Of a stretch of DNA of 64,000 bases, positions 1 through 64,000 are shown piece after piece. Made by a program: the position numbers and the translations under genes. The notes below the pieces were generated by a model. That model was given only the letters and a program-made list of their open reading frames with translations, was not told where the DNA came from and made no database searches. Within the stretch, counting starts at the first letter, position 1; the number at the start of each line of letters is the position of its first letter. Origin of the DNA: a virus; the IMG/VR virus record IMGVR_UViG_3300036823_000301, positions 1 through 64,000 of that record. One strand, given 5' to 3'.

Positions 1-57
1 GATCTGACCGCTGACGAACGATCCCACATCGAAGCAACCATCAAATCTATCAGGTAG
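1..57 (+). CDS. 3' end of a gene truncated by the window edge; paralog of the following Eco57I-like methyltransferase/TRD gene
   Basis: Frame 1 reads DLTADERSHIEATIKSIR*, nearly the same as the C-terminus of 60..1013 (DLTAEEQDHIEATIKP*); 22 bp are identical (24-45 vs 986-1007). Confidence 0.75.
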   Translation, partial: DLTADERSHIEATIKSIR

Positions 58-59
58 GT

Positions 60-1013
60 ATGTCACACCGGATCGTGTTTGTGGGGAATCCACCTTATCA
101 TGAACAGGATGGCGGACATGGACCATCATCTCGACCGATCTATCAGAATTTCCTTGAACATGCTTTAGAGCATGGTACCGAGGTATTGTTTGTCATTCCG
201 GCAAGGTGGTACACCGGAGGGAAAGGTCTGGATGGTTTTCGCAACGAAATGCTAAATTCAGGCAAGATCAAGCAGATCGTAGATTTTCCTATTTCTGCCG
301 CTGTCTTCCCTACAGTCGAGATTTCAGGTGGCGTCTGCTTTATCCACGCCGCAAATTCACATGATGGAACTTGTTCTTTCACTTCAAAAAACATCGCAAC
401 CGATGTAAATTTATCTCTTTTCGATGTGTTGGTGCGTGAGCCTAAAGCCATTACGGTCATCCAAAGGGTACTAGCCAGTCATAATAATGGGTTTTTTGAC
501 GAGGTGGTATCGTCGCGCAAGCCCTTTGGATTGGCGACGAACTTTGCACGGTTCAGCACCACTGCTGATGCGACAACCTTAACCTGTCGGACGATGAAGG
601 GCTGTAGACCGATAAATGCCGCCGAAGTAGTCCATGGACTTGCTTTTATTCCACGCTGGAAGGTGATCACGACACGTGCTGGTCCCGGACGTGATGGACG
701 CGGCGCCGAACAGCGAAAAGTTCTTAGTACAGTCGATGTGTTGCCACCACAGCACGTTTGTTTGGAGACTTATTTGGTGGTCGCGTCGTTCGAAACCGAG
801 CAGGAAGCTCGAAGTTGTGCAGCGTTTTTGACGCGAAAATTGCCGAGATTTCTGCTCAATCCTCGGATGACTTCTCAGGACATATCCAAAGAAAAATTCG
901 CCTGGGTTCCGATTATGGATTTCACGCGATCATGGGCAGATCAGGAACTCTACGATCATTTTGATCTGACCGCCGAAGAACAAGACCACATCGAAGCAAC
1001 CATCAAACCTTAA
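60..1013 (+). CDS. Eco57I/type IIG-like N6-adenine methyltransferase catalytic half plus C-terminal target-recognition domain (no SAM-binding motif I seen)
   Basis: GNPPY motif at residues 9-13, then IYQNF, FVIPARWYTGGKGLDGFR, VFPTVEISGGVCF, CLETYLV, QDISKEKFAWVP, LYDHFDLT. Confidence 0.8.
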   Translation: MSHRIVFVGNPPYHEQDGGHGPSSRPIYQNFLEHALEHGTEVLFVIPARWYTGGKGLDGFRNEMLNSGKIKQIVDFPISAAVFPTVEISGGVCFIHAANSHDGTCSFTSKNIATDVNLSLFDVLVREPKAITVIQRVLASHNNGFFDEVVSSRKPFGLATNFARFSTTADATTLTCRTMKGCRPINAAEVVHGLAFIPRWKVITTRAGPGRDGRGAEQRKVLSTVDVLPPQHVCLETYLVVASFETEQEARSCAAFLTRKLPRFLLNPRMTSQDISKEKFAWVPIMDFTRSWADQELYDHFDLTAEEQDHIEATIKP

Positions 1014-1171
1014 TGGGGCATGCCCGGCGAGAAGCCATTGAAGTTTACGTAGCGGCACCTCCCTCGTTGCGTCACATAACCAGCCAACAGAGCTCACATC
1101 GAACCAGCATTCGTCCGCGGAATCTATAAAAACACCACGAACGCCGATTCCTTGGCATTCAGGACATTACA

Positions 1172-1372
1172 TTATCGTTTAACTACCTTGAGCGTGCGTT
1201 TGTATTCAGCCCAACGCTGAATCATTAGGGAGGCCAGTTCAATTTTTTCGTAAGGTGACAACTGCGTTGTGATGCACGTCTGATACCCCAACGTCAATGT
1301 GTAACCACGTTCGTCACAATAAATACCGACAACTCCGTAGTTGTCATCAGCTTCAAGCTCGTTCCTGTTCAT
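1172..1372 (-). CDS. hypothetical protein
   Basis: 66-aa ORF with a 4-nt overlap with 1369..1824. Confidence 0.5.
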   Translation of the reverse strand: MNRNELEADDNYGVVGIYCDERGYTLTLGYQTCITTQLSPYEKIELASLMIQRWAEYKRTLKVVKR

Positions 1373-1824
1373 TCTCGAAAAAACCTCCGAATTTGCTGTT
1401 TGAGGCCGCGCGTCCCCCCTGTATCGTGCGTTTGGAGTAGACCCATCCGCTCAATAAATCTATGGGGTACGGCTGGATCATAAACGCTGGCTAGGATCGG
1501 TACAGTGTGCCGACGCCGCCATCGCCATAACATACCGACATCGCGCCATGACCAATACTGCATTCCAGTTGGAAACCTGACAATGACCAATTCATCGCCT
1601 GCAACACGATAGGAATCGGCCAATTTAACGTAATCGAAATAATTCACTGTATCCAAACGAACATAGACAACCTGTAGGCCGTGAGCCGTTGCAATAGTCC
1701 TATAATCACTGGTAAGCCAATCCATACTCCTAGGCTGATCCCAAAGCAGATGATCACGGAAGATTCGTAACATCTCCCCCTGATCCAACAGCCGTTTCAG
1801 CTCGGGGTCCATACCAATCTCCAT
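1369..1824 (-). CDS. hypothetical protein
   Basis: 151-aa ORF with ATG start, divergent from the HTH gene. Confidence 0.6.
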   Translation of the reverse strand: MEIGMDPELKRLLDQGEMLRIFRDHLLWDQPRSMDWLTSDYRTIATAHGLQVVYVRLDTVNYFDYVKLADSYRVAGDELVIVRFPTGMQYWSWRDVGMLWRWRRRHTVPILASVYDPAVPHRFIERMGLLQTHDTGGTRGLKQQIRRFFRE

Positions 1825-1919
1825 TTGATCTCATCACCATAAACCCATGGTGGGGAGCATCCGAATTTGCAAAGCCACAATACGGCTCAACGATTTATCG
1901 GTCAACTGTTAATTTTCGT

Positions 1920-1948
1920 TGGACACAAAGATTCGTACCCGCTATATA
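1920..1948 (+). promoter_or_regulatory. putative sigma70-like promoter for a leaderless HTH gene
   Basis: TGGACA-N17-TATATA, with ATG 6 nt downstream at 1955. Confidence 0.45.
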
Positions 1949-1954
1949 GGGCTC

Positions 1955-2185
1955 ATGACGCAGCGCACCGACCCCGAGAGTCTTGCTCATGTTTTGGAAC
2001 GTCTTGAAGAGGCTATACAGATCGCGGGAACGCAGTCGGCATTTGCCGTCAAATATGGGCTCGGGCAAGCCGCTGTATCATTGACTCGACGTGGACTCAT
2101 TAACCCACCACCTAGCCTGTTACATACACTTAACTTAGAGGCAGTGACATATTATGTCAGACTTAACTCTAGATCTCGTCGTTGA
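1955..2185 (+). CDS. Cro/XRE-like helix-turn-helix protein
   Basis: TQSAFAVKYGLGQAAVSLTRRG...PPP HTH pattern; paralog of 4636..4860. Confidence 0.65.
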   Translation: MTQRTDPESLAHVLERLEEAIQIAGTQSAFAVKYGLGQAAVSLTRRGLINPPPSLLHTLNLEAVTYYVRLNSRSRR

Positions 2186-2395
2186 CGAACTTCTCAAACT
2201 TGACCCCCAAATCCGCACAATGATCGCCAAGTCACTTATTGACGACGTCACTTGTCAATACTATCTATGGCTTGCATTAGGCAGCATCGGTAATATGGAG
2301 GTCCACCACAAATCCCCCTGACACCTGTCGAAATTTCTTGACAAATTTGCTTATTTTTCAACAGTCTATCTATCTTTAGACTCAAGGTCAATTAC

Positions 2396-2899
2396 ATGCA
2401 AGATCGGATCGCCATCATCATTGATGGCACGAACATTCACCACGCCAGCCGTGCGCTAGGAATCGACATCGACTACGATAAATTGTTGAAATGGTTCAAC
2501 TCACAAGGCCGTTGCGTACGTGCTCTATACTACAACAGCATCCCGACAGGCGAGGAATACTCCCCTGTCCGTCGGCTGGTTGATTGGGCCTCTCGCAACG
2601 GCTTCGTGGTTGTGTCCCGGCCAGATGATGGGGAAGCGGAAAAGCCTCGTTTCAATGTCGATATGGCCTGCCATATGCTAGAACTAGCAGACAGAATCGA
2701 TCATTTTTACATTTGTGCAGGATCGGCGGAACTCAGACTGCCGGTGGATATCATCCAGCGGAAGGGTGCGAGGGTTACTGTTGTCAGCACCGTTCGCACT
2801 CAACCGCAGCACGTCAGTGACAGTTTGCGGCGTCAGGCCGATGGATTCATCGACCTGAATGACCTCAAAAGCATTGCACGCTCCACAGCCGACAGCTAA
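2396..2899 (+). CDS. NYN domain (LabA/DUF88, PIN-like) protein
   Basis: IIDGTNI, IDYDKLL, RALYY, VDMA, GARVTVVST, SDSLRRQADGFIDL motifs typical of alphaproteobacterial NYN proteins. Confidence 0.9.
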   Translation: MQDRIAIIIDGTNIHHASRALGIDIDYDKLLKWFNSQGRCVRALYYNSIPTGEEYSPVRRLVDWASRNGFVVVSRPDDGEAEKPRFNVDMACHMLELADRIDHFYICAGSAELRLPVDIIQRKGARVTVVSTVRTQPQHVSDSLRRQADGFIDLNDLKSIARSTADS

Positions 2900-3055
2900 T
2901 TTCCAAACGGATCAGGCTGGATAGCGTGGCGGAACGATAACCAGGGCGGTGCGCGGGCACCGCCCTGCCCGACCACAAACGTCCCCTTGGATCGATCCAG
3001 CCCATCCCCAGCATAGGTCGCCTTAGCAGCGGTGCCACAATTGAAAAAGTAGACC

Positions 3056-4639
3056 ATGGAAATATTCAAAACCACACCTTACAAACACCAGCTCGACATT
3101 TACAAACAGAGTAAAGACATGCCTTACGCAGCGTTATTCTTGGAACAACGCTGCGGTAAGACCAAGATCATCTTGGACACAGCCGCTTACCAATACCATG
3201 CCGGCCATATAAACGGGCTGCTCATCATTGCCCCGAATGGCGTTGCCCGGAACTGGTTGGATGAGGTCCAGATCCATCTAACGGAAACTGTTAACCACAA
3301 GATCGTGTTATGGCGATCCGGCAAGATGGCAACCAAGGCCGCTATGGTGGATCTGACGGGTTTACTCCGACACGGCGGCCTGTCGATCTTAAGTATGAAC
3401 ATCGACGCACTCATCACCACGGCCGCCAAAACCTATCTCACCAAATGGTTCCAAGCCCGGCGCACCTTCGTAGCTTTGGACGAGAGCATTGATATTTCCA
3501 GCCCCGGCGCTGCCAGAACAAAGGTGGCGTTACGTGTGGCCCGGCGTTCCATTATCCGTAGAATCGCGGATGGTACGCCGGCGGATGCCAAACCGCTTGG
3601 CCTCTATGCACAGACGCAATTCCTGGAGCCAGGGCTGCTAGGCGCTTCGACTTATGTGGCGTTCAAGGCGCGCTACACCGAGCAAGAAACCCGAGATGTT
3701 GGTGAGCATAACCGAATCTGCGATAATTGTGGCGGAAACGGTTGGTTTGATGGTGGCGTTCGTTGCGAACGATGCCGTGGTAGCTGTTTCATTGGTAACA
3801 AACAGATCGAAACCGTTGTTGGCTACAAGAATCTTGATGAATTAGCACAGAAACTGAAGCCGTTCGCGTTTCGCGTCACCCGCGCGGACTGTGCTGATCT
3901 CCCTCCGAAGGTTTTCGAGCGACGCTATTTCGCGCTCTCACCTGTTCAACAGCGGATTTTCAACGAACTGAAGATGGAGTTTCGTGCAGAGCTCGCCGGA
4001 AAGGTGGTGACCGCAAACATTGTGCTGACGCGCTTGCTGCGGCTCCAGCAGGTTGCCAGCAACCACTTACCGATCGATGGGGATCTGCGAATCTGTGAGG
4101 GGTGTCAGGGGGAGGGGTGCGCGAACTGCGACGATCGCGGCGTGTTGGGGCAAAGTCGCCGCGTGGCTGTGGTCGATCCCGACAAAAACCCTCGCCTGGA
4201 AACGCTTCAGACTGTGCTGGAACCGTTGACGGGACAAGGAATCATATGGACACGGTTTGTTCCAGACGTGGAGGCGGTGATGGGAAGTTTACGGAACGCT
4301 GTGCGCTATGACGGGCAGGTTCCCCCTGACCAACGCATTGAGGCGATCCAGAACTTCCAGGCTGGTAACGCGCAATATTTTGTGGCGAACCCGCGCGCGG
4401 CAGGAAGGGGATTGGATTTATCTGCGGCTAATTTTGTGGTGTACTATGCCCATGACTGGAGCTTGCGGTGGCGTAATCAGAGCGAGGACCGGGCGCAGTC
4501 CCTGAAACGCACCGAATCTGTGCTTTATATCGATCTTGTCGCCGAAGCGACTCCAGATGAAAAGATTATTGCCGCGCTTCGCGATGGAAAAGAGTTGAGT
4601 GAGCAGGTTTTAGGCGACCTGAAACGCGTATTCGATTAA
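3056..4639 (+). CDS. SNF2-family helicase with two CxxCxGxG zinc-finger insertions
   Basis: PYKHQ, EQRCGKT (motif I), ALDES (II), GTP (III), RLLRLQQ, GRGLDL (V), QSEDRA (VI). Confidence 0.9.
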   Translation: MEIFKTTPYKHQLDIYKQSKDMPYAALFLEQRCGKTKIILDTAAYQYHAGHINGLLIIAPNGVARNWLDEVQIHLTETVNHKIVLWRSGKMATKAAMVDLTGLLRHGGLSILSMNIDALITTAAKTYLTKWFQARRTFVALDESIDISSPGAARTKVALRVARRSIIRRIADGTPADAKPLGLYAQTQFLEPGLLGASTYVAFKARYTEQETRDVGEHNRICDNCGGNGWFDGGVRCERCRGSCFIGNKQIETVVGYKNLDELAQKLKPFAFRVTRADCADLPPKVFERRYFALSPVQQRIFNELKMEFRAELAGKVVTANIVLTRLLRLQQVASNHLPIDGDLRICEGCQGEGCANCDDRGVLGQSRRVAVVDPDKNPRLETLQTVLEPLTGQGIIWTRFVPDVEAVMGSLRNAVRYDGQVPPDQRIEAIQNFQAGNAQYFVANPRAAGRGLDLSAANFVVYYAHDWSLRWRNQSEDRAQSLKRTESVLYIDLVAEATPDEKIIAALRDGKELSEQVLGDLKRVFD

Positions 4640-4860
4640 TTTCGTTCCGCGTAATAGATCACCTTACGCTTGTAGCCGATAGCCTTTAGGACAACCGGAG
4701 GTGGATCAATGCGACCCGATACTACCAATGATAGTTGTGATTGATCAATACCATTCTGGCGCGCAAACGCCCCCTGGCTACCGATTCGCTCAATCTCTTT
4801 GGTAAGTTTGGTGTAGACCCTATCGCGGCTAGCGATGTCAATTTCGAGCTTTGCAGCCAT
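4636..4860 (-). CDS. Cro/XRE-like helix-turn-helix protein
   Basis: SQGAFARQNGIDQSQLSLVVSGRIDPPP; start at 4860 preferred (ORF is open to 4923). Confidence 0.7.
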   Translation of the reverse strand: MAAKLEIDIASRDRVYTKLTKEIERIGSQGAFARQNGIDQSQLSLVVSGRIDPPPVVLKAIGYKRKVIYYAERN

Positions 4861-5072
4861 GGATTTTATCCTGTTTTGATTTGACGATATACCCAATATC
4901 TCACATCTGGTTGACATATCCAAGGGTTAATTGAGTCAAGAGGCAATGACGATATCGTTAGGCTTCGTACGGAGTGTGTGCCCAGTTAGTCGCACCTCGA
5001 AATTCTGGATTGACCCATCAATTGGTAATAGCCCATAACCCAACATCATCGATCAATCGTTAAGGGGGTCAA

Positions 5073-5348
5073 TTGATGACACGCAGGCAGCATCTCGAAC
5101 TTTTGGAACTCTATCAGCAGCGCGGTGGATTATTGATGAACCTCCGGGATCTGATGCCTGAAGTAGAGTTTCTGAAATATCTAAGTCGGAATATGACAAG
5201 CCTACAGATGGCACTTGATCTAATTCATTTTCATCTTCATTGGGATATATTTCAACAACAAGAACTTCGAATACATCAGCGCGGATGCCCAACACCTAAC
5301 AACATTTATTGGGCAATTGACGTTGTTAACGCTACACTTGGTATTTAG
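5073..5348 (+). CDS. hypothetical protein
   Basis: 91-aa ORF preceded by an AAGGGGG RBS-like sequence. Confidence 0.5.
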   Translation: MMTRRQHLELLELYQQRGGLLMNLRDLMPEVEFLKYLSRNMTSLQMALDLIHFHLHWDIFQQQELRIHQRGCPTPNNIYWAIDVVNATLGI

Positions 5349-5529
5349 ACCAGAGCCATCAAGAGATTCGGTCGCTTTTACTTTACAGTTGACGACCGAA
5401 CCCGAATCGGTGCACAGTCCTCTCCCGTCGATCAGGGGGGAACCGAGGCCACCACCCACTATTTTCAACACTATTCGCGCTTGACCCGCCGATCAGGGCG
5501 GGTGCAGTAATCCAGACGGAGGGCATCCA

Positions 5530-6123
5530 ATGCATAACGAGAACAACGTTGTCAGCGAATGGGCTGACACGATGGATGACGTCCCGCAAGGTCCGAGCGG
5601 GGAACAGTTGTCTGTCGTGATTGGACTTGCTCAACGACAAACTCAACTTGAAGATTACATTGAACTGCTCGAAAGGGACCTAGATCAATCGAAAGCGGAT
5701 CTCCGCAGAATCCAGGAACGTGAGTTACCGGATGCCATGCAACTGGCCGGTATTGAAAACTATACACTGAATGGTGGACGTAAGGTTGAAATCGTCACAT
5801 CGATCGTAGCCAGTCCGACAAATGACCAAAAGCCGCTGATGTTGGAATGGCTACAAAACAACAACCACGCCGATATCGTCAAGCACGAGCTCAAGATCGG
5901 TTTCGGTAAGGGTGAAGACGACATTGCCAAAAAGTTGAAAAGCTGGCTTGGCATGCACCTACCGAAACAGAAGGTAGACGACAAAACGTTTGTGCATCCG
6001 CAGACATTGAATGGTTTCGTTCGCGAGATGTTTAGAGAAGGTTACGACATTCCTGATACGTTTAACGTAACGTTCCTCCGGAAGAGTGTCGTATCCCGCC
6101 CAAAGGGAGACGGTCCTCTGTAG
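5530..6123 (+). CDS. conserved phage replication-module protein (N-terminal coiled coil)
   Basis: LPDAM, WLQNNNHADIVK, VHPQTLNGFVRE motifs of a protein commonly found upstream of phage SSB/primase genes; GGAGG RBS. Confidence 0.7.
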   Translation: MHNENNVVSEWADTMDDVPQGPSGEQLSVVIGLAQRQTQLEDYIELLERDLDQSKADLRRIQERELPDAMQLAGIENYTLNGGRKVEIVTSIVASPTNDQKPLMLEWLQNNNHADIVKHELKIGFGKGEDDIAKKLKSWLGMHLPKQKVDDKTFVHPQTLNGFVREMFREGYDIPDTFNVTFLRKSVVSRPKGDGPL

Positions 6124-6181
6124 CTGTCCCCCTGCCGCCACCGGCGCGGTTCCTGCCGGCTAACGAGAATGGAGACTATGG

Positions 6182-7030
6182 ATGATTACCAAGACGGTAA
6201 CACGAGAGCACGAACACGAGGCACCTCCAGTCGAGCTGGAACAGGCGCTGGTGACGCAGGACGACGTCTATGAGGGCACAGCTGGCCTGGGTATGGATGG
6301 CGCCACCGCTGACGATTTTGGTCGTCCGCCGCAACTGCGGATCTTGCAGTCTAACAGTCCAGAGGTGAACGAGGCCGAGGGTGCTTATGTGGTTGGTGCC
6401 AAAGCTGGAATGATCATTGATACCGGCACCAAAGAGGTCTTTGACGGCAAGGTTGGAATCACTTTCATACCAGTCAGCCGCGATCACCAATATGTCCAGT
6501 GGCACCAACGGGTTAATGGCGGTGCCGGCGGCGGATTCGTCAAAGTTCTGGCGGTGTCCGATCCCATCATTGCTGAGCTCAAAAAGGCACAAGGCGCTTT
6601 CAACAAGCTGATTTTGCCAGACCAGGACGAGCTGGTGGAGACGTTCCCCCTGTTCGGTCTGGCCATTGCCGCCGGGCTGGCTGATGAGCAATGTTCCCCC
6701 GCGATGATCGCGTTCGCCTCGACGCAGATCAAAAAATACCAGATGCTCATGCAGCGGTTGAACAAGTACATGCGCGATCCGCGAAACCCACCGATGTGGG
6801 CATGGCGGTGGAATTTCGGGACGCAGTCGGAACGTAATAAGAAAGGCTCGTTCTACGGTTGGCGTATCAATCTAGCCAACGGGAATCCAGCAGATTCCAT
6901 GCTGTCTCCGCGTAGCTTCCTCGTCGGCGAGGCCAAGGCATTCTACCAGCAGATCCGGGAAGGCCGTGTCACAGCCGACTATGTCACAGCTGGGCAGCAG
7001 CCCGAAAACGAAGACGACATCCCGTTCTAA
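6182..7030 (+). CDS. putative single-stranded DNA-binding protein
   Basis: Acidic C-terminal tail ENEDDIPF; LRILQSNSPEV and NKKGSFYGW motifs; position before the primase. Confidence 0.65.
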   Translation: MITKTVTREHEHEAPPVELEQALVTQDDVYEGTAGLGMDGATADDFGRPPQLRILQSNSPEVNEAEGAYVVGAKAGMIIDTGTKEVFDGKVGITFIPVSRDHQYVQWHQRVNGGAGGGFVKVLAVSDPIIAELKKAQGAFNKLILPDQDELVETFPLFGLAIAAGLADEQCSPAMIAFASTQIKKYQMLMQRLNKYMRDPRNPPMWAWRWNFGTQSERNKKGSFYGWRINLANGNPADSMLSPRSFLVGEAKAFYQQIREGRVTADYVTAGQQPENEDDIPF

Positions 7031-7044
7031 CCTAATCATCACCA

Positions 7045-7068
7045 GGAAGGGCGCTCCGGCGCCTTTCC
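7045..7068 (+). terminator. GC-rich hairpin after the SSB gene (possible terminator or attenuator)
   Basis: GGAAGGGCGC-TCCG-GCGCCTTTCC; weak U-tract. Confidence 0.4.
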
Positions 7069-7081
7069 GATTCTTGGGGAG

Positions 7082-8776
7082 ATGGCTTTGTCAACATTAG
7101 CCGGCGATTTTTGCGAATTATTTGCCGGCTTAGAGCACGCTCATGGGCAATACTTGCTATCAGGCCAAAAATCATCAAAAGGCAAAGCATTAGGCCGCGG
7201 AACGTGGATTAAGACTGGGCCTGCTACTGAGACTGACTGGCAGCGGCATCTTGCCGGCGACATGCATCTCGGTGTCCCACCTCTGCGCCGCGATGGGACC
7301 TGTACCTGGGGTGCGATCGACGTTGATGAATATCCCGTTGACCATAAATCAGTTGCCAAGCGGGTCTCAGATCTCGCGCTTCCTCTGACGCTAATCAGAT
7401 CGAAATCGGGGGGCGGCCATCTTTTCCTGTTTCTGACGCGGCCAGAATCCGCTGCTGCTGTCAGATCAAAGCTCTTTTTGTTCGTCAAAATTCTTGGTTG
7501 GTCTACCAAGACCGAGATTTTCCCGAAGCAGAATGTGCTTACAGAAAATCAGGATGCCTGCGCTGAATGCAGGGGGTCCGGCGGGGTGAATGGTGAACAG
7601 TGTCCGAGCTGCGATGGGTCCGGAAAAGAATCCAGTCTCGGTAGCTGGCTCAACATGCCTTACCAGAACATCGATTATGGGCTGCGTTATGCGTTGGATT
7701 CAGATGGTAATGCGCTTTCAGCGGAAGAATTCATTCAGATAGCCCGTGATCGCGCTATTGATCCCGCACTTCTCGCGGATTTCAGCGAGACCAAGCTCCA
7801 AGCGGACGCCATAGCATCTTCCAATGAAGGGGCCGACGACACCCTCCCATGGGGTCCCCCCTGTCTAAACGCCCTGCTTGTAAATGGTGAAGTTCGGGCT
7901 GGGCTCAGCCGGAGATCTGAAGTTCTTTTCAACCTTGCTATTTATTATAAAAAAGTGTTTCGCGGCAATCGGGATAAGATGATCTCTGCGATCTCTGAGA
8001 TTAATTCGAAATATTTCAATCCTCCAGTTCATTTAAGCGATGTACGTGCGCGTGTTGGAAGCGCCCTCAATAAGAATTATCAATATCGTTGCAATGAATC
8101 TCCGCTCGTAGAGCATTGCGACAACGCCGCCTGCAAACTGAGAAAATTTGGAATTGTAGATCCACTCAGGGTGCGCGGAGTAAACGGAGCGTCTACGCCT
8201 GGACTCAGTGGTGGTGACTTTGGACAGCTTGTTCGCTACGGCACGGATGACGCCACTTTCGAATGGACCATAAGGGGTAAAAAATTAAAATTTAAGGCTA
8301 AGCATATACTTAACCAACGAGAATTTCGTGTCAAGCTGATGAACGATACTGGCTGGGATGTAGGGATCACTAATCCATCAAGTTGGGCCATTATAGTTAA
8401 CAATGCCATGGCCACGTTGATAAATGTTGAAGTTACTTCAGCATTGTTGGAAAAGGGTCAATTCTATAGACACATCGTGAAATTTTGTAGTGGTCGTGTC
8501 ATCGCTAAAGATCTTGAAGAAATTACATCTGGAAAGCCTTTCGTGAAGAATGGTAATTACTATTTTGTGGTGGAAGATTTCATGGAGTATTTGCGTGAAA
8601 AAGGCCAGCCAACAAGATTGGATGACATTTTCATGAAATTCAACGAGATAGGCGTGTTGAGCAAAAGAGAAATATTTAACGGATTAACGTGCGAATACTT
8701 CGTTGTGCCTGGGGCGGAAGCCCTGCAAACTGAAGATTTCAATGTGCCTCGCGACAACCAGGAATCACGATTTTGA
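7082..8776 (+). CDS. archaeo-eukaryotic primase (AEP) family primase/primase-polymerase with PriCT-like domain
   Basis: WGAIDVD (DxD), RSKSGGGHLFLF (SxH), EIFPKQ, WLNMPY, GPPCL; CxxCxGxG insertion. Confidence 0.8.
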   Translation: MALSTLAGDFCELFAGLEHAHGQYLLSGQKSSKGKALGRGTWIKTGPATETDWQRHLAGDMHLGVPPLRRDGTCTWGAIDVDEYPVDHKSVAKRVSDLALPLTLIRSKSGGGHLFLFLTRPESAAAVRSKLFLFVKILGWSTKTEIFPKQNVLTENQDACAECRGSGGVNGEQCPSCDGSGKESSLGSWLNMPYQNIDYGLRYALDSDGNALSAEEFIQIARDRAIDPALLADFSETKLQADAIASSNEGADDTLPWGPPCLNALLVNGEVRAGLSRRSEVLFNLAIYYKKVFRGNRDKMISAISEINSKYFNPPVHLSDVRARVGSALNKNYQYRCNESPLVEHCDNAACKLRKFGIVDPLRVRGVNGASTPGLSGGDFGQLVRYGTDDATFEWTIRGKKLKFKAKHILNQREFRVKLMNDTGWDVGITNPSSWAIIVNNAMATLINVEVTSALLEKGQFYRHIVKFCSGRVIAKDLEEITSGKPFVKNGNYYFVVEDFMEYLREKGQPTRLDDIFMKFNEIGVLSKREIFNGLTCEYFVVPGAEALQTEDFNVPRDNQESRF

Positions 8777-10152
8777 CCCAAACATTGCTGCTAGGGCCAC
8801 CAGGGACCGGTAAGACCCACCGATTGCTTAATGAGATGGAAAAGGTGTTAGCTAGAGGGGTCAAACCCGAGCACATTGCGTTCTGTTCATTTACCCGAGC
8901 AGCAGTCACTGAAGCCACGGAACGTGCCTGCATCAAGTTTGGTCTTGACCCTCAACAGTTACCGTATTTCCGAACACTACATTCTCTTGCTTTTCGTGAA
9001 CTTGCACTGCGTCGTGTGGACGTGCTCGATCGTGAAGATCTTCATAGATTTGGCGAAGTTGTTGGGGAAAATCTAACAGGCCATCATGATTTGGATTCGC
9101 CTACGTTGGGTGAGGATGGTGATGGTTTTCTATTTTTAGATCAATACGCACGCGCCACTGGTATGGATGTCAAAAGTGCGTGGCACGAAACCGGCCTCGA
9201 AGTTAACTATCATCGTGCCAAGAGATTCGCTGACGCCTACACACTGTTCCGTGACGACATTGGCAAGGTCGATTTTACCGACATGCTCGAACAATATGCT
9301 GCGAGAGGCATCGCACCGAATGTCTCCGTCGCGATCATCGATGAAGCCCAAGATCTAACCCCTCTCGCATGGCAGGTCGTGGATCGTGCATTCGGACAGA
9401 TTGACGATCTCTGGGTGGCTGGTGACGATGACCAGACTCTCTATGGATGGTGCGGTGCAAAATCGGACCGTCTATTCGATTGGGGCGGCCAACGCGAAGT
9501 TCTAAGCCAATCTTATCGCCTTCCTAAAACAATTTTCAATGTTGCTTCAGATGTTGTCGCAAACATAGAAAAGCGGAATCCTAAAACTTGGCATCCACGC
9601 GATGCTGTTGGAGAAGTTGAATATTTGGGAGATATTAATCAGTTAGATCTATCTTCTGGTCGCTGGCTGATGTTAGCTAGGACTCGTTACCAATTGAAAC
9701 AACTGGTGAATATTGCGCGGGCGCAGGGGGTAGCGTATTCGCGGATGGGGCAGCCGGCAATTGACGGTGGTGTCATCCGCGATATCCAGGAATACGAACG
9801 CGATCGTAAGGCTGATCCGACGATGCCTGTCTGGTATGAAGCTATGCATGAAATTCCCGCTGAGGACCGCAGTTATATTCGCGGGTTGCGGCGTCGTGGC
9901 GAAGACGTTTTCAGTATGCGTAAGAAAGGAGATGATCGACACATCGAGCCACGTGTTCGCATCAGCACCATCCACGGAGCTAAGGGGTTAGAGGCCGATA
10001 ATGTATTTCTCTTACCAGAATTGACCAAGCGGGTACGTAAAGGGATGGAATTAAATCCTGATGCCGAACGTAGAGTTCAGTATGTGGCTGTAACGCGTGC
10101 CCGTGAACGTCTTGTCATCTTGAATCCTACGCGTCGTGGCTATCAATTTTAG
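8773..10152 (+). CDS. UvrD/Rep-family SF1A helicase
   Basis: GPPGTGKT, SFTRAA, TLHS, IIDEAQD, AGDDDQ, QSYR, STIHGAKGLE, YVAVTRAR. Confidence 0.92.
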   Translation: MTQTLLLGPPGTGKTHRLLNEMEKVLARGVKPEHIAFCSFTRAAVTEATERACIKFGLDPQQLPYFRTLHSLAFRELALRRVDVLDREDLHRFGEVVGENLTGHHDLDSPTLGEDGDGFLFLDQYARATGMDVKSAWHETGLEVNYHRAKRFADAYTLFRDDIGKVDFTDMLEQYAARGIAPNVSVAIIDEAQDLTPLAWQVVDRAFGQIDDLWVAGDDDQTLYGWCGAKSDRLFDWGGQREVLSQSYRLPKTIFNVASDVVANIEKRNPKTWHPRDAVGEVEYLGDINQLDLSSGRWLMLARTRYQLKQLVNIARAQGVAYSRMGQPAIDGGVIRDIQEYERDRKADPTMPVWYEAMHEIPAEDRSYIRGLRRRGEDVFSMRKKGDDRHIEPRVRISTIHGAKGLEADNVFLLPELTKRVRKGMELNPDAERRVQYVAVTRARERLVILNPTRRGYQF

Positions 10153-10162
10153 CAAAATGGCA

Positions 10163-10192
10163 TTTACAAATCGGCAACACGTCGGCTATAAA
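10163..10192 (+). promoter_or_regulatory. putative promoter (TTTACA family)
   Basis: TTTACA-N18-TATAAA in the intergenic gap. Confidence 0.5.
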
Positions 10193-10202
10193 TAGCTGCG
10201 TT

Positions 10203-10526
10203 TTGAACTTGGAGATTTTGATGACAACTCAACAGCGTAAGCGTCCAGGCGGTGGCAAGCCCCCGAAGTCAGCCACTGAGCTTGGCCAAATTCGAGCGGG
10301 TACCACACGCCACAAGATATTGACTATGATGTCAGACAGTAACGTAAGCCATACGCTTGAAGACATGGCTAATGCCGTCGGTGTGACGGCAACACGAGTC
10401 GCGCAGCACGCCTACTGCTTGTGGCGTGACCTTGGAGTCGGTTATCGCTTACGGCCTGATCACACGCTGATTGCGCTGTATCCCCCTGGCAAATCCTTGA
10501 CCGACGCTGTCAAACATGCCCCGTGA
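10203..10526 (+). CDS. putative winged-helix DNA-binding protein
   Basis: HTLEDMANAVGVTATRVAQHAYCL HTH-like segment. Confidence 0.55.
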   Translation: MNLEILMTTQQRKRPGGGKPPKSATELGQIRAGTTRHKILTMMSDSNVSHTLEDMANAVGVTATRVAQHAYCLWRDLGVGYRLRPDHTLIALYPPGKSLTDAVKHAP

Positions 10527-10701
10527 CGATGAGACAGTTGAACTGGTGCTGGACGTCCTGGGGGAGACTGATCTCGGCTGGAGCGTCAGCGATGGTGATG
10601 ATACAGTTGTCTGGTTGCCCAAATCGCTGGTAGAGCGAATAGGTGATACTTCTGTATTTGTTCTTCCTGGCTGGCTCGCGAAGGACAGGGGGTTCGTGTG
10701 A
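10516..10701 (+). CDS. small conserved phage protein
   Basis: WLPKS...LPGWLAKDRG pattern; overlaps its neighbours in a coupled operon. Confidence 0.6.
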   Translation: MPRDDETVELVLDVLGETDLGWSVSDGDDTVVWLPKSLVERIGDTSVFVLPGWLAKDRGFV

Positions 10702-10907
10702 TATCAGAGCGGAATCATATCGGTAGTAAGATATTCCGAGCGCTGGCAGAAACATCGCCGGTGATCGAGATCGGAGGTACCGACGTGTTCCAACATCTAG
10801 GTATTGGAGATGATGTTGTACTGTCGATCGATGATCTTGAGAACATCACCTACAAGGTCATTGATCGAACAAAGACTCATATTGTGCTTCGTCTCGCTGG
10901 CCCGTGA
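10698..10907 (+). CDS. hypothetical protein
   Basis: GTGA-coupled ORF. Confidence 0.5.
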   Translation: MISERNHIGSKIFRALAETSPVIEIGGTDVFQHLGIGDDVVLSIDDLENITYKVIDRTKTHIVLRLAGP

Positions 10908-11128
10908 ATCATCGTGTCATAAGATCACGCAAACTGAAAGGTAGAGAACCGGCTAGCTGGTGTTGCCAGTTAGCGTGTGGGCATCATGTTGAAGTTGTCC
11001 AGAAAGGTTGGCCCAGAGAGCTGGAATGCCCCCTGTGCCCGCCATCCGGACCAGAGTTTGATTTGCGGCAGATACCAATGTTTCCAGAGCTAGGTAGGGG
11101 TAACGATGACCATCGCGGCAAAAGTTAA
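10904..11128 (+). CDS. hypothetical zinc-binding protein
   Basis: LACGH...CPLC; GTGA-coupled. Confidence 0.5.
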   Translation: MNHRVIRSRKLKGREPASWCCQLACGHHVEVVQKGWPRELECPLCPPSGPEFDLRQIPMFPELGRGNDDHRGKS

Positions 11129-11405
11129 TTACGTAGGAAGTCAGTCTCAGTACCGTAAACACACTTGTCATTGGCCGGGTTGTGAGATCGCTGTCCCCCC
11201 TGCCATGTGGGGCTGTCGGATGCATTGGTTTTCGTTACCGACGATTCTACGGAATCAGATTTGGGCTGCTTACCGTCCGGGCCAAGAGATCACTGGTAAA
11301 CCATCCCGTGAATACGTCACTGTGGCAGTTAATGTTCGTGACTGGATAATCAATAATACGAAAAGGCTATCTAATGAGCGTGATTTATACACACTTGACG
11401 TATGA
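11106..11405 (+). CDS. conserved phage Cys/His-rich protein
   Basis: HTCHWPGC...MWGCRMHW...YRPGQE. Confidence 0.6.
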   Translation: MTIAAKVNYVGSQSQYRKHTCHWPGCEIAVPPAMWGCRMHWFSLPTILRNQIWAAYRPGQEITGKPSREYVTVAVNVRDWIINNTKRLSNERDLYTLDV

Positions 11406-11574
11406 ACAGTTTAAGAATCTCGAAGATCAGATGAAAGAATTCCATGAAACGTCTCATAAGACGACTGGTGGATTTTATCATAAGTCAATACGACTGCGAG
11501 TCACAGACGACCTCATTATGGAATTTCACGGCCCATTGGTAGGAGGTTACGGACATGACGAAGAGCCACAATAA
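11374..11574 (+). CDS. hypothetical protein
   Basis: 66-aa ORF in the operon. Confidence 0.5.
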   Translation: MSVIYTHLTYEQFKNLEDQMKEFHETSHKTTGGFYHKSIRLRVTDDLIMEFHGPLVGGYGHDEEPQ

Positions 11575-11833
11575 TCAAAATGACGACGTGTTGGCCAAAG
11601 TGATTGTAAGCATCGACCATTCGGTCGAACCGATAGACGATCGCATTGGATTCGTTAGTGTCTCTATGGCCACGATGTGTCAGTGCCCGCAATGTTGTGA
11701 GCGGGATGCCGTGCTGATCGTGGCCGCCGTGATGGGGTTGGCTCATGCCGGGGGCGTGGAATTTACCCAGATACTGAATCAAGCCCAAGCTATGCTCGCC
11801 TCTGAACGACCTCCGAATATGCTGGTGCATTGA
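11555..11833 (+). CDS. hypothetical protein
   Basis: 92-aa ORF with AGGAGG upstream. Confidence 0.5.
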   Translation: MTKSHNNQNDDVLAKVIVSIDHSVEPIDDRIGFVSVSMATMCQCPQCCERDAVLIVAAVMGLAHAGGVEFTQILNQAQAMLASERPPNMLVH

Positions 11834-11874
11834 CGACGCGGATTTGTTCAGCTTGAGAAAAATGGGAGTCTCTT

Positions 11875-13704
11875 GTGATTGATCCAGCAGATATTGAAAT
11901 CGATCTGTCACGTGACGCGATTATCACCCCATTAGGTCATCTGACTTTACATGACCGCTATATGGTTAACGGGGAGACGTCGCCGCAGCAGGCATTTGCC
12001 CGTGTCTGTGCCGCTTTTGGTGATGATCTCGAACATGCTCAACGACTCTATGAATACGCCAGCAAACAGTGGTTCGGGTTTGCTACCCCTGTTCTCGCCA
12101 ACGGCGGGACGCGACGTGGTCTACCGATTAGTTGCTTCTTGAATGATGTAGAAGATTCGCGCGGTGGAATACTTCAACACTATACCGAAAATGGTTGGCT
12201 GAGTTCGGTCGGTGGTGGTATCGGCGCCTATGTTGGAGGCATCCGATCGAACGGGCAGAAGACGCGCTATGGTAGCGAATCCAGTGGGCTGATTCCGTTT
12301 ATCAAGCCAATGGATTCTATTATCCTAGCCTTCGCACAAGGCTCGACCCGTCGGGGATCTTACGCAGCCTATGTGGACATCGATCACCCGGAAGTCGAAG
12401 AATTCATCGTCATGCGCAAGCCGCAAGGCGGCGATTCTAATCGTAAGACACTGAATCTCCACCACGGTTTGATGGTGTCTGACGCATTTATGGCAATCAT
12501 CGACCGGTGCACGGCCGATCGTGACGCGGACGATTCCTGGCCCCTGGTTGACCCCCACACGAATCAGGTCGTCAAGACGATTTCAGCGCGCGCTTTGTGG
12601 CGGAGTATTCTGGAAACGCGCATCGAAACAGGGGAGCCGTATCTGATCTTTTCGGGAGCTGTCAATCGCGCCTTCCCCCCTGAACAGACCGCGTTAGGGT
12701 TGCGGTGTAAGAATAGCAATCTTTGTACCGAAATAACTTTGGCTACTGGTCAGGATATTTATGGGCGCAAGCGCACCGCGGTTTGTTGCCTTTCCAGTTT
12801 GAATTTGGCGACATATGCGCAATGGGGTGGCAAACCCTGCGAGCAATTGGTCGAAGACATGCTCCGCATGCTGGATAATGTGCTGACGTCCTTCATAACG
12901 CTAGCTCCCCCTGAACTAGGTGATGCTGTCTACAGTGCAAGTCGGGAACGCTCAGTTGGCCTGGGTGTCATGGGCTGGCACACCTTCTTACAAGACCAGA
13001 GCATGCCGTTCGATTCAGATCGAGCAACCTTCTGGAATGATGTCATCTTCAGACGCTTGCGTGCATATGCTGACAAAGCCAATGCGAAGCTGGCAATTGA
13101 GCGCGGCCCCTGCCCTGATTCGCTTGAGGGGGGGCAGGGGGATAAGCGGTTTATGCATGTTTTGGCGATCGCCCCAAACGCGACCAGCTCAATTATCTGC
13201 GGAGAGGTCTCCCCCGGCATAGAGCCGTCAGCTGCCAACGCATTCACATCGAAAACCCTATCAGGTAGTGGTTTTGTCAAAAATAAATTACTACAAAAGC
13301 TCTTAGCTGGCATCGACCAAGACACCGACGAAGTATGGTCGAATATTGTTACCCGGCGTGGATCAGTTCAGCACCTAGATTTCCTTACGTCTGAACAAAA
13401 ACTAATTTTCCGGACCGCTATGGAGATTGATCAGCTAGCCATTATCAAATTGGCCGCGCAACGCACTCCATATATTTGCCAAGCAGCTTCAACAAATCTG
13501 TTTTTTGCTGGCAATGCAAACGTCAAAGACGTGCATTTCGCCCATCTAGCTGCCTGGAAATTCGGATTGAAATCGCTCTACTACTGCCGTAGCAAGAGTG
13601 TGCGATCTGCGGAAATCCTCTCCCATGCCGTCGTCCTAAAGCCGATCGAAATGTCGGATATCGAGGCGGTTATGAATTCGGATTGCGTTGCTTGTCAGGG
13701 CTGA
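11875..13704 (+). CDS. nrdA: ribonucleotide reductase class I alpha subunit
   Basis: ATPVLAN, LPISCFL, QGSTRRGS, GEPY, SNLCTEI, VCCLSSLNL, IAPNA, KSLYY, C-terminal CVACQG. Confidence 0.97.
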   Translation: MIDPADIEIDLSRDAIITPLGHLTLHDRYMVNGETSPQQAFARVCAAFGDDLEHAQRLYEYASKQWFGFATPVLANGGTRRGLPISCFLNDVEDSRGGILQHYTENGWLSSVGGGIGAYVGGIRSNGQKTRYGSESSGLIPFIKPMDSIILAFAQGSTRRGSYAAYVDIDHPEVEEFIVMRKPQGGDSNRKTLNLHHGLMVSDAFMAIIDRCTADRDADDSWPLVDPHTNQVVKTISARALWRSILETRIETGEPYLIFSGAVNRAFPPEQTALGLRCKNSNLCTEITLATGQDIYGRKRTAVCCLSSLNLATYAQWGGKPCEQLVEDMLRMLDNVLTSFITLAPPELGDAVYSASRERSVGLGVMGWHTFLQDQSMPFDSDRATFWNDVIFRRLRAYADKANAKLAIERGPCPDSLEGGQGDKRFMHVLAIAPNATSSIICGEVSPGIEPSAANAFTSKTLSGSGFVKNKLLQKLLAGIDQDTDEVWSNIVTRRGSVQHLDFLTSEQKLIFRTAMEIDQLAIIKLAAQRTPYICQAASTNLFFAGNANVKDVHFAHLAAWKFGLKSLYYCRSKSVRSAEILSHAVVLKPIEMSDIEAVMNSDCVACQG

Positions 13705-13714
13705 GGAGTCGCAA

Positions 13715-14680
13715 ATGAGTTTGCTAGATAGCCGCGAATATTATAAACCATTCCACTATGGCTGGGCGTTTGATGGGTATCAGCTTCAGAAGAAAATTGA
13801 ATGGTTGCCTGAAGAGGTGCCGCTACTGAACGACGTGAAGGATTGGAATCTGCGGCTGTCACCCCCTGAACGTAATCTTCTGACGCAAATCTTCCGGTTT
13901 TTCACGCAGACAGACGCCGACATTGCAAGCGGATACTATGAGCGGTTCCTGCCGAAATTTGGGCATCCCGAGATACGTATGATGATGGGTGCGTTTGCCT
14001 CGATGGAAGCGACTCATATGCACGCCTATTCGATGTTGCTCGACACCGTTGGTATGCCTGAGTCAGAATATCGTGCATTTCACTCTTATAAAGAAATGCG
14101 TGCTAAGCATGAATTCATGTTCCGGAACCGACAAAACCCTGATCCAATTCGGAATCTAGCGATTGATCTGGCAGTCTTTTCTGCTTTCGGTGAAGGCATG
14201 CAGCTATTTTCGTCGTTTGCGATTCTTCAGAATTTTGCCCGTTACGGCAAAATGCAGGGCATGAATTCGATCATCACCTATTCGATTCGCGATGAGAGTT
14301 TACACGTCGAATATATGATTAAGCTATTCAGAGCGTTGCTTGACGAAAATCCGCATCTCTCAGGACAGAACCTCTATCCCGAGATAGCGCACATCGCCCA
14401 GGAGATGGTCGAGCTAGAGGATCACTTTATTGACCTTGCGTTTGAGCAGGGGGGAATCGAAGGTTTATCGCCGGAGGACGTAAAGCTCCATATCCGCCAT
14501 ATCGCGGACCGCCGGATGGAACAGCTTGGCTACCATCCGATCTATGGACAACGTGTCACCCCCCTGTCCTGGATCGATCACATCGTCAACGGTGCAGAAC
14601 ACGTCAACTTTTTCGAACAACGCTCGACAGATTATGCCAAATCGAGCTTGAGTGGTGACTGGGGAGATATCGGCTTCTAA
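13715..14680 (+). CDS. nrdB: ribonucleotide reductase class I beta subunit
   Basis: W-LPEEV, FFTQTD, EATHMHAYS, EGMQLFSSF, RDESLH, NFFE; GAGGAG RBS before ATG 13715. Confidence 0.97.
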   Translation: MSLLDSREYYKPFHYGWAFDGYQLQKKIEWLPEEVPLLNDVKDWNLRLSPPERNLLTQIFRFFTQTDADIASGYYERFLPKFGHPEIRMMMGAFASMEATHMHAYSMLLDTVGMPESEYRAFHSYKEMRAKHEFMFRNRQNPDPIRNLAIDLAVFSAFGEGMQLFSSFAILQNFARYGKMQGMNSIITYSIRDESLHVEYMIKLFRALLDENPHLSGQNLYPEIAHIAQEMVELEDHFIDLAFEQGGIEGLSPEDVKLHIRHIADRRMEQLGYHPIYGQRVTPLSWIDHIVNGAEHVNFFEQRSTDYAKSSLSGDWGDIGF

Positions 14681-14697
14681 TAGATGGAGAGTATCAG

Positions 14698-15552
14698 ATG
14701 ACAACAACTGTAAGAGTTATAGCAGACAGCTATTACGATCACGGTGTTCGCCTCACAACATTACAATTGAAATACCCGCGCTTCATTCATCCGGAATTTT
14801 TGACTCATCGTGTGTTTTCAAGAAACGCGAGCTCTTCGCGGGCAACCCCTGTTGAGCGTATCATCGAATCGCTTGAGCGCGATCCAGTACGTCCATGTGA
14901 ATGGGGTAAAAACAGACCTGGTATGCAGGCACATGAAATTTTCGACCCTCTCGAAGTTTTTGAATTGGAGAGTTTATGGATAGACGCCATGGCCGAGATG
15001 GTTCGTGTGGCCAAGAATATGGTAGCTCGTGGTGTACACAAATCCATCGTGAATCGACTATTGGAGCCATGGTCCCATATCAATGTGATTGTGACATCGA
15101 CAGAGTGGTCAAACTTTGAAGAATTGCGTTGCCATCCAGACGCCGCACCGGAAATGCAAGAATTGGCTCAAGCCATTCGTGATGAGATGGTGTTAAGTGG
15201 CCCACAAATTCTACATGCTGGTGAATGGCATATTCCATATGTCAACTTGATTGAACGCAGTCAGCTGAATCTACAGGCACAGTTGAAAATAAGTGTGGCT
15301 CGCTGCGCACGTGTGTCGTTTTTGACACACGAAGGCAAAGTACCTCAAACTGCTAAGGATTTGGAGCTTTACGATCGTTTGGTTGGTGCGAAGCCGCTGC
15401 ATGCCAGCCCATCCGAACATCAAGCTACCCCTGATCCGACGAATGCTCACTGTTCCGAGCATGGTAATTTTCGTGGCTGGCGGCAATTCCGCAAAATTCT
15501 GGAGAAAGATTCGACACTTTTAGCTTTACAGCAGACCGCCATAGCAGTATGA
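14698..15552 (+). CDS. thyX: flavin-dependent thymidylate synthase (ThyX/Thy1, phage type)
   Basis: THRVFSRNASSSRA (RHRxxSxxxxSxR-like), HKSIVNRLLEP, SVARCARVS, HASPSEH. Confidence 0.88.
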   Translation: MTTTVRVIADSYYDHGVRLTTLQLKYPRFIHPEFLTHRVFSRNASSSRATPVERIIESLERDPVRPCEWGKNRPGMQAHEIFDPLEVFELESLWIDAMAEMVRVAKNMVARGVHKSIVNRLLEPWSHINVIVTSTEWSNFEELRCHPDAAPEMQELAQAIRDEMVLSGPQILHAGEWHIPYVNLIERSQLNLQAQLKISVARCARVSFLTHEGKVPQTAKDLELYDRLVGAKPLHASPSEHQATPDPTNAHCSEHGNFRGWRQFRKILEKDSTLLALQQTAIAV

Positions 15553-15553
15553 A
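15525..15553 (+). promoter_or_regulatory. putative promoter of the Y RNA-Ro60 locus
   Basis: TTTACA-N17-TATGAA; predicted +1 falls at ~15558-15560, the 5' end of the first Y RNA. Confidence 0.55.
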
Positions 15554-15557
15554 GTCT

Positions 15558-15691
15558 GTGTCGAGTCGGATGAGGTTGATTATCCTTTTGGCGGACGAGG
15601 TCGAAGGTTCGAGTCCTTCTCCTAGGGTAAATCCTAGGGTAGCTCAGCTGGTAGAGCGCGCGTATATCAACTTTGAATTTTTACTCGACAC
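15558..15691 (+). ncRNA. yrlA: YrlA-type Y RNA (Ro60-binding stem plus circularly permuted tRNA-like domain)
   Basis: Terminal stem GTGTCGAGT(15558-66)/ACTCGACAC(15683-91) with bulged C; T-arm GAAGG-TTCGAGT-CCTTC; loop-closed acceptor-like stem TCCTAGGG-TAAA-TCCTAGGG; D-arm GCTC-AGCTGGTA-GAGC; order T-acceptor-D; adjacent to a TROVE gene. Confidence 0.9.
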
Positions 15692-15706
15692 TGAAGTTTG
15701 TTTGTT

Positions 15707-15773
15707 GGTGACAGTCGGATGAGTTCGTTTATCGCTAGGATGATCGCGAATTCATAAAATACTTACTGTCGCT
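15707..15773 (+). ncRNA. minimal Y-RNA-like hairpin 2
   Basis: GGTGACAGT-C-GG.../...CTT-ACTGTCGCT terminal stem; inner stem ATGAGTTCG/CGAATTCAT; shared TTATC motif. Confidence 0.75.
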
Positions 15774-15780
15774 CTAAATC

Positions 15781-15857
15781 GTGATGCTAGTCGGGTAGTG
15801 TCGTTTATCAGTTATCAACTGATCCAACGTGTGACATTAAAGACTTACTAGCATCAC
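15781..15857 (+). ncRNA. minimal Y-RNA-like hairpin 3
   Basis: GTGATGCTAGT-C-GG.../...CTT-ACTAGCATCAC terminal stem; inner stem TAGTGTCG/TGACATTA; TT-ATCAGTT/AACTGAT hairpin. Confidence 0.75.
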
Positions 15858-15862
15858 TTTAC

Positions 15863-15901
15863 AACGGCCCGGACAACTAGCCCCTCTGTCCGGGCCGTTT
15901 T
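15863..15901 (+). terminator. intrinsic terminator or processing hairpin between the Y RNAs and Ro60
   Basis: AACGGCCCGGACA-(11 nt)-TGTCCGGGCCGTT, ending in a 4-T tract. Confidence 0.6.
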
Positions 15902-15923
15902 GATTCTATCGAAGGAATAGAAG

Positions 15924-17561
15924 ATGACCAACGTGTATGTGAAGAACCGTAAGTCCGTTCTGACACCGCAGAACCAGCCGATTCCAGGCCGTGAAGCTGA
16001 AATGGTGCCGAATAATGCCGGCGGCTACAGCTTTGAGCTGGATGATTGGGAACGTTTGAATCGCTTTTTGATTCTGGGTAGTGAAAAAGGTACTTATTAT
16101 GTAGGCCAAGAAAAACTTAAAGAGCAAAATGCGACCTGTGTGATTCGCTGCATCAAAGCGGATGGTGTGCGCGTTGCTGATGCCGCTGCGATGATCAATA
16201 TCTCTAATCGCACGCCGAAGGTTGACCAGCAGCTGTTTGTTCTGGCTTTGTGCTTAAAGCATGGGGACATCGCTACCCGACGTCGTGTAGCGGAGCTGGT
16301 GCCATCAGTTGTCAGAATTGGTATGCATTTGCTGCATTTCGCGGCGATGGTGGATTCGCTTGGTGGCTGGGGAAACCTCAAAAAGCGGATCTTTGCTGAC
16401 TGGTTTCTAAACAAGTCGCCGGATGATGTGGCATTTCAGATCCTGAAGTACCGGAATCGGGATGGGTGGACCATGCGCGATATCCTGCGTCTGGCGCATC
16501 CTAAACCAGAATTTTCCGGCCATATGGCGTTGTTTGCATGGGTCACCGGTAAGCTGACAAATCTTGACCATCTACCCCGAATCATCGCTGATTATCTTGA
16601 TGTGACGACAGGCACCTTCGAGACCCCTGTTCAGCAAGCGCTGGCTGGCATTGCCAGGGGGCTACCACGTGAGTGCCTACCAACGGAGGCACTAGCGGAT
16701 AAGGCCGTCTGGAGCCGGTTGCTAAGGCTCACGCCGCCACATGCCTTAATCCGGAATCTCGCAACGATCACGGCCAATGGCACCATTGTCGCCGGGAATG
16801 CTGACGCGTGCTATGTGGTCGAACGTTTGGAAGATGCCGGGTCTTTGGCGCGGGCACGGGTGCACCCATTCGCGCTCCTATTGGCGGCGCTCATCTATAG
16901 GCAAGGACACGGATTCAAAGGCACGTTGAGCTGGCTCCCCCTGCCATCTGTTGTGGGTGCATTAGACAATGCTTACGACGCTGCCTTCGCCACGATCCTG
17001 CCGACGAACAAGCGGATCTTGATCGGAGTGGATACATCAAGATCGATGAGCGGTTCTTGCACAGGGACTCCGATCGACTGTGCCACGGCAGCGGCTGCGA
17101 TGGCGATCACGTTGGCCAGAAACGAACCTGCGGCAACTGTCGTGCGGTTTGATACCTGTGTCAGATCTATCCTACCGGTGACTCTTCGTACCGGAATCAG
17201 CGATTTAAGATCGACGTCAGGGGGAGGCACCGACATATCCGCTCCAATCCGTTGGGCCTCTGGCGACAAGAGTGTATCAACGTCACGTTGGGGCCAGCGT
17301 GACGAGGGCTTAATGAGCGAAGTGAGGATATTCGACGCTTTCATCATATTGACTGATAATGAGACATGGGCTGGATCTGGTCATCCTTCACAGGCCCTGG
17401 TGGAATACCGTAAGAAAGTCAATCCACAAGCCAAGCTAATTTGCTGTTCGATGGCCGCGAACCATGCCAACATTGTTGACCCGGAAGATGGTGGATCGTT
17501 CGGCACCGCCGGGCTTGATGCCCATTTACCAAATTTGGTCAGAGACTTTTTGAGCTCTTGA
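15924..17561 (+). CDS. rsr: Ro60/Rsr TROVE-vWA RNA-binding protein
   Basis: NNAGGYSF...RLNRFLILGSE.GTYY, GGWG, KYRNRDGW..RDILRLAHPKP, ALIRNL, RVHP, MIDAS DTSRS, GGTD, ILTDNETW. Confidence 0.96.
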   Translation: MTNVYVKNRKSVLTPQNQPIPGREAEMVPNNAGGYSFELDDWERLNRFLILGSEKGTYYVGQEKLKEQNATCVIRCIKADGVRVADAAAMINISNRTPKVDQQLFVLALCLKHGDIATRRRVAELVPSVVRIGMHLLHFAAMVDSLGGWGNLKKRIFADWFLNKSPDDVAFQILKYRNRDGWTMRDILRLAHPKPEFSGHMALFAWVTGKLTNLDHLPRIIADYLDVTTGTFETPVQQALAGIARGLPRECLPTEALADKAVWSRLLRLTPPHALIRNLATITANGTIVAGNADACYVVERLEDAGSLARARVHPFALLLAALIYRQGHGFKGTLSWLPLPSVVGALDNAYDAAFATILPTNKRILIGVDTSRSMSGSCTGTPIDCATAAAAMAITLARNEPAATVVRFDTCVRSILPVTLRTGISDLRSTSGGGTDISAPIRWASGDKSVSTSRWGQRDEGLMSEVRIFDAFIILTDNETWAGSGHPSQALVEYRKKVNPQAKLICCSMAANHANIVDPEDGGSFGTAGLDAHLPNLVRDFLSS

Positions 17562-17791
17562 TGATAACTAACCCAGTGAAAACCTTAAAGGTTTTCGAAA
17601 TTGAATGGCGATCACGGGCTTATCTTATGGCTATCAATGCGAGAGATTTGAGCAAACAGGCATTGCAAAATGCTAAAAACGTCGCTAGCCTTGAACTTGC
17701 CGGTGCGTTGCGCCAGCGCGTTATCGATGACCTGGATGATTTGTTGAAAATTAACAAATCAAAATCGAAGAGAGGACGGGATGATGGTTGA
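17558..17791 (+). CDS. hypothetical protein
   Basis: 77-aa ORF coupled to rsr. Confidence 0.5.
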   Translation: MMITNPVKTLKVFEIEWRSRAYLMAINARDLSKQALQNAKNVASLELAGALRQRVIDDLDDLLKINKSKSKRGRDDG

Positions 17792-18410
17792 TGGCATTGA
17801 AGCGTTGGCTGTAGCTGATAATTTTGTAACCAAGCGGAGTAGGGTTAAAAACCCTAAGAACATTGTTGCAACACAACACCTTTTCCCAAAAGATTTAATA
17901 TTTAAGATAATGATGAAACGAAATGGTGTGATGTATGGCTGGAAAACAGCTTATGTGGCCGCATCTCAAGTAGATGGTTTTCAGAAGGTCACCTTAGCGG
18001 AGATAAGGCTCTGGTTATACACCAAAAAGATTCCGCGGTGGGCTATAGATCAAGTTGATCAAATGACTTTTCAAAAAATTGACAGAATAGCTCCACAAGC
18101 TTGGACAGTCCTGGAGCAGCACTTCTTGGAAACTATCTATCGGGAAGATCCAGGTCGCCCCGATAAGTTGCTTTCGGAGATGTGCACACGTAAATTCAGG
18201 AGGACCATCACTACGAATGCAATCAAGGGTGCATTGTACCGTTTGCGGGAAGCGTATATTCTACCACGTGATGAGAAAAGGATAAGGCACAGTGGGCAAT
18301 TCAGTGATGATACCGAGCTTGAGCTTGACCGAGATCGACAGCATTCTCAGTTCTCCAGGCGGGGGGGACAATCTGAAAGTCTTGGGCTCGATGCGGATCA
18401 ACGTGCATGA
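17781..18410 (+). CDS. putative DNA-binding protein with a GcrA/Myb-like C-terminal helical domain
   Basis: AWTVLEQHFL...ITTNAIKGALYRL resembles the WT..E...L...SRNAVIGK.HRL pattern. Confidence 0.45.
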   Translation: MMVDGIEALAVADNFVTKRSRVKNPKNIVATQHLFPKDLIFKIMMKRNGVMYGWKTAYVAASQVDGFQKVTLAEIRLWLYTKKIPRWAIDQVDQMTFQKIDRIAPQAWTVLEQHFLETIYREDPGRPDKLLSEMCTRKFRRTITTNAIKGALYRLREAYILPRDEKRIRHSGQFSDDTELELDRDRQHSQFSRRGGQSESLGLDADQRA

Positions 18411-18663
18411 CGAGACAAACTTACCGAATTCGTTAATGGAATATGATCCACTTTCGAGCGGTATATTGCAAGTGACAAAGTCTGCCACCGATGTTGCCGC
18501 GTTGGAGAGTGAAATAGCACGTTTGACCAGCCTCGTTGTCAAGCTCGAAGCTGATAAGGTGCAAACCACACCATTAGCCACGGCGCCTCAGGGAAAAGCG
18601 CCGATCCCCCTGTCCGCCCTCCGCAACCAACACCAGAAAATTGGCCTGTTCGTCCTAGATTAA
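18292..18663 (+). CDS. hypothetical coiled-coil protein (start uncertain)
   Basis: VAALESEIARLTSLVVKLE heptads. Confidence 0.4.
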   Translation: MGNSVMIPSLSLTEIDSILSSPGGGDNLKVLGSMRINVHDETNLPNSLMEYDPLSSGILQVTKSATDVAALESEIARLTSLVVKLEADKVQTTPLATAPQGKAPIPLSALRNQHQKIGLFVLD

Positions 18664-18664
18664 C

Positions 18665-18717
18665 TTTACAGATGGACCGGTGCTGATGTAGTAATACCCA
18701 TGCATCAGCACTGGTCC
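18665..18717 (+). promoter_or_regulatory. putative promoter overlapped by a 17-bp inverted repeat
   Basis: TTTACA-N18-TAGTAA; arms GGACCGGTGCTGATGTA (18674-90) and TGCATCAGCACTGGTCC (18701-17). Confidence 0.55.
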
Positions 18718-18722
18718 CTATA

Positions 18723-19799
18723 ATGGTCGAATTCAGTCAAGATCAACTCACTGTCTACGACGGTGTCAAAAACTTCCTGGATAGCTCTACCCCAGGTCAT
18801 GTTGTATATGAAGGACTTGCTGGAACAGGTAAGTCAACATTAATGGCGAGATTGGCTGGAGAATATGATCAAGCTGTATTGTGCTCTTATACAGCTAAAG
18901 CAGCATCGGGCTTACGTGCGAAGACTGGTCTTGAGGTTTTCACAATTCATCAGATCATTTATGACTTTAAAGGGCTCATTGATTCTGATGAAAATCCAAA
19001 TAAGAAACGGCCAGTATTTTCGACCAAACATATGACAGGGGCGCTGGAAAATGCCCTGCTATTTATCGATGAAGTGTCAATGGTTGGCTCTAAAATTGGT
19101 CGCGATCTGGCAGACACTGGCGCGCGCATTGTGGCCTGCGGAGATCCAGGTCAGCTTCCGCCAGTTATGGATAATCAATATTTTACACAATCCGATTACA
19201 CGCTGCATGAGGTACATAGGCAGGCTTGGGATTCACCAATCATCAGGCAGGCTCACAGCATTCGAAATTTTGGCACATACGAATCCGATGGCGATGTCAT
19301 CGTAACCGCAGACATGAATGATGATTTGCTCGGTCAACATGACATTGCACTTTGCTGGAAAAACAAGACCAGAAACTGGCTCAATAAACGAACCCGTGGG
19401 CTCTATGGACGTCCTGCTGGCTACATGCTCGCTGGAGAGCCTGTGATGTGTTTGAAAAACGATCACTGGCGTAAAATCTACAACGGAGCCATGTATAATA
19501 TCACGCAGGATTACCATCCTGGCGATGATTTACACATTCGAGATGAGTTGAACCGCTACATTGTAGTAGCTTGTCCGACAATCGAAGGTATCGATCCAGA
19601 TTATGAGAATTTTCGATACTTAGACGACGCCCGTCCCTTCGCACCCGGTTACGCCTGCACGGTGCATAAGGCGCAGGGAAGCGAATGGGGTCGCGTGCTG
19701 CTTATTGACGAATATCGGCAAACTGATGGCCGTAACGCTTATCTTTATACGGGCCTAACACGCGCTATAAGCGCTGCAACTGTGATAAAGCGGTGGTGA
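18723..19799 (+). CDS. RecD2/Dda-like SF1B helicase
   Basis: GLAGTGKS, TAKAA, TIH, FIDEVSMV, GDPGQLPPV, HRQA, YACTVHKAQGSEW, YTGLTRA. Confidence 0.92.
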   Translation: MVEFSQDQLTVYDGVKNFLDSSTPGHVVYEGLAGTGKSTLMARLAGEYDQAVLCSYTAKAASGLRAKTGLEVFTIHQIIYDFKGLIDSDENPNKKRPVFSTKHMTGALENALLFIDEVSMVGSKIGRDLADTGARIVACGDPGQLPPVMDNQYFTQSDYTLHEVHRQAWDSPIIRQAHSIRNFGTYESDGDVIVTADMNDDLLGQHDIALCWKNKTRNWLNKRTRGLYGRPAGYMLAGEPVMCLKNDHWRKIYNGAMYNITQDYHPGDDLHIRDELNRYIVVACPTIEGIDPDYENFRYLDDARPFAPGYACTVHKAQGSEWGRVLLIDEYRQTDGRNAYLYTGLTRAISAATVIKRW

Positions 19800-20201
19800 T
19801 GACGGAAATGTCCGACGCGGTGTTTGTGTGTTCTGAACGGTGGTAAGTATGCAGAAGGAATTCACGAAATTTTATGATTGTCAGACAATTGAAGATGAAT
19901 TTCGTTGTCAACTCAATCAGTTAGTGTTACGGTTTGGGTGGATTTACCCATCTGATTTGGCTTATATTCTTCAAGAAGTCCAAGAAAATTTATTGGATGC
20001 AGTTTGGACCGGAAAACGGTAATGTCAGACAAACTACGGAGTCACCAATGTCCGAAATACTACCCGAAATTACTGTAAAGCAGAAGGGGTTATATGTTAG
20101 CATGATCTTCGTCTGCCAAACTATTGAAGAGGCCGACGCGCTTTATGCTGAATTGAAGTATCGGATAACGAATAAAGATAAATCACAACTGAAGGTCATG
20201 A

Positions 20202-20414
20202 TTGATGCTGATAACACGGAGATCGTCTCTGACGGGAGAGCGGCGGACGCTTGACCTGCCGGTCACTGTTGAACAGCTATCGGCTTATATGGCTGGTGCT
20301 CTTGTTCAAGAAGCCTTCCCCAACCTAGACGTCGATTCGCGTGAATTCATCCTCTCGGGAGTAACTCCAGAAGAGTGGGCGGCTCAATTCGTACCAGCGG
20401 AGGGCGGTGAATGA
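20202..20414 (+). CDS. small conserved phage protein
   Basis: RSSLTG...LDLPVT...LVQEAFPNL...REFILSGVTPEEW. Confidence 0.65.
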   Translation: MMLITRRSSLTGERRTLDLPVTVEQLSAYMAGALVQEAFPNLDVDSREFILSGVTPEEWAAQFVPAEGGE

Positions 20415-20608
20415 CGCGAACATTTCATCCACTTGGTCGCATTGGCGGCCTTGCGGACGCTGTTGCAAGCGGCGCGCGCGGCGTGCTGAAGGATATGGTG
20501 ATCACCCCTGGTGAAGATGCTTATACATACCAGGGGACGACTGAAGCAGTCAATTTACTGAAGGAAGCTCTCGCGGATCTGGATCACTACTTCGAAGGTT
20601 GGCGGTAA
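20411..20608 (+). CDS. hypothetical protein
   Basis: ATGA-coupled ORF. Confidence 0.5.
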   Translation: MTRTFHPLGRIGGLADAVASGARGVLKDMVITPGEDAYTYQGTTEAVNLLKEALADLDHYFEGWR

Positions 20609-20665
20609 CCACAAATGAAGTATCGGAACGTATTGGCACGGATGTCTGGCTGAAAGACTCTGACA

Positions 20666-21115
20666 ATGAAATTGACCAAACTCCTGAGTTGGGATGAGTA
20701 TAAGAAACTGGGCGACGATGCTGTCGCCCAGGGTTTCTACCGTAATGACCGACGAATCTTCACGCCCGGTATGGGTTGGCCAAACCCATGGTATTATGAC
20801 CATACAGGGGAACGGGAACGTCATGGTCTGCACGTAATGTTCAAAGTTGGGGACAGGGGGAATGGTGAATTTTTGTCAAAGCATTACTGGCGGGACTGGG
20901 CGGACAAGCGAGATCCATTGACCGTTGTCTGCCCGAATGGTGCCACCTGGGAGATTGACCGCAAGTCGAGCAACGGTACCGGTTGGATTGTCACCGGTGA
21001 CTGGCCAAACCTCACTTGTACGCCGTCGATTGTCGTGCCGGGTTATCACGGCTTTCTGCGTGACGGTGAATTCACGGCCGATCTTGAAGGTCGCGGCGCC
21101 GACTGGACTGTGTAG
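20666..21115 (+). CDS. hypothetical protein with a DUF6527-like C-terminus
   Basis: CPNG..W...W..TG..PNLTCTPSI...YHGFLRDG. Confidence 0.5.
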   Translation: MKLTKLLSWDEYKKLGDDAVAQGFYRNDRRIFTPGMGWPNPWYYDHTGERERHGLHVMFKVGDRGNGEFLSKHYWRDWADKRDPLTVVCPNGATWEIDRKSSNGTGWIVTGDWPNLTCTPSIVVPGYHGFLRDGEFTADLEGRGADWTV

Positions 21116-23073
21116 TGGCACACGTCAAAGATTACAACCAGATGCCGCTGCTTACCCCTGACAGCACCTGGATGGCTCCAACTGAATTACCGAACCTAAC
21201 CGGTGTTAAGAATCTAGCATTTGATGTTGAAACTAACGATCCCCAGCTTCGTCAGCTGGGTCCGGGCGTACGCCGTGGTGCTTATGTTGTTGGCATGTCG
21301 CTGGGCACCGATGATGGACGACGATGGTATTTACCGATTTGCCATCAAGGCGGTGGAAATCTTGATGAACGTATTGTCTGGCGTTGGGCACGGTCGGAAT
21401 TAAACGCGTTCTGTGGTAATCTCGTCGGCGCGAATCTGGTCTATGACCTAGATTTCGCGGCTGAACAGGGGGTAACGTTTCCGAACGTTCATCGCTTCCA
21501 TGACGTGCAAATTGCCGAACCTCTGATTGATGAATGGCGGGATCGTTACAATCTCGACAGTCTGGCGTCTGACTATCTCGGGGACAACAAGCGTGAAAGC
21601 TTGCTCAGAGAGGCCGCCGAAGCCTACGGCTTCGGCGATTCGATGGGGGACATCAAGGGCAATTTGTGGCGCCTGCCGGCAGGCTATGTCGGCGATTATG
21701 GTGAGGGCGATGCGGACCTCCCTCTACGCATCCTCCCCCTGCAACTAGCTAAGCTCGAAGAGCAGGGTCTGACGGAGCTGTTCGACCTGGAATCAAGACT
21801 GCTTCCGGTGCTGCTTGGCATGCGCCGACGCGGCGTTGCTGTGTCGATCGAACAAACGGAAGAAGTGCGAGAACGTCTCGTCCGCGAACGCGCGGAAATA
21901 ATGGGACGCTTGAAGCGTCTTGCAGGTCCGAAGGCTGAACTACGTGCGTCAGAATCGTTTGCGGAAGCCTTGAAGAACAGGGGGTTGGATGTTCCTTTGA
22001 CCCCAAAGACGCGAAAACCACAGATTCAAAAGGCGTGGCTGCAAAGCCACGCTGGGGATGAGCTCGTTGACCTGATTATTGGGGGCAGAGCTGTTGACAC
22101 TATCATTAATACATTTATTGATGGTCACATCTTAAGTCATTCCATAAATGGACGCATTCACTGCGAATTTAATCAGCTAAAACGTGAGAGCGATGGTGGT
22201 GGTATATCAGGCACCATCGCTCGTCTGAGCTCATCTTCACCAAATCTTCAAAATTTGCCAAAAAGAGATCAATCTTTTGGTGCTTTGATTAGGAGTATCT
22301 TCAGACCTGAAACTGGTGAACGTTGGGGCAGCTGCGATTTAAGCCAGATCGAATTCCGCCTACTTGTACATTATGCGCAGGGACAGCTATCAGATGAAAC
22401 CCGTCAGCGCTACTGCGACGATCCGGCGACAGATTTTCATCAATATGTTGGCACGCTGCTGGGTGTCAACATGCAGGACAAGTCCAAGCGGAGCCAAGTC
22501 AAGTCCACGAATTTTTGCAAGATTTATGGTGGCGGCGCAGCGAAAATCGCCACAGTCGCTGGGTGCTCGCTGGACGAGGCCACAGTCTTTATGGGCCAGC
22601 ACGAGGCTGCGTTCCCATTCGTCAAACAGACGACGGATCTGGCGACCCGGCGGGCCGGTTCGCGCGGTTATGTCACAACGATTTATGGCCGTAGACAGCG
22701 GTTCCCCCTGTTCGAACCGGTGAACAATCGCCAGAAAGTCTATCCACCCCTACCCTATGAACAGGCCCGTGAAAAATATGGCCACCGCATCACACGGTAT
22801 CAGACTTATGCCGCACTAAACCGCGTGTTACAGGGGAGTGCTGCGGATATGATGAAAAAAGCTATGGTAGACATCCACGAAAGTGGCGTTACCGAAGTCT
22901 TGGGCTCGATGCTGATCACCGTACACGACGAGCTGAACGCATCGATGCCGGATACACCTGTGGGGTTGGAAGCCATGCATGAGGTTCAGCGTATGATGCA
23001 AAATGCTATCGGATTGCGTGTGCCCGTGCTTTCAGAGTTGAAAATTGCTAATAACTGGGGTGAGTGTGCATGA
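21115..23073 (+). CDS. polA: family A DNA polymerase with 3'-5' exonuclease domain
   Basis: Exo DVET and NLVYD; RLSSSSPNLQNLP; motif A DLSQIEFR; motif B KSTNFCKIYG; QGSAAD; motif C VHDE. Confidence 0.95.
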   Translation: MAHVKDYNQMPLLTPDSTWMAPTELPNLTGVKNLAFDVETNDPQLRQLGPGVRRGAYVVGMSLGTDDGRRWYLPICHQGGGNLDERIVWRWARSELNAFCGNLVGANLVYDLDFAAEQGVTFPNVHRFHDVQIAEPLIDEWRDRYNLDSLASDYLGDNKRESLLREAAEAYGFGDSMGDIKGNLWRLPAGYVGDYGEGDADLPLRILPLQLAKLEEQGLTELFDLESRLLPVLLGMRRRGVAVSIEQTEEVRERLVRERAEIMGRLKRLAGPKAELRASESFAEALKNRGLDVPLTPKTRKPQIQKAWLQSHAGDELVDLIIGGRAVDTIINTFIDGHILSHSINGRIHCEFNQLKRESDGGGISGTIARLSSSSPNLQNLPKRDQSFGALIRSIFRPETGERWGSCDLSQIEFRLLVHYAQGQLSDETRQRYCDDPATDFHQYVGTLLGVNMQDKSKRSQVKSTNFCKIYGGGAAKIATVAGCSLDEATVFMGQHEAAFPFVKQTTDLATRRAGSRGYVTTIYGRRQRFPLFEPVNNRQKVYPPLPYEQAREKYGHRITRYQTYAALNRVLQGSAADMMKKAMVDIHESGVTEVLGSMLITVHDELNASMPDTPVGLEAMHEVQRMMQNAIGLRVPVLSELKIANNWGECA

Positions 23074-23141
23074 CCATTCGTGATGGAGAATACTTAAACT
23101 AAATCCGCCGCACCCGTTACGCTGGAAAGGTTAGAAACTGC

Positions 23142-24155
23142 ATGGCGTTCCGAGTCCCGAACCTTGCCCCAGCTTACTTGACCGATTCGGGGGCAGCATA
23201 TTGCGGCGACTCGATTGAACTTCTGGCGCAGCTTCCCGACAACAGCATCAATCTCGTTTTCACGTCGCCGCCCTTCGCGTTGCAGCGGCAGAAGGCATAC
23301 GGGAACAAGGACCAGATGGAGTATGTTGACTGGCTGGCGGCCTTCGCCCGCGAAGTCCATCGCGTCTTGAAAGATGACGGTAGTTTCGTGTTGGACCTCG
23401 GCGGATCATACGAGAAAGGAACCCCGGCACGGAGCCTGTATAATTTCAGGGTTCTTATAAAATTCTGTGATGACCTGGGCTTTTTTCTGGCCGAGGATTT
23501 CTACTGGTTCAATCCATCGAAGCTTCCCAGCCCCATCGAATGGGTCAACAAGCGCAAACTGCGGGCGAAGGATGCCGTGAACACCGTATGGTGGTTCAGC
23601 AAAACCGCGTGGCCGAAGGCCGATATCACGAAGGTTCTGGCCCCCTACAGCGACCGCATGAAGAAATTGCTGATCGATCCTGACGCTTTTTACACACCAA
23701 AATTGCGGCCATCAGGCCACGACATTGGCAGGGGCTTCGCTAAAGACAATGGCGGAGCCATCCCGTCGAACCTGCTGCGGATACCCAATACTGAGTCGAA
23801 CGGCCTGTATCTCGACGGATGCAAGGCCGTCGGGGAGAAGCAGCACCCGGCCCGCTTCCCGGCAAAGCTGCCGGAATTCTTTATCCGCATGCTGACCGAA
23901 CCGGGTGACGTCGTTCTGGACATCTTTGCCGGATCGAACACTACCGGTCAGGTTGCAGAAGCGGAAAACCGACAATGGCTAGCGTTCGAACTGTCCCGCG
24001 ACTACGTGGCGACGTCCGCCTTCCGGTTCCTCGGAGGCAACGACGCGCACGACGAGATGCACCAGTTGTACGACCGCATCGAAAAAGGTGAATCCGTCGA
24101 TCTAAACAGCTACATCTCTCAGGGCGGCTTTATGCCAACTGCCGCAGATGAATGA
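23142..24155 (+). CDS. N4-cytosine DNA methyltransferase (beta class), M.PvuII-like, orphan
   Basis: TSPPF motif IV before DIFAGSNTT motif I; stretches GFFLAEDFYWFNPSKLPSPIEWVNKRK and HPARFPAKLPEFFIRMLTEP match M.PvuII as I recall it. Confidence 0.9.
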   Translation: MAFRVPNLAPAYLTDSGAAYCGDSIELLAQLPDNSINLVFTSPPFALQRQKAYGNKDQMEYVDWLAAFAREVHRVLKDDGSFVLDLGGSYEKGTPARSLYNFRVLIKFCDDLGFFLAEDFYWFNPSKLPSPIEWVNKRKLRAKDAVNTVWWFSKTAWPKADITKVLAPYSDRMKKLLIDPDAFYTPKLRPSGHDIGRGFAKDNGGAIPSNLLRIPNTESNGLYLDGCKAVGEKQHPARFPAKLPEFFIRMLTEPGDVVLDIFAGSNTTGQVAEAENRQWLAFELSRDYVATSAFRFLGGNDAHDEMHQLYDRIEKGESVDLNSYISQGGFMPTAADE

Positions 24156-24337
24156 GGGAAACGGCGGCCAAGGAACCTCTAATGGAATTTGAAGAGTGGA
24201 TTAAAACTGCCCGTGCTTATGCTATAAGCTGGTATGGCTCCGATATCGAACTAGGCTCGGATGATGATATGGCGGATTATTTTGTTGAAGAATATGATGC
24301 AAAAGATGCGGTCGATGATGTCATGATTTTTGGATGA
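24152..24337 (+). CDS. hypothetical acidic protein
   Basis: ATGA-coupled; Asp/Glu-rich. Confidence 0.45.
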   Translation: MRETAAKEPLMEFEEWIKTARAYAISWYGSDIELGSDDDMADYFVEEYDAKDAVDDVMIFG

Positions 24338-24343
24338 ATTAGA

Positions 24344-24583
24344 ATGCTGAATGATAATTACAAAATTATCAATATATTGCACCAGCTTGTTGACAATCTA
24401 AAACCGATCCTCGACAATCTTGACACGAAAACGGTACCATCCATTCGGGTCACCTTGACTGAAGATAGTGGGCGAGCGGTCGTGTTGGTGGCTGGTATAG
24501 AATTTGAACGGCCGACTAAAACCGAGGGCCTTGCAGCCCATATCATAACGGATTCACCGAAATCGATTAAAACATTGGAGTAG
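24344..24583 (+). CDS. hypothetical protein
   Basis: 79-aa ORF in the operon. Confidence 0.5.
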   Translation: MLNDNYKIINILHQLVDNLKPILDNLDTKTVPSIRVTLTEDSGRAVVLVAGIEFERPTKTEGLAAHIITDSPKSIKTLE

Positions 24584-24586
24584 GAA

Positions 24587-24784
24587 ATGAAAACGTGTAT
24601 ATCGTGTTGTCACGTGGTAGGGATTAGCTGTCACTATCCGCTATTGCTATCGCCAGTAACCGGTGAAAAAACCGCGGTATTATGTGCTAATGCCCGCGAG
24701 GTGGGTGGGTTTTGCGGCCCTGAAGGGCGATTTTGGTTCGGAAAAATGTTAGCGGTGCCGGACCTGCCGTCAAGTGACCAGTGA
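24587..24784 (+). CDS. small Cys-rich protein
   Basis: CISCCH...C...C..AR....CGPEG. Confidence 0.55.
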   Translation: MKTCISCCHVVGISCHYPLLLSPVTGEKTAVLCANAREVGGFCGPEGRFWFGKMLAVPDLPSSDQ

Positions 24785-25190
24785 ACGTGGGCTCTGGCGA
24801 ACGCTGCGGGCAAATCTAAGTCCGTATGGCCGGCTGGTGCGGATTGAATCGAAAACTGAGGCTGGTATATCAGATGTGCTTTACTGTATTCAGGGGCACA
24901 CCGGTTGGCTTGAGCTCAAAGAGTTGGAAGATTGGCCAAAACGGGCGTCCACCCCTGTCCGCATTCACCATCTGATGCTCGAACAGGTCACGTTCTTGGA
25001 ATCATGGCAGGCTTCCGGCGGAAAAGCCCATCTTTTGCTACAAGTTAACCGTAACTATCTGTTATTAACTGCTGGATTGGCGCGCGCAATCTATATCGGT
25101 GCGACACGTGCAGAACTAGAAGCGCAGGCTATTGTGATGGGGTATCATCACCTACCGACAATAGCTCTCGTGCGGGCACTTATAAGTTGA
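24774..25190 (+). CDS. PD-(D/E)xK nuclease (VRR-NUC / Holliday junction resolvase-like)
   Basis: RIE....GISDV...GWLELK...EQVTFL. Confidence 0.8.
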   Translation: MTSERGLWRTLRANLSPYGRLVRIESKTEAGISDVLYCIQGHTGWLELKELEDWPKRASTPVRIHHLMLEQVTFLESWQASGGKAHLLLQVNRNYLLLTAGLARAIYIGATRAELEAQAIVMGYHHLPTIALVRALIS

Positions 25191-25537
25191 AAACTGTAAT
25201 GACACTTGGCGAATTAATTTGGACGTGGCGACAACGTCAAGGTTTTTCTTTGGTTGAGGCTGCGAATAGGTTTGGTGTCGCAAAAGGGCGCTGGGTCGGC
25301 TTTGAAGCAGATCGGTTTGATCCCCCTGACCTCATCTGTCAGCAGACGACAGACCTGAATCCGACAATTACCGAAGAGCTTCGTGTGTGGCGGCGGCGAT
25401 CCGGGCTCGGGAGCAGGGGAGCGGCTAAAGCTTTTGGCAAAAGTCATGTGTCGCTCTTGCGCCTGGAACGGGCCGGAAGCCAGGAGCTGCTCGAATGGTA
25501 TCTGACGCCATCACACCATATAAAGCTTTACAATTAG
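25187..25537 (+). CDS. tandem XRE-type HTH protein
   Basis: Two repeats of the type WR.R.G.S..EAA..FG.S.....E. Confidence 0.7.
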   Translation: MKTVMTLGELIWTWRQRQGFSLVEAANRFGVAKGRWVGFEADRFDPPDLICQQTTDLNPTITEELRVWRRRSGLGSRGAAKAFGKSHVSLLRLERAGSQELLEWYLTPSHHIKLYN

Positions 25538-25555
25538 ACTTATCTAGGTTAATGC
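25527..25555 (+). promoter_or_regulatory. putative promoter (TTTACA family), leaderless transcript
   Basis: TTTACA-N17-TAATGC, ATG at 25562. Confidence 0.45.
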
Positions 25556-25561
25556 TAAGGC

Positions 25562-25774
25562 ATGTCAAATACTGATGAAGAAATATGCCCAGTGGCAGCA
25601 GCGGTCACCCGTGATATCATGAAACGGGCTACGCTAGGCCAATTGAAATACGGCACCAATTTGATGCGGCCGGATTTAACACATCGTCAGTGGCTGCAAC
25701 ATCTATATGAAGAACTGCTCGACGGTGCGAACTACATCAAGCGCGTGATGATCGATTTGGATAATGCATCATAG
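25562..25774 (+). CDS. MazG-like all-alpha NTP pyrophosphohydrolase-type small protein
   Basis: R...G..KYG...WLQHLYEELLDGANY (EExxD). Confidence 0.55.
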   Translation: MSNTDEEICPVAAAVTRDIMKRATLGQLKYGTNLMRPDLTHRQWLQHLYEELLDGANYIKRVMIDLDNAS

Positions 25775-25788
25775 GGCAGCCGTATTTT

Positions 25789-26358
25789 ATGAACTGGCAA
25801 GACAGACTTGACAACTATCATCAAGTTACCGGATTCCCGCAGGGACTCTTCATTGCTGGTGATGGTCGTGTTGTTGGGACCTGGATTTTAGGCAACAACT
25901 ATCAGGTTAAGTCCGGCTACTACGGGGGCTACCCCAATACCTACTTGCGGCGTGTTCGCGCGTTGTTCCCGGACATTTCGCGGACGCTTCACCTATTTAG
26001 CGGTCAGGTCGATCTTGAAGCCTTCCCCGGCGATACGGTAGACATTAATCCAACATTGAATCCAACTTTCGTGGACGATGCCCAGACGCTGACAGGGGTG
26101 CCGCTGGAAAATTACGATTTGATTCTAGCAGATCCACCCTATAGCATCGAAGATTCTGAGCGATATCAGAACAGTATGATCAAACGAAATGTGGTGATGC
26201 GAAATCTTCAACGCTGTCGGCCAGGAACTTATGTGGGGGTGCTCGATCAGGTGCTATGGCAGTGGCGGAAAGAAGCGTTCGCGCTCCAGGCAGTTATTGG
26301 TATTGTTCGATCAACAAATCACCGATTTAGGGTTTTATCAATTTTTCAACGTCTTTGA
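25789..26358 (+). CDS. minimal amino-methyltransferase (DPPY type)
   Basis: LHLFSG motif-I-like, VDI, DDA, ILADPPYS motif IV. Confidence 0.7.
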   Translation: MNWQDRLDNYHQVTGFPQGLFIAGDGRVVGTWILGNNYQVKSGYYGGYPNTYLRRVRALFPDISRTLHLFSGQVDLEAFPGDTVDINPTLNPTFVDDAQTLTGVPLENYDLILADPPYSIEDSERYQNSMIKRNVVMRNLQRCRPGTYVGVLDQVLWQWRKEAFALQAVIGIVRSTNHRFRVLSIFQRL

Positions 26359-26770
26359 TCAACGACCAATAATAGTATCGAGCTATTTTTCCGACGTCAT
26401 GGCCGACGATGGATTCGAGGCAGACTAGAGCGACAATACAGTGTCCTACGGATGCCCTGCCCTCGTTGCACCATGCACAGCTGACTTTGATGTTTTCGCG
26501 CGCATCTCTGCCCTTCAACGAAGTCGGTAAAATGTGATCTATGGTGGCTCTACCCCACGACTTTGTCGTAAATCTGCGCTGACACCATGCGCAATGTGTG
26601 CAGCTATTTCGTAATTTTTTATGCCACAGACCTTTCAATAAGCGGGACCCGCGACATGTGCCAGTTTGTTGGTCCACATACCAAATCTCCGTCATGTCAT
26701 TTCCTTGTTTACAAATGACCAGATAGCGCTTACTAAAATCACATCGACTCGCTGATGAGTTGGTTTTCAA
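26327..26770 (-). CDS. HNH endonuclease
   Basis: CAWC...ATIDHILP...G.....N...SCAWCN. Confidence 0.75.
   Translation of the reverse strand: MKTNSSASRCDFSKRYLVICKQGNDMTEIWYVDQQTGTCRGSRLLKGLWHKKLRNSCTHCAWCQRRFTTKSWGRATIDHILPTSLKGRDARENIKVSCAWCNEGRASVGHCIVALVCLESIVGHDVGKIARYYYWSLIKDVEKLIKP
26708..26736 (+). promoter_or_regulatory. putative promoter (TTTACA family)
   Basis: TTTACA-N17-TACTAA upstream of 26786. Confidence 0.45.
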
Positions 26771-26785
26771 AAACGGAGTGTAAAA

Positions 26786-28228
26786 ATGATCTCTTTGACC
26801 TATCCGGCGTCTGCCAACGGCACTACGGCTGGTCCGTCAGGCATAGCGATCAATGATACAAACAGCACAAGTTGGGTAATCACTGGCCCCAGCAACGAGA
26901 TTGAGCGGCTCTCGCCTACTACTGGTGGCGTCCTCGACGCGTCCACATCGAATGTGGACGCCCTTACCTTAGTGAATGGGGTGATCTGGCAGCAAGCACA
27001 CCCTAGCTGGGCACCGACGACGGCCTATTGGTTCAAGTGGACTGGAAGCGGTTGGAGCGCCGGCCAGACCGCTTCCCCGTTAGCTGGCGTGCCAAGCACC
27101 GACGGCAGCTACATTGGCACGCCGCCTGCTGGCACGCTCGGCACCAACGTCACGGACCAGCTCCTGGTCGATAATCAGGGGAATGTCTGGGGGTTGGTGA
27201 ATGGGCAAGTAACCGAAAACGGTGTGATTGATAAGACCACCGACGGCGTCCAGGCACTAGAAATTCACAATGGCGTTCTCTGGCAGGAAGCAGTCCCAAG
27301 CTGGGGTAATGGCAACGACTACTTCTTCCAGTGGACGGGGAAGACCTGGGGGACGGGCACCCTCGTGTCCCCCCTGCCCGAGCCGGAAGTTTGGGTGGGC
27401 GGCGGCAACAACAACGCATCCAATCCAACTGACTGGTTACAGGGACACGTCCCGCAAGCAAGTGAAGGTCTCGCGGATATTCTCAGCGGCACCATCAATG
27501 TGCACGGCAACGATATGGTCAACGACACCTTGCATATTGCGGGTCCCGAAGATTTTATTGGCCCGACGTCAGCCACGACCATCAATCTCTTCGCGCAGCC
27601 CGCGTTCAATATGACCGTTGGTCAGGGGGCATCTGCGATTACAATCAATATTGAGAATCAGTCGCGGTGGACAGGGGGTATCAACACGAATCCATTCGCG
27701 ACCGACAGCGTCGTGAATGGTCCAGGCGTCTGGCAGAACACAAATTCATCCATCGAGCGTGGGCTCGCGGTCAACGCGCCAGTCGCCAGTGTCGGTGGGA
27801 TCTTCGACTTGGCTGGTAATCATGGTGGGACGCCAACCTTGGAATTCATGCAGAGTGTTGTTGGCCAGACGGTCTACGTGGAAGGTGGTTCCTACGCCAA
27901 CGTCCCCAGCGCGCTGAAAATTGACGACCCCAAGGATTTCCAATCGTCAATCCAGCTGGGATTTGGCTCCATCGATCTGAAAGGCATTCTGGCTTCGATG
28001 TACCAGTTCGATGGTAAGACCTTGACCCTCTATAATGCAGCCAATCAGAAGGTAGAGACGCTGAATCTAGCACTGGACACCAATCCGACGGCTCATAGCG
28101 GCGGTTTTGGAGCCACCCATCTGGGGGTATTCCAAGTTGGCTCGGACGTGGTTATCGCTGGCAATAGCCAGAACTACAATTCCTACACACCGGCAGCGGG
28201 ATCGATCGCTCTGCCAATACATGCCTGA
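26786..28228 (+). CDS. beta-rich adhesin/lectin-like protein with two Trp-rich repeats
   Basis: Repeat GV.D.TT..V.AL...NGV.WQ.A.PSW....YWF.WTG..W x2; C-terminal LKIDDP..F...I.....IDLKG. Confidence 0.65.
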   Translation: MISLTYPASANGTTAGPSGIAINDTNSTSWVITGPSNEIERLSPTTGGVLDASTSNVDALTLVNGVIWQQAHPSWAPTTAYWFKWTGSGWSAGQTASPLAGVPSTDGSYIGTPPAGTLGTNVTDQLLVDNQGNVWGLVNGQVTENGVIDKTTDGVQALEIHNGVLWQEAVPSWGNGNDYFFQWTGKTWGTGTLVSPLPEPEVWVGGGNNNASNPTDWLQGHVPQASEGLADILSGTINVHGNDMVNDTLHIAGPEDFIGPTSATTINLFAQPAFNMTVGQGASAITINIENQSRWTGGINTNPFATDSVVNGPGVWQNTNSSIERGLAVNAPVASVGGIFDLAGNHGGTPTLEFMQSVVGQTVYVEGGSYANVPSALKIDDPKDFQSSIQLGFGSIDLKGILASMYQFDGKTLTLYNAANQKVETLNLALDTNPTAHSGGFGATHLGVFQVGSDVVIAGNSQNYNSYTPAAGSIALPIHA

Positions 28229-28322
28229 AAATGTTTCGTAAGTGACGTTTTTGCCTTAGCAGCGACTACACGTGTTAGGTATATTTAATCCTGTCACGTA
28301 AACAGCGCAGAAATGGTCTTCT

Positions 28323-28688
28323 ATGGTTAAGGTCCTAATCGTAGAAGACCTACACATCAGTAGGAAATTGGTTATCCGCATGCTTTATGGCAGCGGCTAT
28401 GATGTCACAGAAGCCGATAGTGGGGTTCAGGCCCTGTTGCTGTATGAGCAGGGTCACCGCTTTGATGTCGTGATCACGGATATTGCGATGCCAGGTGGAA
28501 TTGATGGCATCGATCTAGCAGAGGCTGTACGTCAGATCGACAGTAAGGCACGAATCATATTTATATCGGGATATGCAGGCGTAGATTGGACGATTTTAGA
28601 AGAGCTTAATGCAAGTTTTATTGGTAAACCATTTCGACGTAAGGAATTACTGGATCATTTACGTCTAAAATTGCAAGGATCACAATGA
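28323..28688 (+). CDS. single-domain response regulator (CheY-like receiver)
   Basis: VLIVED, VVITDIAMPG..DG (phospho-Asp), IIFISGY, KPF. Confidence 0.92.
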   Translation: MVKVLIVEDLHISRKLVIRMLYGSGYDVTEADSGVQALLLYEQGHRFDVVITDIAMPGGIDGIDLAEAVRQIDSKARIIFISGYAGVDWTILEELNASFIGKPFRRKELLDHLRLKLQGSQ

Positions 28689-28882
28689 TAGAATTTTCTC
28701 AAGAACACTCCGATGCTATCGAAGCGATGAAAAATCAATTGCTCATCGTGCTCATAAAACGTTTAGGAGGAAAAATCAAAATACCAGTGGCAGAAATTGA
28801 TGGGACTGGACAGGATCTATTGTTAATGCGGCTAGACCAAGAGCAGCATCGATTCGAATTCGTCGTGAAAAAGAAGAATTGA
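28685..28882 (+). CDS. hypothetical protein
   Basis: ATGA-coupled ORF. Confidence 0.55.
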   Translation: MIEFSQEHSDAIEAMKNQLLIVLIKRLGGKIKIPVAEIDGTGQDLLLMRLDQEQHRFEFVVKKKN

Positions 28883-29049
28883 TGCGGCTTATAACTATCT
28901 TTGATTACCTATCACTTCCAGGACTGCTTGAATTTTTTCAGGATGCTCTTGTATTTATAAGCGCATGGCTCTGTCGAAAAGCGCACGTGCGTCGCATGAT
29001 AAAGAATCTCGTGGCGCTGCGTGATGACCTAACGAACCTCAAATCGTGA
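28882..29049 (+). CDS. hypothetical 55-aa protein (not in ORF track)
   Basis: TGATG overlap with the upstream gene; MRLITIFDYLSLPGLLEFF... Confidence 0.4.
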   Translation: MRLITIFDYLSLPGLLEFFQDALVFISAWLCRKAHVRRMIKNLVALRDDLTNLKS

Positions 29050-29144
29050 GATCGCACATGGAACCGCAAATGTATGAGAGTCCGCTAACAGCGATCAATA
29101 CTAGACTCACTGAGATAAACGATCGGTTAGATGCGCACGACGCG

Positions 29145-29570
29145 CTACTTAACCGATTGCGCGATAACTTTAACGATCTCATTTCCGTAATGAGAGACGA
29201 TAGCCGACACGACAGCGGAGGCTGCACATAAGATGCCAGCGGCAACCTTCCAACTACCTTTCCAGGTTTGGATCGTGACCTCATGACTGTCTACACGTTT
29301 CTGCAATTCTTCAAGATCACCGTCGATGTGTCCAATTTGTTCTTGAAGTTTGCTGAAACGTTCGTGCAATGTTTTGCGAAATTCAATAAAAGTTGCATTT
29401 AATTCAGTGCTAGAGGCCAAGCCGCGATCACTGCGTTCGAGGATTTTTTGTAGGTCGGAAGCAGTTTGCAAATTGGTCGCGGCCTGTTGCTGTGAAAAGG
29501 CTCGCAATTCACCGATCACGGTCGATATTTCGCTGAGATCTGAATTGCGAAACATGGAGCCTATTGTCAA
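29145..29570 (-). CDS. coiled-coil protein with a C-terminal TM helix (lysis-region, holin/XhlA-like)
   Basis: Heptads followed by the hydrophobic segment WKVAAGILCAASAVVSAIV. Confidence 0.6.
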   Translation of the reverse strand: MTIGSMFRNSDLSEISTVIGELRAFSQQQAATNLQTASDLQKILERSDRGLASSTELNATFIEFRKTLHERFSKLQEQIGHIDGDLEELQKRVDSHEVTIQTWKGSWKVAAGILCAASAVVSAIVSHYGNEIVKVIAQSVK

Positions 29571-29600
29571 TCTAAGTTACCTAGTCCCCATGACACAATT

Positions 29601-29765
29601 TTAATAGAATCGGTGCCCCAGTAAGGCTAAAATTAAAAAGATGACAACTACGGTTATGATGATACCACCAAAGGGTGCTCCACCATAGTAGCCGGCATTG
29701 TAGCCATAGAATCCGCCGCCGCAGAGCACGAAAATAAGAACGATTATGAGGATGAGGCTAAGCAT
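29601..29765 (-). CDS. DUF3309-like 54-aa two-TM membrane protein (not in ORF track)
   Basis: MLSLILIIVLIFVLCGGGFYGYNAGYYGGAPFGGIIITVVVIFLILALLGHRFY*. Confidence 0.7.
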   Translation of the reverse strand: MLSLILIIVLIFVLCGGGFYGYNAGYYGGAPFGGIIITVVVIFLILALLGHRFY

Positions 29766-30540
29766 GCCGGTGTCCTGTCATTTTCATAGATGACATAAGA
29801 GATTCAAGATCTGCGACGCTCATGCCAAGTGGTGTTTTACCGGTAGTATTGACCCAGTTTGGGTCCACCAGACCGTAAGCTTCTTCCGTTTGTTTTTGGA
29901 AGAATTCCCACGTCATCTGATACTTCTGGCCCCAGCTGATCAGATTGACATACTGAGCATCATAACCGGCAAGGATGACAGCATGACCACCGAGACTGGT
30001 CGCCTTCGGATCATACTGCCATATGGCAGGGGGGTCGGCATTATCTGGCATCACATTACTTGCCACATCGAAGCCGATGTAACAAACTCCGCATGAATTG
30101 ATAGTGCGCTTGATGTCATCCGCGTTACGTACGTCTACTTCGATCCAGGCGGCCAGCTTGTCCGGGCCGTATACCCCTGGCACCCCCTGAATCATCCAAT
30201 CCGTGAGCACAGTCTGCTCATCGCCCCCCTGATCTGTGTTCGGGTCCTTGGGGTCGTAAGCACAAAATGATTCATAGATCTGAAGGACATCGGCATCAGG
30301 GTTAGTCAATATTTGCCCGCTGGCACCAAAAGACCACACTTGAATAGCGTGGTAAACTGCGGAGCACGTGCAACAACCCAGGGAATCATTCAACATTACG
30401 CCGAGGGCGGCCGGCATTTTGGCTAAATAGTTGACCGAGACAGGGGGAGGCGGTAGTTGTTGCCCCCCGATGAGCGCACTCATGTGCGGAATTCGTGGGT
30501 CAAATCGCCGTGGCTTACGCCCGGTCTTAAATTTCGGCAT
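29758..30540 (-). CDS. papain-like (C1-type) cysteine peptidase
   Basis: ND.LGCCT (Cys), GGHAVILAGYD (His), ISWG. Confidence 0.8.
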   Translation of the reverse strand: MPKFKTGRKPRRFDPRIPHMSALIGGQQLPPPPVSVNYLAKMPAALGVMLNDSLGCCTCSAVYHAIQVWSFGASGQILTNPDADVLQIYESFCAYDPKDPNTDQGGDEQTVLTDWMIQGVPGVYGPDKLAAWIEVDVRNADDIKRTINSCGVCYIGFDVASNVMPDNADPPAIWQYDPKATSLGGHAVILAGYDAQYVNLISWGQKYQMTWEFFQKQTEEAYGLVDPNWVNTTGKTPLGMSVADLESLMSSMKMTGHRHA

Positions 30541-31351
30541 CTTCAGCCTCCGTCAGCGTAATGAGCCCCGAACAGGGGTCTTCTGGGTGGACGCCCAGCA
30601 AATTCATACCGAACTTGTAAAGCTTGTTGTAGCCAAGTGGGCGCAACACTTCCGCGAGCTCATCGACGGGAGTCTTCACCCATTCTATAAACAGCATTGG
30701 TTTACAACGCTTAATTGTCGATTTGGCCCCACTGACAACCGCATTTTCCATCCCTTCGACATCGATTTTCATGAGATCGACGCGCGGTAGGTCCAATTCA
30801 TCGAGCGGGACGACATCCATCAGATATCCCCCTGTTTCCGTCCGATCAACAGCGGCTCCAAGGTACTGATGTTCGGTCCGACGGGGATGCAGCCACAGCT
30901 CCAAGCCGCCAAAGTTTTGGCACACCGCTGGGTCGAGATCCGGCACGCGGATTTGCCCACGAATATCGCCTACGGCGATATTGAAGGCCATCGCATTGAG
31001 ACAGTTGTTGAGCACAAGATTGCCGCACAGCGCGTAGTAGGACCAGCGCTGAGCTTCGAACGCGAACACCCGCCCCCACCCTGTCATAGAACGCGCCCAG
31101 GCCACTGTGTGCGGCCCGATGTTTGCGCCGATGTCCAGTGCCACTACGCCGTCACCATGAGCCTGACGGCGCACAGCAAGCAGCTTGGCGATCATGTCGC
31201 GCTCGGGAGCCTCATAGTTGGCGGTATCCAACAGCTCCAAGCCAAGACCATAGGTCTGTTGAAGTTCTTCGTCGGCATGCCAATCGAATCGATTGACAAG
31301 CATCGACCCCTGGTCAGTGCTGACCAGGACAAAAGGCGACCTGGAGGGCAT
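30527..31351 (-). CDS. FkbM-family SAM-dependent methyltransferase
   Basis: LDIGANIG, VFAFEAQ, NFGG, LMKIDVEGME, KPMLFIE; start 31351 (TGATG overlap). Confidence 0.9.
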   Translation of the reverse strand: MPSRSPFVLVSTDQGSMLVNRFDWHADEELQQTYGLGLELLDTANYEAPERDMIAKLLAVRRQAHGDGVVALDIGANIGPHTVAWARSMTGWGRVFAFEAQRWSYYALCGNLVLNNCLNAMAFNIAVGDIRGQIRVPDLDPAVCQNFGGLELWLHPRRTEHQYLGAAVDRTETGGYLMDVVPLDELDLPRVDLMKIDVEGMENAVVSGAKSTIKRCKPMLFIEWVKTPVDELAEVLRPLGYNKLYKFGMNLLGVHPEDPCSGLITLTEAEDAEI

Positions 31352-31665
31352 CAGGTTTTGCTGGAAACGAGCGACGTGATGGGTGCTGTGGTGATATAGC
31401 GCATGCCGTAACTGGCGCCGAGCACGATCAAACCATCGATCAAACTTGTCGTGGCTTCGCTCCAGCCGAGGCCATAACGACTCACCAGCCAGCCGAGCAC
31501 AGCCGCTCCAAGCACACCCCAAGGCGTCTTGGACGCGATCAACGCCTTGCCGGTCAATTGCGTAGCAAGATCCGGATCAATGGCTTTGAATTTTTCAATC
31601 AGATCCGTCAGAGAACGTGCATCACTAACTGCGATGTCAACAAGTGAAGTGTTATATCTAGCCAC
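31351..31665 (-). CDS. putative holin
   Basis: Two hydrophobic helices; directly after the endolysin; AGGAG RBS before GTG 31665. Confidence 0.55.
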   Translation of the reverse strand: MARYNTSLVDIAVSDARSLTDLIEKFKAIDPDLATQLTGKALIASKTPWGVLGAAVLGWLVSRYGLGWSEATTSLIDGLIVLGASYGMRYITTAPITSLVSSKT

Positions 31666-32206
31666 GATAACCAACTCCTGTCGGGATGTAATGTTCGTCC
31701 GGATACCAGGAACCGGCAAAGAGTTTTTCCTGGTCGGAAACGGAAATACGTTGGACATGATCCATATCCACAAAATGACCTGGAGTGGATTCGCCCCAGT
31801 CACCACCCCACACTAAACCATGCTTTCGCGCAAGATCCCCTAGCAATCGAAAATTACCTTGCCAAGACGGCTGTCCATAATCGTCAAAGACAATATCGCA
31901 GCCGAGGCCGTAGTGATGCACGCCGACATTTTTGAGTTGGGTTGAACCCTGGCTAAATAGATATTGTTGACGTTGTGGGCTGCGATAGGTTTCGAACACC
32001 ATCAATGAGTAACCAAGTCCTGAAGCATCAGAAATAATACTGTCCACCGCCGCACGGGTGACTGGCTCCAAATAGGTCGTGTCAGATACACGCGTAGTGT
32101 TCTGGAAATACTTAGATTTTAACAAGAAATCTGTATAGAAATTTCCATTCGCGGTGGGCGCTGCCTTCACTTGTTCAATTGTACGATACATTATTAAACC
32201 TTTCAA
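31658..32206 (-). CDS. endolysin, M15 family (L-Ala-D-Glu type) peptidase
   Basis: ETYRS..RQ, HHYGLGCD, WGGDW, DMDHVQ. Confidence 0.88.
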   Translation of the reverse strand: MKGLIMYRTIEQVKAAPTANGNFYTDFLLKSKYFQNTTRVSDTTYLEPVTRAAVDSIISDASGLGYSLMVFETYRSPQRQQYLFSQGSTQLKNVGVHHYGLGCDIVFDDYGQPSWQGNFRLLGDLARKHGLVWGGDWGESTPGHFVDMDHVQRISVSDQEKLFAGSWYPDEHYIPTGVGYRG

Positions 32207-32209
32207 TAT

Positions 32210-32683
32210 TTAGATATATGCGTAGGCGGCGATGCGGTGGCCTCCCGTATCTGCGGTCCAAGTGATCGCATTTGTCGTCGGCCCGATGGTGACTGTATGA
32301 CCGGGGGGGATCTCCATAGAGGTCGATCCCCCTGTGTCTTGCGCGACACCAACAGGATCGACCCAGATACTCTCGACTGAACCAATCCCCTGCCCAATCG
32401 GGCTTAAAGGATTACAGATGACGACTGTAATACCTGGTATGACCACAGACTGCTGCAAACTCTGTGGCACTGTGGAGGCAACCAGAACCAGATTTCCGGT
32501 AACGCTAATCGGTGTAATAGTGCGGCCCATCACCGGCAATGCGTGCGTACTGTCCACCGGCCAGCCATTTGATCTGGGCACTGTCTGTGGAATGACATTA
32601 CCGGATGTATCCATCATCCAATCGGCCGCGCGCTGCACGCCGCTACCGTCTACAATGTCAACAATTGCTGGCATATCAGCCAT
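32210..32683 (-). CDS. hypothetical virion protein
   Basis: 157-aa beta-rich ORF in the late operon. Confidence 0.55.
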   Translation of the reverse strand: MADMPAIVDIVDGSGVQRAADWMMDTSGNVIPQTVPRSNGWPVDSTHALPVMGRTITPISVTGNLVLVASTVPQSLQQSVVIPGITVVICNPLSPIGQGIGSVESIWVDPVGVAQDTGGSTSMEIPPGHTVTIGPTTNAITWTADTGGHRIAAYAYI

Positions 32684-32693
32684 TTGAACCTCG

Positions 32694-33110
32694 TTAGCCC
32701 CAGATCATCGTCATCCAGGAATTTTGTGGTTTACCAAAATCGATTGACGGCACATAGGTCCAAGTTGTCGAGCTGCCAAAGCCGGCGACAGGGGGATCGA
32801 GGATGGGCCATATGGCAAATACCCGATCGATGTAAATCCAGCACTGATATTCGATTGGCAGCGTGCCGAATGGGGTCACATCGACCTTGACAAGGTAACT
32901 GCGTCCAGCTTGCCCCCCGGATAAGCTGAATTCCACCAGATCCCCAGCAACATTGAGCGCATTGATCGTGAGCTCTCCTGCCCCACTCGGTTGCACCCAA
33001 GCCTCGACTTGCTGAAGACTGACTCCCAGGAGATCTTCCGAGATGTCCAAGCCATAAGTGCGTGTGGACCCAGGCTCTTTTCCTGGCCAACGGAGACAGC
33101 GGGAGCTCAT
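32694..33110 (-). CDS. putative fibre-tail adaptor protein
   Basis: WPGKEP...YGLD...LSGGQAGRSY.V. Confidence 0.5.
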   Translation of the reverse strand: MSSRCLRWPGKEPGSTRTYGLDISEDLLGVSLQQVEAWVQPSGAGELTINALNVAGDLVEFSLSGGQAGRSYLVKVDVTPFGTLPIEYQCWIYIDRVFAIWPILDPPVAGFGSSTTWTYVPSIDFGKPQNSWMTMIWG

Positions 33111-33113
33111 AGG

Positions 33114-33704
33114 TTACTCCACCACAACAGCCGCTACCGGAGTCGGTAGGGTGGTTGCTCCGAATGGGTTGCCGTCAGCGATTAGATAAAGAGTGGAAAC
33201 ATGGCTGGCGATCGCACTGGCCACTTGTAGATATTGAGAAATCGTAAACAAATGCCACGAACCGGCAGAATCCAGCATCGGATAGGTCAACGTTCCACCT
33301 GGAAACATCCCTGTCGCCGCGACCGCTGTGACGACTGCATTGAGCCGACTTTGAGTCTGTGGATCGATTGGAAACAGAGTGGGGTCGAGATTGATGGCAC
33401 CGCTGATGCTAATCGTCAGACCAGCACTGGACGCGATCACCGCAGCCTGAGAAATGCTCAAGACAGGGGGAGTCGGGGTGTACGGGACCAGATTGCCGTC
33501 CTGATCGACGCCCCAATTTTGCAAATTTTGACGACCAGACCATTGAGTCGGAGTCAACTGCACAAGAGATGCCCAGTTCGGTAAATTTCCATAAGCAAAA
33601 GCGTCTGTATCATACCAACCAACGACGGGCGAGATCGGCGTGATGCGTGTGTCAATTTCTGCGTATTGTGGCATATCAGCTTCCAATGGCCAAGATGACA
33701 ACAC
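33114..33704 (-). CDS. tail fibre assembly/accessory protein (DUF4376-like)
   Basis: VVGWYDTD N-terminus, helical C-terminus; follows the tail fibre. Confidence 0.6.
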   Translation of the reverse strand: MLSSWPLEADMPQYAEIDTRITPISPVVGWYDTDAFAYGNLPNWASLVQLTPTQWSGRQNLQNWGVDQDGNLVPYTPTPPVLSISQAAVIASSAGLTISISGAINLDPTLFPIDPQTQSRLNAVVTAVAATGMFPGGTLTYPMLDSAGSWHLFTISQYLQVASAIASHVSTLYLIADGNPFGATTLPTPVAAVVVE

Positions 33705-35337
33705 CCATGGTGGCAGCTACTTGATAGGCTGTGGTTACCTGCACTTGAGAAGTAGAAAATGGCTCAACACAAATGCTACCGGGGTTGTTCGCTTGCGGTG
33801 GACTGTTTCCCAGAAAACTCACGATTGCACCCAGATTGTTATTAGGAAACGCAACCGGAAGATTGATTAGTGTTGAAACTAATCCACCACCAGCCGGCAC
33901 TGATGCCGATACCCATTGATGGATCAGGCCGGATGGTTGACGTTCCCAGCCAAAATTAATCGCAGAAAATGTTGTGGTCCAATCGCTTATAATCGGGCAT
34001 TGATTAATATCACCCTTATTCAAGGCGCCTACGGCAGATCGGACTTTGCCGCCAGATGTGATATCGCTGCTGGCAGTTACGACACCCGTAATCGCGGCAC
34101 CATTCAAGATAGTGACACCGCCGGCAATGCCAACATTACCGCCTAATGTGGTTCCAGCGCCCGTGAGATCGATGTTGACAGCGCCTGTTGTCAAAGACCA
34201 TAGGAATGGCCGGAAACTGTTTGGAACCCCAGTCGAATTGCCATTGGCAGTTTGTAGTAAATAACCGAATTGTCCGTCGTTACGAAAACCTATACCATAG
34301 CCAGCATCAATAGCGCGAAAATTGAAACCACCGGAATCAAATCCGTTTGATGTCATACCAGTTGTTGAACTGACGGAGGCCAGCGTGGTTATGTTGCCAG
34401 ATGCGGCGATTCCCCCCTGTACAACGATATTCCCCCCAAAATTGACACCAGCGCCGGTATCATCGATACGCACCGCACCGGTTGTGAAAATCCAGTAGAA
34501 CGGCCGGAGCGTGGTATATTGGCCAAATTGATTGCCGGAGGCGGTCTGGAGTAAGTAGCCACCGACCCCATCATTACGAAAACCAGCGCCAAAATTGCCA
34601 GCGATCGCCCGCAAATTGAGACCACCAGCATCGACCCCTGTGGTCAGGTAGCCGGTCCCCGCGCTCACTCCTGCCGTTGCGACCAGAGAGTTTGCTGTCG
34701 CACTGGTGGCTACTGTAATCGAGGATTGGAATGCCGCAGATGTGGCGAATATTTGTGATTGAGTCCACGTGTTCGCTTTTAGATTCAGCGGCCCAGTGAC
34801 AGTAGACATTAGCTCATAACTGATGCCATCAAATAATATGATCGCAAGTGAATTTGCAATTAATTGATTGTTTGACAAAATTGAACCATCAGGATTGATG
34901 ATTCGAATAGCGCCGAGCGCATTCACATTTAACGTCGCCGTGCCAGTGTTGCTGTTAGCAATTTTGACAATAATTGGCGTGCCGCTTAAACCAGACAGGA
35001 GCCCGGTGTATTGAGGTAGATTGATAACAAGATTATTCACATTTCCAGTATCTTGAGCGAAAAACCGACTCTGTGTATGAAACAGCGCTAAAAAGTTCTG
35101 CTCGATTGTTTGAATCGTGCCGTCGTCAATAACGTCAACATCAAGCACATCTGAGATCGCTTGTGCAATCGCAGCAGTTATGATCGAGCTTTGACGCCAA
35201 ACCTTATTCAACTGATCGGCAAAAGCCGTGCCCTGGCTGAACCCTACAGGCAGCCAGTTAGAGGCGAGAAAGTCGCTTTGACTGACAACGTTAGCGTCGG
35301 CAGAGCCGGCGAAAGGAGCGAAGTCCTGCTGTGGCAT
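33676..35337 (-). CDS. tail fibre protein
   Basis: N-terminal DFAPFA...ANVVSQ...NKVWRQ baseplate anchor, internal repeats (FRNDG...LLQTA), C-terminal PSGLIHQW...LPVAFPN domain. Confidence 0.85.
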   Translation of the reverse strand: MPQQDFAPFAGSADANVVSQSDFLASNWLPVGFSQGTAFADQLNKVWRQSSIITAAIAQAISDVLDVDVIDDGTIQTIEQNFLALFHTQSRFFAQDTGNVNNLVINLPQYTGLLSGLSGTPIIVKIANSNTGTATLNVNALGAIRIINPDGSILSNNQLIANSLAIILFDGISYELMSTVTGPLNLKANTWTQSQIFATSAAFQSSITVATSATANSLVATAGVSAGTGYLTTGVDAGGLNLRAIAGNFGAGFRNDGVGGYLLQTASGNQFGQYTTLRPFYWIFTTGAVRIDDTGAGVNFGGNIVVQGGIAASGNITTLASVSSTTGMTSNGFDSGGFNFRAIDAGYGIGFRNDGQFGYLLQTANGNSTGVPNSFRPFLWSLTTGAVNIDLTGAGTTLGGNVGIAGGVTILNGAAITGVVTASSDITSGGKVRSAVGALNKGDINQCPIISDWTTTFSAINFGWERQPSGLIHQWVSASVPAGGGLVSTLINLPVAFPNNNLGAIVSFLGNSPPQANNPGSICVEPFSTSQVQVTTAYQVAATMGVVILAIGS

Positions 35338-35346
35338 TATTAATCC

Positions 35347-35883
35347 TTACGGTGACACTTTTTGAAATTGTGTGCCGTCATAAATTAATTGTATTATGCC
35401 CCCGGCAGCGATTGCTGAATTACCAAGCGCACTTAATGTGTTGGTCGTTACGGCGGCCCCACCTAAGCTATTGACATTAATGGTAGTTGCGCCCGTATTA
35501 GTCGCCGCTACTTTAACACGAAGCGGCATCCCAATCATCTGTGACAAACTAGAAGGTGGTGGACTCAGAGTTACGACGATGGTGTTGGTCGTTCCAGCGT
35601 CCACAACGTATAGGTTAGGTTCCCGTAGAGCGGCAACAAAGTTATGCTCGATCGTCGTAATCGAGCCGTCGTCAATGACGTCTACTTGGCTAATATCCAC
35701 AATAGTCTGTGCAATCATCGAAGCGATGATGCTCGCCTGTCGCCAGACTTTGTTGAATTGTGCCGAGCTGGAAATACCTGACGAGAAACCAGAGTTAATA
35801 AATGTCGCTGTTGCATACTCAAGTTGTGAAATGACGTTGGCACCTGACTCCGTCGCAAAGGTTTTGAAATCATTTTCTGACAT
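35347..35883 (-). CDS. short tail-fibre paralog (anchor domain plus one module)
   Basis: NDFKTFA...ANVISQ...FNKVWRQ, paralogous to the N-terminus of 33676..35337. Confidence 0.75.
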   Translation of the reverse strand: MSENDFKTFATESGANVISQLEYATATFINSGFSSGISSSAQFNKVWRQASIIASMIAQTIVDISQVDVIDDGSITTIEHNFVAALREPNLYVVDAGTTNTIVVTLSPPPSSLSQMIGMPLRVKVAATNTGATTINVNSLGGAAVTTNTLSALGNSAIAAGGIIQLIYDGTQFQKVSP

Positions 35884-36052
35884 TATTCATCATCCTCGCT
35901 TATAAGACCGCGTTTAATGAAAACGCCACGCAGACACGAATAAATTTTCCACCATGTCCGCCAACGCTGCATATGTTCGACCTGTCGAATGAGATCCGCA
36001 TGACCCTTTATAGCTGACAAGACCTTGTTCTTGAAGTGATCTTCGGCGTCCG

Positions 36053-38539
36053 TCACATCGACAGAATCGCACAAGAGAGCGCAGGAACGGTAACAGAAGC
36101 CGTCAGGCCGCCTGTAACGGCTACGGAAGTGACTGTGCCAGGAGTGTTTTGGACAGGGGAGCCAGTGGGGGTTGCCGTTGCGCTTCCCAGACTAGAGCTC
36201 GTGGGATAAGACCAATATGCGGCGGTGCCATTACCGGTTGAATTCACAGGCCAATGTGAGAGTGCGATCTGACCTGTGACCGCCGACCCCCCTGGATTAA
36301 CGATTGCAACTCCAAATTTCGTGCCTGATTTAACACCCCACGCGATCAAACTTCCCCCTGTCCCAGTCGAAGAAGAACCAACCATCGTACCGGGTGTTGG
36401 AATTGAAGAAATCAAACGTTGTATGGTGTAGTATTGAGGATACACATTGAAACTGCTATCGATTAGCTGATATGCGGCACCCGCATCATCCATAATATCC
36501 CAAAGACCCATCCACGCTGGATTCCTTGTTGCGGTAGAAGCGAAACCCATCGTTGCCGATACCAAAAGTGCCGCACCGGCTGATGTTCCAGCACGGAGAT
36601 CGGAGAATGACGCCCCGCATTCGTTGTTATATTCACCAAGAAATACGGGAGCAGTTGCTAAATAGGTGCCGTTAAGATTACCTTGTGCTGTTGGCACTAA
36701 AGTTTGATAAGTCGGAGTCTGTATGTTGCCGGTTGTACTCTTATTGCCTGCACACATTTGCGCATTTGTCGGTGTAGCTTCTTGACCTTGACAGTAAAAA
36801 TATTGATGAAAATTCAAATAAGCTAAGCTAGTAATAGTGTTCGCATTGATAAAACCGGTGTCGAATCCGCTTGGATTATAACCCGCGCTAACCGGTCCGC
36901 CAACTTTAAAACTTGCGTTGGTTTGACGGTATCCAGCACTCCCAGCGGCAAATTGTGCAGTGTAGTTTCCAGGTAAATTCGGTTCGTTGTTAACTTCCCA
37001 GTAGTTGCATGGGATCGTGCCGTTGGCTACCCAGAAATCTGATACTGCTTTGAATTGAGCTTGCGTCGTATAATTGCTGCCTATGATAAGTGTACAGGTG
37101 CTCGGGAACATCGCGCTAGCTTGTGTCGCGAAGGCCGACAAATTGCTGGCGGCAGGTTGACTATCTGACCATCCACTGTGCAGCCGGAACAGGGGGAGAT
37201 TGAGTGCTCGCACTAAGTTTCGAAACGTCGCGTTGCTAAGATAGGCCCAGTTATTGTTCGCTAGGCCGATGCCAGATACCCCGAAAATCTGTGGCTGAAT
37301 CGTGATGTTCGACCCACCAGCCGGATTAGTTAGATTCGTGAAATCGACATTGACGAAATTGCCGGTCACAGAGGGGCCGACAGACGGTCCGGAGGACCCG
37401 ACGATGCTGAAAGTCGTCGGCCCCAGTGGGCTACCAACAGCTCCGGCGAGCGTTGCTGTGACTCCCAGACTGTAAGTTCGTGCCGCTGTCGTCTGCGAGG
37501 TGACAATTGTCGCTTGATCAGAGTTGACGGCAAAGAACGCCGCATCCGTCCCCGATAGAGTCAGGGCTCCCCCTGTCCCAGGAAATTTGTTGGCTGGTGT
37601 CGTACCAATGGTAACCGTCCCCACGGTGATCGGGGACGTCCCTACCGAGAATGTCAGGGGGGACAGTGCTGCTGAGTTGAGGCTGACCTGATTCGGATTT
37701 GTGATCTGAAAAACGTTTGAGGTTGCCGTTACTGTGGTCGCGTTGGCGTCCCTTACTGCGACCACAGCATTCGAGATGACGGTTGCCTCTGATGGGTGGA
37801 TGAATGAGAATGAGGTCGTGTTGACATTAGATCCGGCCGGCAAAGCGAGCCATGTGCCGCTTCCGTTGTCCATGTATTGCAGCGTCGGTGCCGTTGCATA
37901 GTTGAAAATCGATCCTGTGATCGTCCACGCGACACTGATAACTTGGCTCACAACAGATCCGACAGATAAGGCTGGACCGACAACAACCGGACTTACGGAA
38001 ACAGACCAGCCAGTCCCATTCCAACTCCACCATCCCGGTGTGCCACTGGCGTTGCCAAGCACGCTCTCATAATATACGCGATGATTATGATAATAGAGTT
38101 GTATGACTTGTGCCGTGGTAGCGTCAGCCGTGCCATTGCGAAGCACTTGGCCCGCAAGACTGATTGTCCAAATGTCTAGCGTTGCCCCTGCCGTAGCTGC
38201 TGTGCCCGCAGTTTGGCTCGCAAAGACGATAGGGCCTACCGAATTGACTGAAAATCCTTCAACCGTTTCGGTAATTGGGCACTGAATTGCTGTCCACACC
38301 GAGCCATTCCATGTCCACCATCCAGGAGATCCGAAGCTGCTGCCGTTTGCGGCTGAGTGGTAAATGGTGTGGTTGTGATACCACAGGCATAAACAGGCCG
38401 ATGTTGTGGAATCCGCTGAACCATTGTGACTGACCAATCCGCCGCTGGTGAGTTCCCAGATGTCCAGCGACCCCCCTGCTACCGGCACTGCGCCGGCAGT
38501 TGGGCTCGCATAAATAACTTGCGAAAGTGATTCAGACAT
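36053..38539 (-). CDS. virion-associated glycoside hydrolase, clan GH-A (GH39-like), with Trp-rich repeats and Ig/cadherin-like domains
   Basis: YWEVNNEP acid/base, KVGGP, NFHQY, VFLGEYN nucleophile. Confidence 0.75.
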   Translation of the reverse strand: MSESLSQVIYASPTAGAVPVAGGSLDIWELTSGGLVSHNGSADSTTSACLCLWYHNHTIYHSAANGSSFGSPGWWTWNGSVWTAIQCPITETVEGFSVNSVGPIVFASQTAGTAATAGATLDIWTISLAGQVLRNGTADATTAQVIQLYYHNHRVYYESVLGNASGTPGWWSWNGTGWSVSVSPVVVGPALSVGSVVSQVISVAWTITGSIFNYATAPTLQYMDNGSGTWLALPAGSNVNTTSFSFIHPSEATVISNAVVAVRDANATTVTATSNVFQITNPNQVSLNSAALSPLTFSVGTSPITVGTVTIGTTPANKFPGTGGALTLSGTDAAFFAVNSDQATIVTSQTTAARTYSLGVTATLAGAVGSPLGPTTFSIVGSSGPSVGPSVTGNFVNVDFTNLTNPAGGSNITIQPQIFGVSGIGLANNNWAYLSNATFRNLVRALNLPLFRLHSGWSDSQPAASNLSAFATQASAMFPSTCTLIIGSNYTTQAQFKAVSDFWVANGTIPCNYWEVNNEPNLPGNYTAQFAAGSAGYRQTNASFKVGGPVSAGYNPSGFDTGFINANTITSLAYLNFHQYFYCQGQEATPTNAQMCAGNKSTTGNIQTPTYQTLVPTAQGNLNGTYLATAPVFLGEYNNECGASFSDLRAGTSAGAALLVSATMGFASTATRNPAWMGLWDIMDDAGAAYQLIDSSFNVYPQYYTIQRLISSIPTPGTMVGSSSTGTGGSLIAWGVKSGTKFGVAIVNPGGSAVTGQIALSHWPVNSTGNGTAAYWSYPTSSSLGSATATPTGSPVQNTPGTVTSVAVTGGLTASVTVPALSCAILSM

Positions 38540-41500
38540 TAAACACCAGTATCGTTGGATGATAGCACGACAACGGATCGTGCTGGAATATTTAAAGAAC
38601 CATCTGTAAGGTTAGCTATCGGATGCGATGCATAAAGGGGTGGATTGCTGTTCGCTGGTGACATCTCCCAATAGTTGAAAGTTGACCCAGTTAGCCCTTG
38701 CACGGTAAAAGAAGATGCAACGGCGGACGTATCATAGTTTGTGATCCAAACAGACCAATTAGTTGAGGTTCCATAAGGCACAGATGCAAACACTAGAAAA
38801 TTTGCTGGTAAACCACTCCCGAGAGTGACTGTGTGTTGAGTTCCAGGCATTGTACGTCCGAGCTTACCAAGCACATACCCCTGTGGATAGATCGTATTAC
38901 CATCGTTAGACACAATTTTGAAATTGTTATTCTGGTCTTGTTCCCAAATGGCGCTTCCCCATGCACGTGATCCAGCACTTTTCAGTGCCAAACCAGTATA
39001 CAAAGATACAAAAAGAGCACCATCGCTTGTAGCGAGCATGGGTTCAGTGCCATTGTAATCAATATTATATTCACTCATAAATAATTGAGAAGAAGGGAAA
39101 AATTGAGCAATCACCTGTAGATCAGAATTCTGTCGGGTCACCGTTTTAGCTAGCATGCTAGCAGCATCGTTTACGGTATAGCCCCCTGTTAAATAGCAGT
39201 GCCAATCGATAAAATCAGGTTTGTTGCTGTTACTTGCCAAAGCAGACAAAAATCCATTGCTGCTAGCATCTCCAGCATCAGCATACACTGGACCACCGAC
39301 CCAATAGTTCGGATTAATTTTTTTCAACGCTGTGTAGCAGGTATTGAAGTTGCTTATCCAAGCTGATGCGGTAATTCCCGGCTCATTATAAATTTGCCAG
39401 ATGAAGCACTCTACACCTTTACTTTTGAAAAGGTTTGCAATCGCTGTGCAATCAGATGCTGTTGCAGCATAATTAGTTTCTGATCCACCAAGTGTAAATG
39501 CATTGAGCATGTGGCCCGGTGTCGTGTCTGTAGGACCAGTCCCCTGCACCCAATACGCAGATGATCCAGTGAAATAATTCACCGTGCCAGATGTGTCTGT
39601 TCCATTGGCTGCGGCCGTCCAGCTCGGTGTACTGCCGGTTGCGTTATTTCGGAAAAGACGAAACCCAAGCTGGCGATATTTCGCTTGGAAATTAGAATTC
39701 AAAAACGGTAAAAAATCATTCGAGGAACCGGCAAAGTCGCCGCCTTCAGTTCCCACACCCCATAGATACGGACTGATTGTGCTCACAGTCGATGTTTGAA
39801 CAGCAATTCCTTTCGCAACGGCTGTTCCACCGACAATGGTTGCACCAGCGCTTGCGGTGACAGATTTCGCAGATGTCAGGGGGGAACCGCTTGCCCCTGT
39901 CATTTTGCCAATAATATTGAAACTATACGTGCCCGCTCCAATTGTGGCATTAGCCAACGTCAGGTTCGTGCCAGAGACACCAAACAGGTTCGCATTTGTG
40001 CCTGAAAGCGTGAGTCCGCCGGACAGATCCGGGACGAACGTTCCCCCTGTCGTAGCCACAGTAATAGGACTGACGACGGTTCCAACAGCAGAGTTCGCGG
40101 CAAAAGTTGTGGTAGGTAACGTGATGCTAGTCAACGTTACTGAGGCTGGATTCTCGATCACTAAAGTTACGGAACCTGTCGCGGTCGCTGTGTTCGCTGA
40201 ATCCTGAATATGTATAACAAAACTAGATGAGGCCGCGGCAACAAGTGGATGTGTAAATGAAAAAGTAGTTGCGGTAACTATGGGAGACGGAATATTAGTA
40301 AATGATCCGCTGTTATCAGCATATTGTAGTGTCGTAGGTGCCACGGTGTAGTTTGTCAGTGTCCCGGACACTACAAACGTTTGATTGATGATCTGCGTGT
40401 TAACGGTCGATACCGACAACGAAGGTCCTGGAGGCCGTGGATCGACGGTGCCAAAATCGTCCCAGTTCGTACCATCCCATGTCCACCAATTACCCGGCGT
40501 GGGAAAATCACTATCGACTACCTGCTGGTACATGACGTTGTTGTACCACAGCAACAGCGTCACGCTGGATGACGTGCCGGCAGCAGCACCATTCAAAAGA
40601 ATAACACCCCCAACGACGGTCCAGATCCCACCACTGTTGTCTATGATTTGCGAGGCTGATGGAATTGTGGTTCCGCTCGCGGATGCCCCTGCCGCTTGAG
40701 CGATCATCGAGCTGAATGTGTGGGTCAGGGGGGACCCTACTGCACCGGCTTGGGTCGCTGTGACAGTGTCTGAGTAGGTTCCAGGTAACAAGGCTGATGC
40801 TGTCGTCAATGTCGTACCGCTCAGCGTAAACTGTGCTGTGTTGGTATGATTTAATGTGCCAGTGAACGATCCGGTTGGGCTCGTTGTGACAGAAATTGTG
40901 CCAACAGTCGCACCAGATTGATTCGCGTTGAAAGACGTCGCAGACAAATTAATTACGCTTAATGTAATCGTAGCCTGTGCGGTCAACGTGTTGAGCGTCG
41001 AAGACAGCGGGGAATTCGTGGCCCCTTGGAGGGTCGCTGTGATGGTGTCGGTGTAGGTTCCGACGGCCAACGCAACCGCCGTCGTCAATGTTGTGCCAGT
41101 TAGCGTAAATTGGGCGCTGTTGGTGTGTGACAAGATGCCAGTAAAGGCTCCCACAGGAGTTGTGTTGACAGTGAGGCTACCGATCGAAGCACCGGCGACG
41201 TTCGCGGTAAAATTCGTATTGGACAGTGTGATGGAATTTAAGGTGACAGTCGGAGCTGGCCCTTGTGTGATTCCGGTCTGTGATAGTGCATAAACACAAA
41301 ACGTTCCGTCTGTTGTCTCATTTAGCGGCGGCGCGGTTGAAACCCAAGTTGTACCATTCCAGAAGCTCCACCCTGGTGTCCCCCCTGTCCCTCCGGAACC
41401 AGGGAGATTTCCGGGAGCAGTGGCAGCATTGAAATTGGCACCATCCCACGAAAACCAATTTCCGCTTGAGGAATCTTGCGCGTAAACAACACCGTTGTAG

Positions 41501-42087
41501 AGATCGATCGCGCCGGTCCCACCGGCGCCAGGGACGTCGTTGCCGTTTTCAACAACATTCCCTGAAGTGTCGATCGACCAGACATTTCCTGACGAATCCG
41601 TAAAAGAGCCAGAGCCGGGGGTCGCATAGGTTCCACTCCCAGTGCCGGAACCCGGCAAGTTTCCCGGTGCAGTCGCTGAATCAAAGGACGACCCATTCCA
41701 AGTGAACCAGTTCCCGCTGGCACCGTCCTCCGCGTAGACCTGCCCATTGTAGAGATCGATCGCTCCGGTGCCATCACCACCGGGAATCGCTGTACCGTTT
41801 TCCAGCACATTGCCATTGGTATCAATCGACCAAATGTTGCCCGAGCCATCCACAAATTGGCCGACACCGGGCGTGGCGTACGTACCTTGCCCGGTGTTTG
41901 TTGTCATTTCAAGTTGGTAGACGAAATGATTGTGGTAAGCGAGGATCAGGACCCCACTTGTTGCCCCTGTCACCACGACGCCGTTTTTCGTTGCGGCCCC
42001 GGATGAATTGATCTCCCACGAATCAAAAGGACCTAATATTGGTGCCGCAGTTCCTGGTGTCTGCGAAGCTAAAATGACCCCGCTCAT
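38539..42087 (-). CDS. virion-associated glycoside hydrolase, clan GH-A (GH39-like), with Trp-rich repeats and Ig/cadherin-like domains
   Basis: WQIYNEP, WVGGP, DFIDWHCY, LFMSEYN. Confidence 0.75.
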   Translation of the reverse strand: MSGVILASQTPGTAAPILGPFDSWEINSSGAATKNGVVVTGATSGVLILAYHNHFVYQLEMTTNTGQGTYATPGVGQFVDGSGNIWSIDTNGNVLENGTAIPGGDGTGAIDLYNGQVYAEDGASGNWFTWNGSSFDSATAPGNLPGSGTGSGTYATPGSGSFTDSSGNVWSIDTSGNVVENGNDVPGAGGTGAIDLYNGVVYAQDSSSGNWFSWDGANFNAATAPGNLPGSGGTGGTPGWSFWNGTTWVSTAPPLNETTDGTFCVYALSQTGITQGPAPTVTLNSITLSNTNFTANVAGASIGSLTVNTTPVGAFTGILSHTNSAQFTLTGTTLTTAVALAVGTYTDTITATLQGATNSPLSSTLNTLTAQATITLSVINLSATSFNANQSGATVGTISVTTSPTGSFTGTLNHTNTAQFTLSGTTLTTASALLPGTYSDTVTATQAGAVGSPLTHTFSSMIAQAAGASASGTTIPSASQIIDNSGGIWTVVGGVILLNGAAAGTSSSVTLLLWYNNVMYQQVVDSDFPTPGNWWTWDGTNWDDFGTVDPRPPGPSLSVSTVNTQIINQTFVVSGTLTNYTVAPTTLQYADNSGSFTNIPSPIVTATTFSFTHPLVAAASSSFVIHIQDSANTATATGSVTLVIENPASVTLTSITLPTTTFAANSAVGTVVSPITVATTGGTFVPDLSGGLTLSGTNANLFGVSGTNLTLANATIGAGTYSFNIIGKMTGASGSPLTSAKSVTASAGATIVGGTAVAKGIAVQTSTVSTISPYLWGVGTEGGDFAGSSNDFLPFLNSNFQAKYRQLGFRLFRNNATGSTPSWTAAANGTDTSGTVNYFTGSSAYWVQGTGPTDTTPGHMLNAFTLGGSETNYAATASDCTAIANLFKSKGVECFIWQIYNEPGITASAWISNFNTCYTALKKINPNYWVGGPVYADAGDASSNGFLSALASNSNKPDFIDWHCYLTGGYTVNDAASMLAKTVTRQNSDLQVIAQFFPSSQLFMSEYNIDYNGTEPMLATSDGALFVSLYTGLALKSAGSRAWGSAIWEQDQNNNFKIVSNDGNTIYPQGYVLGKLGRTMPGTQHTVTLGSGLPANFLVFASVPYGTSTNWSVWITNYDTSAVASSFTVQGLTGSTFNYWEMSPANSNPPLYASHPIANLTDGSLNIPARSVVVLSSNDTGV

Positions 42088-42279
42088 GAAGCGAACCAGT
42101 CCTCCGTTGTCTTACTAACCGGACCGCTTAGATGCCGGCGTAGATAGATCCGCTTTTCAGTGGATTTGGCCAACCATTGCCAGCCACTACCAGCATAAAG
42201 GATATCACGGCTTTTCAGCCACTCTTCTTCCGTCAGACAGCGGCTATCGTAAACAGATTTTTCCATCTGGTCGCTTATA

Positions 42280-43386
42280 TCAGGTTTGTCTGATTACTTG
42301 TGTGCCTTCTGACGATTCGAGGATCGTGACAGATGCAGCGCCTGTGCCTGCAATACGGCTTGTCCCCTGTTGCGTATGAGCCGCCGTGGTCGTCGCTGCT
42401 GTAACATTACCGGTGCCAGCAAGCGCGGCTTGCCCAACCTGTTGGTGGCCTGGAATGATCGCGCTGACCTTAACCGAAACTGCGCCCGGAATCACAGCGC
42501 TTGCATTGGCTCCAGATGCCTGGGCCACAACAACGGCCGAACCTCGCAGCGTTGCCGTCCCAGCGGCCGGCGTATGTGGTGCACCGATAATCGTACCCTG
42601 TGCTGAGATATTGATCATCGCGAACTGCGGCAGGTTCCCCCTGACAATGAGCGAACCAGAGCCTTGAATCGTCGCAAAGCTGTTATTGCTCGGAACAACA
42701 ACCGGAAGGCTTTGAATCTGCGATGGGTCAACACCCCACGCGCCGATGTCGAGCCCGCTGATAAACGAGGTCTCGACATCGAGTCCGAACAGGGGAGCTG
42801 TCTCGTAGCTGGTCACGTAGATGTTGAGCCGCACACCTTCCGGCTTAAACGGCACATAGTTACCTGTGATCATATAAAATATGAGGCGAGGTGGATATTG
42901 ACCGGAAATTCCGATATCCATAGTCATGTCATAATTATCGATGATGCCAAAGATTGTAGACGGATATGGATTTAGAATTGTTTGCAGCGCCTGCTGCATT
43001 TGTGTAATCGTACCATTCCATTGATTGGCAACAATTTTAGCACGTAGGAGTTGACGATAAGTTTCATCGTCAAAACTGGTCAGCCCTTCAGATGGCGTAA
43101 ACGGCCCGAACCACACCCCCTGATCAAAGCCGAGGCCAGGGATGTCGAATGAAAAAAAGACATCTGGTAGTGGTACTTCAATTTGTCGGGACCGGCCAAT
43201 CCACAAACCATCAATATCAAGCTGAACACCAACAGCTTCATCGAGATCGAATTGCTGTGGAAGACCTTCGAGAAATCGCTGCAATGAGACAAGCGGCGCC
43301 GTCAGTAGCGAGACTGTTGCTTCGAATTTCGGTTTGCCGCGATGTTCTCCGGCTAAGAGACTAATGTAATCCTGAATTGTTCTCAA
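42280..43386 (-). CDS. DUF2612-family baseplate protein with a C-terminal repeat extension
   Basis: KPKF, FDLDEAVGVQLD..G.WIG.SR, DDETYRQLLRAKIVANQWNGT. Confidence 0.85.
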   Translation of the reverse strand: MRTIQDYISLLAGEHRGKPKFEATVSLLTAPLVSLQRFLEGLPQQFDLDEAVGVQLDIDGLWIGRSRQIEVPLPDVFFSFDIPGLGFDQGVWFGPFTPSEGLTSFDDETYRQLLRAKIVANQWNGTITQMQQALQTILNPYPSTIFGIIDNYDMTMDIGISGQYPPRLIFYMITGNYVPFKPEGVRLNIYVTSYETAPLFGLDVETSFISGLDIGAWGVDPSQIQSLPVVVPSNNSFATIQGSGSLIVRGNLPQFAMINISAQGTIIGAPHTPAAGTATLRGSAVVVAQASGANASAVIPGAVSVKVSAIIPGHQQVGQAALAGTGNVTAATTTAAHTQQGTSRIAGTGAASVTILESSEGTQVIRQT

Positions 43387-43389
43387 ATT

Positions 43390-44832
43390 CTATGCCACGT
43401 TCAAGGTAACGTTTGTCGCTGAAATCGTTGCTGCTTCGTTGAATGCCAAAATCACATCTGCTTGCGACGCAAGCAGCGTCACTGTTGCTGAGTTCGAATG
43501 CGTGGCAGCGCTCGATCCATTATAGCCGCGAACGACAACCCACACGGCGGTCCCCTGTCCCCCTGTCACAAGCATAGTCTCACTGTCTATTTGGATCAAA
43601 TACGGCGAGAGCAGGGGAAACCCGATACTGTCAGACAGATCAATCGTATTGATGGTCGTGTTGCTGATTGCTCCACTTAATGTGGTCGATTCGACACGTG
43701 ACATCAGCACGCTGATGAGTTCGAAACTGGTCGGATCTGCTGGAGCTGTCAAAATTGCGAACGGACCCATCAGGTTAGCTGGCACGAACACACGACTCAT
43801 CAGCACCGACTGACCAATCGATAGCGAATTGATATAATTAACCACAGAATTGATAATATTATTACCAATAATTGACGTGTAACCTGTTAAATTATGAAGA
43901 TTTATGGTTACTGTGATCGTCACCTCAATAGGGCGCCAGAAATTAATCGTATGTTGCACCCCACTGGAATCAATAACGTTTTGGGAGGTGCTACCATAAG
44001 TACCTGCCCCAGGCGTTTTCTTCAATGCTATCGTATTCGCAATTGTCTGGGCATCTCCACCATCGACAACTAACGAAATCGAATGTGAGGGAAGTCCATT
44101 CGAATCCGTCGTATCGGTATCGTTTTCGTAGGGCTGTAAACGCGCCACGCCGGTAATTGACGAAACCGCGCCAACGATCCCATCGAGCACAGTCAAACTT
44201 GGCAGCATCGTTGAAACCGTCTGCCGCTTGGTCAACGTCGGATCACTCTCAACTGGTTGGCCTAGCAAAGCATCAGCTGGATTGTTTACACTCTGCCAGC
44301 CACTGATTGGCGTCAAAATTTTGACGACAGTGTTAGCGGTGGCGGCGACCGCACCAGAGGTTTCACAAACCGCAGTAACAGTAATCTGGCCTTCGTTTGG
44401 AATCGTAGCCGTTGGCAGATCCCATCGATAGGTGCCATCCCCCACTACTGCATTGATTATTGGCGTTCCGGTGACGCCAATAATGATCACATCAACCATG
44501 GAATTCGTCGGAACCAGACGGCTGATACCATTGATCTTGACAACGCTGGAGAGGCCGGTCCCTTGCGCAGATTGTGGCGAAAACGAATTATAGGCCGCTG
44601 TGGCCATGGTATTAGCATCGTTATAGGCCGCAGCAAGCAGTCCGATCAGTTCACCATCTTGGCTATCGCTGCCGAGATAGACGTCAGAACCGTAGATTGC
44701 CTGATAGCCTTCGGTGAAATAGTTAAGAATATCAGGAAAGGTCGGGATATGAATTCCCGTCGAATCTATGGTGCAAACCGGCGGAGTCGGAAGATTTATA
44801 GTTACAATTGACGGTGTCGTAGTGCCGCTCAT
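43390..44832 (-). CDS. baseplate J/gp47-like protein
   Basis: IDSTGIHIP, YGSDVYL..DSQDG, AQGTGLS..VKINGI.R, YENDT...D.NGLP.HSI, KKTPG. Confidence 0.9.
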   Translation of the reverse strand: MSGTTTPSIVTINLPTPPVCTIDSTGIHIPTFPDILNYFTEGYQAIYGSDVYLGSDSQDGELIGLLAAAYNDANTMATAAYNSFSPQSAQGTGLSSVVKINGISRLVPTNSMVDVIIIGVTGTPIINAVVGDGTYRWDLPTATIPNEGQITVTAVCETSGAVAATANTVVKILTPISGWQSVNNPADALLGQPVESDPTLTKRQTVSTMLPSLTVLDGIVGAVSSITGVARLQPYENDTDTTDSNGLPSHSISLVVDGGDAQTIANTIALKKTPGAGTYGSTSQNVIDSSGVQHTINFWRPIEVTITVTINLHNLTGYTSIIGNNIINSVVNYINSLSIGQSVLMSRVFVPANLMGPFAILTAPADPTSFELISVLMSRVESTTLSGAISNTTINTIDLSDSIGFPLLSPYLIQIDSETMLVTGGQGTAVWVVVRGYNGSSAATHSNSATVTLLASQADVILAFNEAATISATNVTLNVA

Positions 44833-47800
44833 TACGCGATAACCTTATTTTTGGTATGACGGCGACCAATGACAATAGTACGCCACGGAGCGAGCGGTTC
44901 AGGGTGCGGTGCACGCTTAATGTTAACCGCGACAAAGACATGACCTTCGCCAGAGATGCTTGGTGTGTCGTGTTCCGGATACACCAAGGCGTCAATCCGG
45001 ATTCGAACAAGGCCATTAATATTCGCTCGCGCAACGCCGACAGGCGCGACAAGGGTTGCCACACCGCCTGTCCCGGTAATGGTCGCGCTGGTCGAAATAT
45101 CGTGCACCGCTTCCACGATGATACTTCCAGATCCAGCAATTGCCATCGGTGCGGTCAAGATGGACGATCCGACGAAAAGCGCTACTGAGCCACTCCCTTG
45201 AATTGTGGCGGAGGCGAACGGTGTGTGGGTGGCTGTGGCCAACGCCCCCCCTGTTCCCATCAAGTTCGGCTGGGCTTCCAGCACAGTGACTTCGACCAAA
45301 GTCACTGTGCTTAAAGGGGCGATTCCGATGGCTGCTTGCGGTGTGTGAGTCGCCTGGACGACAATGCCCACGATTCCTGTTATCTGCGGAACAGCCACCT
45401 TATAGGCCAGTGCCGCAGTCGTTATCGCGGCCGTACCAGGTAGTGTAATGCTCCCAGCCAACGAGGGCGCGATACCAGCCAACACCGAGCCGGCGCCAGC
45501 CAACGCCAATGGCGCGCCAGCAAAAAGAACAAATTGTGAAGCACTGAGACTACCTGCCGGCGCAATAGCCACCGGGTTCGTCGCATTAACAATCAAGGCA
45601 GTCGCGGCAGCGGAGCCTGCAACAGCAATTGTTGCAGCAGCCTGGGGTGTGTGAATCGCGCTCGCAGCGACATTGACGACACCCGCGCTCGAAGCGGTTG
45701 GCTGAACGATGAGTAGAGCTGTGCTATTGGCCCCCCCTGTCGCTCCGATACTGATAACGGCGGAATCCAGCACGCTGGCAAAGGGCACGAAAATTGTACC
45801 GGCACCAGATAGGATCGTGTTCTGTGGAGGCACCCGATCGGCGCCGACCATAACGCTACCAGCGCCAGTAATCGGCGAACTAATCGTGTCTGCTTGTGGC
45901 GTGTGAGTCGATGTGGCACTTGCCACACCATTTCCAGATATCGTCAATGCGGCCTGGGTATCGATAAGGATCGGACTGGATGCCGCTTGCCCAGTCCCAA
46001 CAACCGTTACCGACCCCCCCGCACTGTTGGCAGCGGTAACCGTGACGTTGGCTGTGCCGGAAACAGGGGGGGCAGCTGTGGGTGTGTGGGAAGCCGTGCT
46101 GCTGACCCCCCCTGACCCCCCCAGCGTTGATGTAGTAATGGGAAGAAGGATTGCGTTCGGTAAGACTGTGCCAACACCGCTGGCTTGGACCGCAGCCTGC
46201 GGTGTATGGGTGGCGTTGAGTGTGACAGTTGCTGCACCCGCTGGTCCGGCAACTGCTTGTGCGATGAACAGAGTCGATAAACTAAGAGAACCGCTGCCAG
46301 CGAACACCGCTGAGCCCGGTGATATATGCAAACCATCAACTGCAACACCGCTGACCGGCCCAAGCGAGACCACCGCTTGGGGTGTATGGGTGGCGTTGCC
46401 GATAAGTTGGCCGGAGCCTGCGAGCGTGGGCGCTGCCGGCGCGGTGTGGCTTGAATCAGAAACGGCTTGCCCACTACCAGACAAGACCGCTTGCGGACCG
46501 GCTATGTAGCCGGTCGTAGCTGTGGCATTTCCGGTAAGCGCTATATTGGCGACGGCGGCCGGATTGTGGGTCGCATTAACGGTGACACTAGCAACAGCTA
46601 CCGTTGAAGCTGTGACAGCTTCAAGCAATGCAGCACGCGCGACGGCCGTCCCGAGAGCAGCTTGTGCAAGCTGACCGTGCTCAATCGCACGTGCAACCGG
46701 GGTAACAAGACCGGTTCCGGTGATAGCAGCAGAAGTCTGCTGCACCAACACAAGTTCCCAAGGGCCTATATCGCAAGCTGTACCTTGTGGCCGAGACGTC
46801 CCGGCAACGTCGTCGGTTACCGGCATACTAGTTGTTGTAGCGGGTCCCGCGTTTAATGCGTCAGCCGTCCGGAGTATGCGAAAGTCAGTTGCGGGATTGA
46901 CAAACTGATTCGTTGTGATTTTTGAAAAAAGATTACCACCACCGTCAACAGCGTGCTGGCTGCTGAACCAAGAATTCGACGTATTTGAGAAAATGCAATG
47001 ATCAATATTATTCGTGGCACCGGAGCTGCCAATCGGTGGGGATGTATCGGAGAATCCGAAAAACATCGAATTCTTGACAATATTAGCCGTGCCAGAGCTA
47101 TTGTTATTGTTGAACCCAGCAGCAGTATTGTTGCCAGAAACCGTATTCAAAAATAAACAGTTATAGACACTGATTGGTGTGGCGCTGTCGCCATTAAACC
47201 CTTGCAAACACCAACCGAATTCATTGTTGGCACCCCGATTGATGAAAGTGCAATTGGCTACGTTGCCGCCGGAATGGCCCACCATACCACCGGCAGATGT
47301 CTGCACGTAGCCGTCATAGAGGCAGTCATAGAGGTTAACGGCGCCGTTCGGGCCGCCGTCCATGATGGTCGAGCCTGACCCTGAATTCGGGTCCTGGAAC
47401 TGAACACCGATGATCGTGCTATTGGATGGTAGCCGAAGATAATTCGTCGCGCCTGTACCTGTTGCAGGCAGTGTAAAACTGACGCCGGCAGCGGCATTGA
47501 ATGCCAATGGTGTCGATTGACCAGCTAATGTATCACGATAGCTTTCACCCTGCGCACATTGAACCGTTACCGTATTAGTTGGGGATGTGCCAAAATAGTT
47601 TGATAAGTCGAGATACTGTGTCCCGCTAGTCGTAGTGATCGTGCCGTTGTTCCAAAGACTGGCAACGACAGCTTGAGTCAGGTCAGCTTCTGAAAATGAC
47701 GCTCCCCAAGCCAGAAGCGATGTGAAATCTATCGAGGACAGATATTTCCAAACGCAGGACCCATCCGTGATGCTGGACCCTGTTGTCGTTGGACCACCCG

Positions 47801-47933
47801 AAGCTGCGGACGTGCCAGCCGTGACCAATTGATAAGCATTACCAGAATTTGAAATTCTGGTGCCGATTGTCGTATAGGCGTGGGAGGTCGCCCACGCCGA
47901 TAGATTGTAATGAATCTGTGACGTAATGGTCAT
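44832..47933 (-). CDS. virion protein: carbohydrate-binding-like N-terminus, parallel beta-helix, long Ala/Thr/Gly repeat stalk
   Basis: AWATSHAY...YQLVTAGTS...DGSCVWKY; NCTF/NCLF/NSMF repeats ending RPQG..CDIGPWE; ~20-aa repeats. Confidence 0.65.
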   Translation of the reverse strand: MTITSQIHYNLSAWATSHAYTTIGTRISNSGNAYQLVTAGTSAASGGPTTTGSSITDGSCVWKYLSSIDFTSLLAWGASFSEADLTQAVVASLWNNGTITTTSGTQYLDLSNYFGTSPTNTVTVQCAQGESYRDTLAGQSTPLAFNAAAGVSFTLPATGTGATNYLRLPSNSTIIGVQFQDPNSGSGSTIMDGGPNGAVNLYDCLYDGYVQTSAGGMVGHSGGNVANCTFINRGANNEFGWCLQGFNGDSATPISVYNCLFLNTVSGNNTAAGFNNNNSSGTANIVKNSMFFGFSDTSPPIGSSGATNNIDHCIFSNTSNSWFSSQHAVDGGGNLFSKITTNQFVNPATDFRILRTADALNAGPATTTSMPVTDDVAGTSRPQGTACDIGPWELVLVQQTSAAITGTGLVTPVARAIEHGQLAQAALGTAVARAALLEAVTASTVAVASVTVNATHNPAAVANIALTGNATATTGYIAGPQAVLSGSGQAVSDSSHTAPAAPTLAGSGQLIGNATHTPQAVVSLGPVSGVAVDGLHISPGSAVFAGSGSLSLSTLFIAQAVAGPAGAATVTLNATHTPQAAVQASGVGTVLPNAILLPITTSTLGGSGGVSSTASHTPTAAPPVSGTANVTVTAANSAGGSVTVVGTGQAASSPILIDTQAALTISGNGVASATSTHTPQADTISSPITGAGSVMVGADRVPPQNTILSGAGTIFVPFASVLDSAVISIGATGGANSTALLIVQPTASSAGVVNVAASAIHTPQAAATIAVAGSAAATALIVNATNPVAIAPAGSLSASQFVLFAGAPLALAGAGSVLAGIAPSLAGSITLPGTAAITTAALAYKVAVPQITGIVGIVVQATHTPQAAIGIAPLSTVTLVEVTVLEAQPNLMGTGGALATATHTPFASATIQGSGSVALFVGSSILTAPMAIAGSGSIIVEAVHDISTSATITGTGGVATLVAPVGVARANINGLVRIRIDALVYPEHDTPSISGEGHVFVAVNIKRAPHPEPLAPWRTIVIGRRHTKNKVIA

Positions 47934-50900
47934 TGCGCACCTCGTGGGCTTACGCGAATGATTCGCGACCCCCCTGTTACCCTGCGCGCGCTTTGTGGAT
48001 CAGTGACCCGCAATGTTGTGGACCTTTCGGTGACCGTGCGCGGCGTTGGCGCAACAGTAACTTGTGCAATCCTTCGATCAGTTGCACGCGGGAATAGTGC
48101 CGGTAGCCGCCTAATAAGGGTATTGGCCTCCACGACACCGACACCAGCGATTATTGGATAAGCTGCTGATAGCTGGATTGAATCTGCGGCAACGAGACCG
48201 GAGCCGTCAATAAATGTCGTTTTCAAACGTGGTGTAGCGTCGATTAAAACATCGACTTCGCCATCAATCCCTACGCTGGCGGTCAGTGCGTGCGGAATCA
48301 GCGAATCGGTTGTGACCGAGCCCTCAGCGTCGATTTCGCCAGAAGCTGCAAGACGTAAGACACTTTCAGCGGTGACTGAGCCTTCACCGGCGGCCTGACT
48401 ACCATCAGGCCGCAACGCAGTCGAACCGGACAACGCAGAGCCAGATGCAGCAATCTCCCCCTGACCCGCCGCCAGATTGATGGTGCCGGTAGACGCTGCA
48501 CCGGACCCGCTGATGACAATATTGGCGAACGGTGCGTGAGAGACCGCACCGTTGACGCCGCCAGATCCCACCAAAACGGCTTTGCCATTAAACAGAAGCG
48601 ACGTTTGGACAGGGGGGATAGTCCCAGAGCCCGTGATTGTAGCCGCGTCACCGATCGCTGCTTCAGCAGTGACGGTGACGCTGGTCGAGCCGGAGAGTGT
48701 GGCTGTGGCGCCCGCGCTGACAATTGTCGAGGTGACGTTACCGGTGCCGTTGATCGTGACACCGGCCTGAGCGACCTCTGTAGCACGGGCTTCAACGGCA
48801 CCGGTAACGTTGACAACGGGTCGGGCTGTCGGTGTATGGGTGGCGGCGGTAACGACGCTTGCGAACCCTGTAAGGGTCGCCATGCCGGCAGGCATGTGCG
48901 TTGCCACGACCGCCCCCGCACCAGATCCGGCGAGCGCTGCGCGTCCAGCCGACAAGACGATCGCCGATGCAGCCAACTGACCTTGTGGCTGAATGGTGAC
49001 ACTGACTGTACCTGGAATAACAGCATTGGCGTTGGTTATGCTCCCAACGCCGCCGATTAGCGTCTGGGATTGGGTATCAATCAGGGTAGCGGGGACGTAA
49101 ATCGATCCTGCGCTTACAATTGAACAGGTAGCGAACGAGACTGGAAAAGCCGACGCTGAAGCGGCTCCCACGACAGCGATCAGAATCTGCGCCTGAGTAT
49201 CGGTCAGCGTCCCGTGCGCGGCTACATTACCGGAGCCAACAGCTACGCTAAGAACGTGCGCGATAACGGTGGCTGCTGACTCGACGCTGGTGGTGCCAGT
49301 GATCGTCGCTGCCGCAAAGGATTCCGAGGACAGCGCGCTGGCATTGAAGCTGGTTGAACCAACGATCGTGGTTGTGCCAGCAGCTAGCACAATAGCATCG
49401 ACGGCAACGCTACCGGTAATCACAACGGAGCAGGGATTGGAACCCGCTGCACCGCTTGGGTTAATCCCAACGCTGCCCGAACCGGTGATGCCGACGACAC
49501 CTGTCGCGACAAGCTGAGTCGCTGTGACGGCAGCGTTACCCGACCCAGCTATCGAGCTATAAGCAAACTGTTGTGGTAACCCGTTGGCTGCAACGCTACC
49601 CAAACCGTTTAGGGTGACGGGATTGGTTGCCCAAACCTGTTCGCCACTGCCAGCCCCCAGCCCCACGCCTACAAGTGCGGCCGTCGCGAATGATAAGGGT
49701 GTTAGTGCGTTACCACTGACTGTGGATGCGCCAACTAGTGCTGCCGCATCCAGCGCCAGAACGCTGGCGGTGGTCGTGACTGATCCAGCGGCTATGACCA
49801 CCCCAGACCCAGCGGACGTGCTGGCACCAACGGATGTTATGACCGAGCTGGTGCCATTGAGTGTAGCTGTCGCGAACGATTCCGGAATCGTTGTCGCTGA
49901 AAGAGCACCGACGCCGGAGACAGTTGTTGTGGTCAGTTCATCAAGAACAGCCGCGGTTGTTACGGTAGCATTACCAGACAACGCCGCTGTTGTGGCATCA
50001 AGCGCGACTGCGGCGACGGTAACGGAGCCGGTCCCGGCTGCCGAAGCGTAAGCAAATGATTCCGGCCCGATCGCACTGACGATGACCGAGCTCGCACCTG
50101 CAATGATGTCTCCATCAGACGCGAAAACGATTCGCGTGGCTGTGGTCGCGACATTACCGGACCCAGCTATGCTGGATGTGGAAAGCTGATCAGTAACAGC
50201 AACCACAAAGACACTGGCTGCCCCTGCCAATGACGAGCTTGCGAATGACAGGGGGGCTTGCGAGCTTGGGGTGACTGAACCCGAGCCAGCGATTAGGCTA
50301 GCATTCGCCGCAAAGATCTGAGTCGCGACCGCTGTGACATTGCCAGAGGTTGCAAACGTGGCTCCGGCAAACGATTCCGGCCCGATCGCATTGATGGAGA
50401 CGCTGCCAGAGCCAGCAATCAGATCGACATTAGGCGCGAAAACGATTTGCGTTGGAGTTGCTGTGGAACTACCGGAACCGGCGATCGTAGCAGTCGTCAG
50501 CTGATCAGTAACAGATGCAACGGCAACACTGCCCGCCCCTATGAGCGCTGCTGTCGCGAAAGACAGGGGAAGCAGCGCTGCGGCAGTGACTGATCCTGTC
50601 GCTGCCGCATTGACGACACCAAGCACAATCTCTGTGCCAGCTACTGCCACGTTGCCAGTGACAGTGAGCGTCGCAGAACCGGCCGTAGCTGGGGGTGTTG
50701 GGGTAGCTGTGACTGAGCCCGCCCCTATGAGCGCTGCTGTCGCGAAAGACAGGGGAAGCAGCGCTGCGGCAGTGACTGATCCTGTCGCTGCAATCCCGGC
50801 GGTTCCCGTCAGAACCTGGGTGAGTTTGATGAAGCCGGTTGCCCCAACACCACCGGCTGCGGTCGAACCATATCGCGTGCCACCGCCGCCACCACCCGGC

Positions 50901-52360
50901 CAGCCGCCGCCACCAGCCGTGCCAGTTGTCGAAGTACCGCCACCGCCACCAGATCCACCGCGACTGTCGCTCTTACCGACTGTGTTGGCAGCGCTTCCGG
51001 TTACAGTTGCCCCATCCGCACTCCCCCCTGTCGCCCCCGTCGCTGATGATGTTGTCGCTCCGGCCCCAGCGGCGCCCTCCCGTCCAGCCGTGCCGGCACC
51101 TGATGCGCCACCCCTGGCGGATGTTGTGCCGCCTGCACCACCCGCAGCACCAACTGTGTTGGTGTCGCCACCCGATCCGGCCGCGCCCGCTGCACCAGCC
51201 GACGCACCCGCTGCACCACTATGACCACCATTCGCGACAACGGTTCCGGCTGCCGTGGAGGTGCCTGTAGCGGCGCCAATGACGGCAGCGATCGTGCTGC
51301 CAGCAGTGACCGCGAGGAAATTCTTCCGTGTGTAGCCCGATGATCCGCCACCCGATCCTGATGACGTGCTTGTGCCCGGTCCACCATTACCGCCACCGCC
51401 CCAAACTTCAACCGTCGCGATGTTTGATGTCCAAGTTGCAGGAATGTTGATGCTGGTGACACCACCCAGCACGAACACTTGGTCAGGGGCATTTCCCACC
51501 CAACTGATCTTGATGCCACCGTAGCCGCCGCGTCCGATGTTGGCTGAACCTGTTGGCCCAGTTCGATCGGACCCGCCACCGCCTGGATTGCCGCCGGCCG
51601 AACCATTTATTTCTAGGGTGCCGTTGTTGCCAGAACCACCAGCTCCACCACCGCCGTTGTCGTAATCATCATCGCCAGCACCGCCGGATGCTGAACCGGC
51701 GGTCGCGCCAGATCCGCCGCCACCACCACCGCCTGGAGCTGTACCGACACCACCGACGACGCTTGCCCCTGTTCCCCCTGTTCCCCCACCGGTGCCACCG
51801 CCGTTACCACCTGCGGTTGCAGTTCCTCCGCTACCCGTTCCTCCAGATGCTGACGCGCCTCCGCCGCCACCGCCACCGGTTGTGGCACCTGTCCCGCCCC
51901 CTCCGTCGCCGCCGGTCGATCCAATTCCGCCAGGGCCGCCTGCGCCACCACCACCACCGACGCCGTTGTTGGTGCCGTTGACACCATTGAGGCCACCGGC
52001 TCCGCCAGCAAACGTGGTTGTGCCGACGCGGGTCGTACCAGAGCCACCGCCATTGGCCAGGATGGTGGCAGTCGTATTGAACCACGTGTCACCCCCTGAT
52101 TGCGCTGACGTGGTGCCAGGGGTGCCCAAGGAGAAAGGAATCGCTGTGCCGGCGGTCAGCGATTGGTTGGAAATTGTCGCATAACCGCCACCAGTACCGC
52201 CGTTGCCGGTGTTATCATCACCGGCCTCGCCTGCGCCCCAGCATTCGACCTTCGCCGCCGATGTCACGGTGAAACGGGGCGTGAACAATCCGGTACCAGA
52301 ACCGATGATGTAAACGGTGGTCAACGCTACCTCGCTATAGCTGCGAAGGTAACACGGCAA
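47930..52360 (-). CDS. large glycine-rich virion protein with ~20-aa Ala/Thr/Ser repeats
   Basis: Two Gly-rich domains (VECWGAG...GG.GGGY), then many LAGSGSV-type repeats. Confidence 0.7.
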   Translation of the reverse strand: MPCYLRSYSEVALTTVYIIGSGTGLFTPRFTVTSAAKVECWGAGEAGDDNTGNGGTGGGYATISNQSLTAGTAIPFSLGTPGTTSAQSGGDTWFNTTATILANGGGSGTTRVGTTTFAGGAGGLNGVNGTNNGVGGGGGAGGPGGIGSTGGDGGGGTGATTGGGGGGGASASGGTGSGGTATAGGNGGGTGGGTGGTGASVVGGVGTAPGGGGGGGSGATAGSASGGAGDDDYDNGGGGAGGSGNNGTLEINGSAGGNPGGGGSDRTGPTGSANIGRGGYGGIKISWVGNAPDQVFVLGGVTSINIPATWTSNIATVEVWGGGGNGGPGTSTSSGSGGGSSGYTRKNFLAVTAGSTIAAVIGAATGTSTAAGTVVANGGHSGAAGASAGAAGAAGSGGDTNTVGAAGGAGGTTSARGGASGAGTAGREGAAGAGATTSSATGATGGSADGATVTGSAANTVGKSDSRGGSGGGGGTSTTGTAGGGGWPGGGGGGTRYGSTAAGGVGATGFIKLTQVLTGTAGIAATGSVTAAALLPLSFATAALIGAGSVTATPTPPATAGSATLTVTGNVAVAGTEIVLGVVNAAATGSVTAAALLPLSFATAALIGAGSVAVASVTDQLTTATIAGSGSSTATPTQIVFAPNVDLIAGSGSVSINAIGPESFAGATFATSGNVTAVATQIFAANASLIAGSGSVTPSSQAPLSFASSSLAGAASVFVVAVTDQLSTSSIAGSGNVATTATRIVFASDGDIIAGASSVIVSAIGPESFAYASAAGTGSVTVAAVALDATTAALSGNATVTTAAVLDELTTTTVSGVGALSATTIPESFATATLNGTSSVITSVGASTSAGSGVVIAAGSVTTTASVLALDAAALVGASTVSGNALTPLSFATAALVGVGLGAGSGEQVWATNPVTLNGLGSVAANGLPQQFAYSSIAGSGNAAVTATQLVATGVVGITGSGSVGINPSGAAGSNPCSVVITGSVAVDAIVLAAGTTTIVGSTSFNASALSSESFAAATITGTTSVESAATVIAHVLSVAVGSGNVAAHGTLTDTQAQILIAVVGAASASAFPVSFATCSIVSAGSIYVPATLIDTQSQTLIGGVGSITNANAVIPGTVSVTIQPQGQLAASAIVLSAGRAALAGSGAGAVVATHMPAGMATLTGFASVVTAATHTPTARPVVNVTGAVEARATEVAQAGVTINGTGNVTSTIVSAGATATLSGSTSVTVTAEAAIGDAATITGSGTIPPVQTSLLFNGKAVLVGSGGVNGAVSHAPFANIVISGSGAASTGTINLAAGQGEIAASGSALSGSTALRPDGSQAAGEGSVTAESVLRLAASGEIDAEGSVTTDSLIPHALTASVGIDGEVDVLIDATPRLKTTFIDGSGLVAADSIQLSAAYPIIAGVGVVEANTLIRRLPALFPRATDRRIAQVTVAPTPRTVTERSTTLRVTDPQSARRVTGGSRIIRVSPRGAQ
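50531..50791. repeat. 75-bp perfect direct repeat (50531-50605 and 50717-50791)
   Basis: GCCCGCCCCTATGAGCGCTG...GATCCTGTCGCTGC occurs twice, 186 bp apart. Confidence 0.9.
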
Positions 52361-52414
52361 GCAGCCGCAAGAGCCGTTTTATCGGCCCTTACGGCTACAA
52401 GGGAATTGGCCTCG

Positions 52415-52778
52415 TTAGCTCAAAGTGATCGTCAACGCTCCGCTCGCAATGACCAGCGAGTCTCCAATTCCTAAAGTTCTCACGGTTGAAAGCAAACCGT
52501 ACCAAAGATAAGAACCATTAGTGCTGGAGGCAGTATCCCAAATTGAAATACCAGATACAGAGCATGCACCGGACACCGGGCCGAAGGTCATGGCCACCGT
52601 ATTGGAGGCAGAACCGGCAGGCGAGGCGGCAGGGGCAAACGACACAGTTTGCCGCGTGATACCAGACCCCAGAGCGATTTCTGAAGCTGATACCGAAGAC
52701 GGCGAACCCAACGAAATATTGACACCCATTGCACCAGGGCGCGTTGGAGTCGCCCCGAGCAGAACCCAATCAAGCATC
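52415..52778 (-). CDS. exon 2 of a small tail/fibre-associated protein (spliced product ~131 aa, MAGISTYAQKAMLDWVL...)
   Basis: LDWVL..ATPTRP...RQTVSF...ISIWD...G.YLWYG.L...RT...GD.L...GAL.I.L family pattern. Confidence 0.75.
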
Positions 52779-53052
52779 CTATGTGTTCGCGACAGGCCGT
52801 TAATCCTATCACCGCTCTTTCGAGCTGCTGCATATCCCTATGCAGAGCAGATCATGTCATCACCCATTGCATCAAATGGGGCCGGGCGCTTCCACTCACT
52901 TGAGTGTACTCCCTCGCGGGATGATCGTTGCACCTTCCGTCTTGCGACGGCTTGGCTCAAAGTTAACCGTTCTGGTACTTCTTTGAGTTCACCCGGTTCT
53001 TCGATAGATTTCTCAATCTAAAGGGCCAAAACTCATTCGTTACGGAGTCTTT
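52779..53052 (-). ncRNA. group I self-splicing intron (IA-like, P7.1/P7.2 present), ORF-less, 274 nt; boundaries could shift by 1 nt
   Basis: P3 CCGGGUG/CGCCCGG, P4 CUCAAAG/CUUUGAG, P6a CCGUC-GCAA-GACGG, P7 GAUCA/UGAUC, P7.1 UCCC-GCGA-GGGA, P7.2 CACUCA/UGAGUG, P8 CCCAUU/AAUGGG, P9 CUGCAUA-GGGA-UAUGCAG, terminal G; removal restores the frame. Confidence 0.88.
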
Positions 53053-53084
53053 GCCTTTTGGGCATACGTGCTGATACCAGCCAC
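53053..53084 (-). CDS. exon 1 of the intron-split tail gene
   Basis: AGGAG RBS (53098-53094), then GTG GCT GGT ATC AGC ACG TAT GCC CAA AAG GC. Confidence 0.75.
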
Positions 53085-53177
53085 CGATTTATACTCCTAA
53101 TTTAAGTTGACGGCACCATCTCCGACGCGCTCTTCTGACGATGCTCATCAATTAGAAGCGGTTGAAGATTTATATGA

Positions 53178-54329
53178 TCAAGCACGATCAAGCGCTGACC
53201 AATCTGAAATCGGCAAACCGGTCACAACATTGACCCCTGGCGAACAGATCCGAAGATCTTTCACCATACGACCATTTGCGCGAAGATGTAAAAGACCTTT
53301 GGCAACTAGAAGAATAGTTTCAACACTAATATCAGAGATGCACGCTGCCCCTGTATTATCCTTGTTCGGGAAACATGTCTCAGGGGTGTCATGTAACTTA
53401 TGACAACTGTGACAAGGCACTCTAATCTTGTCTGCTTCAAGCGTAACTGTATTTACCCAATGTTTCGTTATATTTTCCGCGGATGCGTGAGATATCATAA
53501 GGATCTTTGGTATTGACTCCATGCCTACGGACCATTGCGGTCCCGTATCAGGGCCTATCATGAGATCGCACTGCTGACATTGAGTCAACGAACGTCTAAT
53601 CGGCCAGCTCGGATCGGCTGGATCAGGGGAGAGCGCGAGATGCAGTCCGTCATCGCTACCATTTTGACGTTGTACGTGCTCCTGAATCGTTTTCGCAATT
53701 TCGAAGTCTTTGCCCGGTGCACCGAACATGATGACTGGGGTATTGAGCTCTCTAATAAGCCTAGCAATAGCCATGGCCGAATACGGATACAACTTATCAT
53801 GGCGGGAACCAGAAATACACCACCCGATGACTCGATCGCCGACTTTTCGTTTGGTGTCAAGCGCTTTTTCTATTTCCTCATCAGTTGGATAGAATCGAGG
53901 CCCGATTGTAAAGTCGTGAGGCACCTCACAGACATCGTGCACCATTTCGATATAGCTCTTGCCACACATTTTGCGACGCACCGACGACGGCCAATAAAAC
54001 TGCGTTTGAGCAGGGATAAGTGCGAGGGTGCTCTCACAGGTGTGGCTCAAGTTGACAAATTTCGTGAATTCGCCTGACCGCCCTACGAACCAGCGCTGCC
54101 ATTCCAAGATTCCCCCTTGCGGTGTGCCGATCTCCCCTGACTTCTTGACCGACAGCTTGTCAATGTAGGGATTGTTTTCAAACACGACATGATGCGGCTC
54201 TTGCGCGATAACTTCCAGGTTGTAATCCTGCGCGATCAGGGGGAACGCGGATGAGCACATCAGATTGTCACCTATGGAGCCGAGCCGCACGACACCATAC
54301 CAGCCCTTCGGTTTGCGAATGATTCCCAC
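53178..54329 (-). CDS. GT9-family glycosyltransferase (heptosyltransferase-like)
   Basis: RLGSIGD, NNPYID, K.YP, IGPDTGP, CHSC. Confidence 0.85.
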   Translation of the reverse strand: MGIIRKPKGWYGVVRLGSIGDNLMCSSAFPLIAQDYNLEVIAQEPHHVVFENNPYIDKLSVKKSGEIGTPQGGILEWQRWFVGRSGEFTKFVNLSHTCESTLALIPAQTQFYWPSSVRRKMCGKSYIEMVHDVCEVPHDFTIGPRFYPTDEEIEKALDTKRKVGDRVIGWCISGSRHDKLYPYSAMAIARLIRELNTPVIMFGAPGKDFEIAKTIQEHVQRQNGSDDGLHLALSPDPADPSWPIRRSLTQCQQCDLMIGPDTGPQWSVGMESIPKILMISHASAENITKHWVNTVTLEADKIRVPCHSCHKLHDTPETCFPNKDNTGAACISDISVETILLVAKGLLHLRANGRMVKDLRICSPGVNVVTGLPISDWSALDRA

Positions 54330-54343
54330 TTAATTTGTATCTT

Positions 54344-56701
54344 TCAAGGTGATGCGAATGCGATTGACGGACCCCAGTCACTGGTTCCAGCGCTGGTGAT
54401 GACTTGAACTTGCGCGAGGTAAAAATCGCCAGATACGGCGCCAGACAGCGAAAGCTGCCAAGTTGTTGAGCTCGTCTGTGTAGGACTTGAAATGAATGTA
54501 GCATAACCGGGTGATAGAGAATCAAACGTCCAACGAAAGTTGAATGTTGGAGTTCCTGTCCCAACCCATGTCCAGGCTATCAGCGGCTTTCCAGCAGTTC
54601 CTCCAGCTAAATGGACATTTGTAGGAACTGGAATGATTGTGAAAACAGGTCTTGTTGTAAATGGGCTCGTCGTAAACGGTCCGTATGTCTGCGACGTCGG
54701 TCCCGTCCCCTGTGCATTTGTTGCCTGGACCTGGAACCATACTGGGATGCTGTCAAATGACGCCGACACAAGATAATTTGTTAACGCTTGAAAATTGACG
54801 ACACCCCAGCCTGTGCACGCATCCCACCCGTTGTTAACAACAGGATAGCCTGGAGATCCATTGCTACTATTATTCGTGCCACTACCGGATTGCGTACCGA
54901 TATCGCGAATGGTTAATAAAAACGGAATTGGGTCATTAACCTGAGCCCATACAGAGTTTGCATCACCAGGAGATTTTTCATAAAATAAGCCAGAACTGTT
55001 CTGTTGAAAAAGCAAATCAATGGGCGGGCTCATGTATAATAAATACACGACGTTTGCTGTTGTCGCATCCACGGTCCCATGGTTTGCGATTTGCAAACCA
55101 TTATTTGCTGACGTAACGAGGCTAAAAACATTACCGTGGGTGTCAGTAATATTGACACCGGCCCCATTAGCCGCTTGCGCGTTCCACAGACCTTGTTGAA
55201 TATGATATATTGTTGGATTAAGAAACCCCAACGGACGCCCCAACGCTTGCATGACTCTGGCAAGGCAACCGGCATACTGCGGTGCTGTCACACTAGTTCC
55301 ACCAATCACACCGAACGCGCCGTTAACTTCGGTATTGTAACCGCTGAATGAGCTAGCATTCCCTGCTACATCAGGCATTCCACGCCCTATAAAACCAAAA
55401 TCCGACTGTGCTGGCATATTTGGGACGTAGATCGTCTGATAAGTAGGTCGTGGAAAAATTCTGCTTATGCCACCCCCTGTCGCACCGATACTATTTGGGT
55501 TATCGTTCCAAACCCATTCAGTGAATGTCGGATATTGACCGGTGCCGATGCTAGCGACTGTGGTCCCACCTGTATTTAAGATCCAAGGGCTGCCACAAGG
55601 ATAAGCTATCCAATTTTCCGTTGTTGATGGAAAGTAATTTGAAGATCCTTCATCACCAACAGCAGAGATGATTGTCACCCCAATAAGTGCAGCGTCCTCA
55701 TGATAAGTCTCACATGCATTAAAAAAGGGAATGTATGTATTCTGTTCAAAATCTTCCGTAAAAACACTTGATATTGAAAATAGAGTTACAACAGGATCAC
55801 CTGGATTGGGATGCAACATTCGTGCAAGCAACTCTGGATAATTTTCAGCTGAGCGATCAGCAAAATAAATCGCTAAAGTTTTCACACCTCCGGAAAATCC
55901 CAAGATCATAACATTATCGACGTTACCTTCTCCAGCATCTCCACTATTTGGATCAGATCCATTTGTGCTCCCATCGACAGACACGAACACTGTGCTCGTC
56001 GTCGTGCCAGCAGAAGCTAAACCCCAATTGTTCAAAGTATTTTGAATTTCTGTAGCATTCTGAAGCCAACCATAAAGACCAATAACTTGCTGATTAGCGC
56101 TTGTTGTCAATCCGCTGTAAATCCCAGATATCTGTTGTGGTGTAAATGAAACACCATTAGGTAGATCGGCTGGAGGAACTGTAGCGCGAACAGCTTTATA
56201 TTCTGTATGCACACCGAGAATCGCATGCAGCATCGGATGAATATGGTCCGGAACGTGAAATCCCGTATGCGTCCGAAATTTGTAGCGGCCTAACCTTGGG
56301 TGTTCCTTTTCATAATGATGAATTTCAGTATGAAATGCCTTTTCCAACTGATCGACCGAAGCGTTAACGACAACCATACGGCGGGAGCCGTGTGATTCAC
56401 ACCAACTGAAGCCAGATGCTTTACAGAAACTCTCTATCGCTCTGATCTCATCAGGATGAGCACCATACTTCTGTTGAAAGTCCGGATCTTGCCGTGTCCG
56501 AGGTGGGCAGCCCAAGAACTCATAAAACTCCGGAATCGGATCGTGCCCCGGCCGACGGCGAAGGTGAAACTTCACACGGATAGATTCATCTTTAGGGGCA
56601 CGGCCGACATAAGTCGTCCTCGCAGGATCAGGGGGGAACCTATGCGCTGGGGCTAAAGCTTTGTATCCGATAGGGGGCATTAGAATGGCCGTGTCTTCCA
56701 A
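54344..56701 (-). CDS. S53 (sedolisin/kumamolisin) serine-carboxyl peptidase with prodomain, inserted module and FN3-like tail
   Basis: Prodomain; GEGNVD (Glu/Asp), GDEGS oxyanion Asp, GRGMPDVAGNA, GGTSVTAP (Ser), WDACTGWG. Confidence 0.9.
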   Translation of the reverse strand: MEDTAILMPPIGYKALAPAHRFPPDPARTTYVGRAPKDESIRVKFHLRRRPGHDPIPEFYEFLGCPPRTRQDPDFQQKYGAHPDEIRAIESFCKASGFSWCESHGSRRMVVVNASVDQLEKAFHTEIHHYEKEHPRLGRYKFRTHTGFHVPDHIHPMLHAILGVHTEYKAVRATVPPADLPNGVSFTPQQISGIYSGLTTSANQQVIGLYGWLQNATEIQNTLNNWGLASAGTTTSTVFVSVDGSTNGSDPNSGDAGEGNVDNVMILGFSGGVKTLAIYFADRSAENYPELLARMLHPNPGDPVVTLFSISSVFTEDFEQNTYIPFFNACETYHEDAALIGVTIISAVGDEGSSNYFPSTTENWIAYPCGSPWILNTGGTTVASIGTGQYPTFTEWVWNDNPNSIGATGGGISRIFPRPTYQTIYVPNMPAQSDFGFIGRGMPDVAGNASSFSGYNTEVNGAFGVIGGTSVTAPQYAGCLARVMQALGRPLGFLNPTIYHIQQGLWNAQAANGAGVNITDTHGNVFSLVTSANNGLQIANHGTVDATTANVVYLLYMSPPIDLLFQQNSSGLFYEKSPGDANSVWAQVNDPIPFLLTIRDIGTQSGSGTNNSSNGSPGYPVVNNGWDACTGWGVVNFQALTNYLVSASFDSIPVWFQVQATNAQGTGPTSQTYGPFTTSPFTTRPVFTIIPVPTNVHLAGGTAGKPLIAWTWVGTGTPTFNFRWTFDSLSPGYATFISSPTQTSSTTWQLSLSGAVSGDFYLAQVQVITSAGTSDWGPSIAFASP

Positions 56702-58527
56702 ACTTGGACGTAATCAATACCCATTGTCGCAGGGAGTAGTGCAGGATTGGTGATTGGGCCAACCCAATCACTCACTACATTCGCTCCAGCGGTATATTCG
56801 ACAATGATGAACATTGGCGTTGTCTTATAAACACCGCCTGGATTAGCTACCTGAAACGTCTGCACACGATCTATATAAAATGTGATAAAATCAGATTGCC
56901 AATTGCATCCATAAGTATGATAAGCTGATACATTAAAGTTCGTATACGTGTTATTTTGGTATGAATACCAGTCTTGTGTTGAATTGTCAAGGTTGTGTAC
57001 ATCCATATGAACAATCCACGGCGTAACGTTACCGTTTCCTGTGTTACCTTGCGGTGAGACAATTTCAAAAATATCGATCTCCGGCGGATCAGCATTGGCT
57101 GTCAACCAAAAGGCAGATCCACCACCTTGAAGTAACGGAGTCGAACACCTTATTTCAAAGTATCCGTAGAGTTGACGAAATGTCTGCTCCGTTGTGATAA
57201 TACCTTGCACATATTGCGTGCTACCAATTGTGTTGACTGTCGTCTGGCTCTGCGGCGTGCGAATTGATAACCCAGCTATGCTGCTAGATACAATAGTATA
57301 GACGCCAGTCTCCGGTGTATTTGGGTCAAACGGATTTATGGTATATCCGCCCCCCTGTACATTACCATCAGACACATACCAGAGGGCCGGTTGCCACGTC
57401 CCCCCTGCCGATACATTTCTGGTGCTGTAGAGACTGATCGATGTTCCCGTAAAATCATCAAAAAATGTGCTAGGATTAGTGATGGGAGCCTCACCACTAC
57501 CCCCTGCTCCACCGGTCAACACAGGCTGCACGGTCGTCGGAATATTGATCGGCATATTTACGGAGCCAGAAGGCGTCGTAAATTGCGAGACGTTTTGAAA
57601 AGGCCCGTTGGGTGACGTAGCTGCAAATACATTGTAGGTGACAGGGGCAGCACCTAACGTATCTGCGGACATGACAACGTTAAAAAGGTAATTCAGATTC
57701 GTGTAACCATTCGGAGTTGCACTTAACAAAGAGATTGCGCCCGGTGCTCCAGCCTGTGGTGTGATTATGTTCAGTGTCGGCGACACAGTTTGGCCAAAGT
57801 GATTGCTCGCAACAACTTGGAAATCGTAGTTCGTGTTTGGCAGCAATCCGGTGATAGTTTCCGACAAAGGCGTCGTGACAGAGGAACCGATATTGGCCCA
57901 CGCAGACACCGCTACGAGATCGGTCGAACCGAATCCAATGGGTGGAATATAGGTCCAGGCCGCTACCGAAAACGCCGCAACATGATGATCGGACAAAGCA
58001 AACAGCACGATACCAGGGACAACCGGAAACGCAGTCACGGTCGATGGTATCGGAATTCCACCAATGTTTGTTGACGGGTTTGCTGTTCCAGAATTGTTCC
58101 ACGGTCCAGCACCAACACGGCCCCAGACACGATTATTATTGAGGTCAAAAGCGAACCGAACCGTCTGTCCTGTTGTATAGGATTGCCATGTGGCAATCGC
58201 TGAACCATTATTGAAGACTGTGCCACTACTATCCCAACCGATTTCGTCTAAACTGGCTCCTAAATTGTTTGAAGTTGATGAGTTCGTGTTGCCAATACCA
58301 ACACGTGTAGTATTGGCAAAGTTGACTGTGATTTCGAAATTAAATAAACCTGACGAATATGAATTTGCGGCAAACGCTTTGACAAAAATATTATTCGCAC
58401 TTGTTGAAACAGCGACACCGCCGCTGGCAATCGTTACCGATACATTAGTATGGGTCGGGCTGAAAATCTGCACGACTGTGATGGGATGCACACGCTGCTG
58501 CACCTGATAAGAGACGCTGCCACTCAT
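56680..58527 (-). CDS. SPRY/ConA-like + FN3 + GH16 glycoside hydrolase protein
   Basis: FRQLYGYFEIR, AFWL, PPEIDIFE (ExDxxE), YHTYGCNW, FYID; GLLPNTNYDFQVVASN FN3. Confidence 0.82.
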   Translation of the reverse strand: MSGSVSYQVQQRVHPITVVQIFSPTHTNVSVTIASGGVAVSTSANNIFVKAFAANSYSSGLFNFEITVNFANTTRVGIGNTNSSTSNNLGASLDEIGWDSSGTVFNNGSAIATWQSYTTGQTVRFAFDLNNNRVWGRVGAGPWNNSGTANPSTNIGGIPIPSTVTAFPVVPGIVLFALSDHHVAAFSVAAWTYIPPIGFGSTDLVAVSAWANIGSSVTTPLSETITGLLPNTNYDFQVVASNHFGQTVSPTLNIITPQAGAPGAISLLSATPNGYTNLNYLFNVVMSADTLGAAPVTYNVFAATSPNGPFQNVSQFTTPSGSVNMPINIPTTVQPVLTGGAGGSGEAPITNPSTFFDDFTGTSISLYSTRNVSAGGTWQPALWYVSDGNVQGGGYTINPFDPNTPETGVYTIVSSSIAGLSIRTPQSQTTVNTIGSTQYVQGIITTEQTFRQLYGYFEIRCSTPLLQGGGSAFWLTANADPPEIDIFEIVSPQGNTGNGNVTPWIVHMDVHNLDNSTQDWYSYQNNTYTNFNVSAYHTYGCNWQSDFITFYIDRVQTFQVANPGGVYKTTPMFIIVEYTAGANVVSDWVGPITNPALLPATMGIDYVQVWKTRPF

Positions 58528-58531
58528 TGTG

Positions 58532-59905
58532 TTAAGAAGATGTCCATATCAATGTGAGTGTTGTGCCGGTGACATTGGTAGCCTGAAGGTTGTTCGGTGC
58601 TTGGGGGTTGTTTGCGGTGTCCCAGCTAGAATATCCGGCCGGCGGCTCATAGGTCCAGCTTATAGCCGAAAAATAGCCATTTACGAAATCCCCAATTGCG
58701 CTAAGCGAACAGCCAGGGGCGACAGCTGCGGACAGCACTGAAGCTGGAATCGCGTCACCGCCGGTAAAGGTCACCGGATTCACAACAGTCGGGCTGCCTC
58801 CATACCATGGACCGTTGCCTACACGCCCATACAACGCTTTGGGTGTGCTGGTAAGATCGAGCGCGAAAGCAATCAGTGTGTTCGTGCCAACTGTTGGCCA
58901 TGTTGGCGACACAGCCACCGAATTGACCGCAACTACCCCCTGCCCAATGACCCAACCCATGCTGTTGGTATCAACACCAACAAATTTCTGGCTGGCGATG
59001 CTCGCATTGATGTTGCCTATACCAACTGAGATCAGCGTCGGGTCGGCGCATGAGACCAGAATCTCCCAGTAATAGCGCCCGGTCGTAGCCGTCGTCTGGG
59101 CGTAAACGGAGCTGTCATCAGCCGTCGTCTGTTCAGACGCTGTCGAGGCGTTGTTCGACAGCGTCATATTCGCAAACTTGTGGACGGAACTCCAGACCTG
59201 GGCATTCGCGCTTGTGGTGTCGGATTTAACAACAGCACTACCTTGTAGTGTGGCTGTCGCCTTGGAAGCACCCCCCGACACCACACCAATGGTTGAGATG
59301 CCATTGATCGGCACAGCCCCAAAGGTGATGCGCTGGCCGCCAATAGTAACACCAGCCGCGCCCGCGATCGACACAAACGATAGCGCGGAATGATTGACTA
59401 CCCCTGTTGCTGCCACTAAGGCAGCCCCAGCCACAGCACTCTTTGCCGCAATCTCGCTGATGGCGAGAGCACTAACCGCCCCGATACCTTTTACTGCAAC
59501 ACCCCAAACCGACTGAGTGGCGCTCGCTACAATTGATCCGGCACCGGCAAGATGCGCCGTGATGTGGATCGTTGCCATTGGCACAGGGGAGACAGCCCCA
59601 CGCCCTATCAGGGCCGCCTTGGCCTGCGCGGGGAGATTGACATTAGCTAAAAGCGCGCCGGAACCTGACGCTGTTGCCCCTGTTATCTGCGTCGTGCTCT
59701 GCGGCGTCAATGTTTCAATCGTAACCGTCGGTGAGATAACTGCCCCAGCCGGATTCGATGCTACAACTTGAAAATCGTAACTGGTATCTGGATTAAGGCC
59801 GGTGACAAGTTCCGACGTAGCTTCTGTGAGTGGCCCATAATTCTGCCACACTGTCTTACCAGACACCCGGAACTGTAGCTGATAGATGGTATCGAAACTG
59901 GCCAT
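58532..59905 (-). CDS. FN3 + repeat stalk + SPRY/ConA-like virion protein
   Basis: VTGLNPDTSYDFQVVASN; GRYYWEI...VGIG...FALDL; C-terminal APNNLQAT. Confidence 0.7.
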   Translation of the reverse strand: MASFDTIYQLQFRVSGKTVWQNYGPLTEATSELVTGLNPDTSYDFQVVASNPAGAVISPTVTIETLTPQSTTQITGATASGSGALLANVNLPAQAKAALIGRGAVSPVPMATIHITAHLAGAGSIVASATQSVWGVAVKGIGAVSALAISEIAAKSAVAGAALVAATGVVNHSALSFVSIAGAAGVTIGGQRITFGAVPINGISTIGVVSGGASKATATLQGSAVVKSDTTSANAQVWSSVHKFANMTLSNNASTASEQTTADDSSVYAQTTATTGRYYWEILVSCADPTLISVGIGNINASIASQKFVGVDTNSMGWVIGQGVVAVNSVAVSPTWPTVGTNTLIAFALDLTSTPKALYGRVGNGPWYGGSPTVVNPVTFTGGDAIPASVLSAAVAPGCSLSAIGDFVNGYFSAISWTYEPPAGYSSWDTANNPQAPNNLQATNVTGTTLTLIWTSS

Positions 59906-59908
59906 TGG

Positions 59909-60433
59909 CTAACCTAGCAGATTTGGCTGGTCCATAACGCCAAACTGTGGATCGTCCAGGACGAAGACTGGTATTGGATTCCAGCTGACTTTGATCGCGT
60001 AAGGTGTCTCTGCAATCGCCGCTACAAAGGGTCTGGATGGTGTAGTGACAGATGGTGGAGCGACACTGGTCGCAGGCAGGAACGTCGTCACCGCGACCGG
60101 TCCAAAGGTCGTATTGACCTGCATACTGGCCTGGAACGTCCTGGTGTCGGTATTAACCTGACTATTGTAGCCCACAATGCTGGATACATTAGGTGAATTG
60201 AGGATACGTGCGCGGATGACCGGATCTCGGGTGCTTGCGGTGCGGTTACCGAGCACTTGGGTGTTCCACGGCGTACCATCCGCCGTATTTTGATACCATT
60301 CGCCGAGAAACAGGCCGAGCCGGGTGCTGATGATCTGGCCGACGGCGTCTGCATTATTGACCAGGAACGCCCGCTGTGATCGACCAAACACCATATCCCC
60401 TGTCGCGTCTTGCGCCCTTACCCTCACGATCAT
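59909..60433 (-). CDS. baseplate wedge/sheath-initiator-like protein
   Basis: RVRAQDATGD..FG, VGQIISTRLGLFLGEW.....GTPW. Confidence 0.8.
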   Translation of the reverse strand: MIVRVRAQDATGDMVFGRSQRAFLVNNADAVGQIISTRLGLFLGEWYQNTADGTPWNTQVLGNRTASTRDPVIRARILNSPNVSSIVGYNSQVNTDTRTFQASMQVNTTFGPVAVTTFLPATSVAPPSVTTPSRPFVAAIAETPYAIKVSWNPIPVFVLDDPQFGVMDQPNLLG

Positions 60434-61218
60434 GATCCTGCGGTTGGAGGATTAGTTGGCACTTCACCGTCGCCGTGACCGTCGTTGCCCTGCGTATGTG
60501 TGTGAGATTGCACACCGACCTGATCACCACCACCAAAACCGGCGGTGACAACACCGGTAACGTGAAGATCTCCATTAATTTGCGTAAGCGGACAGGTAAT
60601 CGTAAGTTTTGTGTTAGCATTGACATTGATATTATCAATGTCCATACCATTAATGTTGACAACTTTGTTGTTACTATCAAGTTCAACAAGAATACCGTTA
60701 GAAATTAAACGAATTTTCTTGTTCATGTGGTCGAGCTCGGCGAAGATTGTGCCATCCTCTGAGCGCCACTGCGCGGTCGTGGCGCTCAATCCACTGAATT
60801 TGGTTTTTTGTGAATAAGGTCCCGGCACAACGAAAGCATCAGTGATATCGTGCATACGACTATCGAAGGGTGGTTGGATTCCCCCCTGCTGCCACCAGCC
60901 ATCAATATTCCGAGCCGCGTGGACGATGAGAACTTCATCGCCCACAGCCACCGGGAATGTCAAAACGTAACCACCACCACGCGGGAACACGACAGGAACA
61001 TCGGGAATGACTGGCAGATTCACCAAAGTCGTCACACCATCCGGCGTTCGTACCTTCCCCTGAACGACTGGCTGCACATCGACTGTGATTTTGCCTGCAA
61101 GATCCGAAACTTTTGTCAAAACTCCAGGCTGCGCCGTCCAGACCTCCGTCTGATGACTGACTACAGCCTGCCGCAAAACTTCACTTTGATCGGGAATTCG
61201 TTCGAAGAAATCAGGCAT
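60430..61218 (-). CDS. baseplate spike (gp138/gpV-like)
   Basis: DVPVVFPRGGG...TFPV..GDE, R.ID.WW..G, RMHD.TD, C-terminal HTH iron-binding motif. Confidence 0.88.
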   Translation of the reverse strand: MPDFFERIPDQSEVLRQAVVSHQTEVWTAQPGVLTKVSDLAGKITVDVQPVVQGKVRTPDGVTTLVNLPVIPDVPVVFPRGGGYVLTFPVAVGDEVLIVHAARNIDGWWQQGGIQPPFDSRMHDITDAFVVPGPYSQKTKFSGLSATTAQWRSEDGTIFAELDHMNKKIRLISNGILVELDSNNKVVNINGMDIDNINVNANTKLTITCPLTQINGDLHVTGVVTAGFGGGDQVGVQSHTHTQGNDGHGDGEVPTNPPTAGS

Positions 61219-61226
61219 ATAAGCCC

Positions 61227-62279
61227 TTAAGGTGGAATGCCAGAAGCAACATCTTTGACACTATTCGGCAGTTGCGCGCTCTTGTCGATCGAGAGGCAGA
61301 TCATATCCGAATACCAATTTGTCCCTCGATTGTCACCTATATGATCAACCCAAAGAACTTTGTAGTAACCCTTGCGGCCGGACGCCCACATGTCGTTCGT
61401 CGGTGGTAGTATGTTAAGATTCGTGACTTCCAGACCGATGGGTGGCTGCTGAATATACGACGTATCCAATTGAATTTGCGCGCCGGGACCAATCGCTGGA
61501 TTTAGTAAACAGCGGACATTGATTCCGTCCGCTGTCAATCTCGGTAGTCCGATCAGACCAGTGCTCGGAGTCAACACGACCGCATCACCCGGCTTATAAG
61601 CCGTACGCGGTAGAAAATTCAGCGTGTTGTTGTCTAATGACCACGTATTGTTATGAGAGTCAGCTAAATCGTTAAGGATCGCCTTAGCTGGCCCATAAAG
61701 TGCGCGTCCCCGAGCCGCAGAATCAGGGGGTTTCACGGGGCAAGCCTTCGTGTCGTCGGTCCACGTCACCTTGGTGCCGTTGACAGTACCAAACTTTGAC
61801 ATTTGCTGTGCGACAATGTCTTGAATGTCGGCTTGACTATGACCCGCAGCAAGCGAGACATTGACGAGTCCCCAATTCCGCGCTGTATCAGAGTCCGCTG
61901 CGAGAATTTCGACAAAGGTATCGACCACATTTTGCTCGCGCCCAGACCGCACCTGACGGATGGAGCCGGTAAAAATAGTTCCGTAGTTTCCGGTATAGCC
62001 AGCCTTGATGATAACTTGCCCCTGCCATTGACCAAAGCCAGTCGATCCTGTTGACCCCTGCGCACCTGCAATGTTAGCAATGAACTGCGCTGTTTGCGTC
62101 GAGACATTCCAGATTTTAATACGTGCTGTGTGTGGTGTGCTAATGACAATATGACGCACATCGAACTCAATATGAAGTGCATTGAGTGTGGGCGCGACCA
62201 ATTCGATACCTTCCCCGCCAGCGGCAGGTGCCACGATGACAGATAGATATCGCCCAAAGAGCTGAGTGCTGCTGCTCAT
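61227..62279 (-). CDS. baseplate hub protein
   Basis: ARIKIWNV, IKAGY..NYG.IF.G, TGLIG.P, V.CLLNP, GDNRG..WYS. Confidence 0.85.
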   Translation of the reverse strand: MSSSTQLFGRYLSVIVAPAAGGEGIELVAPTLNALHIEFDVRHIVISTPHTARIKIWNVSTQTAQFIANIAGAQGSTGSTGFGQWQGQVIIKAGYTGNYGTIFTGSIRQVRSGREQNVVDTFVEILAADSDTARNWGLVNVSLAAGHSQADIQDIVAQQMSKFGTVNGTKVTWTDDTKACPVKPPDSAARGRALYGPAKAILNDLADSHNNTWSLDNNTLNFLPRTAYKPGDAVVLTPSTGLIGLPRLTADGINVRCLLNPAIGPGAQIQLDTSYIQQPPIGLEVTNLNILPPTNDMWASGRKGYYKVLWVDHIGDNRGTNWYSDMICLSIDKSAQLPNSVKDVASGIPP

Positions 62280-62581
62280 GCGAAAAAATAAAGTTGTGTA
62301 TTAACACCGAGATCCGTGTAACCAACAGTCAAAATGTCACCCGATAATTGTACACCTAGACCGCCTCCGATTCCGATATAGTCGTATTGAGTAAGTAGAT
62401 TGATTCCACTTTTAAGTGGTATACCACAAATCAGTGGACTTCCATTGACATCCCCGATATCAAGAATCCACCCAGCATTCACATCATCACAATAGATCAA
62501 ACGCATCGTGTAGATGACACCGAGCAGCGTGACGCTGAAATTCTGCTGTGCGTTGATGAGGGGTATTTGATAAAAGTTCAA
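62276..62581 (-). CDS. baseplate plug-like protein
   Basis: IPL...Q.F...L, W.LDI....G.PL..GIPL..G.NLL.QY. Confidence 0.8.
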   Translation of the reverse strand: MNFYQIPLINAQQNFSVTLLGVIYTMRLIYCDDVNAGWILDIGDVNGSPLICGIPLKSGINLLTQYDYIGIGGGLGVQLSGDILTVGYTDLGVNTQLYFFA

Positions 62582-63165
62582 TGGGTCCCCCCGAAAATGT
62601 TCGCCAATATGCTACCGTTCGATGAGCTCGGTGGAACAGTGGCTGGTGTTTGTGGACCAGTATTCACTGTCCCCCCTGTCTGTTGCGGCTCAGCCTGATC
62701 CGATAACGGAGGTGCCTGGACCGCTTGGGTCGATACGATAATGATTTGTTGACATACCGCTTGGCACATCAGAGCTTTTTCAGTATCTTTATCGGTTGTT
62801 ACCATGAGCGACGTCAACATCATGCTGGAATAGGCTTGTTTACCTGTGTAAAGTGTGAATGGTGTCCCTGATGTTTGTAGGACAAGCAAATAGTTGTAAA
62901 CTTCTTCAACGAAACCGTCGCCATTCCCGGCGTCCGTCCAAGCCCAACGAAGCGTCACTTCCGTTGGCATCTTAAAGTAATGGTCAGAGATATTGGCACC
63001 GACCTCAACCGGGTGCTGCGTTATCACCAAGCGATCGAGGTGACGCTCTTCTATAGCGCAGTTCGGCACCAGCGAACCGATCGATCGCGGTGTGCTGATC
63101 AGAAGCGTTTCAAGAAAACTGGCTGCACCAGCCGCCGCAGCGAAGGCAGTTATTGCCCCAGACAT
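62578..63165 (-). CDS. baseplate/tail-tube initiator (Dit-like) protein
   Basis: IEE.H.D.L.IT.HPVE.GA.ISDH, PF...TGK..Y..M. Confidence 0.8.
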   Translation of the reverse strand: MSGAITAFAAAAGAASFLETLLISTPRSIGSLVPNCAIEERHLDRLVITQHPVEVGANISDHYFKMPTEVTLRWAWTDAGNGDGFVEEVYNYLLVLQTSGTPFTLYTGKQAYSSMMLTSLMVTTDKDTEKALMCQAVCQQIIIVSTQAVQAPPLSDQAEPQQTGGTVNTGPQTPATVPPSSSNGSILANIFGGTH

Positions 63166-64000
63166 TATCGATTCGGTGACTGAGAGTTACGGATCATATC
63201 CATAGTAGACTGTTCAGCGGTCGCTTGAATACGATCTGCGACGGACTGTGGGTCCTGGACCCCATGCACGTTGAGCGTCGTATCTACCTTATAGCTATGG
63301 TGTTGGACAGGGGGAGCAGTGGTGGAAGTCTGGCCGCCCTGTGCGACAGGGCCAAGTGCCGGACCATCCTTTAAGAACGCCTGCCCATAAGCTGTATGAC
63401 CAGCTTCATATTGCTGCAAATTACCAGCATGCCCGGCTTCATAATCTTCGAAAAAGTCATGAGCAAGGCTCGAAAAATTCCGCATCGGTTGACGCATTTT
63501 TTCCAATAGTTGTGGGAACTTATTCTTCAACTCCCATTCATGGTATTGGATATCGACCTCTTCTGGTGACAGATCCGGATGCGCACGTGCGAAGGCATCA
63601 CGCGCTGTTCGCCGAGGGCCGGTGAACTGCCACATACCGAAAGCTGATGTCGTTGTTTGTGGCACAAGGCCAGTCGGAATACTGCGAATGCCAGATTCGG
63701 CCGCTGCATTACCGGCATCAGCCGCCGCAGCTTGCGACGTAATGCCGAGATCTTTCTGCAAGCGCGCCATGAGCATGCGCGCGCGGCTTCGAATCTCAGC
63801 GCTGGTTGTGGCAGGGGGGGTTGGTCCCAAAGCATCCCCTGGGAGGCCGCCTCCACCGCCCCCACCCCATTCAGCAGCGTTGGCTGGCGACACTAGCACA
63901 GCGTTGTTGACAATAACTCTGTCGAATAAGCCGAATAGTTTGGAGGCAAAGTCAGCACTTTTATCAACACCTTCCTTCAGCCACGTGCCTGCGGTCGAAC
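63165..64000 (-). CDS. tape measure protein C-terminus with phage-tail-lysozyme domain (5' end outside window)
   Basis: Frame stays open to the window edge; AA...GN...ESG and AFGMWQFTGPRR motifs. Confidence 0.75.
   Translation of the reverse strand, partial: STAGTWLKEGVDKSADFASKLFGLFDRVIVNNAVLVSPANAAEWGGGGGGGLPGDALGPTPPATTSAEIRSRARMLMARLQKDLGITSQAAAADAGNAAAESGIRSIPTGLVPQTTTSAFGMWQFTGPRRTARDAFARAHPDLSPEEVDIQYHEWELKNKFPQLLEKMRQPMRNFSSLAHDFFEDYEAGHAGNLQQYEAGHTAYGQAFLKDGPALGPVAQGGQTSTTAPPVQHHSYKVDTTLNVHGVQDPQSVADRIQATAEQSTMDMIRNSQSPNR

Follow-up and report, generated by a model that had tools for sequence, protein, structure and literature searches.

The window, that is, the whole 64-kb stretch of DNA analysed here, carries a set of replication genes within a dense field of the asymmetric heptamer CCCCCTG, which reads CAGGGGG on the opposite strand. 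Its source is an uncultivated soil phage (whole record, 74,423 bp), and the relatives that bear the same word, at least nine of them, are distant. The features referred to below are as follows.

1415..63818, no strand assigned: field of the word, with ~450 bp per hexamer and a weak extended consensus, yyCCCCCTGtc
3056-4639, + strand: SNF2 helicase of the conserved replication-initiation module (3056..7030), an alternative candidate reader of the word
5530-6123, + strand: DUF7307 protein of the same module, also an alternative candidate reader
6182-7030, + strand: Pam3 gp34-like protein of the same module, likewise an alternative candidate reader
7082..8776, + strand: AEP primase of 564 aa (Pfam AEP-TOTE, E 2e-10), candidate reader
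7857..7863, + strand: copy of the word over Pro-Pro-Cys of the primase (aa 259-261); the same alignment column has the heptamer in the relatives G463 and G466
8773..10152, + strand: UvrD-like SF1 helicase (Pfam UvrD-helicase/UvrD_C)
9724..9730, - strand: positionally conserved copy in the helicase gene, where CAG GGG G encodes a conserved Gln-Gly-Val
21115..23073, + strand: family A DNA polymerase (PolA), whose clade at 45-53% identity marks the word-bearing phages
27678..30027, no strand assigned: longest hexamer-free stretch, 2,355 bp

The SNF2-DUF7307-gp34-primase-helicase module is conserved, and phage DSL-LC04 has the same gene order, with its gp34-like protein annotated as ATP-binding. 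Homologues of the primase carry PF22548 plus PriCT_1. In an 18-sequence alignment, P259, P260 and C261 of the primase are invariant, as is a Cys cluster made up of C261, C337, C346 and C351. The end of the primase gene lies within the helicase gene, and an orthologue of the helicase was found in every word-bearing complete genome. No recombinase was found among the proteins scanned.

CCCCCTG occurs 81 times in the window (51 copies on the + strand and 30 on the - strand), against 7.02 ± 2.68 copies, and a maximum of 14, in 100 dinucleotide-preserving shuffles. The preliminary description had counted about 80 (51 CCCCCTG and 29 CAGGGGG) against about 10 expected, and had noted that most runs of five or more C continue with TG; this is the case for 81 of the 125 such runs in the window. 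The core of the word is CCCCTG, with 141 copies in the window (87+/54-) and 164 in the whole record (103/61 by strand), where base composition predicts ~40 and a first-order Markov model 31.5. Over the record the heptamer is found 56/33 times by strand, against 10/6 for the reversed control word GTCCCCC; the palindrome GCGATCGC has only 4 occurrences, and CCCCCTG itself is asymmetric. The excess is common to the two strands and to all frames, and it extends to spacers, where the density equals that in genes. Flank preferences are weak (0.1-0.3 bit) and alike in sense, antisense and non-coding copies. The overall strand bias is 63:37 (binomial p = 0.0013). The + strand excess that had been described for both transcribed halves (~21:13 and ~30:16) was recovered in the two transcription blocks, at 21:14 and 30:16 for the heptamer and 31:24 and 56:30 for the hexamer, and the skew extends over the whole record for both words. 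An apparent absence of the word from the methyltransferase genes at 60..1013 and 23142..24155 is within the range of chance, as these genes hold 0 and 1 hexamers where ~2.1 and ~2.2 are expected. A sequencing or assembly homopolymer artefact, which had been raised as a concern, was ruled out as the source of the word by independent assemblies of identical sequence: the Logan assembly of the source run, as well as short contigs from three other soil studies, showed 0 differences to the stretch over several copies.

Synonymous codons were shuffled within 75 genes, and the excess survived, with CCCCTG found in sense 60 times against 9.4 expected (z 19) and CAGGGG 88 times against 22.7 (z 14.5). 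Across shuffle tests the z of the word was 14-25, so codon usage is an unlikely cause, as had been argued from the counts. In a scan of all heptamers the CAGGGGG family alone stood out (z 25); the z of the next word unrelated to it was ~6. The word is realised at 23% of the synonymously accessible sites, and Gln-Gly is written CAG GGG in 37% of cases compared with ~10% expected from codon usage. Words that differ from it by one base are depleted by roughly as many copies as the word has gained, most of all the C-to-T variants at heptamer positions 2-4. It is thus well supported that CCCCCTG is a real word, selected at silent sites at the level of the DNA.

CCCCCTG ranks 1-3 among the 8,192 heptamers in nine further phages (G406, G407, G410, G460, G461, G463, G464, G465 and G466), all uncultivated, 46-76 kb in length and 0.54-0.66 in G+C, with PolA proteins 45-53% identical to that of this phage. 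These phages form one deep lineage with related baseplate genes, and the word is specific to this clade. It is not enriched in 51 other records whose primases are equally similar (29-33%) to that of this phage, nor in sheath relatives, including prophages of many Proteobacteria, and 401 Pseudomonadota genomes have no comparable specific excess. The conserved Gln-Gly-Val column of the helicase served as a same-peptide control: it is written CAG GGG G in 8 of 9 word-bearing phages and in 0 of 8 word-free relatives with Gln-Gly there. On the strength of the codon shuffle, this control and the clade-wide conservation, the selected cis-signal proposed in the preliminary description is upheld, and the best explanation is a cis-acting word, relaxed to CCCCTG in this phage, that selection has maintained in a deep lineage of uncultivated myovirus-like phages. 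We found no description in the literature of a phage lineage with one exact heptamer that is evenly spaced and set in orientation-specific pairs, nor of such a heptamer kept while proteins diverge by ~50% and G+C spans 15 points.

In the relatives, copies of the word stand in pairs at regular intervals. Seven of them have their sites arranged as convergent (facing) pairs ~220 bp apart that recur every 2-3.5 kb; the order of the pairs is fixed (runs test p <= 0.0015; median 220 bp vs 2.2 kb), and the distance within pairs varies from 20 to 700 bp. Sites on a given strand lie 2.5-3.7 kb apart in the relatives and 0.7-1.3 kb apart in this phage, and the coefficient of variation (CV) of this spacing is 0.27-0.57 in most relatives and 0.73-0.76 here, compared with ~0.95 under a Poisson null. 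Spacing analysis revealed no convergent pairing in this phage itself. The regularly spaced facing pairs of the relatives indicate that some machine reads the phage DNA itself.

We tentatively put forward the zinc-finger AEP primase of the phage as that reader, with the word as its template start signal, a proposal to which we give a little less than an even chance. The site 3'-GTCC-5' is the preferred start of human PrimPol and of the herpes primase, both of them AEPs, in which a zinc-finger domain reads the cryptic G and pppAG is the dinucleotide made first (PMC5934617; PMC8187027). In E. coli, DnaG likewise begins at d(CTG) (PMC2978363). At the level of sequence, CCCCCTG includes this canonical AEP start core (5'-CCTG-3' = 3'-GTCC-5'): it has a 3' purine (G) that would be left uncopied, followed by pyrimidines that would direct a purine-rich primer, and the genome encodes a predicted primase of the matching class with its Cys cluster. 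Read 3'->5', the word is 3'-GTCCCCC-5', in which the G would serve as the "cryptic" base that is not copied; the primer would begin with pppA opposite the T and continue into the C tract, and we infer a G-rich, tightly pairing primer, pppAGGGGG. By chance, a site of 6-7 bases occurs only every 4-16 kb per strand, and selection would therefore have planted the word on both strands, presumably at the spacing of Okazaki fragments. The pairs may provide outward-facing starts for two replisomes with a 3'->5' UvrD-type helicase.

Related phages have dialects of the word that all contain CCTG. The outlier words are GTCCCTG in MW202510.1, CCTGGGG in G409, CCTGGGC in G462 and TCCTGGA in a marine group, and the top heptamer contains CCTG/CAGG in 10 of the 56 loci of the primase clade, compared with 2 of the 52 control loci (chance, 3.1%). 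In the primase tree, the nine primases from word-bearing phages all lie in a single supported clade of 19 members, and the presence of the word takes 3 changes, where shuffled labels take 8.7 (none of 500 shuffles gave so low a number). The other ten primases of this clade come from word-free phages, which counts against the primase as reader. For the co-occurrence of word and primase clade, which had been proposed as a check, the picture is mixed: it is seen in the nine, and not in these ten or in the 51 word-free records mentioned above. Among the candidates suggested earlier, a priming site now has the strongest backing, from the AEP core, the dialects and the class of the primase, but the degree of identity to this primase is by itself no predictor of the word. 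The G462 and G464 contigs that have no primase end upstream of PolA and are uninformative on this point. All members of the clade belong to a single deep phage lineage. Shared inheritance does not distinguish the primase from the helicase, the SNF2 protein, PolA or another factor conserved in the lineage, and the reader may instead be encoded by the host. Lagging-strand priming in its simple form would not lead one to expect + and - sites so tightly coupled in convergent pairs, and the DNA between the two sites of a pair is not rich in AT, unlike what would be expected of an unwinding element. The lack of pairing and the strand bias of this phage also speak against the primase.

An extension of the priming model, which we consider quite unlikely, is that the ~20 convergent pairs per genome are dispersed bidirectional start units, i.e., many evenly spaced, sequence-defined origins. 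Two complexes of AEP primase and 3'->5' UvrD-type helicase would leave a loading zone in opposite directions, and each would prime a leading strand where it first meets an outward-lying 3'-GTCCCCC-5'. Replication of these phages would then proceed from multiple origins in an archaeal or eukaryotic manner, and in this phage the code would have been relaxed to CCCCTG, with 2-4 times as many sites.

A Chi-like signal, which we hold to be rather unlikely, would be read on the G-rich strand, 5'-CAGGGGG-3', by a helicase-nuclease that enters the DNA at its ends or at breaks, whether a host enzyme of the RecBCD/AddAB type or a UvrD/RecD-like enzyme of the phage. The word would switch the enzyme from degradation to recombination or repair, and closely spaced sites in the two orientations would protect the phage DNA and let it recombine. 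Chi enrichment is documented in phage LLS, in other lambdoid phages without recombination modules and in P1, and there, as here, an asymmetric, G-rich word is selected and acts in cis on DNA metabolism (PMC12315714). Alternating orientations would give cover against breaks from both sides, the genome-wide orientation bias of this phage is in keeping with Chi, and the phage encodes UvrD-like and RecD/Dda-like helicases. However, it is the host enzyme that defines Chi, and host genomes too are enriched in Chi and skewed for it; the 401 Pseudomonadota genomes are without a specific excess of the phage word, and the word is the same in phages that range in G+C from 0.51 to 0.66 and that probably infect different hosts. 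The two orientations of Chi are independent, so that neither a fixed pair order nor a ~220-bp spacing is predicted, and + and - sites are coupled in seven relatives. Chi also implies no penalty on surplus sites, against an observed spacing CV of ~0.3, and the Chi sites of LLS cluster at the genome ends without the even spacing and pairing of the phage word (PMC12315714). We assign a similarly low likelihood to a landing or loading site for another phage-encoded DNA-tracking or DNA-organising protein, such as the SNF2 translocase, the gp34-like protein or some small protein that has escaped recognition. A pair of inverted sites would then act as a single functional unit, by looping or by the collision or divergence of motors, and would serve genome organisation, the distinction of self from host DNA, or the control of replication or transcription. 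Orientation-specific pairs, 20-700 bp apart and repeated every 2-3.5 kb, do point to a two-site interaction, and the dialects and the conserved module fit such a protein; still, no candidate is confined to word-bearing genomes, pairing is absent from this phage, and the AEP start core CCTG in all dialects is left unexplained.

An origin in the host or in mutation is improbable. The word would be a host "self word" copied in by uptake-sequence-like drive, or the product of a repair bias that converts near-cognates, as the depletion of one-off neighbours and especially of the C-to-T variants might suggest; phages often resemble their hosts in oligonucleotide usage. Against this, the densest of the 401 Pseudomonadota genomes, at G+C 0.57-0.61, reach only 1 copy per 1.5 kb, a ~2-fold excess with other words on top, and the sheath relatives, Proteobacteria prophages among them, are not enriched. 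Drive alone would not be expected to yield regular spacing, orientation-specific pairs and conserved positions, and the phage has its own replication machinery, with no integrase among the proteins scanned. Least probable is a methyltransferase target, e.g., for a type IIG-like m6A enzyme (60-1013) acting on the A of CAGGGG, with a methylation-linked process that keeps or drives up the word. At least three genes of the phage resemble those of DNA methyltransferases, the word offers one A, on one strand, like type IIG/IIL sites, and HIP1 abundance in cyanobacteria has been linked to methyltransferases. The methylase target proposed earlier is nevertheless not supported, as the methyltransferase genes of the window have no orthologue across the word-bearing clade: 60-1013, which matches the Eco57I model in its C-terminal half only, has no match in the clade, and 23142-24155 has one partial match, in G407. 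Methylation sites in phages are normally avoided or neutral, rather than enriched and regularly spaced.

Known primase sites are, like the phage word, short asymmetric template words with an uncopied 3' base followed by pyrimidines. Among the AEPs, herpes simplex UL52 and human PrimPol use 3'-GTCC-5' / 3'-G-pyr-pyr-5' (PMC5934617, PMC8187027); other primases with known sites are T7 gp4, with 5'-(G/T)2GTC-3', pRN1 ORF904 and the NrS-1 prim-pol. The cryptic base is usually read by a zinc-binding primase element (PMC5934617, PMC8187027, PMC2978363, PMC12839067, PMC8718748, PMC2965215). The phage word ends in exactly 5'-CCTG-3', the AEP start core. However, known sites have 3-5 bases and are frequent by chance, whereas the phage word is 6-7 bases long and over-represented 4- to 10-fold, is conserved in its clade and evenly spaced, and forms convergent pairs in relatives; the primase is its candidate reader. 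We know of no report of a genome enriched in primase start sites. DUS of Neisseriaceae, USS of Pasteurellaceae and HIP1 of cyanobacteria resemble the phage word in being hyper-abundant (~1 per kb), in occurring in all frames and in having lineage "dialects", but these are properties of cellular genomes and lack orientation-specific pairing and regular spacing. DUS and USS have 9-12 bp and HIP1 is a palindrome; the phage word has only 6-7 fixed bases, is not palindromic, and has no enriched host among the 401 Pseudomonadota genomes. In Type III and Type ISP restriction, two inversely oriented asymmetric sites of 5-7 bp at variable distance form the functional unit, so that relative orientation matters as it does in the pairs described here. 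Phages avoid such pairs or bias their orientation, whereas the word pairs have been created and conserved, and no nuclease-methylase of this kind is conserved in the word clade.

If the reader is the primase, it would be the first whose extended site preference visibly shapes a whole genome, down to codon choice, and the sequence by itself could then reveal Okazaki or origin spacing. If it is something else, the pairs point to a DNA-tracking system that has not been described. In either case, such words may serve as markers for grouping uncultivated phages. The longest hexamer-free stretch of the window coincides with small genes of low G+C (0.39-0.46), at the place where the direction of transcription switches.

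The window is the opening 64 kb of an IMG/VR record of 74,423 bp that derives from a soil metagenome assembly. It holds 81 copies of the heptamer CCCCCTG (reverse complement CAGGGGG; hereafter, the word), of which 51 lie on the + strand and 30 on the - strand, compared with 7.0 ± 2.7 in dinucleotide-preserving shuffles, in agreement with the ~80 copies that the preliminary description had counted by hand. Over the whole record the strand counts are 56 and 33, and the reversed control word GTCCCCC reaches only 10 and 6. The hexamer CCCCTG occurs 164 times in the record against ~40 expected from composition. By maximum-order Markov analysis the signal resides in CCCCT/CCCCTG, the heptamer being no more frequent than its hexamers predict, and the fifth C is present in 54% of hexamer copies. 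CCCC runs are about as numerous overall as expected, but are concentrated in the word's context, and its 18 one-off neighbour words are depleted by approximately the number of copies that the word has gained. The + strand excess reported earlier is real (103:61 for the hexamer in the whole record, p 0.001) and holds in both transcription blocks after allowing for the easier coding of CAGGGG. The word's absence from two methylase genes, noted in the preliminary description, is within chance. With both strands pooled, copies are placed nearly at random (CV 0.95), and heptamer spacing on each strand is a little more regular than random placement would give (CV 0.73-0.76, null 5% bound 0.74-0.79). 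Outside the window, where the right end of the record is free of genes, stand two direct repeats CGCCCCCTGATTACCnGTG, 36 bp apart (G000, the whole record, 74310-74370; L002, the remainder beyond the window, 10310-10370). Both contain the word, and together they could form an element of origin-like or regulatory type.

The hyper-abundance of the word is firmly established. When synonymous codons were shuffled within each of 75 genes, sense CCCCTG was observed 60 times against 9.4 ± 2.7, and sense CAGGGG 88 times against 22.7 ± 4.5. When every heptamer was scored against this null, CAGGGGG and its overlapping derivatives were the sole outliers (z 25), the next unrelated heptamer lying at z ~6, and the word is present at 23% of all sites where the protein permits it by synonymous choice. 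Codon usage, judged an unlikely cause from the outset, was dropped because the excess persists under this shuffle. Flanking bases are weakly preferred (yyCCCCCTGtc, 0.1-0.3 bit per position) and alike in sense, antisense and intergenic copies, and are therefore a property of DNA and not of coding. Word density is equal in spacers and genes. An RNA-level explanation was also rejected. Both a second, independent assembly of the source run and short contigs obtained in three further soil studies reproduced the sequence with 0 differences, which removes the assembly or homopolymer artefact that had been flagged for checking. The identical phage is present in four soil runs; the small share of words in runs X3 and X4 is no evidence of habitat.

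Megablast of 12 kb of the window against GenBank phages gave no match, and single-protein IMG/VR scans with the primase and one baseplate protein found no close relatives. The word was not enriched in tail-sheath relatives at <=65% identity from IMG/VR, JGI metagenomes, GTDB genomes and GenBank phages, nor in Pseudanabaena phage Pan1, the best named relative by family A DNA polymerase (PolA; 42% identity to that of the window). Two sheath relatives closer than those counted, P0002 and P0003, stand at 75% and 65%. Among 56 archaeo-eukaryotic-type (AEP) primase loci of at least 12 kb, CAGGGGG was the top heptamer in two. Three genomes enriched on whole-record counts were reached through the AEP primase. 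Their PolA sequences are by far the closest to the window PolA, with 49-53% identity and scores of 587-666 bits, whereas no other compared locus exceeded 412 bits, and a PolA-alignment scan yielded seven further clade members. When all 8,192 heptamers were ranked against a codon-shuffle null, CAGGGGG took a place between 1 and 3 in nine genomes of uncultivated phages, with G+C contents of 0.54 to 0.66.

CAGGGGG in nine word-bearing relatives, observed and expected (codon shuffle)
G406: 53 observed, 13.8 expected
G407: 42 observed, 12.9 expected
G410: 50 observed, 14.9 expected
G460: 53 observed, 15.8 expected
G461: 39 observed, 13.7 expected
G463: 54 observed, 18.8 expected
G464: 20 observed, 5.2 expected
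G465: 58 observed, 19.4 expected
G466: 26 observed, 9.8 expected

Comparison between genomes also points to selection. For a conserved Gln-Gly-Val in the UvrD-like helicase (window 9724-9730), 8 of 9 word-bearing phages use the codons CAG GGG G, as do none of the 8 word-free relatives having Gln-Gly at that column, and a conserved Leu-Pro-Leu-Ser is written CTC CCC CTG TCC in six word-bearing phages. Since helicase identity among the compared genomes is just ~40%, the word must have been kept, or have arisen anew, at silent positions through long periods.

In seven relatives (G407, G410, G460, G461, G463, G465 and G466) site orientation alternates far beyond chance (p <= 0.0015 in a runs test). 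Sites in the order CCCCCTG ... CAGGGGG stand close together (median 223 bp, 5th-95th percentiles 24-1,563 bp), and those in the opposite order far apart (median 2.2 kb). Per-strand spacing in relatives is regular (CV 0.27-0.57), most pairs fall inside a single gene, and pairs at orthologous places are kept between G461 and G466. The segment between paired sites showed no AT-richness, and an AT-rich unwinding segment inside pairs was rejected for that reason. The window phage departs from its relatives: its sites are 2-4 times more numerous, its core is relaxed and it shows the + strand excess; its alternation is weak (p 0.01) and short-range pairing is absent.

Related phages also carry dialect words. 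The truncated contig G462 is without CCCCCTG and has its own word, CCTGGGC/GCCCAGG (47 observed, 12.7 expected). G409, whose primase belongs to the clade of word-bearing primases, uses CCCCAGG/CCTGGGG (52 observed, 22.9 expected), with alternation as in the word-bearing relatives (p 0.003). The outlier heptamer of MW202510.1 (L186) is GTCCCTG (20 observed, 2.9 expected), and that of a marine low-G+C group is TCCAGGA/TCCTGGA. Every dialect word found in related phages contains 5'-CCTG-3'. The top heptamer contains CCTG/CAGG in 10 of 56 primase-clade loci and in 2 of 52 control loci, with 3.1% expected by chance; as several are close kin, the ten loci represent about six lineages.

Gene content was compared for a candidate reader of the word. 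No gene family was confined to word-bearing genomes. Both PolA and a UvrD-like helicase are universal, and an AEP primase is found in every word-bearing genome that extends far enough. In complete relatives the primase lies 12-18 kb upstream of PolA; G462 and G464 start <9 kb upstream of PolA, so both are uninformative on the primase. Two propositions were dropped on this account: that the word follows PolA rather than the primase, and that it persists without a primase in G464. A further proposition, that the word spans different virion modules, fell because the baseplate families of the G407 group are the same; the whole clade is one deep lineage with related baseplate genes, and mosaicism therefore cannot tie the word to one module. 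The proposed check on co-occurrence with a primase clade gave results in both directions. On a primase tree, a supported clade of 19 members takes in the nine word-bearing primases. Six of them form a group with 99% support, two belong to another group, and that of the window phage sits on a long branch, but the ten other members lack the word, and it was not enriched in 51 other primase-clade records. The Cys cluster of the phage primase is invariant.

The reading that we favour, tentatively, is that the phage primase reads the word, and chemistry provides the strongest argument. Human PrimPol and herpes primase, both AEPs, prefer to start at 3'-GTCC-5', where the G is uncopied and sensed through the zinc-finger domain and synthesis begins pppAG (PMC5934617, PMC8187027). 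Read 3' to 5', the word is 3'-GTCCCCC-5'. E. coli DnaG also initiates at d(CTG) (PMC2978363). For a primase requiring 6-7 bases, chance alone would supply too few sites, and this would account for their enrichment to a density of one per 0.7-3.7 kb on each strand. Lagging-strand priming treats the strands independently and does not predict pairs. Priming on 5'-CCCCCTG-3' would run toward the C tract, and syntheses from the two sites of a pair would thus diverge; these are the very sites that a UvrD-type 3'->5' helicase would encounter when travelling outward on either strand. This is one possible account of the pairs, reached by inference alone.

Other readers seem less likely. The word may instead be a Chi-like signal read by a helicase-nuclease, or serve another tracking protein for which two inverted sites would form a unit; we give both a lower probability than the primase. 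Among the least supported explanations is the methylase target put forward earlier, as the window methyltransferases are not common to the word-bearing clade. A host-derived or drive-generated word is the other; against host origin, 401 evenly drawn Pseudomonadota genomes contained no comparable specific excess (maximum density 1 per 1.5 kb), the densest of those sampled being plain G+C-rich genomes with ~2-fold excess and other words ranking on top. One of the 401, G388, is unpublished, and no conclusion depends on it. One Pseudomonadota genome in our material, G055 (L179-L181), has an unrelated hyper-abundant word of its own, CAGTTGG/CCAACTG, with 174 copies in 60 kb against 7.8 expected from composition. 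The nearest known systems are primase recognition sites, Chi-rich phages (PMC12315714), uptake sequences and HIP1, none of which combines clade-wide constancy, even spacing and orientation-specific pairs. No description of this combined pattern was found in the literature searched; a full-text search for the two words returned only unrelated human and animal papers, and no report of phage genomes with enriched or evenly spaced primase sites came up.

Terminase, portal and major capsid genes were absent among the proteins scanned from the record, and word-bearing relatives of 68-76 kb carry head genes. The record is linear and without end repeats and is therefore probably incomplete, despite a CheckV completeness estimate of 100%. 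QueC of the 7-deazaguanine pathway is encoded by the word-bearing relative G464 (L313 2745-3599) and likewise by Pan1; no such gene was seen in the window. Four further features of the window were recorded:

60-1013, + strand: Eco57I-like methylase, matching only positions 78-171 of the 171-position Pfam model; a stop precedes the ATG
2396-2899, + strand: NYN-domain (RNase-like) protein, directly upstream of the SNF2 helicase gene
15924-17561, + strand: intact Ro60 orthologue with TROVE plus vWA domains
52828-53044, - strand: group I intron lying between two tail-region genes and matching the full Rfam model RF00028 at 54.7 bits

Upstream of the Ro60 orthologue, 15525-15924 matched no known family at Rfam gathering thresholds. 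The methylase may have lost its N-terminus, or the contig end may cut through it.

What the first reader, a model, noticed from the sequence alone, without database searches (positions are those of the whole stretch)
15525..17561. Phage-encoded Ro60/Y-RNA ribonucleoprotein locus: promoter, three tandem Y RNAs, hairpin, full-length Ro60
Seen: the 370-bp gap between thyX and an intact TROVE-vWA gene is entirely structured. A TTTACA-N17-TATGAA promoter is followed by three RNAs whose 5' and 3' ends pair. Each has the same AGU-C(bulge)-GG / (C/U)UU-ACU helix, a second stem, and a UUAUC-initiated hairpin. A terminator-like stem follows. Known: a bulged-C helix is the Ro60-binding element of Y RNAs, and bacterial Rsr-Y RNA complexes act in RNA decay (with PNPase) and often lie beside rtcB RNA-repair genes. 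Inference: the phage makes its own Ro RNPs with three different RNA modules. They could redirect host RNA decay, feeding the adjacent NrdAB/ThyX, or counter tRNA-targeting defences. No rtcB is visible in the window. Ro60/YrlA pairs have been reported in some phages, so novelty would lie in the three-RNA array and its context.
Basis: partly seen in the sequence, partly recalled or inferred. Interest (0 to 1): 0.92.

Follow-up and report, generated by a model that had tools for sequence, protein, structure and literature searches.

The report
Phage Ro60 gene with three Y RNAs
An uncultured soil phage carries a gene for the ring-shaped RNA-binding protein Ro60 and, just upstream, three small partner RNA genes (one imitates a tRNA); this is a real but fairly ordinary example of a protein-RNA pairing already known from bacteria and other phages.

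Summary
The 371-nt gap between thyX and a full-length Ro60 gene (TROVE + vWA_Ro60) holds three tandem RNAs with paired 5' and 3' ends, then a strong hairpin.

- **RNA1 (15558-15691):** it matches Rfam YrlA over the full model, below the gathering score. Cultured mycobacteriophage loci score about the same. It has the permuted T-arm, acceptor-like stem and D-arm.
- **RNA2 and RNA3:** short Y RNAs sharing RNA1's handle (covarying stem, GUCG with a bulged C, second stem, UUAUC).
- **Independent test:** a covariance model built only from other loci ranks these three as its top hits in the region.

The three-RNA array is not special. About 100 related Ro60 loci carry 0-6 handle motifs on the Ro60 strand, and 30 of 98 have three or more. 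These loci come from viral contigs, metagenomes, bacterial chromosomes of several phyla and cultured actinophages. Mycobacterium phage Dandelion has a short-long-short array of three.

The short class shows strong covariation and has no Rfam family. A conserved -35-like box supports the promoter. The terminator-like hairpin is not conserved. The proposed links to NrdAB/ThyX or tRNA repair have no support: no synteny, and no RtcB, RNA ligase, PNPase or tRNA genes in the 74-kb genome.

This scan has already reported multi-RNA arrays beside Ro60-like genes on other DNA. Verdict: new member of a known kind.

The parts
15525..15553 (+). Sigma-70-like promoter candidate: -35 TTTACA (15525-15530), 17-nt spacer, -10 TATGAA (15548-15553, overlapping the thyX stop codon)
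   Evidence: Read directly from the sequence. It matches 9 of 12 consensus positions but fails the scanner's rule for the last -10 base. A TTGAC-type hexamer sits at the same distance (32-36 nt) upstream of the first Y unit in L061, L062, L066 and L136.
15558..15691 (+). Y RNA 1, YrlA type (134 nt). Handle: GUGUCGAGU-C-GG paired with UUUUUACUCGACAC. Apical permuted tRNA-like module: T-arm 15603-15619, acceptor-like 7-bp stem-loop 15620-15639, D-arm 15642-15657
   Evidence: Rfam RF02553 YrlA matches over the full model (1-114) at 33.3 bits, E 1.7e-5, below the gathering score of 69. R2 matches the handle at 30.2 bits across a 78-nt insert. ARAGORN and the Rfam tRNA model find no tRNA here.
15707..15773 (+). 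Y RNA 2, short type (67 nt): the same handle, a second stem GAGUUCG/CGAAUUC, and an apical UUAUC-GCUAG-GAUGA mini-hairpin
   Evidence: MFE -25.9 kcal/mol, z -4.6. R2 scores 17.9 bits. The mini-hairpin motif occurs in 17 of 107 distinct short units from other loci.
15781..15857 (+). Y RNA 3, short type (77 nt): the same handle with an 8-bp outer stem, a second stem, and an apical 7-bp hairpin AUCAGUU/AACUGAU
   Evidence: MFE -27.8 kcal/mol, z -4.4. R2 scores 21.1 bits.
15863..15905 (+). Terminator-like hairpin: 13-bp G+C-rich stem, 11-nt loop, then UUUUGAUU
   Evidence: -25.8 kcal/mol, z -5.75. The scanner does not call it because the loop is longer than 8 nt. No equivalent was seen in the closest relatives.
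15924..17561 (+). Ro60 (Rsr) gene, 545 aa, with Shine-Dalgarno AAGGA at 15912-15916
   Evidence: Pfam vWA_Ro60 1.2e-39 and TROVE 6.5e-23. It aligns end to end with vertebrate RO60 (9nen, 1e-88), D. radiodurans Rsr (2nvo, 2e-84) and Xenopus Ro (1yvp, 5e-83). The MIDAS motif D-T-S-R-S is present.

Best explanation
This is a phage-encoded Ro60/Y RNA ribonucleoprotein locus.

**Proposed mechanism**
- A promoter overlapping the end of thyX, or read-through from thyX, transcribes a roughly 300-nt precursor holding three Y RNA genes.
- A strong hairpin with a U tract stops or attenuates most transcripts just before the Ro60 ribosome-binding site. This would put the RNAs in excess over the Ro60 mRNA.
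- The precursor is cut in the short U/A-rich spacers.
- Each RNA is bound by the phage Ro60 ring through a shared handle: a covarying terminal stem, the GUCG element with an invariant bulged C, an internal loop, and a second stem ending in (G)UUAUC.
- The three RNAs differ only in their apical modules. One is a permuted tRNA mimic (YrlA type) and two are small hairpins (YrlB-like).
- By analogy with Deinococcus, Salmonella and Thermus phage phiLo, these modules would tether Ro60 to host partners such as PNPase or gate its RNA channel. The effect would be to redirect host decay or quality control of structured RNA during infection.

**Shown here:** protein family membership, RNA family membership, conserved structure and genomic linkage.

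**Inferred:** transcription start, processing, Ro60 binding, the host partners and the benefit to the phage.
For: - The Ro60 gene is intact and canonical.
- RNA1 matches Rfam YrlA over its full length with the T-arm, acceptor-like stem and D-arm in that order. Its score (33 bits) is at the level of the loci of mycobacteriophages Dandelion and Farewell (36 bits). Mycobacteriophages are among the phages in which Chen et al. 2014 (PMC4201824) reported YrlA.
- All three units carry variants of the two YrlA hallmark motifs named by Chen et al.: GNCGAA(N)G appears as GUCGGAUG or GUCGGGUAG, and YUAY appears as UUAU.
- Model R1 for the short units finds 115 matches beside Ro60 in viral and metagenome loci, and 34 more in bacterial chromosomes. 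All are on the Ro60 strand. It also hits four cultured actinophages that were not in the seed.
- Covariation is strong: 90% of cells are paired, against 36-45% when partners are slid, and 300 cells show changes on both sides against 42-99.
- The independent model R2 recovers all three window units.
- A -35 box is positionally conserved in relatives.
- Published precedent exists. M. smegmatis and D. radiodurans Y RNAs are processed from one precursor (PMC4201824). Phage phiLo Ro60 binds two upstream Yrl RNAs and forms complexes with host PNPase in vitro (PMC12135203).
Against: - There is no expression or binding evidence. No RNA run holds the sequence and the host is unknown.
- The Rfam YrlA score is far below the gathering score (33 against 69 bits).
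- The window units are divergent members: R2 gives only 18-30 bits, and only RNA2 passes the default filters genome-wide (E 0.07).
- The -10 hexamer lacks the conserved final T.
- A hairpin this strong, 25 nt before the Ro60 start codon, would also block Ro60 expression unless read-through occurs.
- The phage encodes no PNPase or RNase PH, so the effector is purely inferred.
Confidence: 0.8

Rival explanations
1. Only RNA1 is a working Y RNA. RNA2 and RNA3 are decaying duplicates of the handle with no function of their own.
For: Both score low with the independent model (21.1 and 17.9 bits). RNA3 lacks the exact GYCGRA(N)G motif.
Against: Both keep fully paired outer and inner stems through compensatory differences. 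Short handle-only units form a conserved, covarying class in more than 140 places beside Ro60, often several per locus. Characterised bacteria each have at least two Y RNAs, including a hairpin type (PMC4201824).
Confidence: 0.08
2. The structured gap is a cis-acting leader of the Ro60 mRNA rather than a set of discrete RNAs. In this reading Ro60 binds its own leader to control the attenuator hairpin.
For: The array lies directly upstream on the same strand. The terminator-like hairpin ends 25 nt before the start codon, and there is no room for a separate Ro60 promoter.
Against: In many related loci the same units lie downstream of Ro60: L024, L025, L082, L102 and L144. The hairpin is not conserved. 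In M. smegmatis and D. radiodurans such units are processed into stable RNAs bound in trans (PMC4201824). The two roles could also coexist.
Confidence: 0.07
3. The region is a remnant of tRNA genes, or chance palindromes in an intergenic terminator region.
For: RNA1 contains perfect T- and D-arm sequences. The Rfam YrlA model also gives weak matches in control genomes that lack Ro60.
Against: The arms are in T-then-D order, with no anticodon arm and no tRNA call. The handle motifs and stems recur in three adjacent units and in about 100 Ro60 loci, always on the Ro60 strand.
Confidence: 0.02

Closest known systems
Bacterial and mycobacteriophage Rsr (Ro60) with YrlA/YrlB Y RNAs (Chen et al. 2014, PMC4201824; Rfam RF02553)
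   Same: - The Ro60 ortholog has Y RNA genes within a few hundred nt on the same strand.
- One RNA carries the permuted tRNA-like module.
- Variants of the GNCGAA(N)G and YUAY motifs are present.
- There are at least two Y RNAs per genome, plausibly made from one precursor.
- Mycobacterium phage Dandelion has the same three-unit layout.
   Different: - The handle sequence is divergent: AGUCGG rather than GGGYCG, and (A/U)UUAUC rather than GGUUAUC.
- The Rfam score is below the gathering score.
- No rtcBA neighbours are present.
- The locus sits in a nucleotide-metabolism and replication module of an unrelated phage (DNA polymerase at most 42% identical to any cultured phage).
Thermus phage phiLo Ro60 with Yrl1 and Yrl2 (PMC12135203)
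   Same: The phage Ro60 gene has multiple Y-like RNAs directly upstream. The phage has no PNPase of its own, so a host partner is expected.
   Different: phiLo has two RNAs, chosen by a CGAA motif and folding. Its Ro60 does not appear among the sequence matches to the window protein at E 0.001. phiLo has binding and structural data, and this locus has none.
Listeria phage CKA15 (P100-like): three abundant transcripts upstream of an Rsr-like gene (PMC12282133)
   Same: Three short, highly transcribed regions lie within 2 kb upstream of a phage Rsr-like gene on the same strand. The authors suggest they are Y RNAs.
   Different: That case rests on transcript data without a shown Y RNA structure. 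This case rests on structure and homology without transcript data.
Metazoan Y RNAs bound by Ro60 (Stein et al. 2005, as cited in PMC4201824)
   Same: The paired 5' and 3' ends form a stem with a conserved bulged C in a G-rich 5' strand. This stem is the Ro60 binding site, and variable loops recruit other proteins.
   Different: The Rfam Y_RNA model gives no match at E up to 10. The apical modules differ.

Membership tests
Ro60 / Rsr (TROVE + vWA) | TROVE HEAT-repeat ring domain followed by the Ro60-type vWA domain, at full length | tested here: met
   Pfam TROVE 82 bits (cut-off 23) and vWA_Ro60 136 bits (cut-off 27.7). Residues 5-542 align with Rsr 2nvo and with vertebrate RO60.
Ro60 / Rsr (TROVE + vWA) | MIDAS motif DxSxS in the vWA domain | tested here: met
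   D-T-S-R-S is present in the window protein, and D370, S372 and S374 are invariant among 35 relatives.
YrlA (Rfam RF02553; Chen et al. 2014) | Score at or above the Rfam gathering score | tested here: not met
   33.3 bits against 69. The same shortfall is seen at the loci of mycobacteriophages Dandelion and Farewell (36 bits).
YrlA (Rfam RF02553; Chen et al. 2014) | T-arm, acceptor-like stem and D-arm in that order, enclosed by a stem formed from the 5' and 3' ends | tested here: met
   The full-model alignment shows GGUUCGAGUCC and UAGCUCAGCUGGUAGAGC in T-then-D order.
YrlA (Rfam RF02553; Chen et al. 2014) | GNCGAA(N0-1)G near the 5' end and YUAY at the start of the V loop | tested here: inconclusive
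   The window has GUCGGAUG, which differs at one position (G for A). 45 of 107 related short units fit GYCGRA(N)G. YUAY is present as UUAU.
YrlA (Rfam RF02553; Chen et al. 2014) | Lies within 4 kb of a Ro60 ortholog on the same strand | tested here: met
   RNA1 ends 233 nt upstream of the Ro60 start codon, on the same strand.
YrlA (Rfam RF02553; Chen et al. 2014) | Bound by Ro60 in vivo | not testable with these tools
   No RNA run holds the sequence and no binding data exist.
Short (YrlB-like) Y RNAs, as defined here by models R1 and R2 | Covarying terminal stem, G-Y-C-G with an unpaired invariant C, a second stem ending in GGUUAYC, and a position beside Ro60 | tested here: met
   The independent model R2 scores RNA3 at 21.1 bits and RNA2 at 17.9 bits, as full-length matches. 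The window units are divergent: A replaces G before GUCG, and U replaces G before UUAUC.
Intrinsic terminator | G+C-rich hairpin immediately followed by a U tract | tested here: inconclusive
   The hairpin has a 13-bp stem at -25.8 kcal/mol and is followed by UUUUGAUU. Its 11-nt loop falls outside the scanner's rule.
Sigma-70-type promoter | -35 and -10 hexamers with 16-18 nt spacing, and the conserved A2 and T6 in the -10 | tested here: inconclusive
   The hexamers match 9 of 12 positions with a 17-nt spacer, but T6 is missing. A TTGAC-type -35 is conserved at the same distance in four close relatives.

The most novel reading that the evidence does not exclude
Ro60 genes in phages and in many bacterial phyla are generally accompanied by arrays of up to six Y RNAs. 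In this reading, the RNAs in an array share one Ro60-binding handle and carry interchangeable apical modules.

The handle-only short class modelled here has no Rfam family. It would be a distinct, largely unannotated RNA family.

In this phage, the three RNAs would act as separate adaptors that send one Ro60 ring to different host partners during infection.
Probability: 0.3. Interest if true: 0.55.

Novelty: new member of a known kind. Interest (0 to 1): 0.4.

Why it matters
This gives a clean, compact phage example for bench work: one Ro60, one tRNA-mimic Y RNA and two minimal Y RNAs within 2 kb.

The comparison also shows that multi-RNA arrays beside Ro60 are the rule rather than a curiosity. 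A short Y RNA class with strong covariation is missing from Rfam, so it goes unannotated in phage and bacterial genomes, including well-studied mycobacteriophages.

None of this changes how Ro60/Y RNA particles are understood. What such particles do for a phage remains an open question.

Tried and rejected
- **Rfam at gathering thresholds:** the only match in the window is a group I intron elsewhere. Twenty related loci gave no YrlA match.
- **Searches for close relatives:**
  - Megablast of the locus against cultured phages found nothing.
  - A single-protein scan of viral contigs found no relative. An alignment-based scan was needed.
- **RNA-seq evidence:** no RNA holder is listed. The four holders are soil DNA metagenomes.
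- **Laying contigs on the locus:** this showed only near-identical fragments and one low-depth T>C change at 15832, in an unpaired position of RNA3. It gave no micro-covariation.
- **The look-up of encoding contigs:** Short metagenome contigs were used instead.
- **MAFFT plus RNAalifold on the short units:** only the outer stem was recovered. The inner stem needed a covariance-model realignment.
- **The outer-stem rule:** it was used to pick the seed units, so covariation in that stem is partly circular. The inner stem, the 3' motifs and the non-seed hits are the independent evidence.
- **Link to NrdAB/ThyX:** rejected, because no neighbour is shared with the closest loci.
- **Link to RNA repair:** rejected for lack of RtcB, RNA ligase and tRNA genes.
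- **Annual Review on bacterial Ro60 (PMC10870794):** not held, and no supplement of Chen 2014 is held. I could not check whether the short units in mycobacteriophages were already listed.
Full report
**What is there**

The window is the first 64 kb of a 74,423-base IMG/VR virus record that CheckV rates as complete. PHROG matches to DNA polymerase, primase, tail fibre, baseplate wedge and baseplate hub confirm a tailed phage. Its DNA polymerase is at most 42% identical to that of any cultured phage. The only sequencing runs that hold it are soil metagenomes.

On the + strand the gene order is NrdA, NrdB, ThyX (14698-15552), a 371-nt gap, then a 545-aa Ro60. The Ro60 has Pfam TROVE and vWA_Ro60 domains and an intact MIDAS motif. 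It aligns end to end with vertebrate RO60, D. radiodurans Rsr and Xenopus Ro at E 1e-83 to 1e-88.

**The gap**

Folded as a whole, the gap gives three domains whose 5' and 3' ends pair, followed by a 13-bp G+C-rich hairpin and UUUUGAUU.

RNA1 (15558-15691) matches the Rfam YrlA model over all 114 positions (33.3 bits, E 1.7e-5). It has a T-arm (15603-15619), a 7-bp acceptor-like stem-loop (15620-39) and a D-arm (15642-57), in that permuted order. ARAGORN and the Rfam tRNA model call no tRNA there. The score is below the gathering score of 69. The Ro loci of cultured mycobacteriophages Dandelion and Farewell score about the same (36 bits), and mycobacteriophages are among the phages in which Chen et al. 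2014 reported YrlA (PMC4201824).

RNA2 (15707-15773) and RNA3 (15781-15857) are short. All three units share one handle:
- an outer stem that differs in sequence between units but stays paired;
- AGU-C-GG opposite (U/C)UU-ACU, with the C unpaired;
- an internal loop;
- a second stem that also covaries;
- (A/U)UUAUC opening the apical part.

The GUCGGAUG and UUAU elements are variants of the GNCGAA(N0-1)G and YUAY motifs. Chen et al. give these as hallmarks of YrlA and of Ro60 recognition.

**Comparative test**

The closest Ro60 relatives are 49-59% identical and lie on metagenome contigs. By eye, their upstream regions also hold several tandem units with GGGYCG ... GGUUAUC ... AUAUCC.

I counted the 5' motif in the flanks of about 100 non-redundant Ro60 loci. 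It occurs 210 times on the Ro60 strand and 29 times on the other strand, over 212 kb. The number of motifs per locus is 0 (21 loci), 1 (21), 2 (26), 3 (13), 4 (10), 5 (4) and 6 (3).

I built a covariance model of the short unit (R1). It finds 42 + 73 matches in viral and metagenome loci and 34 in bacterial chromosomes. The bacterial hosts include Sorangium, Vicinamibacterales, Planctomycetota, Chloroflexota, Verrucomicrobiales and Actinomycetota. Every match lies beside Ro60 on its strand. Many of these matches were not in the seed. R1 also hits cultured phages that were not in the seed: Gordonia BearBQ, Mycobacterium Farewell, Mycobacterium Dandelion and Streptomyces Kenrey.

On the 73-row alignment, 90% of cells are paired, against 36-45% when partners are slid. 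There are 300 cells with changes on both sides, against 42-99. Both helices take part. That includes the inner stem, which played no role in choosing the seed. It also includes the pair formed by the Y of GYCG (C-G 32, U-A 31) next to the invariant unpaired C.

A second model, R2, was built only from those metagenome matches. It returns the three window units as its top three hits in 15300-16100: RNA1's handle across a 78-nt insert at 30.2 bits, RNA3 at 21.1 and RNA2 at 17.9. Their modest scores show that this phage's handle is a divergent variant. With default filters over the whole genome, only RNA2 passes, at E 0.07.

**Is a three-RNA array unusual?**

No. Thirty of 98 loci have three or more handle motifs. 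Several viral contigs have four to six units that mix tRNA-like and short types: L012, L014, L032, L036 and L099. Mycobacterium phage Dandelion has a short-long-short array of three just upstream of its Ro gene.

The literature already has relevant precedent:
- at least two Y RNAs in every characterised bacterium, processed from a common precursor (PMC4201824);
- two Yrl RNAs upstream of Thermus phage phiLo Ro60, which bind it and host PNPase in vitro (PMC12135203);
- three abundant transcripts upstream of an Rsr-like gene in a Listeria phage, suggested to be Y RNAs (PMC12282133).

Earlier follow-ups in this scan also reported multi-RNA arrays sharing a handle beside Ro60-like genes on other DNA. 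I did not test those.

**Promoter and hairpin**

TTTACA-N17-TATGAA matches 9 of 12 consensus positions but lacks the final T of the -10, so the scanner does not call it. However, a TTGAC-type hexamer sits at the same distance (32-36 nt) upstream of the first unit in L061, L062, L066 and L136, within otherwise unrelated flanks. The -10 regions there are weak (CATAAG, CATATA, TAGACA). This positional conservation supports a dedicated promoter with a start near 15558-15561.

The hairpin at 15863-15899 is very stable and is followed by a U tract, but it has an 11-nt loop and no counterpart in relatives. It ends 25 nt before the Ro60 start codon, so Ro60 translation needs read-through. I read the hairpin as a leaky terminator or a 3' stabiliser that keeps the RNAs in excess. 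That is inference.

**Function**

By homology, the phage Ro60 binds the shared handle of each RNA, and the apical modules determine the partners. In D. radiodurans and S. Typhimurium, a Y RNA tethers Rsr to PNPase to degrade structured RNA (PMC4201824). phiLo Ro60 and its Yrl RNAs form complexes with host PNPase in vitro (PMC12135203).

This phage has no RNase PH/PNPase domain, no RtcB, no RNA ligase and no tRNA gene. Any effector must therefore come from the host.

Only Ro60 itself is shared with the closest loci. Their neighbours are SNF2 and DnaB helicases and a DNA methylase.

**Limits**

- There are no expression or binding data.
- Seed units were picked partly by the pairing of their outer stem, which makes that stem's covariation partly circular.
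- I could not read the 2020 review or the 2014 supplement. I therefore cannot say whether the short units in mycobacteriophages were already listed.

**Verdict**

The claim of novelty for the array and the specific functional ideas are not supported. This is a new member of a known kind. One useful by-product is a well-supported short Y RNA family that Rfam lacks.

Noticed in passing
window 52828-53044 (- strand): A group I intron matches Rfam RF00028 at 54.7 bits (gathering score 50). It lies between the minus-strand ORFs 53178-54329 and 47930-52360, so it may split a structural gene.
   Followed up: no
L133 (Mycobacterium phage Dandelion, NC_023696.1) 1061-1410: Three tandem Y RNA handle units (short, long with a YrlA-like insert, short) lie in the unannotated gap upstream of the Ro gene of a cultured Bixzunavirus.
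   Followed up: partly
L061, L062, L066, L136; window 15525-15530: A (C)TTGAC -35-like box is conserved 32-36 nt upstream of the first Y unit, with weak -10 hexamers. This suggests a dedicated promoter type for these arrays.
   Followed up: partly
L124:4154-4293; L032:2603-2746; L036:2587-2734: Long units with the same handle carry different inserts. L124 has the D-arm before the T-arm, which is the normal tRNA order. L032 and L036 have a different D-like arm. The apical modules therefore look interchangeable.
   Followed up: no
L131 (Mycobacterium phage Farewell) 461-1019; L064 223-296; L014: tRNA genes lie directly next to the Y RNA arrays in several loci. Farewell has four tRNAs just upstream. 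The window phage has none in its 74 kb.
   Followed up: no
L144, L146, L147, L149, L151 (bacterial chromosomes): In Vicinamibacterales and Sorangium chromosomes, two or three short Y units lie downstream of Ro60 rather than upstream.
   Followed up: no
window 15832: One soil metagenome (X3) has a T>C variant at an unpaired position of RNA3. The depth is 2.4, so it may be an error.
   Followed up: no

What the first reader, a model, noticed from the sequence alone, without database searches (positions are those of the whole stretch)
15707..15857. Two minimal (67 and 77 nt) Y-RNA-like genes lacking the tRNA domain
Seen: both keep the terminal helix with compensatory differences (GACAGT/ACTGTC vs GCTAGT/ACTAGC vs TCGAGT/ACTCGA in RNA 1), the bulged C, an A-rich 3' internal loop (AAAATA, AAGA) and CGTTTATC, but carry only a small hairpin as effector domain. 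The within-array covariation argues for selection on structure. Inference: they may be an undescribed minimal Y RNA class that gates or sponges Ro60 (phage or host Rsr). Standard annotation would miss them.
Basis: partly seen in the sequence, partly recalled or inferred. Interest (0 to 1): 0.8.

Follow-up and report, generated by a model that had tools for sequence, protein, structure and literature searches.

The report
Two mini Y RNAs before phage Ro60
Two short hairpin RNA genes (67 and 77 bases) just upstream of a soil phage's Ro60 gene are genuine miniature Y RNAs, partner RNAs of Ro60; they are real but ordinary members of a widespread, poorly annotated family.

Summary
RNA2 (15707-15773) and RNA3 (15781-15857) are stable, strand-specific hairpins. 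They lie between a YrlA-like tRNA mimic (15558-15691) and a terminator hairpin, 67-217 nt upstream of an intact Ro60 gene (15924-17561) in a 74-kb soil phage.

Each RNA has a closing helix, a bulged C, GG opposite (C)UU, a second helix, and UUAUC exactly 13 nt after the bulged C.

I built a covariance model from 69 similar hairpins beside other Ro60 genes, leaving the window out. Over the whole window on both strands, its two best hits are exactly RNA2 (E 0.013) and RNA3 (E 0.09). On 80 independent bacterial Ro60 loci the model finds 101 hits, 98 of them on the Ro60 strand.

No Rfam family detects RNA2 or RNA3. This includes YrlA, YrlB and the nematode sbRNA family RF01656, although RF01656 reaches its threshold on four relatives. 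Standard annotation would therefore miss them.

The class is not undescribed. Simple hairpin Y RNAs are known (YrlB, Yrn2, Thermus phage phiLo Yrl2, sbRNAs). This scan has also met the same family in at least 54 other genomes.

Ro60 binding and a gate or sponge role are inferred, not shown. Verdict: new member of a known kind, moderate to low interest.

The parts
15707..15773 (+). RNA2, a 67-nt mini Y RNA. Closing helix 15707-15715 with 15765-15773; bulged C 15716; GG 15717-15718 opposite CU(U) 15762-15764; second helix about 15719-15728 with 15746-15755; UUAUC 15729-15733 paired with GAUGA 15739-15743; apical loop GCUAG.
   Evidence: Fold -26.4 kcal/mol, z -4.55. Best hit of the independent family model R2 in the window: 20.1 bits, E 0.013, full model length.
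15781..15857 (+). RNA3, a 77-nt mini Y RNA. Closing helix 15781-15791 with 15847-15857 (11 bp); bulged C 15792; second helix AGUGUC/GACAUU; UUAUC 15805-15809 leading into the apical hairpin AUCAGUU-AUC-AACUGAU.
   Evidence: Fold -29.0 kcal/mol, z -4.70. Second-best R2 hit in the window: 16.4 bits, E 0.093. Found by the RNA2-only model R1 at E 0.0045.
15558..15691 (+). RNA1, a YrlA-like Y RNA with a tRNA-like domain (T arm, closed acceptor-like stem, D arm). It carries the same AGU-C-GG / ACU docking helix and UUAUC at +13.
   Evidence: Rfam YrlA RF02553: 33.3 bits, E 2.7e-5, below the gathering score of 69. Sequence read; motif offset.
15863..15904 (+). GC-rich hairpin followed by UUUUG. It looks like an intrinsic terminator or 3' stabiliser closing the three-RNA unit, 20 nt before the Ro60 start codon.
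   Evidence: Fold -25.8 kcal/mol, z -5.95. The tool's terminator scan did not list it, because its loop is longer than 8 nt.
15924..17561 (+). Ro60 (TROVE + vWA) gene, 545 aa, intact.
   Evidence: Pfam TROVE and vWA_Ro60. Matches solved Ro60 structures at E 1e-88 to 5e-83 (9NEN, 2NVO, 1YVP). The MIDAS D-x-S-x-S residues are invariant in alignment A1.
15525..15553 (+). Possible weak promoter, TTTACA-N17-TATGAA, inside the end of thyX and just upstream of RNA1. The lead came from another note on this window.
   Evidence: The letters are present. The promoter scan did not call it. Unverified.

Best explanation
RNA2 and RNA3 are simple hairpin Y RNAs of the phage's own Ro60 particle. I propose the following, marking what is shown and what is inferred.

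- They are made on the + strand together with the YrlA-like RNA1, as one short transcript ending at the hairpin at 15863-15904 (inferred).
- The transcript is cut in the A/U-rich 7-15-nt spacers (inferred; a single precursor is shown for M. smegmatis YrlA and YrlB in PMC4201824).
- Each RNA is then held and protected by Ro60 through its closing helix, bulged C and G-G/U-U step. This is the same module that Ro60 recognises in animal Y RNAs (inferred from sequence and from family membership).
- Lacking the tRNA-like effector domain, they most likely act as plain lids or adaptors on Ro60. They would occupy the Y-RNA site and so control access of other RNAs to the ring. Like phiLo Yrl2, they may also bridge Ro60 to host PNPase (inferred).

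The confidence given applies to 'real Ro60-partner Y RNAs'. The specific gate or sponge role I rate at about 0.3.
For: - Position and strand: 67-217 nt upstream of an intact Ro60 gene, on the same strand, in tandem with a YrlA-like RNA.
- Folding: strong and strand-specific.
- Independent family model: R2 was trained on 69 hairpins from other Ro60 loci, without the window. Its two best hits in 128 kb of searched sequence are exactly RNA2 and RNA3, with matching ends.
- Family reality: a motif-plus-helix scan gives 235 hits on the Ro60 strand against 16 on the other strand in 160 loci, with a bimodal length distribution of about 60 nt and about 130 nt. In 240 loci, 129 have at least one mini unit.
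- Covariation: helix 2, which my scan did not select for, is 82% paired with compensatory changes at 8 of 8 pairs. When the partner columns are slid, pairing drops to about 40%.
- Independent loci: R2 finds 101 hits (E <= 0.01) in 80 bacterial Ro60 loci that were not used for training, 98 of them on the Ro60 strand.
- Nearest Ro60 relative (55% identity, L081): it also has two mini units flanking a YrlA. One of them was not in the training set and scores E 1e-7.
- Literature: hairpin Y RNAs bind Ro60 in three bacteria (PMC4201824) and in Thermus phage phiLo, where a minimal Yrl2 mimic binds with KD about 17 nM and ternary complexes form with PNPase (PMC12135203).
Against: - There is no expression or binding data. 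No RNA sequencing run holds this DNA, which is not evidence either way.
- The R2 scores are modest (20 and 16 bits). The window's copies diverge from the family consensus: AGU rather than GGC before the bulge, and CGU rather than GGG before UUAUC.
- The published bacterial motif GNCGAA reads GUCGGA/GUCGGG here.
- The genome search route with R2 did not recover them, although the exhaustive search did.
- No close orthologues could be fetched to test covariation of these two genes themselves.
Confidence: 0.8

Rival explanations
1. They are cis-acting leader elements of the Ro60 mRNA, not free RNAs. Ro60 would bind Y-like hairpins in its own 5' leader and, together with the hairpin at 15863-15904 acting as an attenuator, feed back on its own synthesis.
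For: The array lies directly upstream of Ro60 on the same strand. A terminator-like hairpin sits only 20 nt before the start codon, and no separate Ro60 promoter was found.
Against: In other loci the same units lie downstream of Ro60 (for example L058/L060) or on the other strand (L207), which does not fit a leader role. In M. smegmatis and Salmonella the equivalent units accumulate as free Ro60-bound RNAs (PMC4201824). The two roles are not mutually exclusive.
Confidence: 0.1
2. They are decaying duplicates of the YrlA gene that have lost the tRNA domain. They would be remnants of tandem duplication without a function of their own.
For: All three copies share a locus-specific flavour of the stem (AGU-C-GG ... 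ACUUACU). This suggests within-locus duplication or concerted evolution.
Against: Both keep perfect closing helices through compensatory changes. Both keep UUAUC at exactly +13 and fold very stably. Units of about 60 nt without a T arm are the commonest form in the family: 170 mini against 110 T-arm units in 240 loci. The nearest relative keeps two as well.
Confidence: 0.05
3. They are decoys aimed at the host's Ro60 (Rsr) or host PNPase rather than partners of the phage Ro60. They would sponge a host RNA-surveillance or defence factor.
For: phiLo Yrl1 and Yrl2 bind host PNPase on their own and damp its activity (PMC12135203). Three RNAs per Ro60 gene suggests an excess of RNA.
Against: The host is unknown. 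Across loci the stem flavour travels with the neighbouring Ro60 gene: AGU-C-GG here, GGU/GAU-C-G in L081, GGC-C-G in most others. That fits a cognate pairing better than a host target.
Confidence: 0.05

Closest known systems
YrlB of Salmonella Typhimurium and M. smegmatis, and Yrn2 of D. radiodurans (second, hairpin-type bacterial Y RNAs; Chen et al. 2014, PMC4201824; Rfam YrlB RF02565)
   Same: They are Ro60-linked RNAs encoded next to the Ro60 gene together with a tRNA-like Y RNA. They are long hairpins closed by 5'/3' pairing, with the Ro60 motif near the 5' end and no full tRNA-like domain. In M. smegmatis they lie upstream of rsr and are processed from one precursor.
   Different: The Rfam YrlB model gives no match in this genome even at E <= 10. 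The motif GNCGAA reads GUCGGA/GUCGGG. The apical loops (GCUAG, AUC) are not pyrimidine-rich. M. smegmatis YrlB is said to have a possible T arm, and these RNAs have none.
Yrl1 / Yrl2 of Thermus phage phiLo (NAR 2025, PMC12135203)
   Same: They are phage-encoded stem-bulge-stem RNAs just upstream of a phage Ro60 gene. Yrl2 is a single hairpin, shown to bind the phage Ro60 and host PNPase.
   Different: My family model finds nothing in the phiLo locus (MH673673). phiLo Ro60 is too diverged to match this Ro60 by sequence among solved structures. The phiLo paper describes no tRNA-like partner RNA.
Nematode stem-bulge RNAs (Rfam RF01656 ceN72-3_ceN74-2) and vertebrate Y RNAs
   Same: They share the lower stem, bulged C, G(G/A)(A/U)G, an upper stem, and UUAUC at the start of the loop. 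The RF01656 consensus ...CGGUC-C-GGAG-ucga-UGGGUUAUC ... CCCA-ucga-CACCAACUUGACCG matches relatives of these RNAs almost letter for letter. The UUAUC motif is reported as conserved in sbRNAs and vertebrate Y RNAs (PMC4450293, PMC4726728).
   Different: RF01656 reaches its gathering score on only four relatives (L233, L138, L105, L003) and not on the window's copies. The eukaryotic RNAs have large internal loops, a poly-U tail that binds La, and Pol III promoters. Their UUAUC is linked to DNA replication, not to Ro60.
YrlA (Rfam RF02553)
   Same: It shares the docking helix, bulged C and the U/CUAUC junction. RNA1 in the same array is of this type.
   Different: RNA2 and RNA3 lack the T arm, acceptor-like stem and D arm. 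There is no YrlA match at E <= 10.

Membership tests
Y RNA in the broad sense (Ro60 partner RNA) | The 5' and 3' ends pair to form a closing helix that holds the Ro60 site: a bulged C followed by G-U / (A/G)-U pairs. | tested here: met
   Sequence read; folds. AGU-C-GG lies opposite (C)UU-ACU in both RNAs.
Y RNA in the broad sense (Ro60 partner RNA) | In prokaryotes, encoded within a few kb of a Ro60 gene on the same strand. | tested here: met
   They lie 67-217 nt upstream of the TROVE+vWA ORF at 15924-17561, on the + strand.
Y RNA in the broad sense (Ro60 partner RNA) | Physically bound by Ro60 and dependent on it for accumulation. | not testable with these tools
   No RNA run holds this DNA. 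The test needs immunoprecipitation or a gel-shift assay.
Mini Y RNA family defined here (model R2, 69 seeds from other Ro60 loci) | Significant full-length match to the covariance model. | tested here: met
   RNA2 scores 20.1 bits (E 0.013) and RNA3 16.4 bits (E 0.093). They are the top two of all hits in the window with filters off, and the next hit has E >= 2. The scores are modest.
Mini Y RNA family defined here (model R2) | UUAUC about 13 nt after the bulged C, directly after the 5' strand of helix 2. | tested here: met
   The offset is exactly 13 in RNA1, RNA2 and RNA3.
YrlB (Rfam RF02565) | Match to the Rfam covariance model (gathering score 97 bits). | tested here: not met
   No match at E <= 10 in the locus or in the whole genome.
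YrlA (Rfam RF02553) | tRNA-like effector domain (T arm, acceptor-like stem, D arm). | tested here: not met
   Only RNA1 matches YrlA. RNA2 and RNA3 are single hairpins, and ARAGORN finds nothing.
Nematode sbRNA (Rfam RF01656) / vertebrate Y_RNA | Match to the Rfam covariance model. | tested here: not met
   No match in the window at E <= 10. Four relatives in other loci reach the gathering score.
phiLo Yrl1/Yrl2 | Stem-bulge-stem with a CGAA motif, upstream of a phage Ro60, binding that Ro60. | tested here: inconclusive
   The architecture and position are the same, but the motif here is CGGA/CGGG. R2 does not detect anything in the phiLo locus. Binding was not testable.

The most novel reading that the evidence does not exclude
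RNA2 and RNA3 are diverged members of a very large prokaryotic and phage family of 60-75-nt Y RNAs. The family's whole core (lower stem, bulged C, upper stem, UUAUC at +13, CAACUUG on the 3' side) is the same as in nematode sbRNAs and vertebrate Y RNAs. If this reflects common descent or a shared Ro60-particle constraint, two things follow. The UUAUC and upper-stem element, known in animals only for DNA replication, would be an ancient part of the Ro60 RNP. And the published view that bacterial Y RNAs are unrelated to the vertebrate clades would need revising. I found no paper in the searchable library that states this, but this scan has already reported it from other genomes.
Probability: 0.4. 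Interest if true: 0.6.

Novelty: new member of a known kind. Interest (0 to 1): 0.35.

Why it matters
For this phage, the result completes the annotation of a self-contained Ro60 particle: one tRNA-mimic Y RNA and two plain hairpin Y RNAs. It also gives exact coordinates for binding and expression tests.

More generally, it adds one more case to a picture that annotation pipelines miss. Most Ro60 genes of phages and bacteria are flanked by arrays that mix tRNA-like and mini Y RNAs. Current Rfam models either miss the mini units or label a few of them as 'nematode sRNA'. A dedicated model for this family would be useful.

The shared UUAUC module offers a testable link between prokaryotic and animal Y RNAs. 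The two genes in this window add little that is new beyond that.

Tried and rejected
The contigs of the 55-59% identical Ro60 relatives (P0002-P0025) could not be fetched, and only L081 (55%) was available.
- The search for related loci with the single protein found nothing in viral contigs.
- A MAFFT alignment of RNA2 with L081_s3 alone was misregistered. Alignments A2-A4 were unreliable on the 3' side, so I did not use them for pair counts.
- The single-sequence model R1 was insensitive. It found only RNA3 and four to five hits in other Ro60 loci.
- My first regex scan wrongly called some YrlA units 'mini', because the T arm GGUUCGA can pair with the 5' strand. I removed these before building A9.
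- A relaxed genome-wide motif scan gave only chance hits (62 on + against 80 on -) and was discarded.
- An exact-pattern scan of viral contigs for the window-specific stem variant gave 18 loci. None has an R2 hit, so all are chance matches.
- The genome search with R2 on the window's own genome returned nothing, although the exhaustive cmsearch did find both RNAs. I attribute this to the pre-filter.
- Sequencing runs: no RNA holder is listed, only four soil-metagenome DNA runs.
- R2 on the phiLo Ro60 locus found nothing significant. A CGAG...CUAUC match upstream of phiLo Ro60 is within chance expectation.
- The review PMC10870794 is not held.
- The sigma-70 and terminator scan found nothing above chance in the gap.

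Full report
**Setting.** The window is most of a 74,423-bp single-contig virus record rated complete. It comes from soil metagenomes. The finding lies in a 371-nt gap between thyX (14698-15552) and a 545-aa TROVE + vWA protein (15924-17561). Upstream of thyX are nrdA and nrdB. The protein is a clear Ro60 orthologue. It matches solved Ro60 structures from animals and D. radiodurans at E 1e-88 to 5e-83, and it keeps the MIDAS D-x-S-x-S residues that are invariant in its family.

**Observation.**
- RNA2 (15707-15773, 67 nt) folds as one hairpin at -26.4 kcal/mol, z -4.55 against shuffles.
- RNA3 (15781-15857, 77 nt) folds as one hairpin at -29.0 kcal/mol, z -4.70.
- Folding the whole gap gives four independent modules, z -6.3: RNA1, RNA2, RNA3 and a GC-rich hairpin followed by UUUUG.
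- The reverse strand of RNA2 folds at only -12.7 kcal/mol, so the G-U pairs mark the + strand as the RNA strand.
- RNA1 (15558-15691) is a weak YrlA match (33 bits against a gathering score of 69, E 2.7e-5) with clear T and D arms.

All three RNAs share the same layout: a closing helix, AGU, a bulged C, GG, a second helix, and then UUAUC. The bulged C and UUAUC are exactly 13 nt apart in each. This strict motif occurs nowhere else in the genome on either strand. Three of the six inner closing-helix pairs differ between copies and stay paired.

**Is it more than a local curiosity?** The nearest Ro60 relative I could fetch is L081 (55% identity). It has the same kind of array in a different order: mini, YrlA, mini.

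I then ran a simple scan over 160 viral and metagenomic Ro60 loci. It looked for C-G-R, 8-11 nt, TTATC, preceded by 6 nt that pair with a stretch 30-220 nt downstream.
- It gave 235 hits on the Ro60 strand against 16 on the other strand.
- Lengths were bimodal, at about 60 nt and about 130 nt.
- Over 240 loci, 170 had a hit, 129 had at least one unit under 85 nt without a T arm, and 95 had two or more units.

I removed false 'mini' calls where the T arm had been taken for the 3' strand. Then I aligned 69 mini units from other loci (A9). RNAalifold gives two helices.
- Helix 1 was partly selected by my scan, so its pairing is partly by construction.
- Helix 2 was not selected. It is 82% paired, with compensatory changes at all eight pairs. 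Pairing falls to about 40% when the partner columns are slid.

**Membership of the window's RNAs.** The covariance model R2 was built from A9 without any window sequence. I ran it over the whole window on both strands with filters off. It ranks RNA2 first (20.1 bits, E 0.013, 15707-15773) and RNA3 second (16.4 bits, E 0.093, 15783-15855). All other hits have E >= 2 and are bare hairpins. The scores are modest because these copies read AGU rather than GGC before the bulge and CGU rather than GGG before UUAUC.

On 80 bacterial Ro60 loci that played no part in training, R2 finds 101 hits at E <= 0.01. The best reach 71 bits, 98 are on the Ro60 strand, and most lie just upstream of the gene. The untrained L081 unit scores E 1e-7. 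The family is therefore real, large, and present across phages and many bacterial phyla.

**Known families.**
- No Rfam family reaches threshold on RNA2 or RNA3, and none appears even at E <= 10.
- YrlB (RF02565) and the nematode sbRNA family (RF01656) give nothing in this genome.
- RF01656 does reach its gathering score on four relatives (L233, L138, L105, L003).
- The alignment shows why. The sbRNA consensus CGGUC-C-GGAG-NNNN-UGGGUUAUC ... CCCA-NNNN-CACCAACUUGACCG is nearly identical to the prokaryotic consensus.
- In 20 array-rich loci, Rfam at gathering thresholds found no YrlA and only three of the dozens of mini units.

**Literature.**
- Chen et al. [quoted passage not shown] In M. smegmatis both are processed from one precursor upstream of rsr. 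The paper also says that such RNAs 'eluded bioinformatic discovery'.
- The Thermus phage phiLo study (PMC12135203) identified two Y-like RNAs upstream of a phage Ro60. One of them is a single hairpin. The study showed binding (a minimal mimic has KD about 17 nM), a cryo-EM complex, and ternary complexes with host PNPase that slow RNA decay.
- R2 does not detect the phiLo RNAs. The resemblance there is one of architecture and context, not of demonstrable sequence family.
- UUAUC is described as a conserved motif at the 5' end of the loop of sbRNAs and vertebrate Y RNAs, needed for DNA replication activity (PMC4450293, PMC4726728).
- The same review calls bacterial Y RNAs 'not homologous with' the vertebrate clades.
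- I found no paper linking UUAUC to prokaryotic Y RNAs.

**Earlier notes of this scan.** The same kind of array and the same UUAUC/sbRNA link have already been reported from at least 54 and at least 8 other genomes respectively. I reached the RF01656 link independently before reading those notes. One note gave me the YrlB accession, which I tested with a negative result.

**Mechanism.**
- Shown: position, strand, fold, family membership, covariation in the family, and an intact Ro60 gene.
- Inferred: one transcript from a weak promoter-like site at the end of thyX to the hairpin at 15863-15904; cleavage in the 15-nt and 7-nt A/U-rich spacers; capture and protection of each unit by Ro60 through the bulged-C helix.
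- Also inferred: without the tRNA-like effector domain, RNA2 and RNA3 would act as plain lids or adaptors that regulate access to the Ro60 ring. As in phiLo, they may link Ro60 to host PNPase.
- Rivals: an autoregulatory leader, decaying duplicates, or decoys for host factors. I judge these less likely for the reasons given under each.

**Verdict.** These are real mini Y RNAs and new members of a known kind, not an undescribed class. Interest is moderate to low for these two genes. The family-level link to animal Y RNAs is the more interesting thread, and it is already on record in this scan.

Noticed in passing
window 52828-53044 (- strand): Group I catalytic intron. Rfam RF00028 scores 54.7 bits, above the gathering score of 50. 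It is the only Rfam family at threshold in the window. I did not examine the host gene.
   Followed up: no
window 15811-15816: RNA3 carries a second GUUAUC inside its apical hairpin (AUCAGUU-AUC-AACUGAU), so the UUAUC motif appears twice in this RNA. It may be coincidence or a local duplication.
   Followed up: no
L200 369-814: A GOLLD RNA (Rfam RF02032, 165.7 bits) lies about 1.7 kb upstream of a Ro60 gene, among tRNA genes, on a contig binned as Enterobacteriaceae that looks phage-like.
   Followed up: no
L124, L004, L068 (whole loci): Many phage Ro60 / Y-RNA arrays are embedded in large tRNA gene clusters, with up to about 20 tRNAs within 6 kb. This fits the proposed tRNA origin of Y RNAs.
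   Followed up: no
L207 4100-6319 (- strand): This is the only locus where the mini Y hits (three) lie downstream of Ro60 on the opposite strand.
   Followed up: no
L233 2362-2430, L138 1860-1938, L105 1801-1864, L003 2220-2293: Prokaryotic and phage mini Y RNAs reach the gathering score of the Rfam nematode sRNA family RF01656. Automatic annotation would label them as nematode RNAs.
   Followed up: partly
window 15863-15904: A strong hairpin plus UUUUG lies between the Y RNA array and the Ro60 start codon. Ro60 expression would need read-through or an unseen promoter.
   Followed up: partly

Follow-up and report, generated by a model that had tools for sequence, protein, structure and literature searches.

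A predicted group I intron without an open reading frame splits a gp80-type virion fibre gene of an uncultured soil phage, with A or C in place of U before the 5' splice site

In the virus record IMGVR_UViG_3300036823_000301 (74,423 bp, rated complete by CheckV), which represents an uncultured soil phage, a gap on the minus strand separates the gene for a GT9-like glycosyltransferase (54329-53178) from a 120-aa open reading frame (ORF; 52777-52415). All coordinates refer to the window, that is, the whole 64,000-nucleotide stretch analysed, positions 1 to 64,000 of the record. Is this gap merely intergenic or does it contain an intron that splits the downstream gene and, if so, where are the exons joined? 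A preliminary description, made from the sequence, had proposed an ORF-less group I intron in a tail gene, with an atypical 5' splice site and a variant P7 helix.

A comparison with Pfam assigns the 120-aa ORF to PF23140 (podophage GP4 fiber I protein gp80), with a score of 68.4 bits against a gathering threshold of 27. The match covers profile positions 10-128 only; positions 1-9 are missing from the ORF, and its ATG (52777) lacks a properly spaced ribosome-binding site (RBS), with AGG abutting the ATG. A search of 5.8 billion proteins yielded 264 relatives, nearly all of 130-132 aa, which share the N-terminal consensus MAxISAYxEKA-MLDW, without a single indel among 41 aligned sequences. The closest full-length relatives are P0002 (MAGIAVYAEKA-MLDWVL, 90% identical) and P0004 (MAGISTYAQKA-LLDWVL, 81%). 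A mini-exon upstream of the gap sequence, preceded by a Shine-Dalgarno motif, encodes MAGISTYAQKA, identical at 11 of 11 positions to the N-terminus of the intron-less P0004. Read without splicing, the frame that starts at GTG 53084 gives MAGISTYAQKAKTP and a stop, i.e. MAGISTYAQKA followed by KTP and the stop codon. Among cultured phages, only three homologs were identified, all distant and unsplit; a metagenome scan retrieved five loci with about 50% identity among the matches listed, a genome scan only two distant matches, in a Phenylobacterium MAG, and a single-protein scan of viral contigs no match. The gene is predicted to be organized as follows:

53094..53098, minus strand: Shine-Dalgarno sequence AGGAG, with a 9-nt spacer to the GTG start (read directly)
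53052..53084, minus strand: exon 1, the mini-exon, GTG plus 10 codons (MAGISTYAQKA), with A53052 (option A) or C53053 (option B) as its last base (homolog N-terminus, HMM junction)
52778..53051 (option A) or 52779..53052 (option B), minus strand: ORF-less group I intron, 274 nt (Rfam, pair counts, continuous DNA of the intron-less contigs L003, L001, L015, L030 and L031)
52415..52777, minus strand: exon 2, which supplies residues 12-131 (MLDWVL...) of the gp80-type fibre protein and the stop codon (PF23140, homologs, fold match 8jou_a)

An AlphaFold (AF2) model of the homolog P0004 (pLDDT 85) contains a helix at residues 6-16, so that, on this model, the interruption between codons 11 and 12 would fall inside the N-terminal helix. 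The best PDB match of the model is GP4 fiber I (8jou_a, E 1.8e-5, TM 0.70), followed by neck/connector appendage proteins of phages Bas63 and Sf14; assignment to the PF23140 family is thus consistent between profile score and fold. The chain-like fibre of GP4 consists of gp80 dimers threaded onto a second protein, the rope protein (PMC13730344). The surrounding genes encode Dit-like, baseplate hub gp41-like, DUF2612 and FN3 proteins. Judging from family membership, predicted fold and neighbours, the gene encodes a gp80-type virion fibre subunit within a baseplate/tail module; the label "tail gene" used in the preliminary description is fair, and a small virion-fibre subunit gene is the more precise designation.

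The exon junction was located by scoring 752 in-frame combinations of 5' and 3' cuts against an HMM of full-length homologs. The best junctions (215.8 bits, versus 195.3 bits for the unspliced ORF) join ...AQKA to MLDW..., with exon 1 ending at C53053 or A53052 and the intron at G52779 or G52778. Removal of 53052-52779 or 53051-52778 gives an in-frame 131-aa protein, with a predicted N-terminus MAGISTYAQKAM... and a predicted peptide across the junction ...YAQKA-MLDWVLLGATPTR. The best junctions with a canonical U before the intron and G at its end reached 209.7 bits (Y^RTHRM; the caret marks the joint) and 209.0 bits (AKT^M, with two extra residues). The former, cut after U53064, is disfavoured both by its score (209.7 versus 215.8 bits) and by the P1 scan described below.

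Intron-less DNA of relatives points to the same position. The contigs L003, from which P0002 is derived, and L001 read AAA GCT^ATG CTC GAT TGG and AAA GCG^ATG, respectively, and both are continuous through the site. In two further intron-less contigs (L015 and L031), the sequence AAGGCA^ATGCTTGATTGG equals the window exons joined after A53052, and in another (L030), AAGGCG^ATGCTTGATTGG equals the exons joined after C53053. Homologous DNA and protein together fix the junction to within ±1 nt, and hence, the 5' exon ends with A53052 or C53053, not with U. The preliminary description had joined an RBS-led MAGISTYAQKA in frame to MLDWVL and had the 5' exon end in C or A; both statements agree with the best of the 752 junctions and with the alignment of intron-less homologs, in which the DNA runs uninterrupted across the insertion point GCN^ATG. 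A second soil study yielded a 202-nt contig with the same sequence as the window across 52967-53168, so the A at the splice site is not an assembly slip. No exon joints, intron-less form or variant bases were found among the contigs matched to the stretch.

The gap sequence itself has the hallmarks of a group I intron. Rfam family RF00028 matches 53044-52828 on the minus strand over the full model (1-253) with 54.7 bits, above the gathering threshold of 50 (E = 4e-11 for the window and 1.1e-14 for the whole 74.4-kb genome), and this is the only such match in the whole virus record. The longest stop-to-stop frame inside the 274 nt is 80 aa, which leaves no homing endonuclease within the intron. 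The features of a mobile (homing) intron are accordingly lacking here: no endonuclease is encoded in the intron, and the neighbouring genes encode the GT9-like and repeat proteins. The following elements were assigned:

53058-53045 / 53034-53021, minus strand: P1 hairpin (minimum free energy [MFE] fold, exhaustive P1 scan, register of the internal guide sequence [IGS] as in the sibling introns described below); exon strand 53058-53053, A53052 opposite G53027, intron extension 53051-53045/53034-53028, IGS 53027-53021
53005..53020, minus strand: P2 hairpin UAGAUU/AAUCUA with a GAGA loop (compensatory relative to siblings in 3 of 6 pairs)
52996-90 / 52888-82, minus strand: P3, enclosing P4-P5, P6/P6a, the P7 5' strand, P7.1 and P7.2 (Rfam, pair map, covariation)
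52986-52957, minus strand: P4-P5 (pair map)
52956-52932, minus strand: P6/P6a (pair map)
52926-22 / 52854-50, minus strand: P7 pseudoknot GAUCA/UGAUC, spanning P8 and J8/7 (covariation)
52921-52910, minus strand: P7.1 (compensatory in 4 of 4 pairs)
52906-52893, minus strand: P7.2 (compensatory in 4 of 5 pairs)
52880-52863, minus strand: P8 (pair map)
52845-52828, minus strand: P9 (pair map and MFE)
52825-52814, minus strand: P9.1 with a GAAA loop (pair map and MFE)
52812-52789, minus strand: P9.2 (pair map and MFE)
to 52778, minus strand: 3' tail with GG at its end (52779, 52778); the terminal omega-G is one of these two (directly before the exon-2 ATG)

All 68 mapped pairs form in the window sequence, and the hairpins also emerge from an MFE fold computed without constraints (z = -3.5). 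The complete minus-strand core of the preliminary description withstood this scrutiny: P3 (52996-90/52888-82), P4 (52987-81/52962-56) and P7 (52926-22/52854-50) are fully paired at exactly these coordinates, P2, P6, P7.1, P7.2, P8 and P9-9.2 all pair, as do P1 and P5, the group I model scores above its cut-off (54.7 versus 50 bits), and the intron is indeed ORF-less, with the 80-aa frame as the longest. P7.1 and P7.2, which are built from the 31 nt that separate P7 from P3', place the intron in subgroup IA (phage td-like).

Covariation was assessed in an alignment of four sequences: the window intron, two sibling introns and the DNA polymerase intron of an Acinetobacter phage (L085). Pairing was observed in 93% of the cells, compared with 30-44% when partners were slid by 1-3 columns, a control that flatters the pairing figure somewhat because it was the window sequence itself that supplied the structure; the compensatory counts are still large, with changes on both sides in 29 of the 68 pairs. 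None of 500 shuffles reached any of the pairing measures. The P3-P9 core of RF00028, including the P3/P7 pseudoknot, is thus maintained by covariation. P7 begins with the pairs G52926-C52850 and A52925-U52851, which do not vary among the four aligned introns and presumably form the guanosine-binding site, as assigned from Tetrahymena numbering. At the other end, G52779 and G52778 directly precede the exon-2 ATG, so a terminal omega-G is available. The MFE fold also pairs exon 1 GCCCAA (53062-53057) with exon 2 UUGGGU (52769-52764), on the minus strand; this pairing may bring the two splice sites together or may be due to chance.

The P7 helix, which reads GAUCA/UGAUC in the window and GACUA/UAGUC in the siblings and in the nearest annotated phage introns, had been considered atypical in the preliminary description, but this view did not hold: the variant is common, occurring in at least 115 IMG/VR contigs, and in 13 of 17 sampled contigs, Rfam identifies a group I intron at exactly the position of the variant P7. 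Relative to the siblings, four coordinated substitutions have exchanged two neighbouring pairs, with the G-C and A-U pairs at the P7 start unchanged, and this compensatory swap argues that the ribozyme stayed under selection. A U-to-C change in J8/7 coupled to the swap was considered and rejected, given that U is kept in 99 of 109 variant-P7 introns among the matches listed. No gp80 gene was found near the variant-P7 loci among the 115 listed. In each of four short viral contigs in IMG/VR (L160, L092, L107 and L164), a span of 1-2 kb holds two or three group I introns, which reveals dense intron clusters in uncultured phages.

A pattern search of IMG/VR, with the J8/7-P7' core joined to the exon-2 start, retrieved one other locus, on contig 3300032954_000040 (L209) of a syntenic soil phage with the GT9 gene upstream and repeat proteins downstream. 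Its features, with boundaries defined by the protein, are as follows:

1591-2492 of L209: gp80 gene with two ORF-less group I introns, 131 codons when spliced
1610-1860 of L209: intron 1, 251 nt, GGA GCC U^...UUCG^AU GCC CAA AAG, inside the Tyr7 codon, 13 nt upstream of the window site
2152-2406 of L209: intron 2, 255 nt, CUU GGG U^...UAAGG^AU GGC ACG, codon 103/104

Both introns were confirmed by Rfam (78.2 and 70.1 bits) and are 73% and 64% identical to the window intron, respectively. Their removal leaves a clean 131-aa protein that is 65.6% identical to the spliced product of the window. The three introns interrupt the same gene family in syntenic phages, lack ORFs and share a 5' region, GG(G/C)CCUUUAG-P2-AUCGAAGAACCGGGUGAA, that was found nowhere else in IMG/VR. 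They differ in that the L209 introns occupy other sites, show canonical sequences both in P7 and at the U·G wobble, and have a P1 with a short loop and a 3' tail of 10 nt. The distance from the wobble G down to P2 is exactly seven bases in either sibling; next to this G come three Watson-Crick pairs whose bases covary with the adjoining exon (C-G, C-G, G-C in intron 1 and G-C, G-C, G-C in intron 2), and then a mismatch to a conserved C. At the second L209 junction, the nearly invariant Trp103 (UGG) of the family is Gly (GGG); this codon provides three G-C pairs with the guide, so the L209 exon has apparently been adjusted to suit its intron, and a residue that is otherwise conserved was lost in the process.

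The gene neighbourhoods of the two phages can also be compared. The GT9-like glycosyltransferase gene (53178-54329, minus strand) occupies the same position in L209 (2-874), with 55-67% amino acid identity in tblastx. Directly downstream of the fibre gene, the window encodes a 1476-aa repeat protein rich in Gly, Ala, Ser and Thr (47930-52360, minus strand), for which no Pfam or PHROG match was found; similar repeat proteins follow gp80 in L209 (tblastx). The GT9 gene, gp80 and the repeat protein gene thus appear to constitute a conserved module and, by analogy with the GP4 dimers strung on a rope protein, the 1476-aa protein may be the equivalent of that rope protein. Also within the tail module, a 785-aa protein (54344-56701, minus strand) contains a pro-kumamolisin (sedolisin S53) activation domain (Pfam, 59.1 bits). 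In several relatives, two gp80 paralogs lie in tandem, about 400 nt apart (L014 2037/2436, L041 2037/2451, L008 2443, L060 2434), an arrangement that recalls the chain-like fibre built of two proteins in Pseudomonas phage A1002 (PMC13730344).

U at the last exon position is nearly universal in group I introns, and the U·G wobble is among their most conserved features. We compared every candidate last-exon base with every possible guide position. A single P1 stands out, in which exon 53058-53053 pairs with 53026-53021 and intron 53051-45 with 53034-28, with A53052 and G53027 facing each other as a 1x1 mismatch. In this exhaustive scan, none of the U·G candidates combined a good helix with a protein-compatible junction. 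The window follows the sibling register, G53027 and then C-G, G-C and G-C, ending with A×C, and by this register, the homologous reactive position is A53052·G53027. In place of the U·G wobble, the cut site is thus predicted to hold either an A·G mismatch or the Watson-Crick pair at the neighbouring helix position, C53053-G53026. The 5' side favours A53052 with omega-G 52778. Conversely, L085 and both L209 introns have exactly 10 nt between P9.2 and omega-G, and the same spacing in the window points to omega-G 52779; since this G keeps the frame only if the cut falls after C53053, the 3' side disagrees with the 5' side on the register. Both registers encode Ala-Met. No convincing P10 was found, and P10/P9.0 as judged by eye are too weak to choose between G52779 and G52778.

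Taken together, the comparisons indicate that the fibre gene is split after codon 11 by a genuine ORF-less group I intron of the IA type. That this intron separates codons 11 and 12 and that splicing is needed for the 131-aa protein is, in our assessment, probable; splicing in vivo and the choice of register are what we infer from sequence comparison. Transcription of the tail operon would yield a pre-mRNA on which translation starts at the RBS-led GTG 53084. Unspliced RNA would give a 14-residue peptide, with the stop at the in-frame UAA 53042-40 inside P1. The ribozyme would fold and dock P1, and external guanosine would attack after A53052 (or C53053); the freed exon would then attack after omega-G 52778 (or 52779), with the loss of 274 nt, and the joined exons, ...AAG GCA^AUG CUU... 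(or ...GC^G AUG...), would encode the 131-aa fibre subunit. The steps after ribozyme folding are modelled on the established chemistry of the group I family. Mutagenesis work on Tetrahymena reportedly leads one to expect that A·G or C-G at the cut site slows the first step, and accordingly, this step may be slow here. As for the earlier suggestion that splicing gates production of a virion protein, such dependence follows trivially if the intron splices, whereas regulation finds no support in these data.

The non-U base could also mean that the intron is crippled, through a U-to-A change at position -1 or a poor insertion site, leaving the fibre gene close to a pseudogene or expressed at a trickle. 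The siblings and L085 all have U at this position, and the disagreement between the two ends fits this view as well, since a cut after A53052 combined with omega-G 52779 would cause a frameshift. Decay, however, is at odds with the intactness of 68 of 68 core pairs, the compensatory nature of the P7 changes, the retention of a strong RBS and of a mini-exon still identical to its homolog at 11 of 11 positions, and the recovery, in two soil studies, of a genome rated complete; natural C·G splice sites, moreover, reportedly have a precedent (Hur and Waring). We consider a crippled intron improbable.

Still less probable, in our estimation, is a cut at a cryptic site after U53046 (...GCA AAG ACU^), with the same guide G53027 and ligation to AUG 52777, which is the only U·G alternative and gives a 2-aa insertion. 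Such a cut would restore U·G at the homologous guide G and would be in frame with omega-G 52778; the predicted 133-aa product, with Lys-Thr inserted (...AQKAKT-MLDW...), is still recognised by the HMM at 209.0 bits. Yet this is 6.8 bits below the best junction, the 41 aligned homologs are free of indels in this helix, the intron-less DNA places the insertion point at GCN^ATG, and the corresponding P1 would contain two mismatches and could form only at the expense of the stable 7-bp extension, where U53046 is paired with A53033. It is hardly credible that the intron is not in use and the 120-aa ORF is translated alone from ATG 52777, with the upstream RNA a relic or in another role: gene callers report this ORF and P0001, P0003 and P0093 start at MLDW, but no spaced RBS precedes ATG 52777, the product would be missing half of the conserved N-terminal helix, the conservation of the mini-exon would be left unexplained, and the Rfam match and covariation argue for a ribozyme.

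A spliced, in-frame 131-aa product thus being the preferred reading, the intron can be placed among known systems. By core sequence and structure, it belongs to the phage IA introns, an already known kind, represented by the T4 td/nrdB type and by the polymerase introns of the N4-like phages PhAPEC5/7 and the Acinetobacter phage vB_Ab_1137_KEN_02. These introns have the same core with P7.1/P7.2 as the window (66-78% nucleotide identity in the core, with an alignable P9.1-P9.2 tail) and also an early in-frame stop after the 5' splice site. In contrast to the window, with its A or C and its swapped P7, they show the canonical GACUA/UAGUC in P7 and U at position -1 (the latter shown for L085). 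An HNH endonuclease and a location in replication genes are frequent among them, whereas the window intron is ORF-less and lies 33 nt into a fibre gene.

Some mitochondrial group I introns reportedly depart from U·G in nature and have C·G at their 5' splice site (Hur and Waring, Nucleic Acids Res 1995;23:4466); there, as in the window, the exon codon apparently constrains the base. Those introns, however, are said to be organellar, and the homologous wobble position of the window is A·G, for which we know of no natural precedent.

Group I introns also interrupt the major capsid genes of crAss-like phages (PMC7886860), so that, as in the window, a virion gene is split; the novelty of a location in a structural gene was therefore overstated in the preliminary description. 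The crAss-like introns were recognised via intron-encoded endonuclease domains, and their hosts are capsid, terminase and polymerase genes (PMC7886860). A literature search found no published group I intron in a gp80-type fibre gene. What sets the window intron apart is the predicted A or C at position -1 beside siblings that keep U; also unusual are the confinement of three endonuclease-free siblings to one small gene and the location only 33 nt from the start codon.

For annotation, these observations mean that the protein called at this locus, 120 aa long, is missing half of its N-terminal helix, and that the true product, as predicted from the spliced reading, is 131 aa long; the same gene-calling error probably affects P0003, which is 88% identical and likewise called at 120 aa, as well as P0073 and P0093. 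Given the distance of 33 nt from the start codon, ribosomes on the mini-exon would run through P1, which makes interference between splicing and translation likely. The 274-nt window ribozyme with its A or C and its U·G siblings provide a natural comparison for the strictness of the U·G requirement. The window intron appears to have reached its site from a sibling intron. Three endonuclease-free siblings at three sites of one gene, and in no other IMG/VR gene, point to site-hopping without homing. It is possible, and we suggest it tentatively, that the window intron splices efficiently in vivo with A·G or C-G at the cut site, a natural relaxation of the U·G requirement, and that the three ORF-less siblings colonised three sites of a gene of about 400 nt by retargeting their guides (GGCCC, GGGCC and GCCCC), probably via reverse splicing rather than endonuclease homing.
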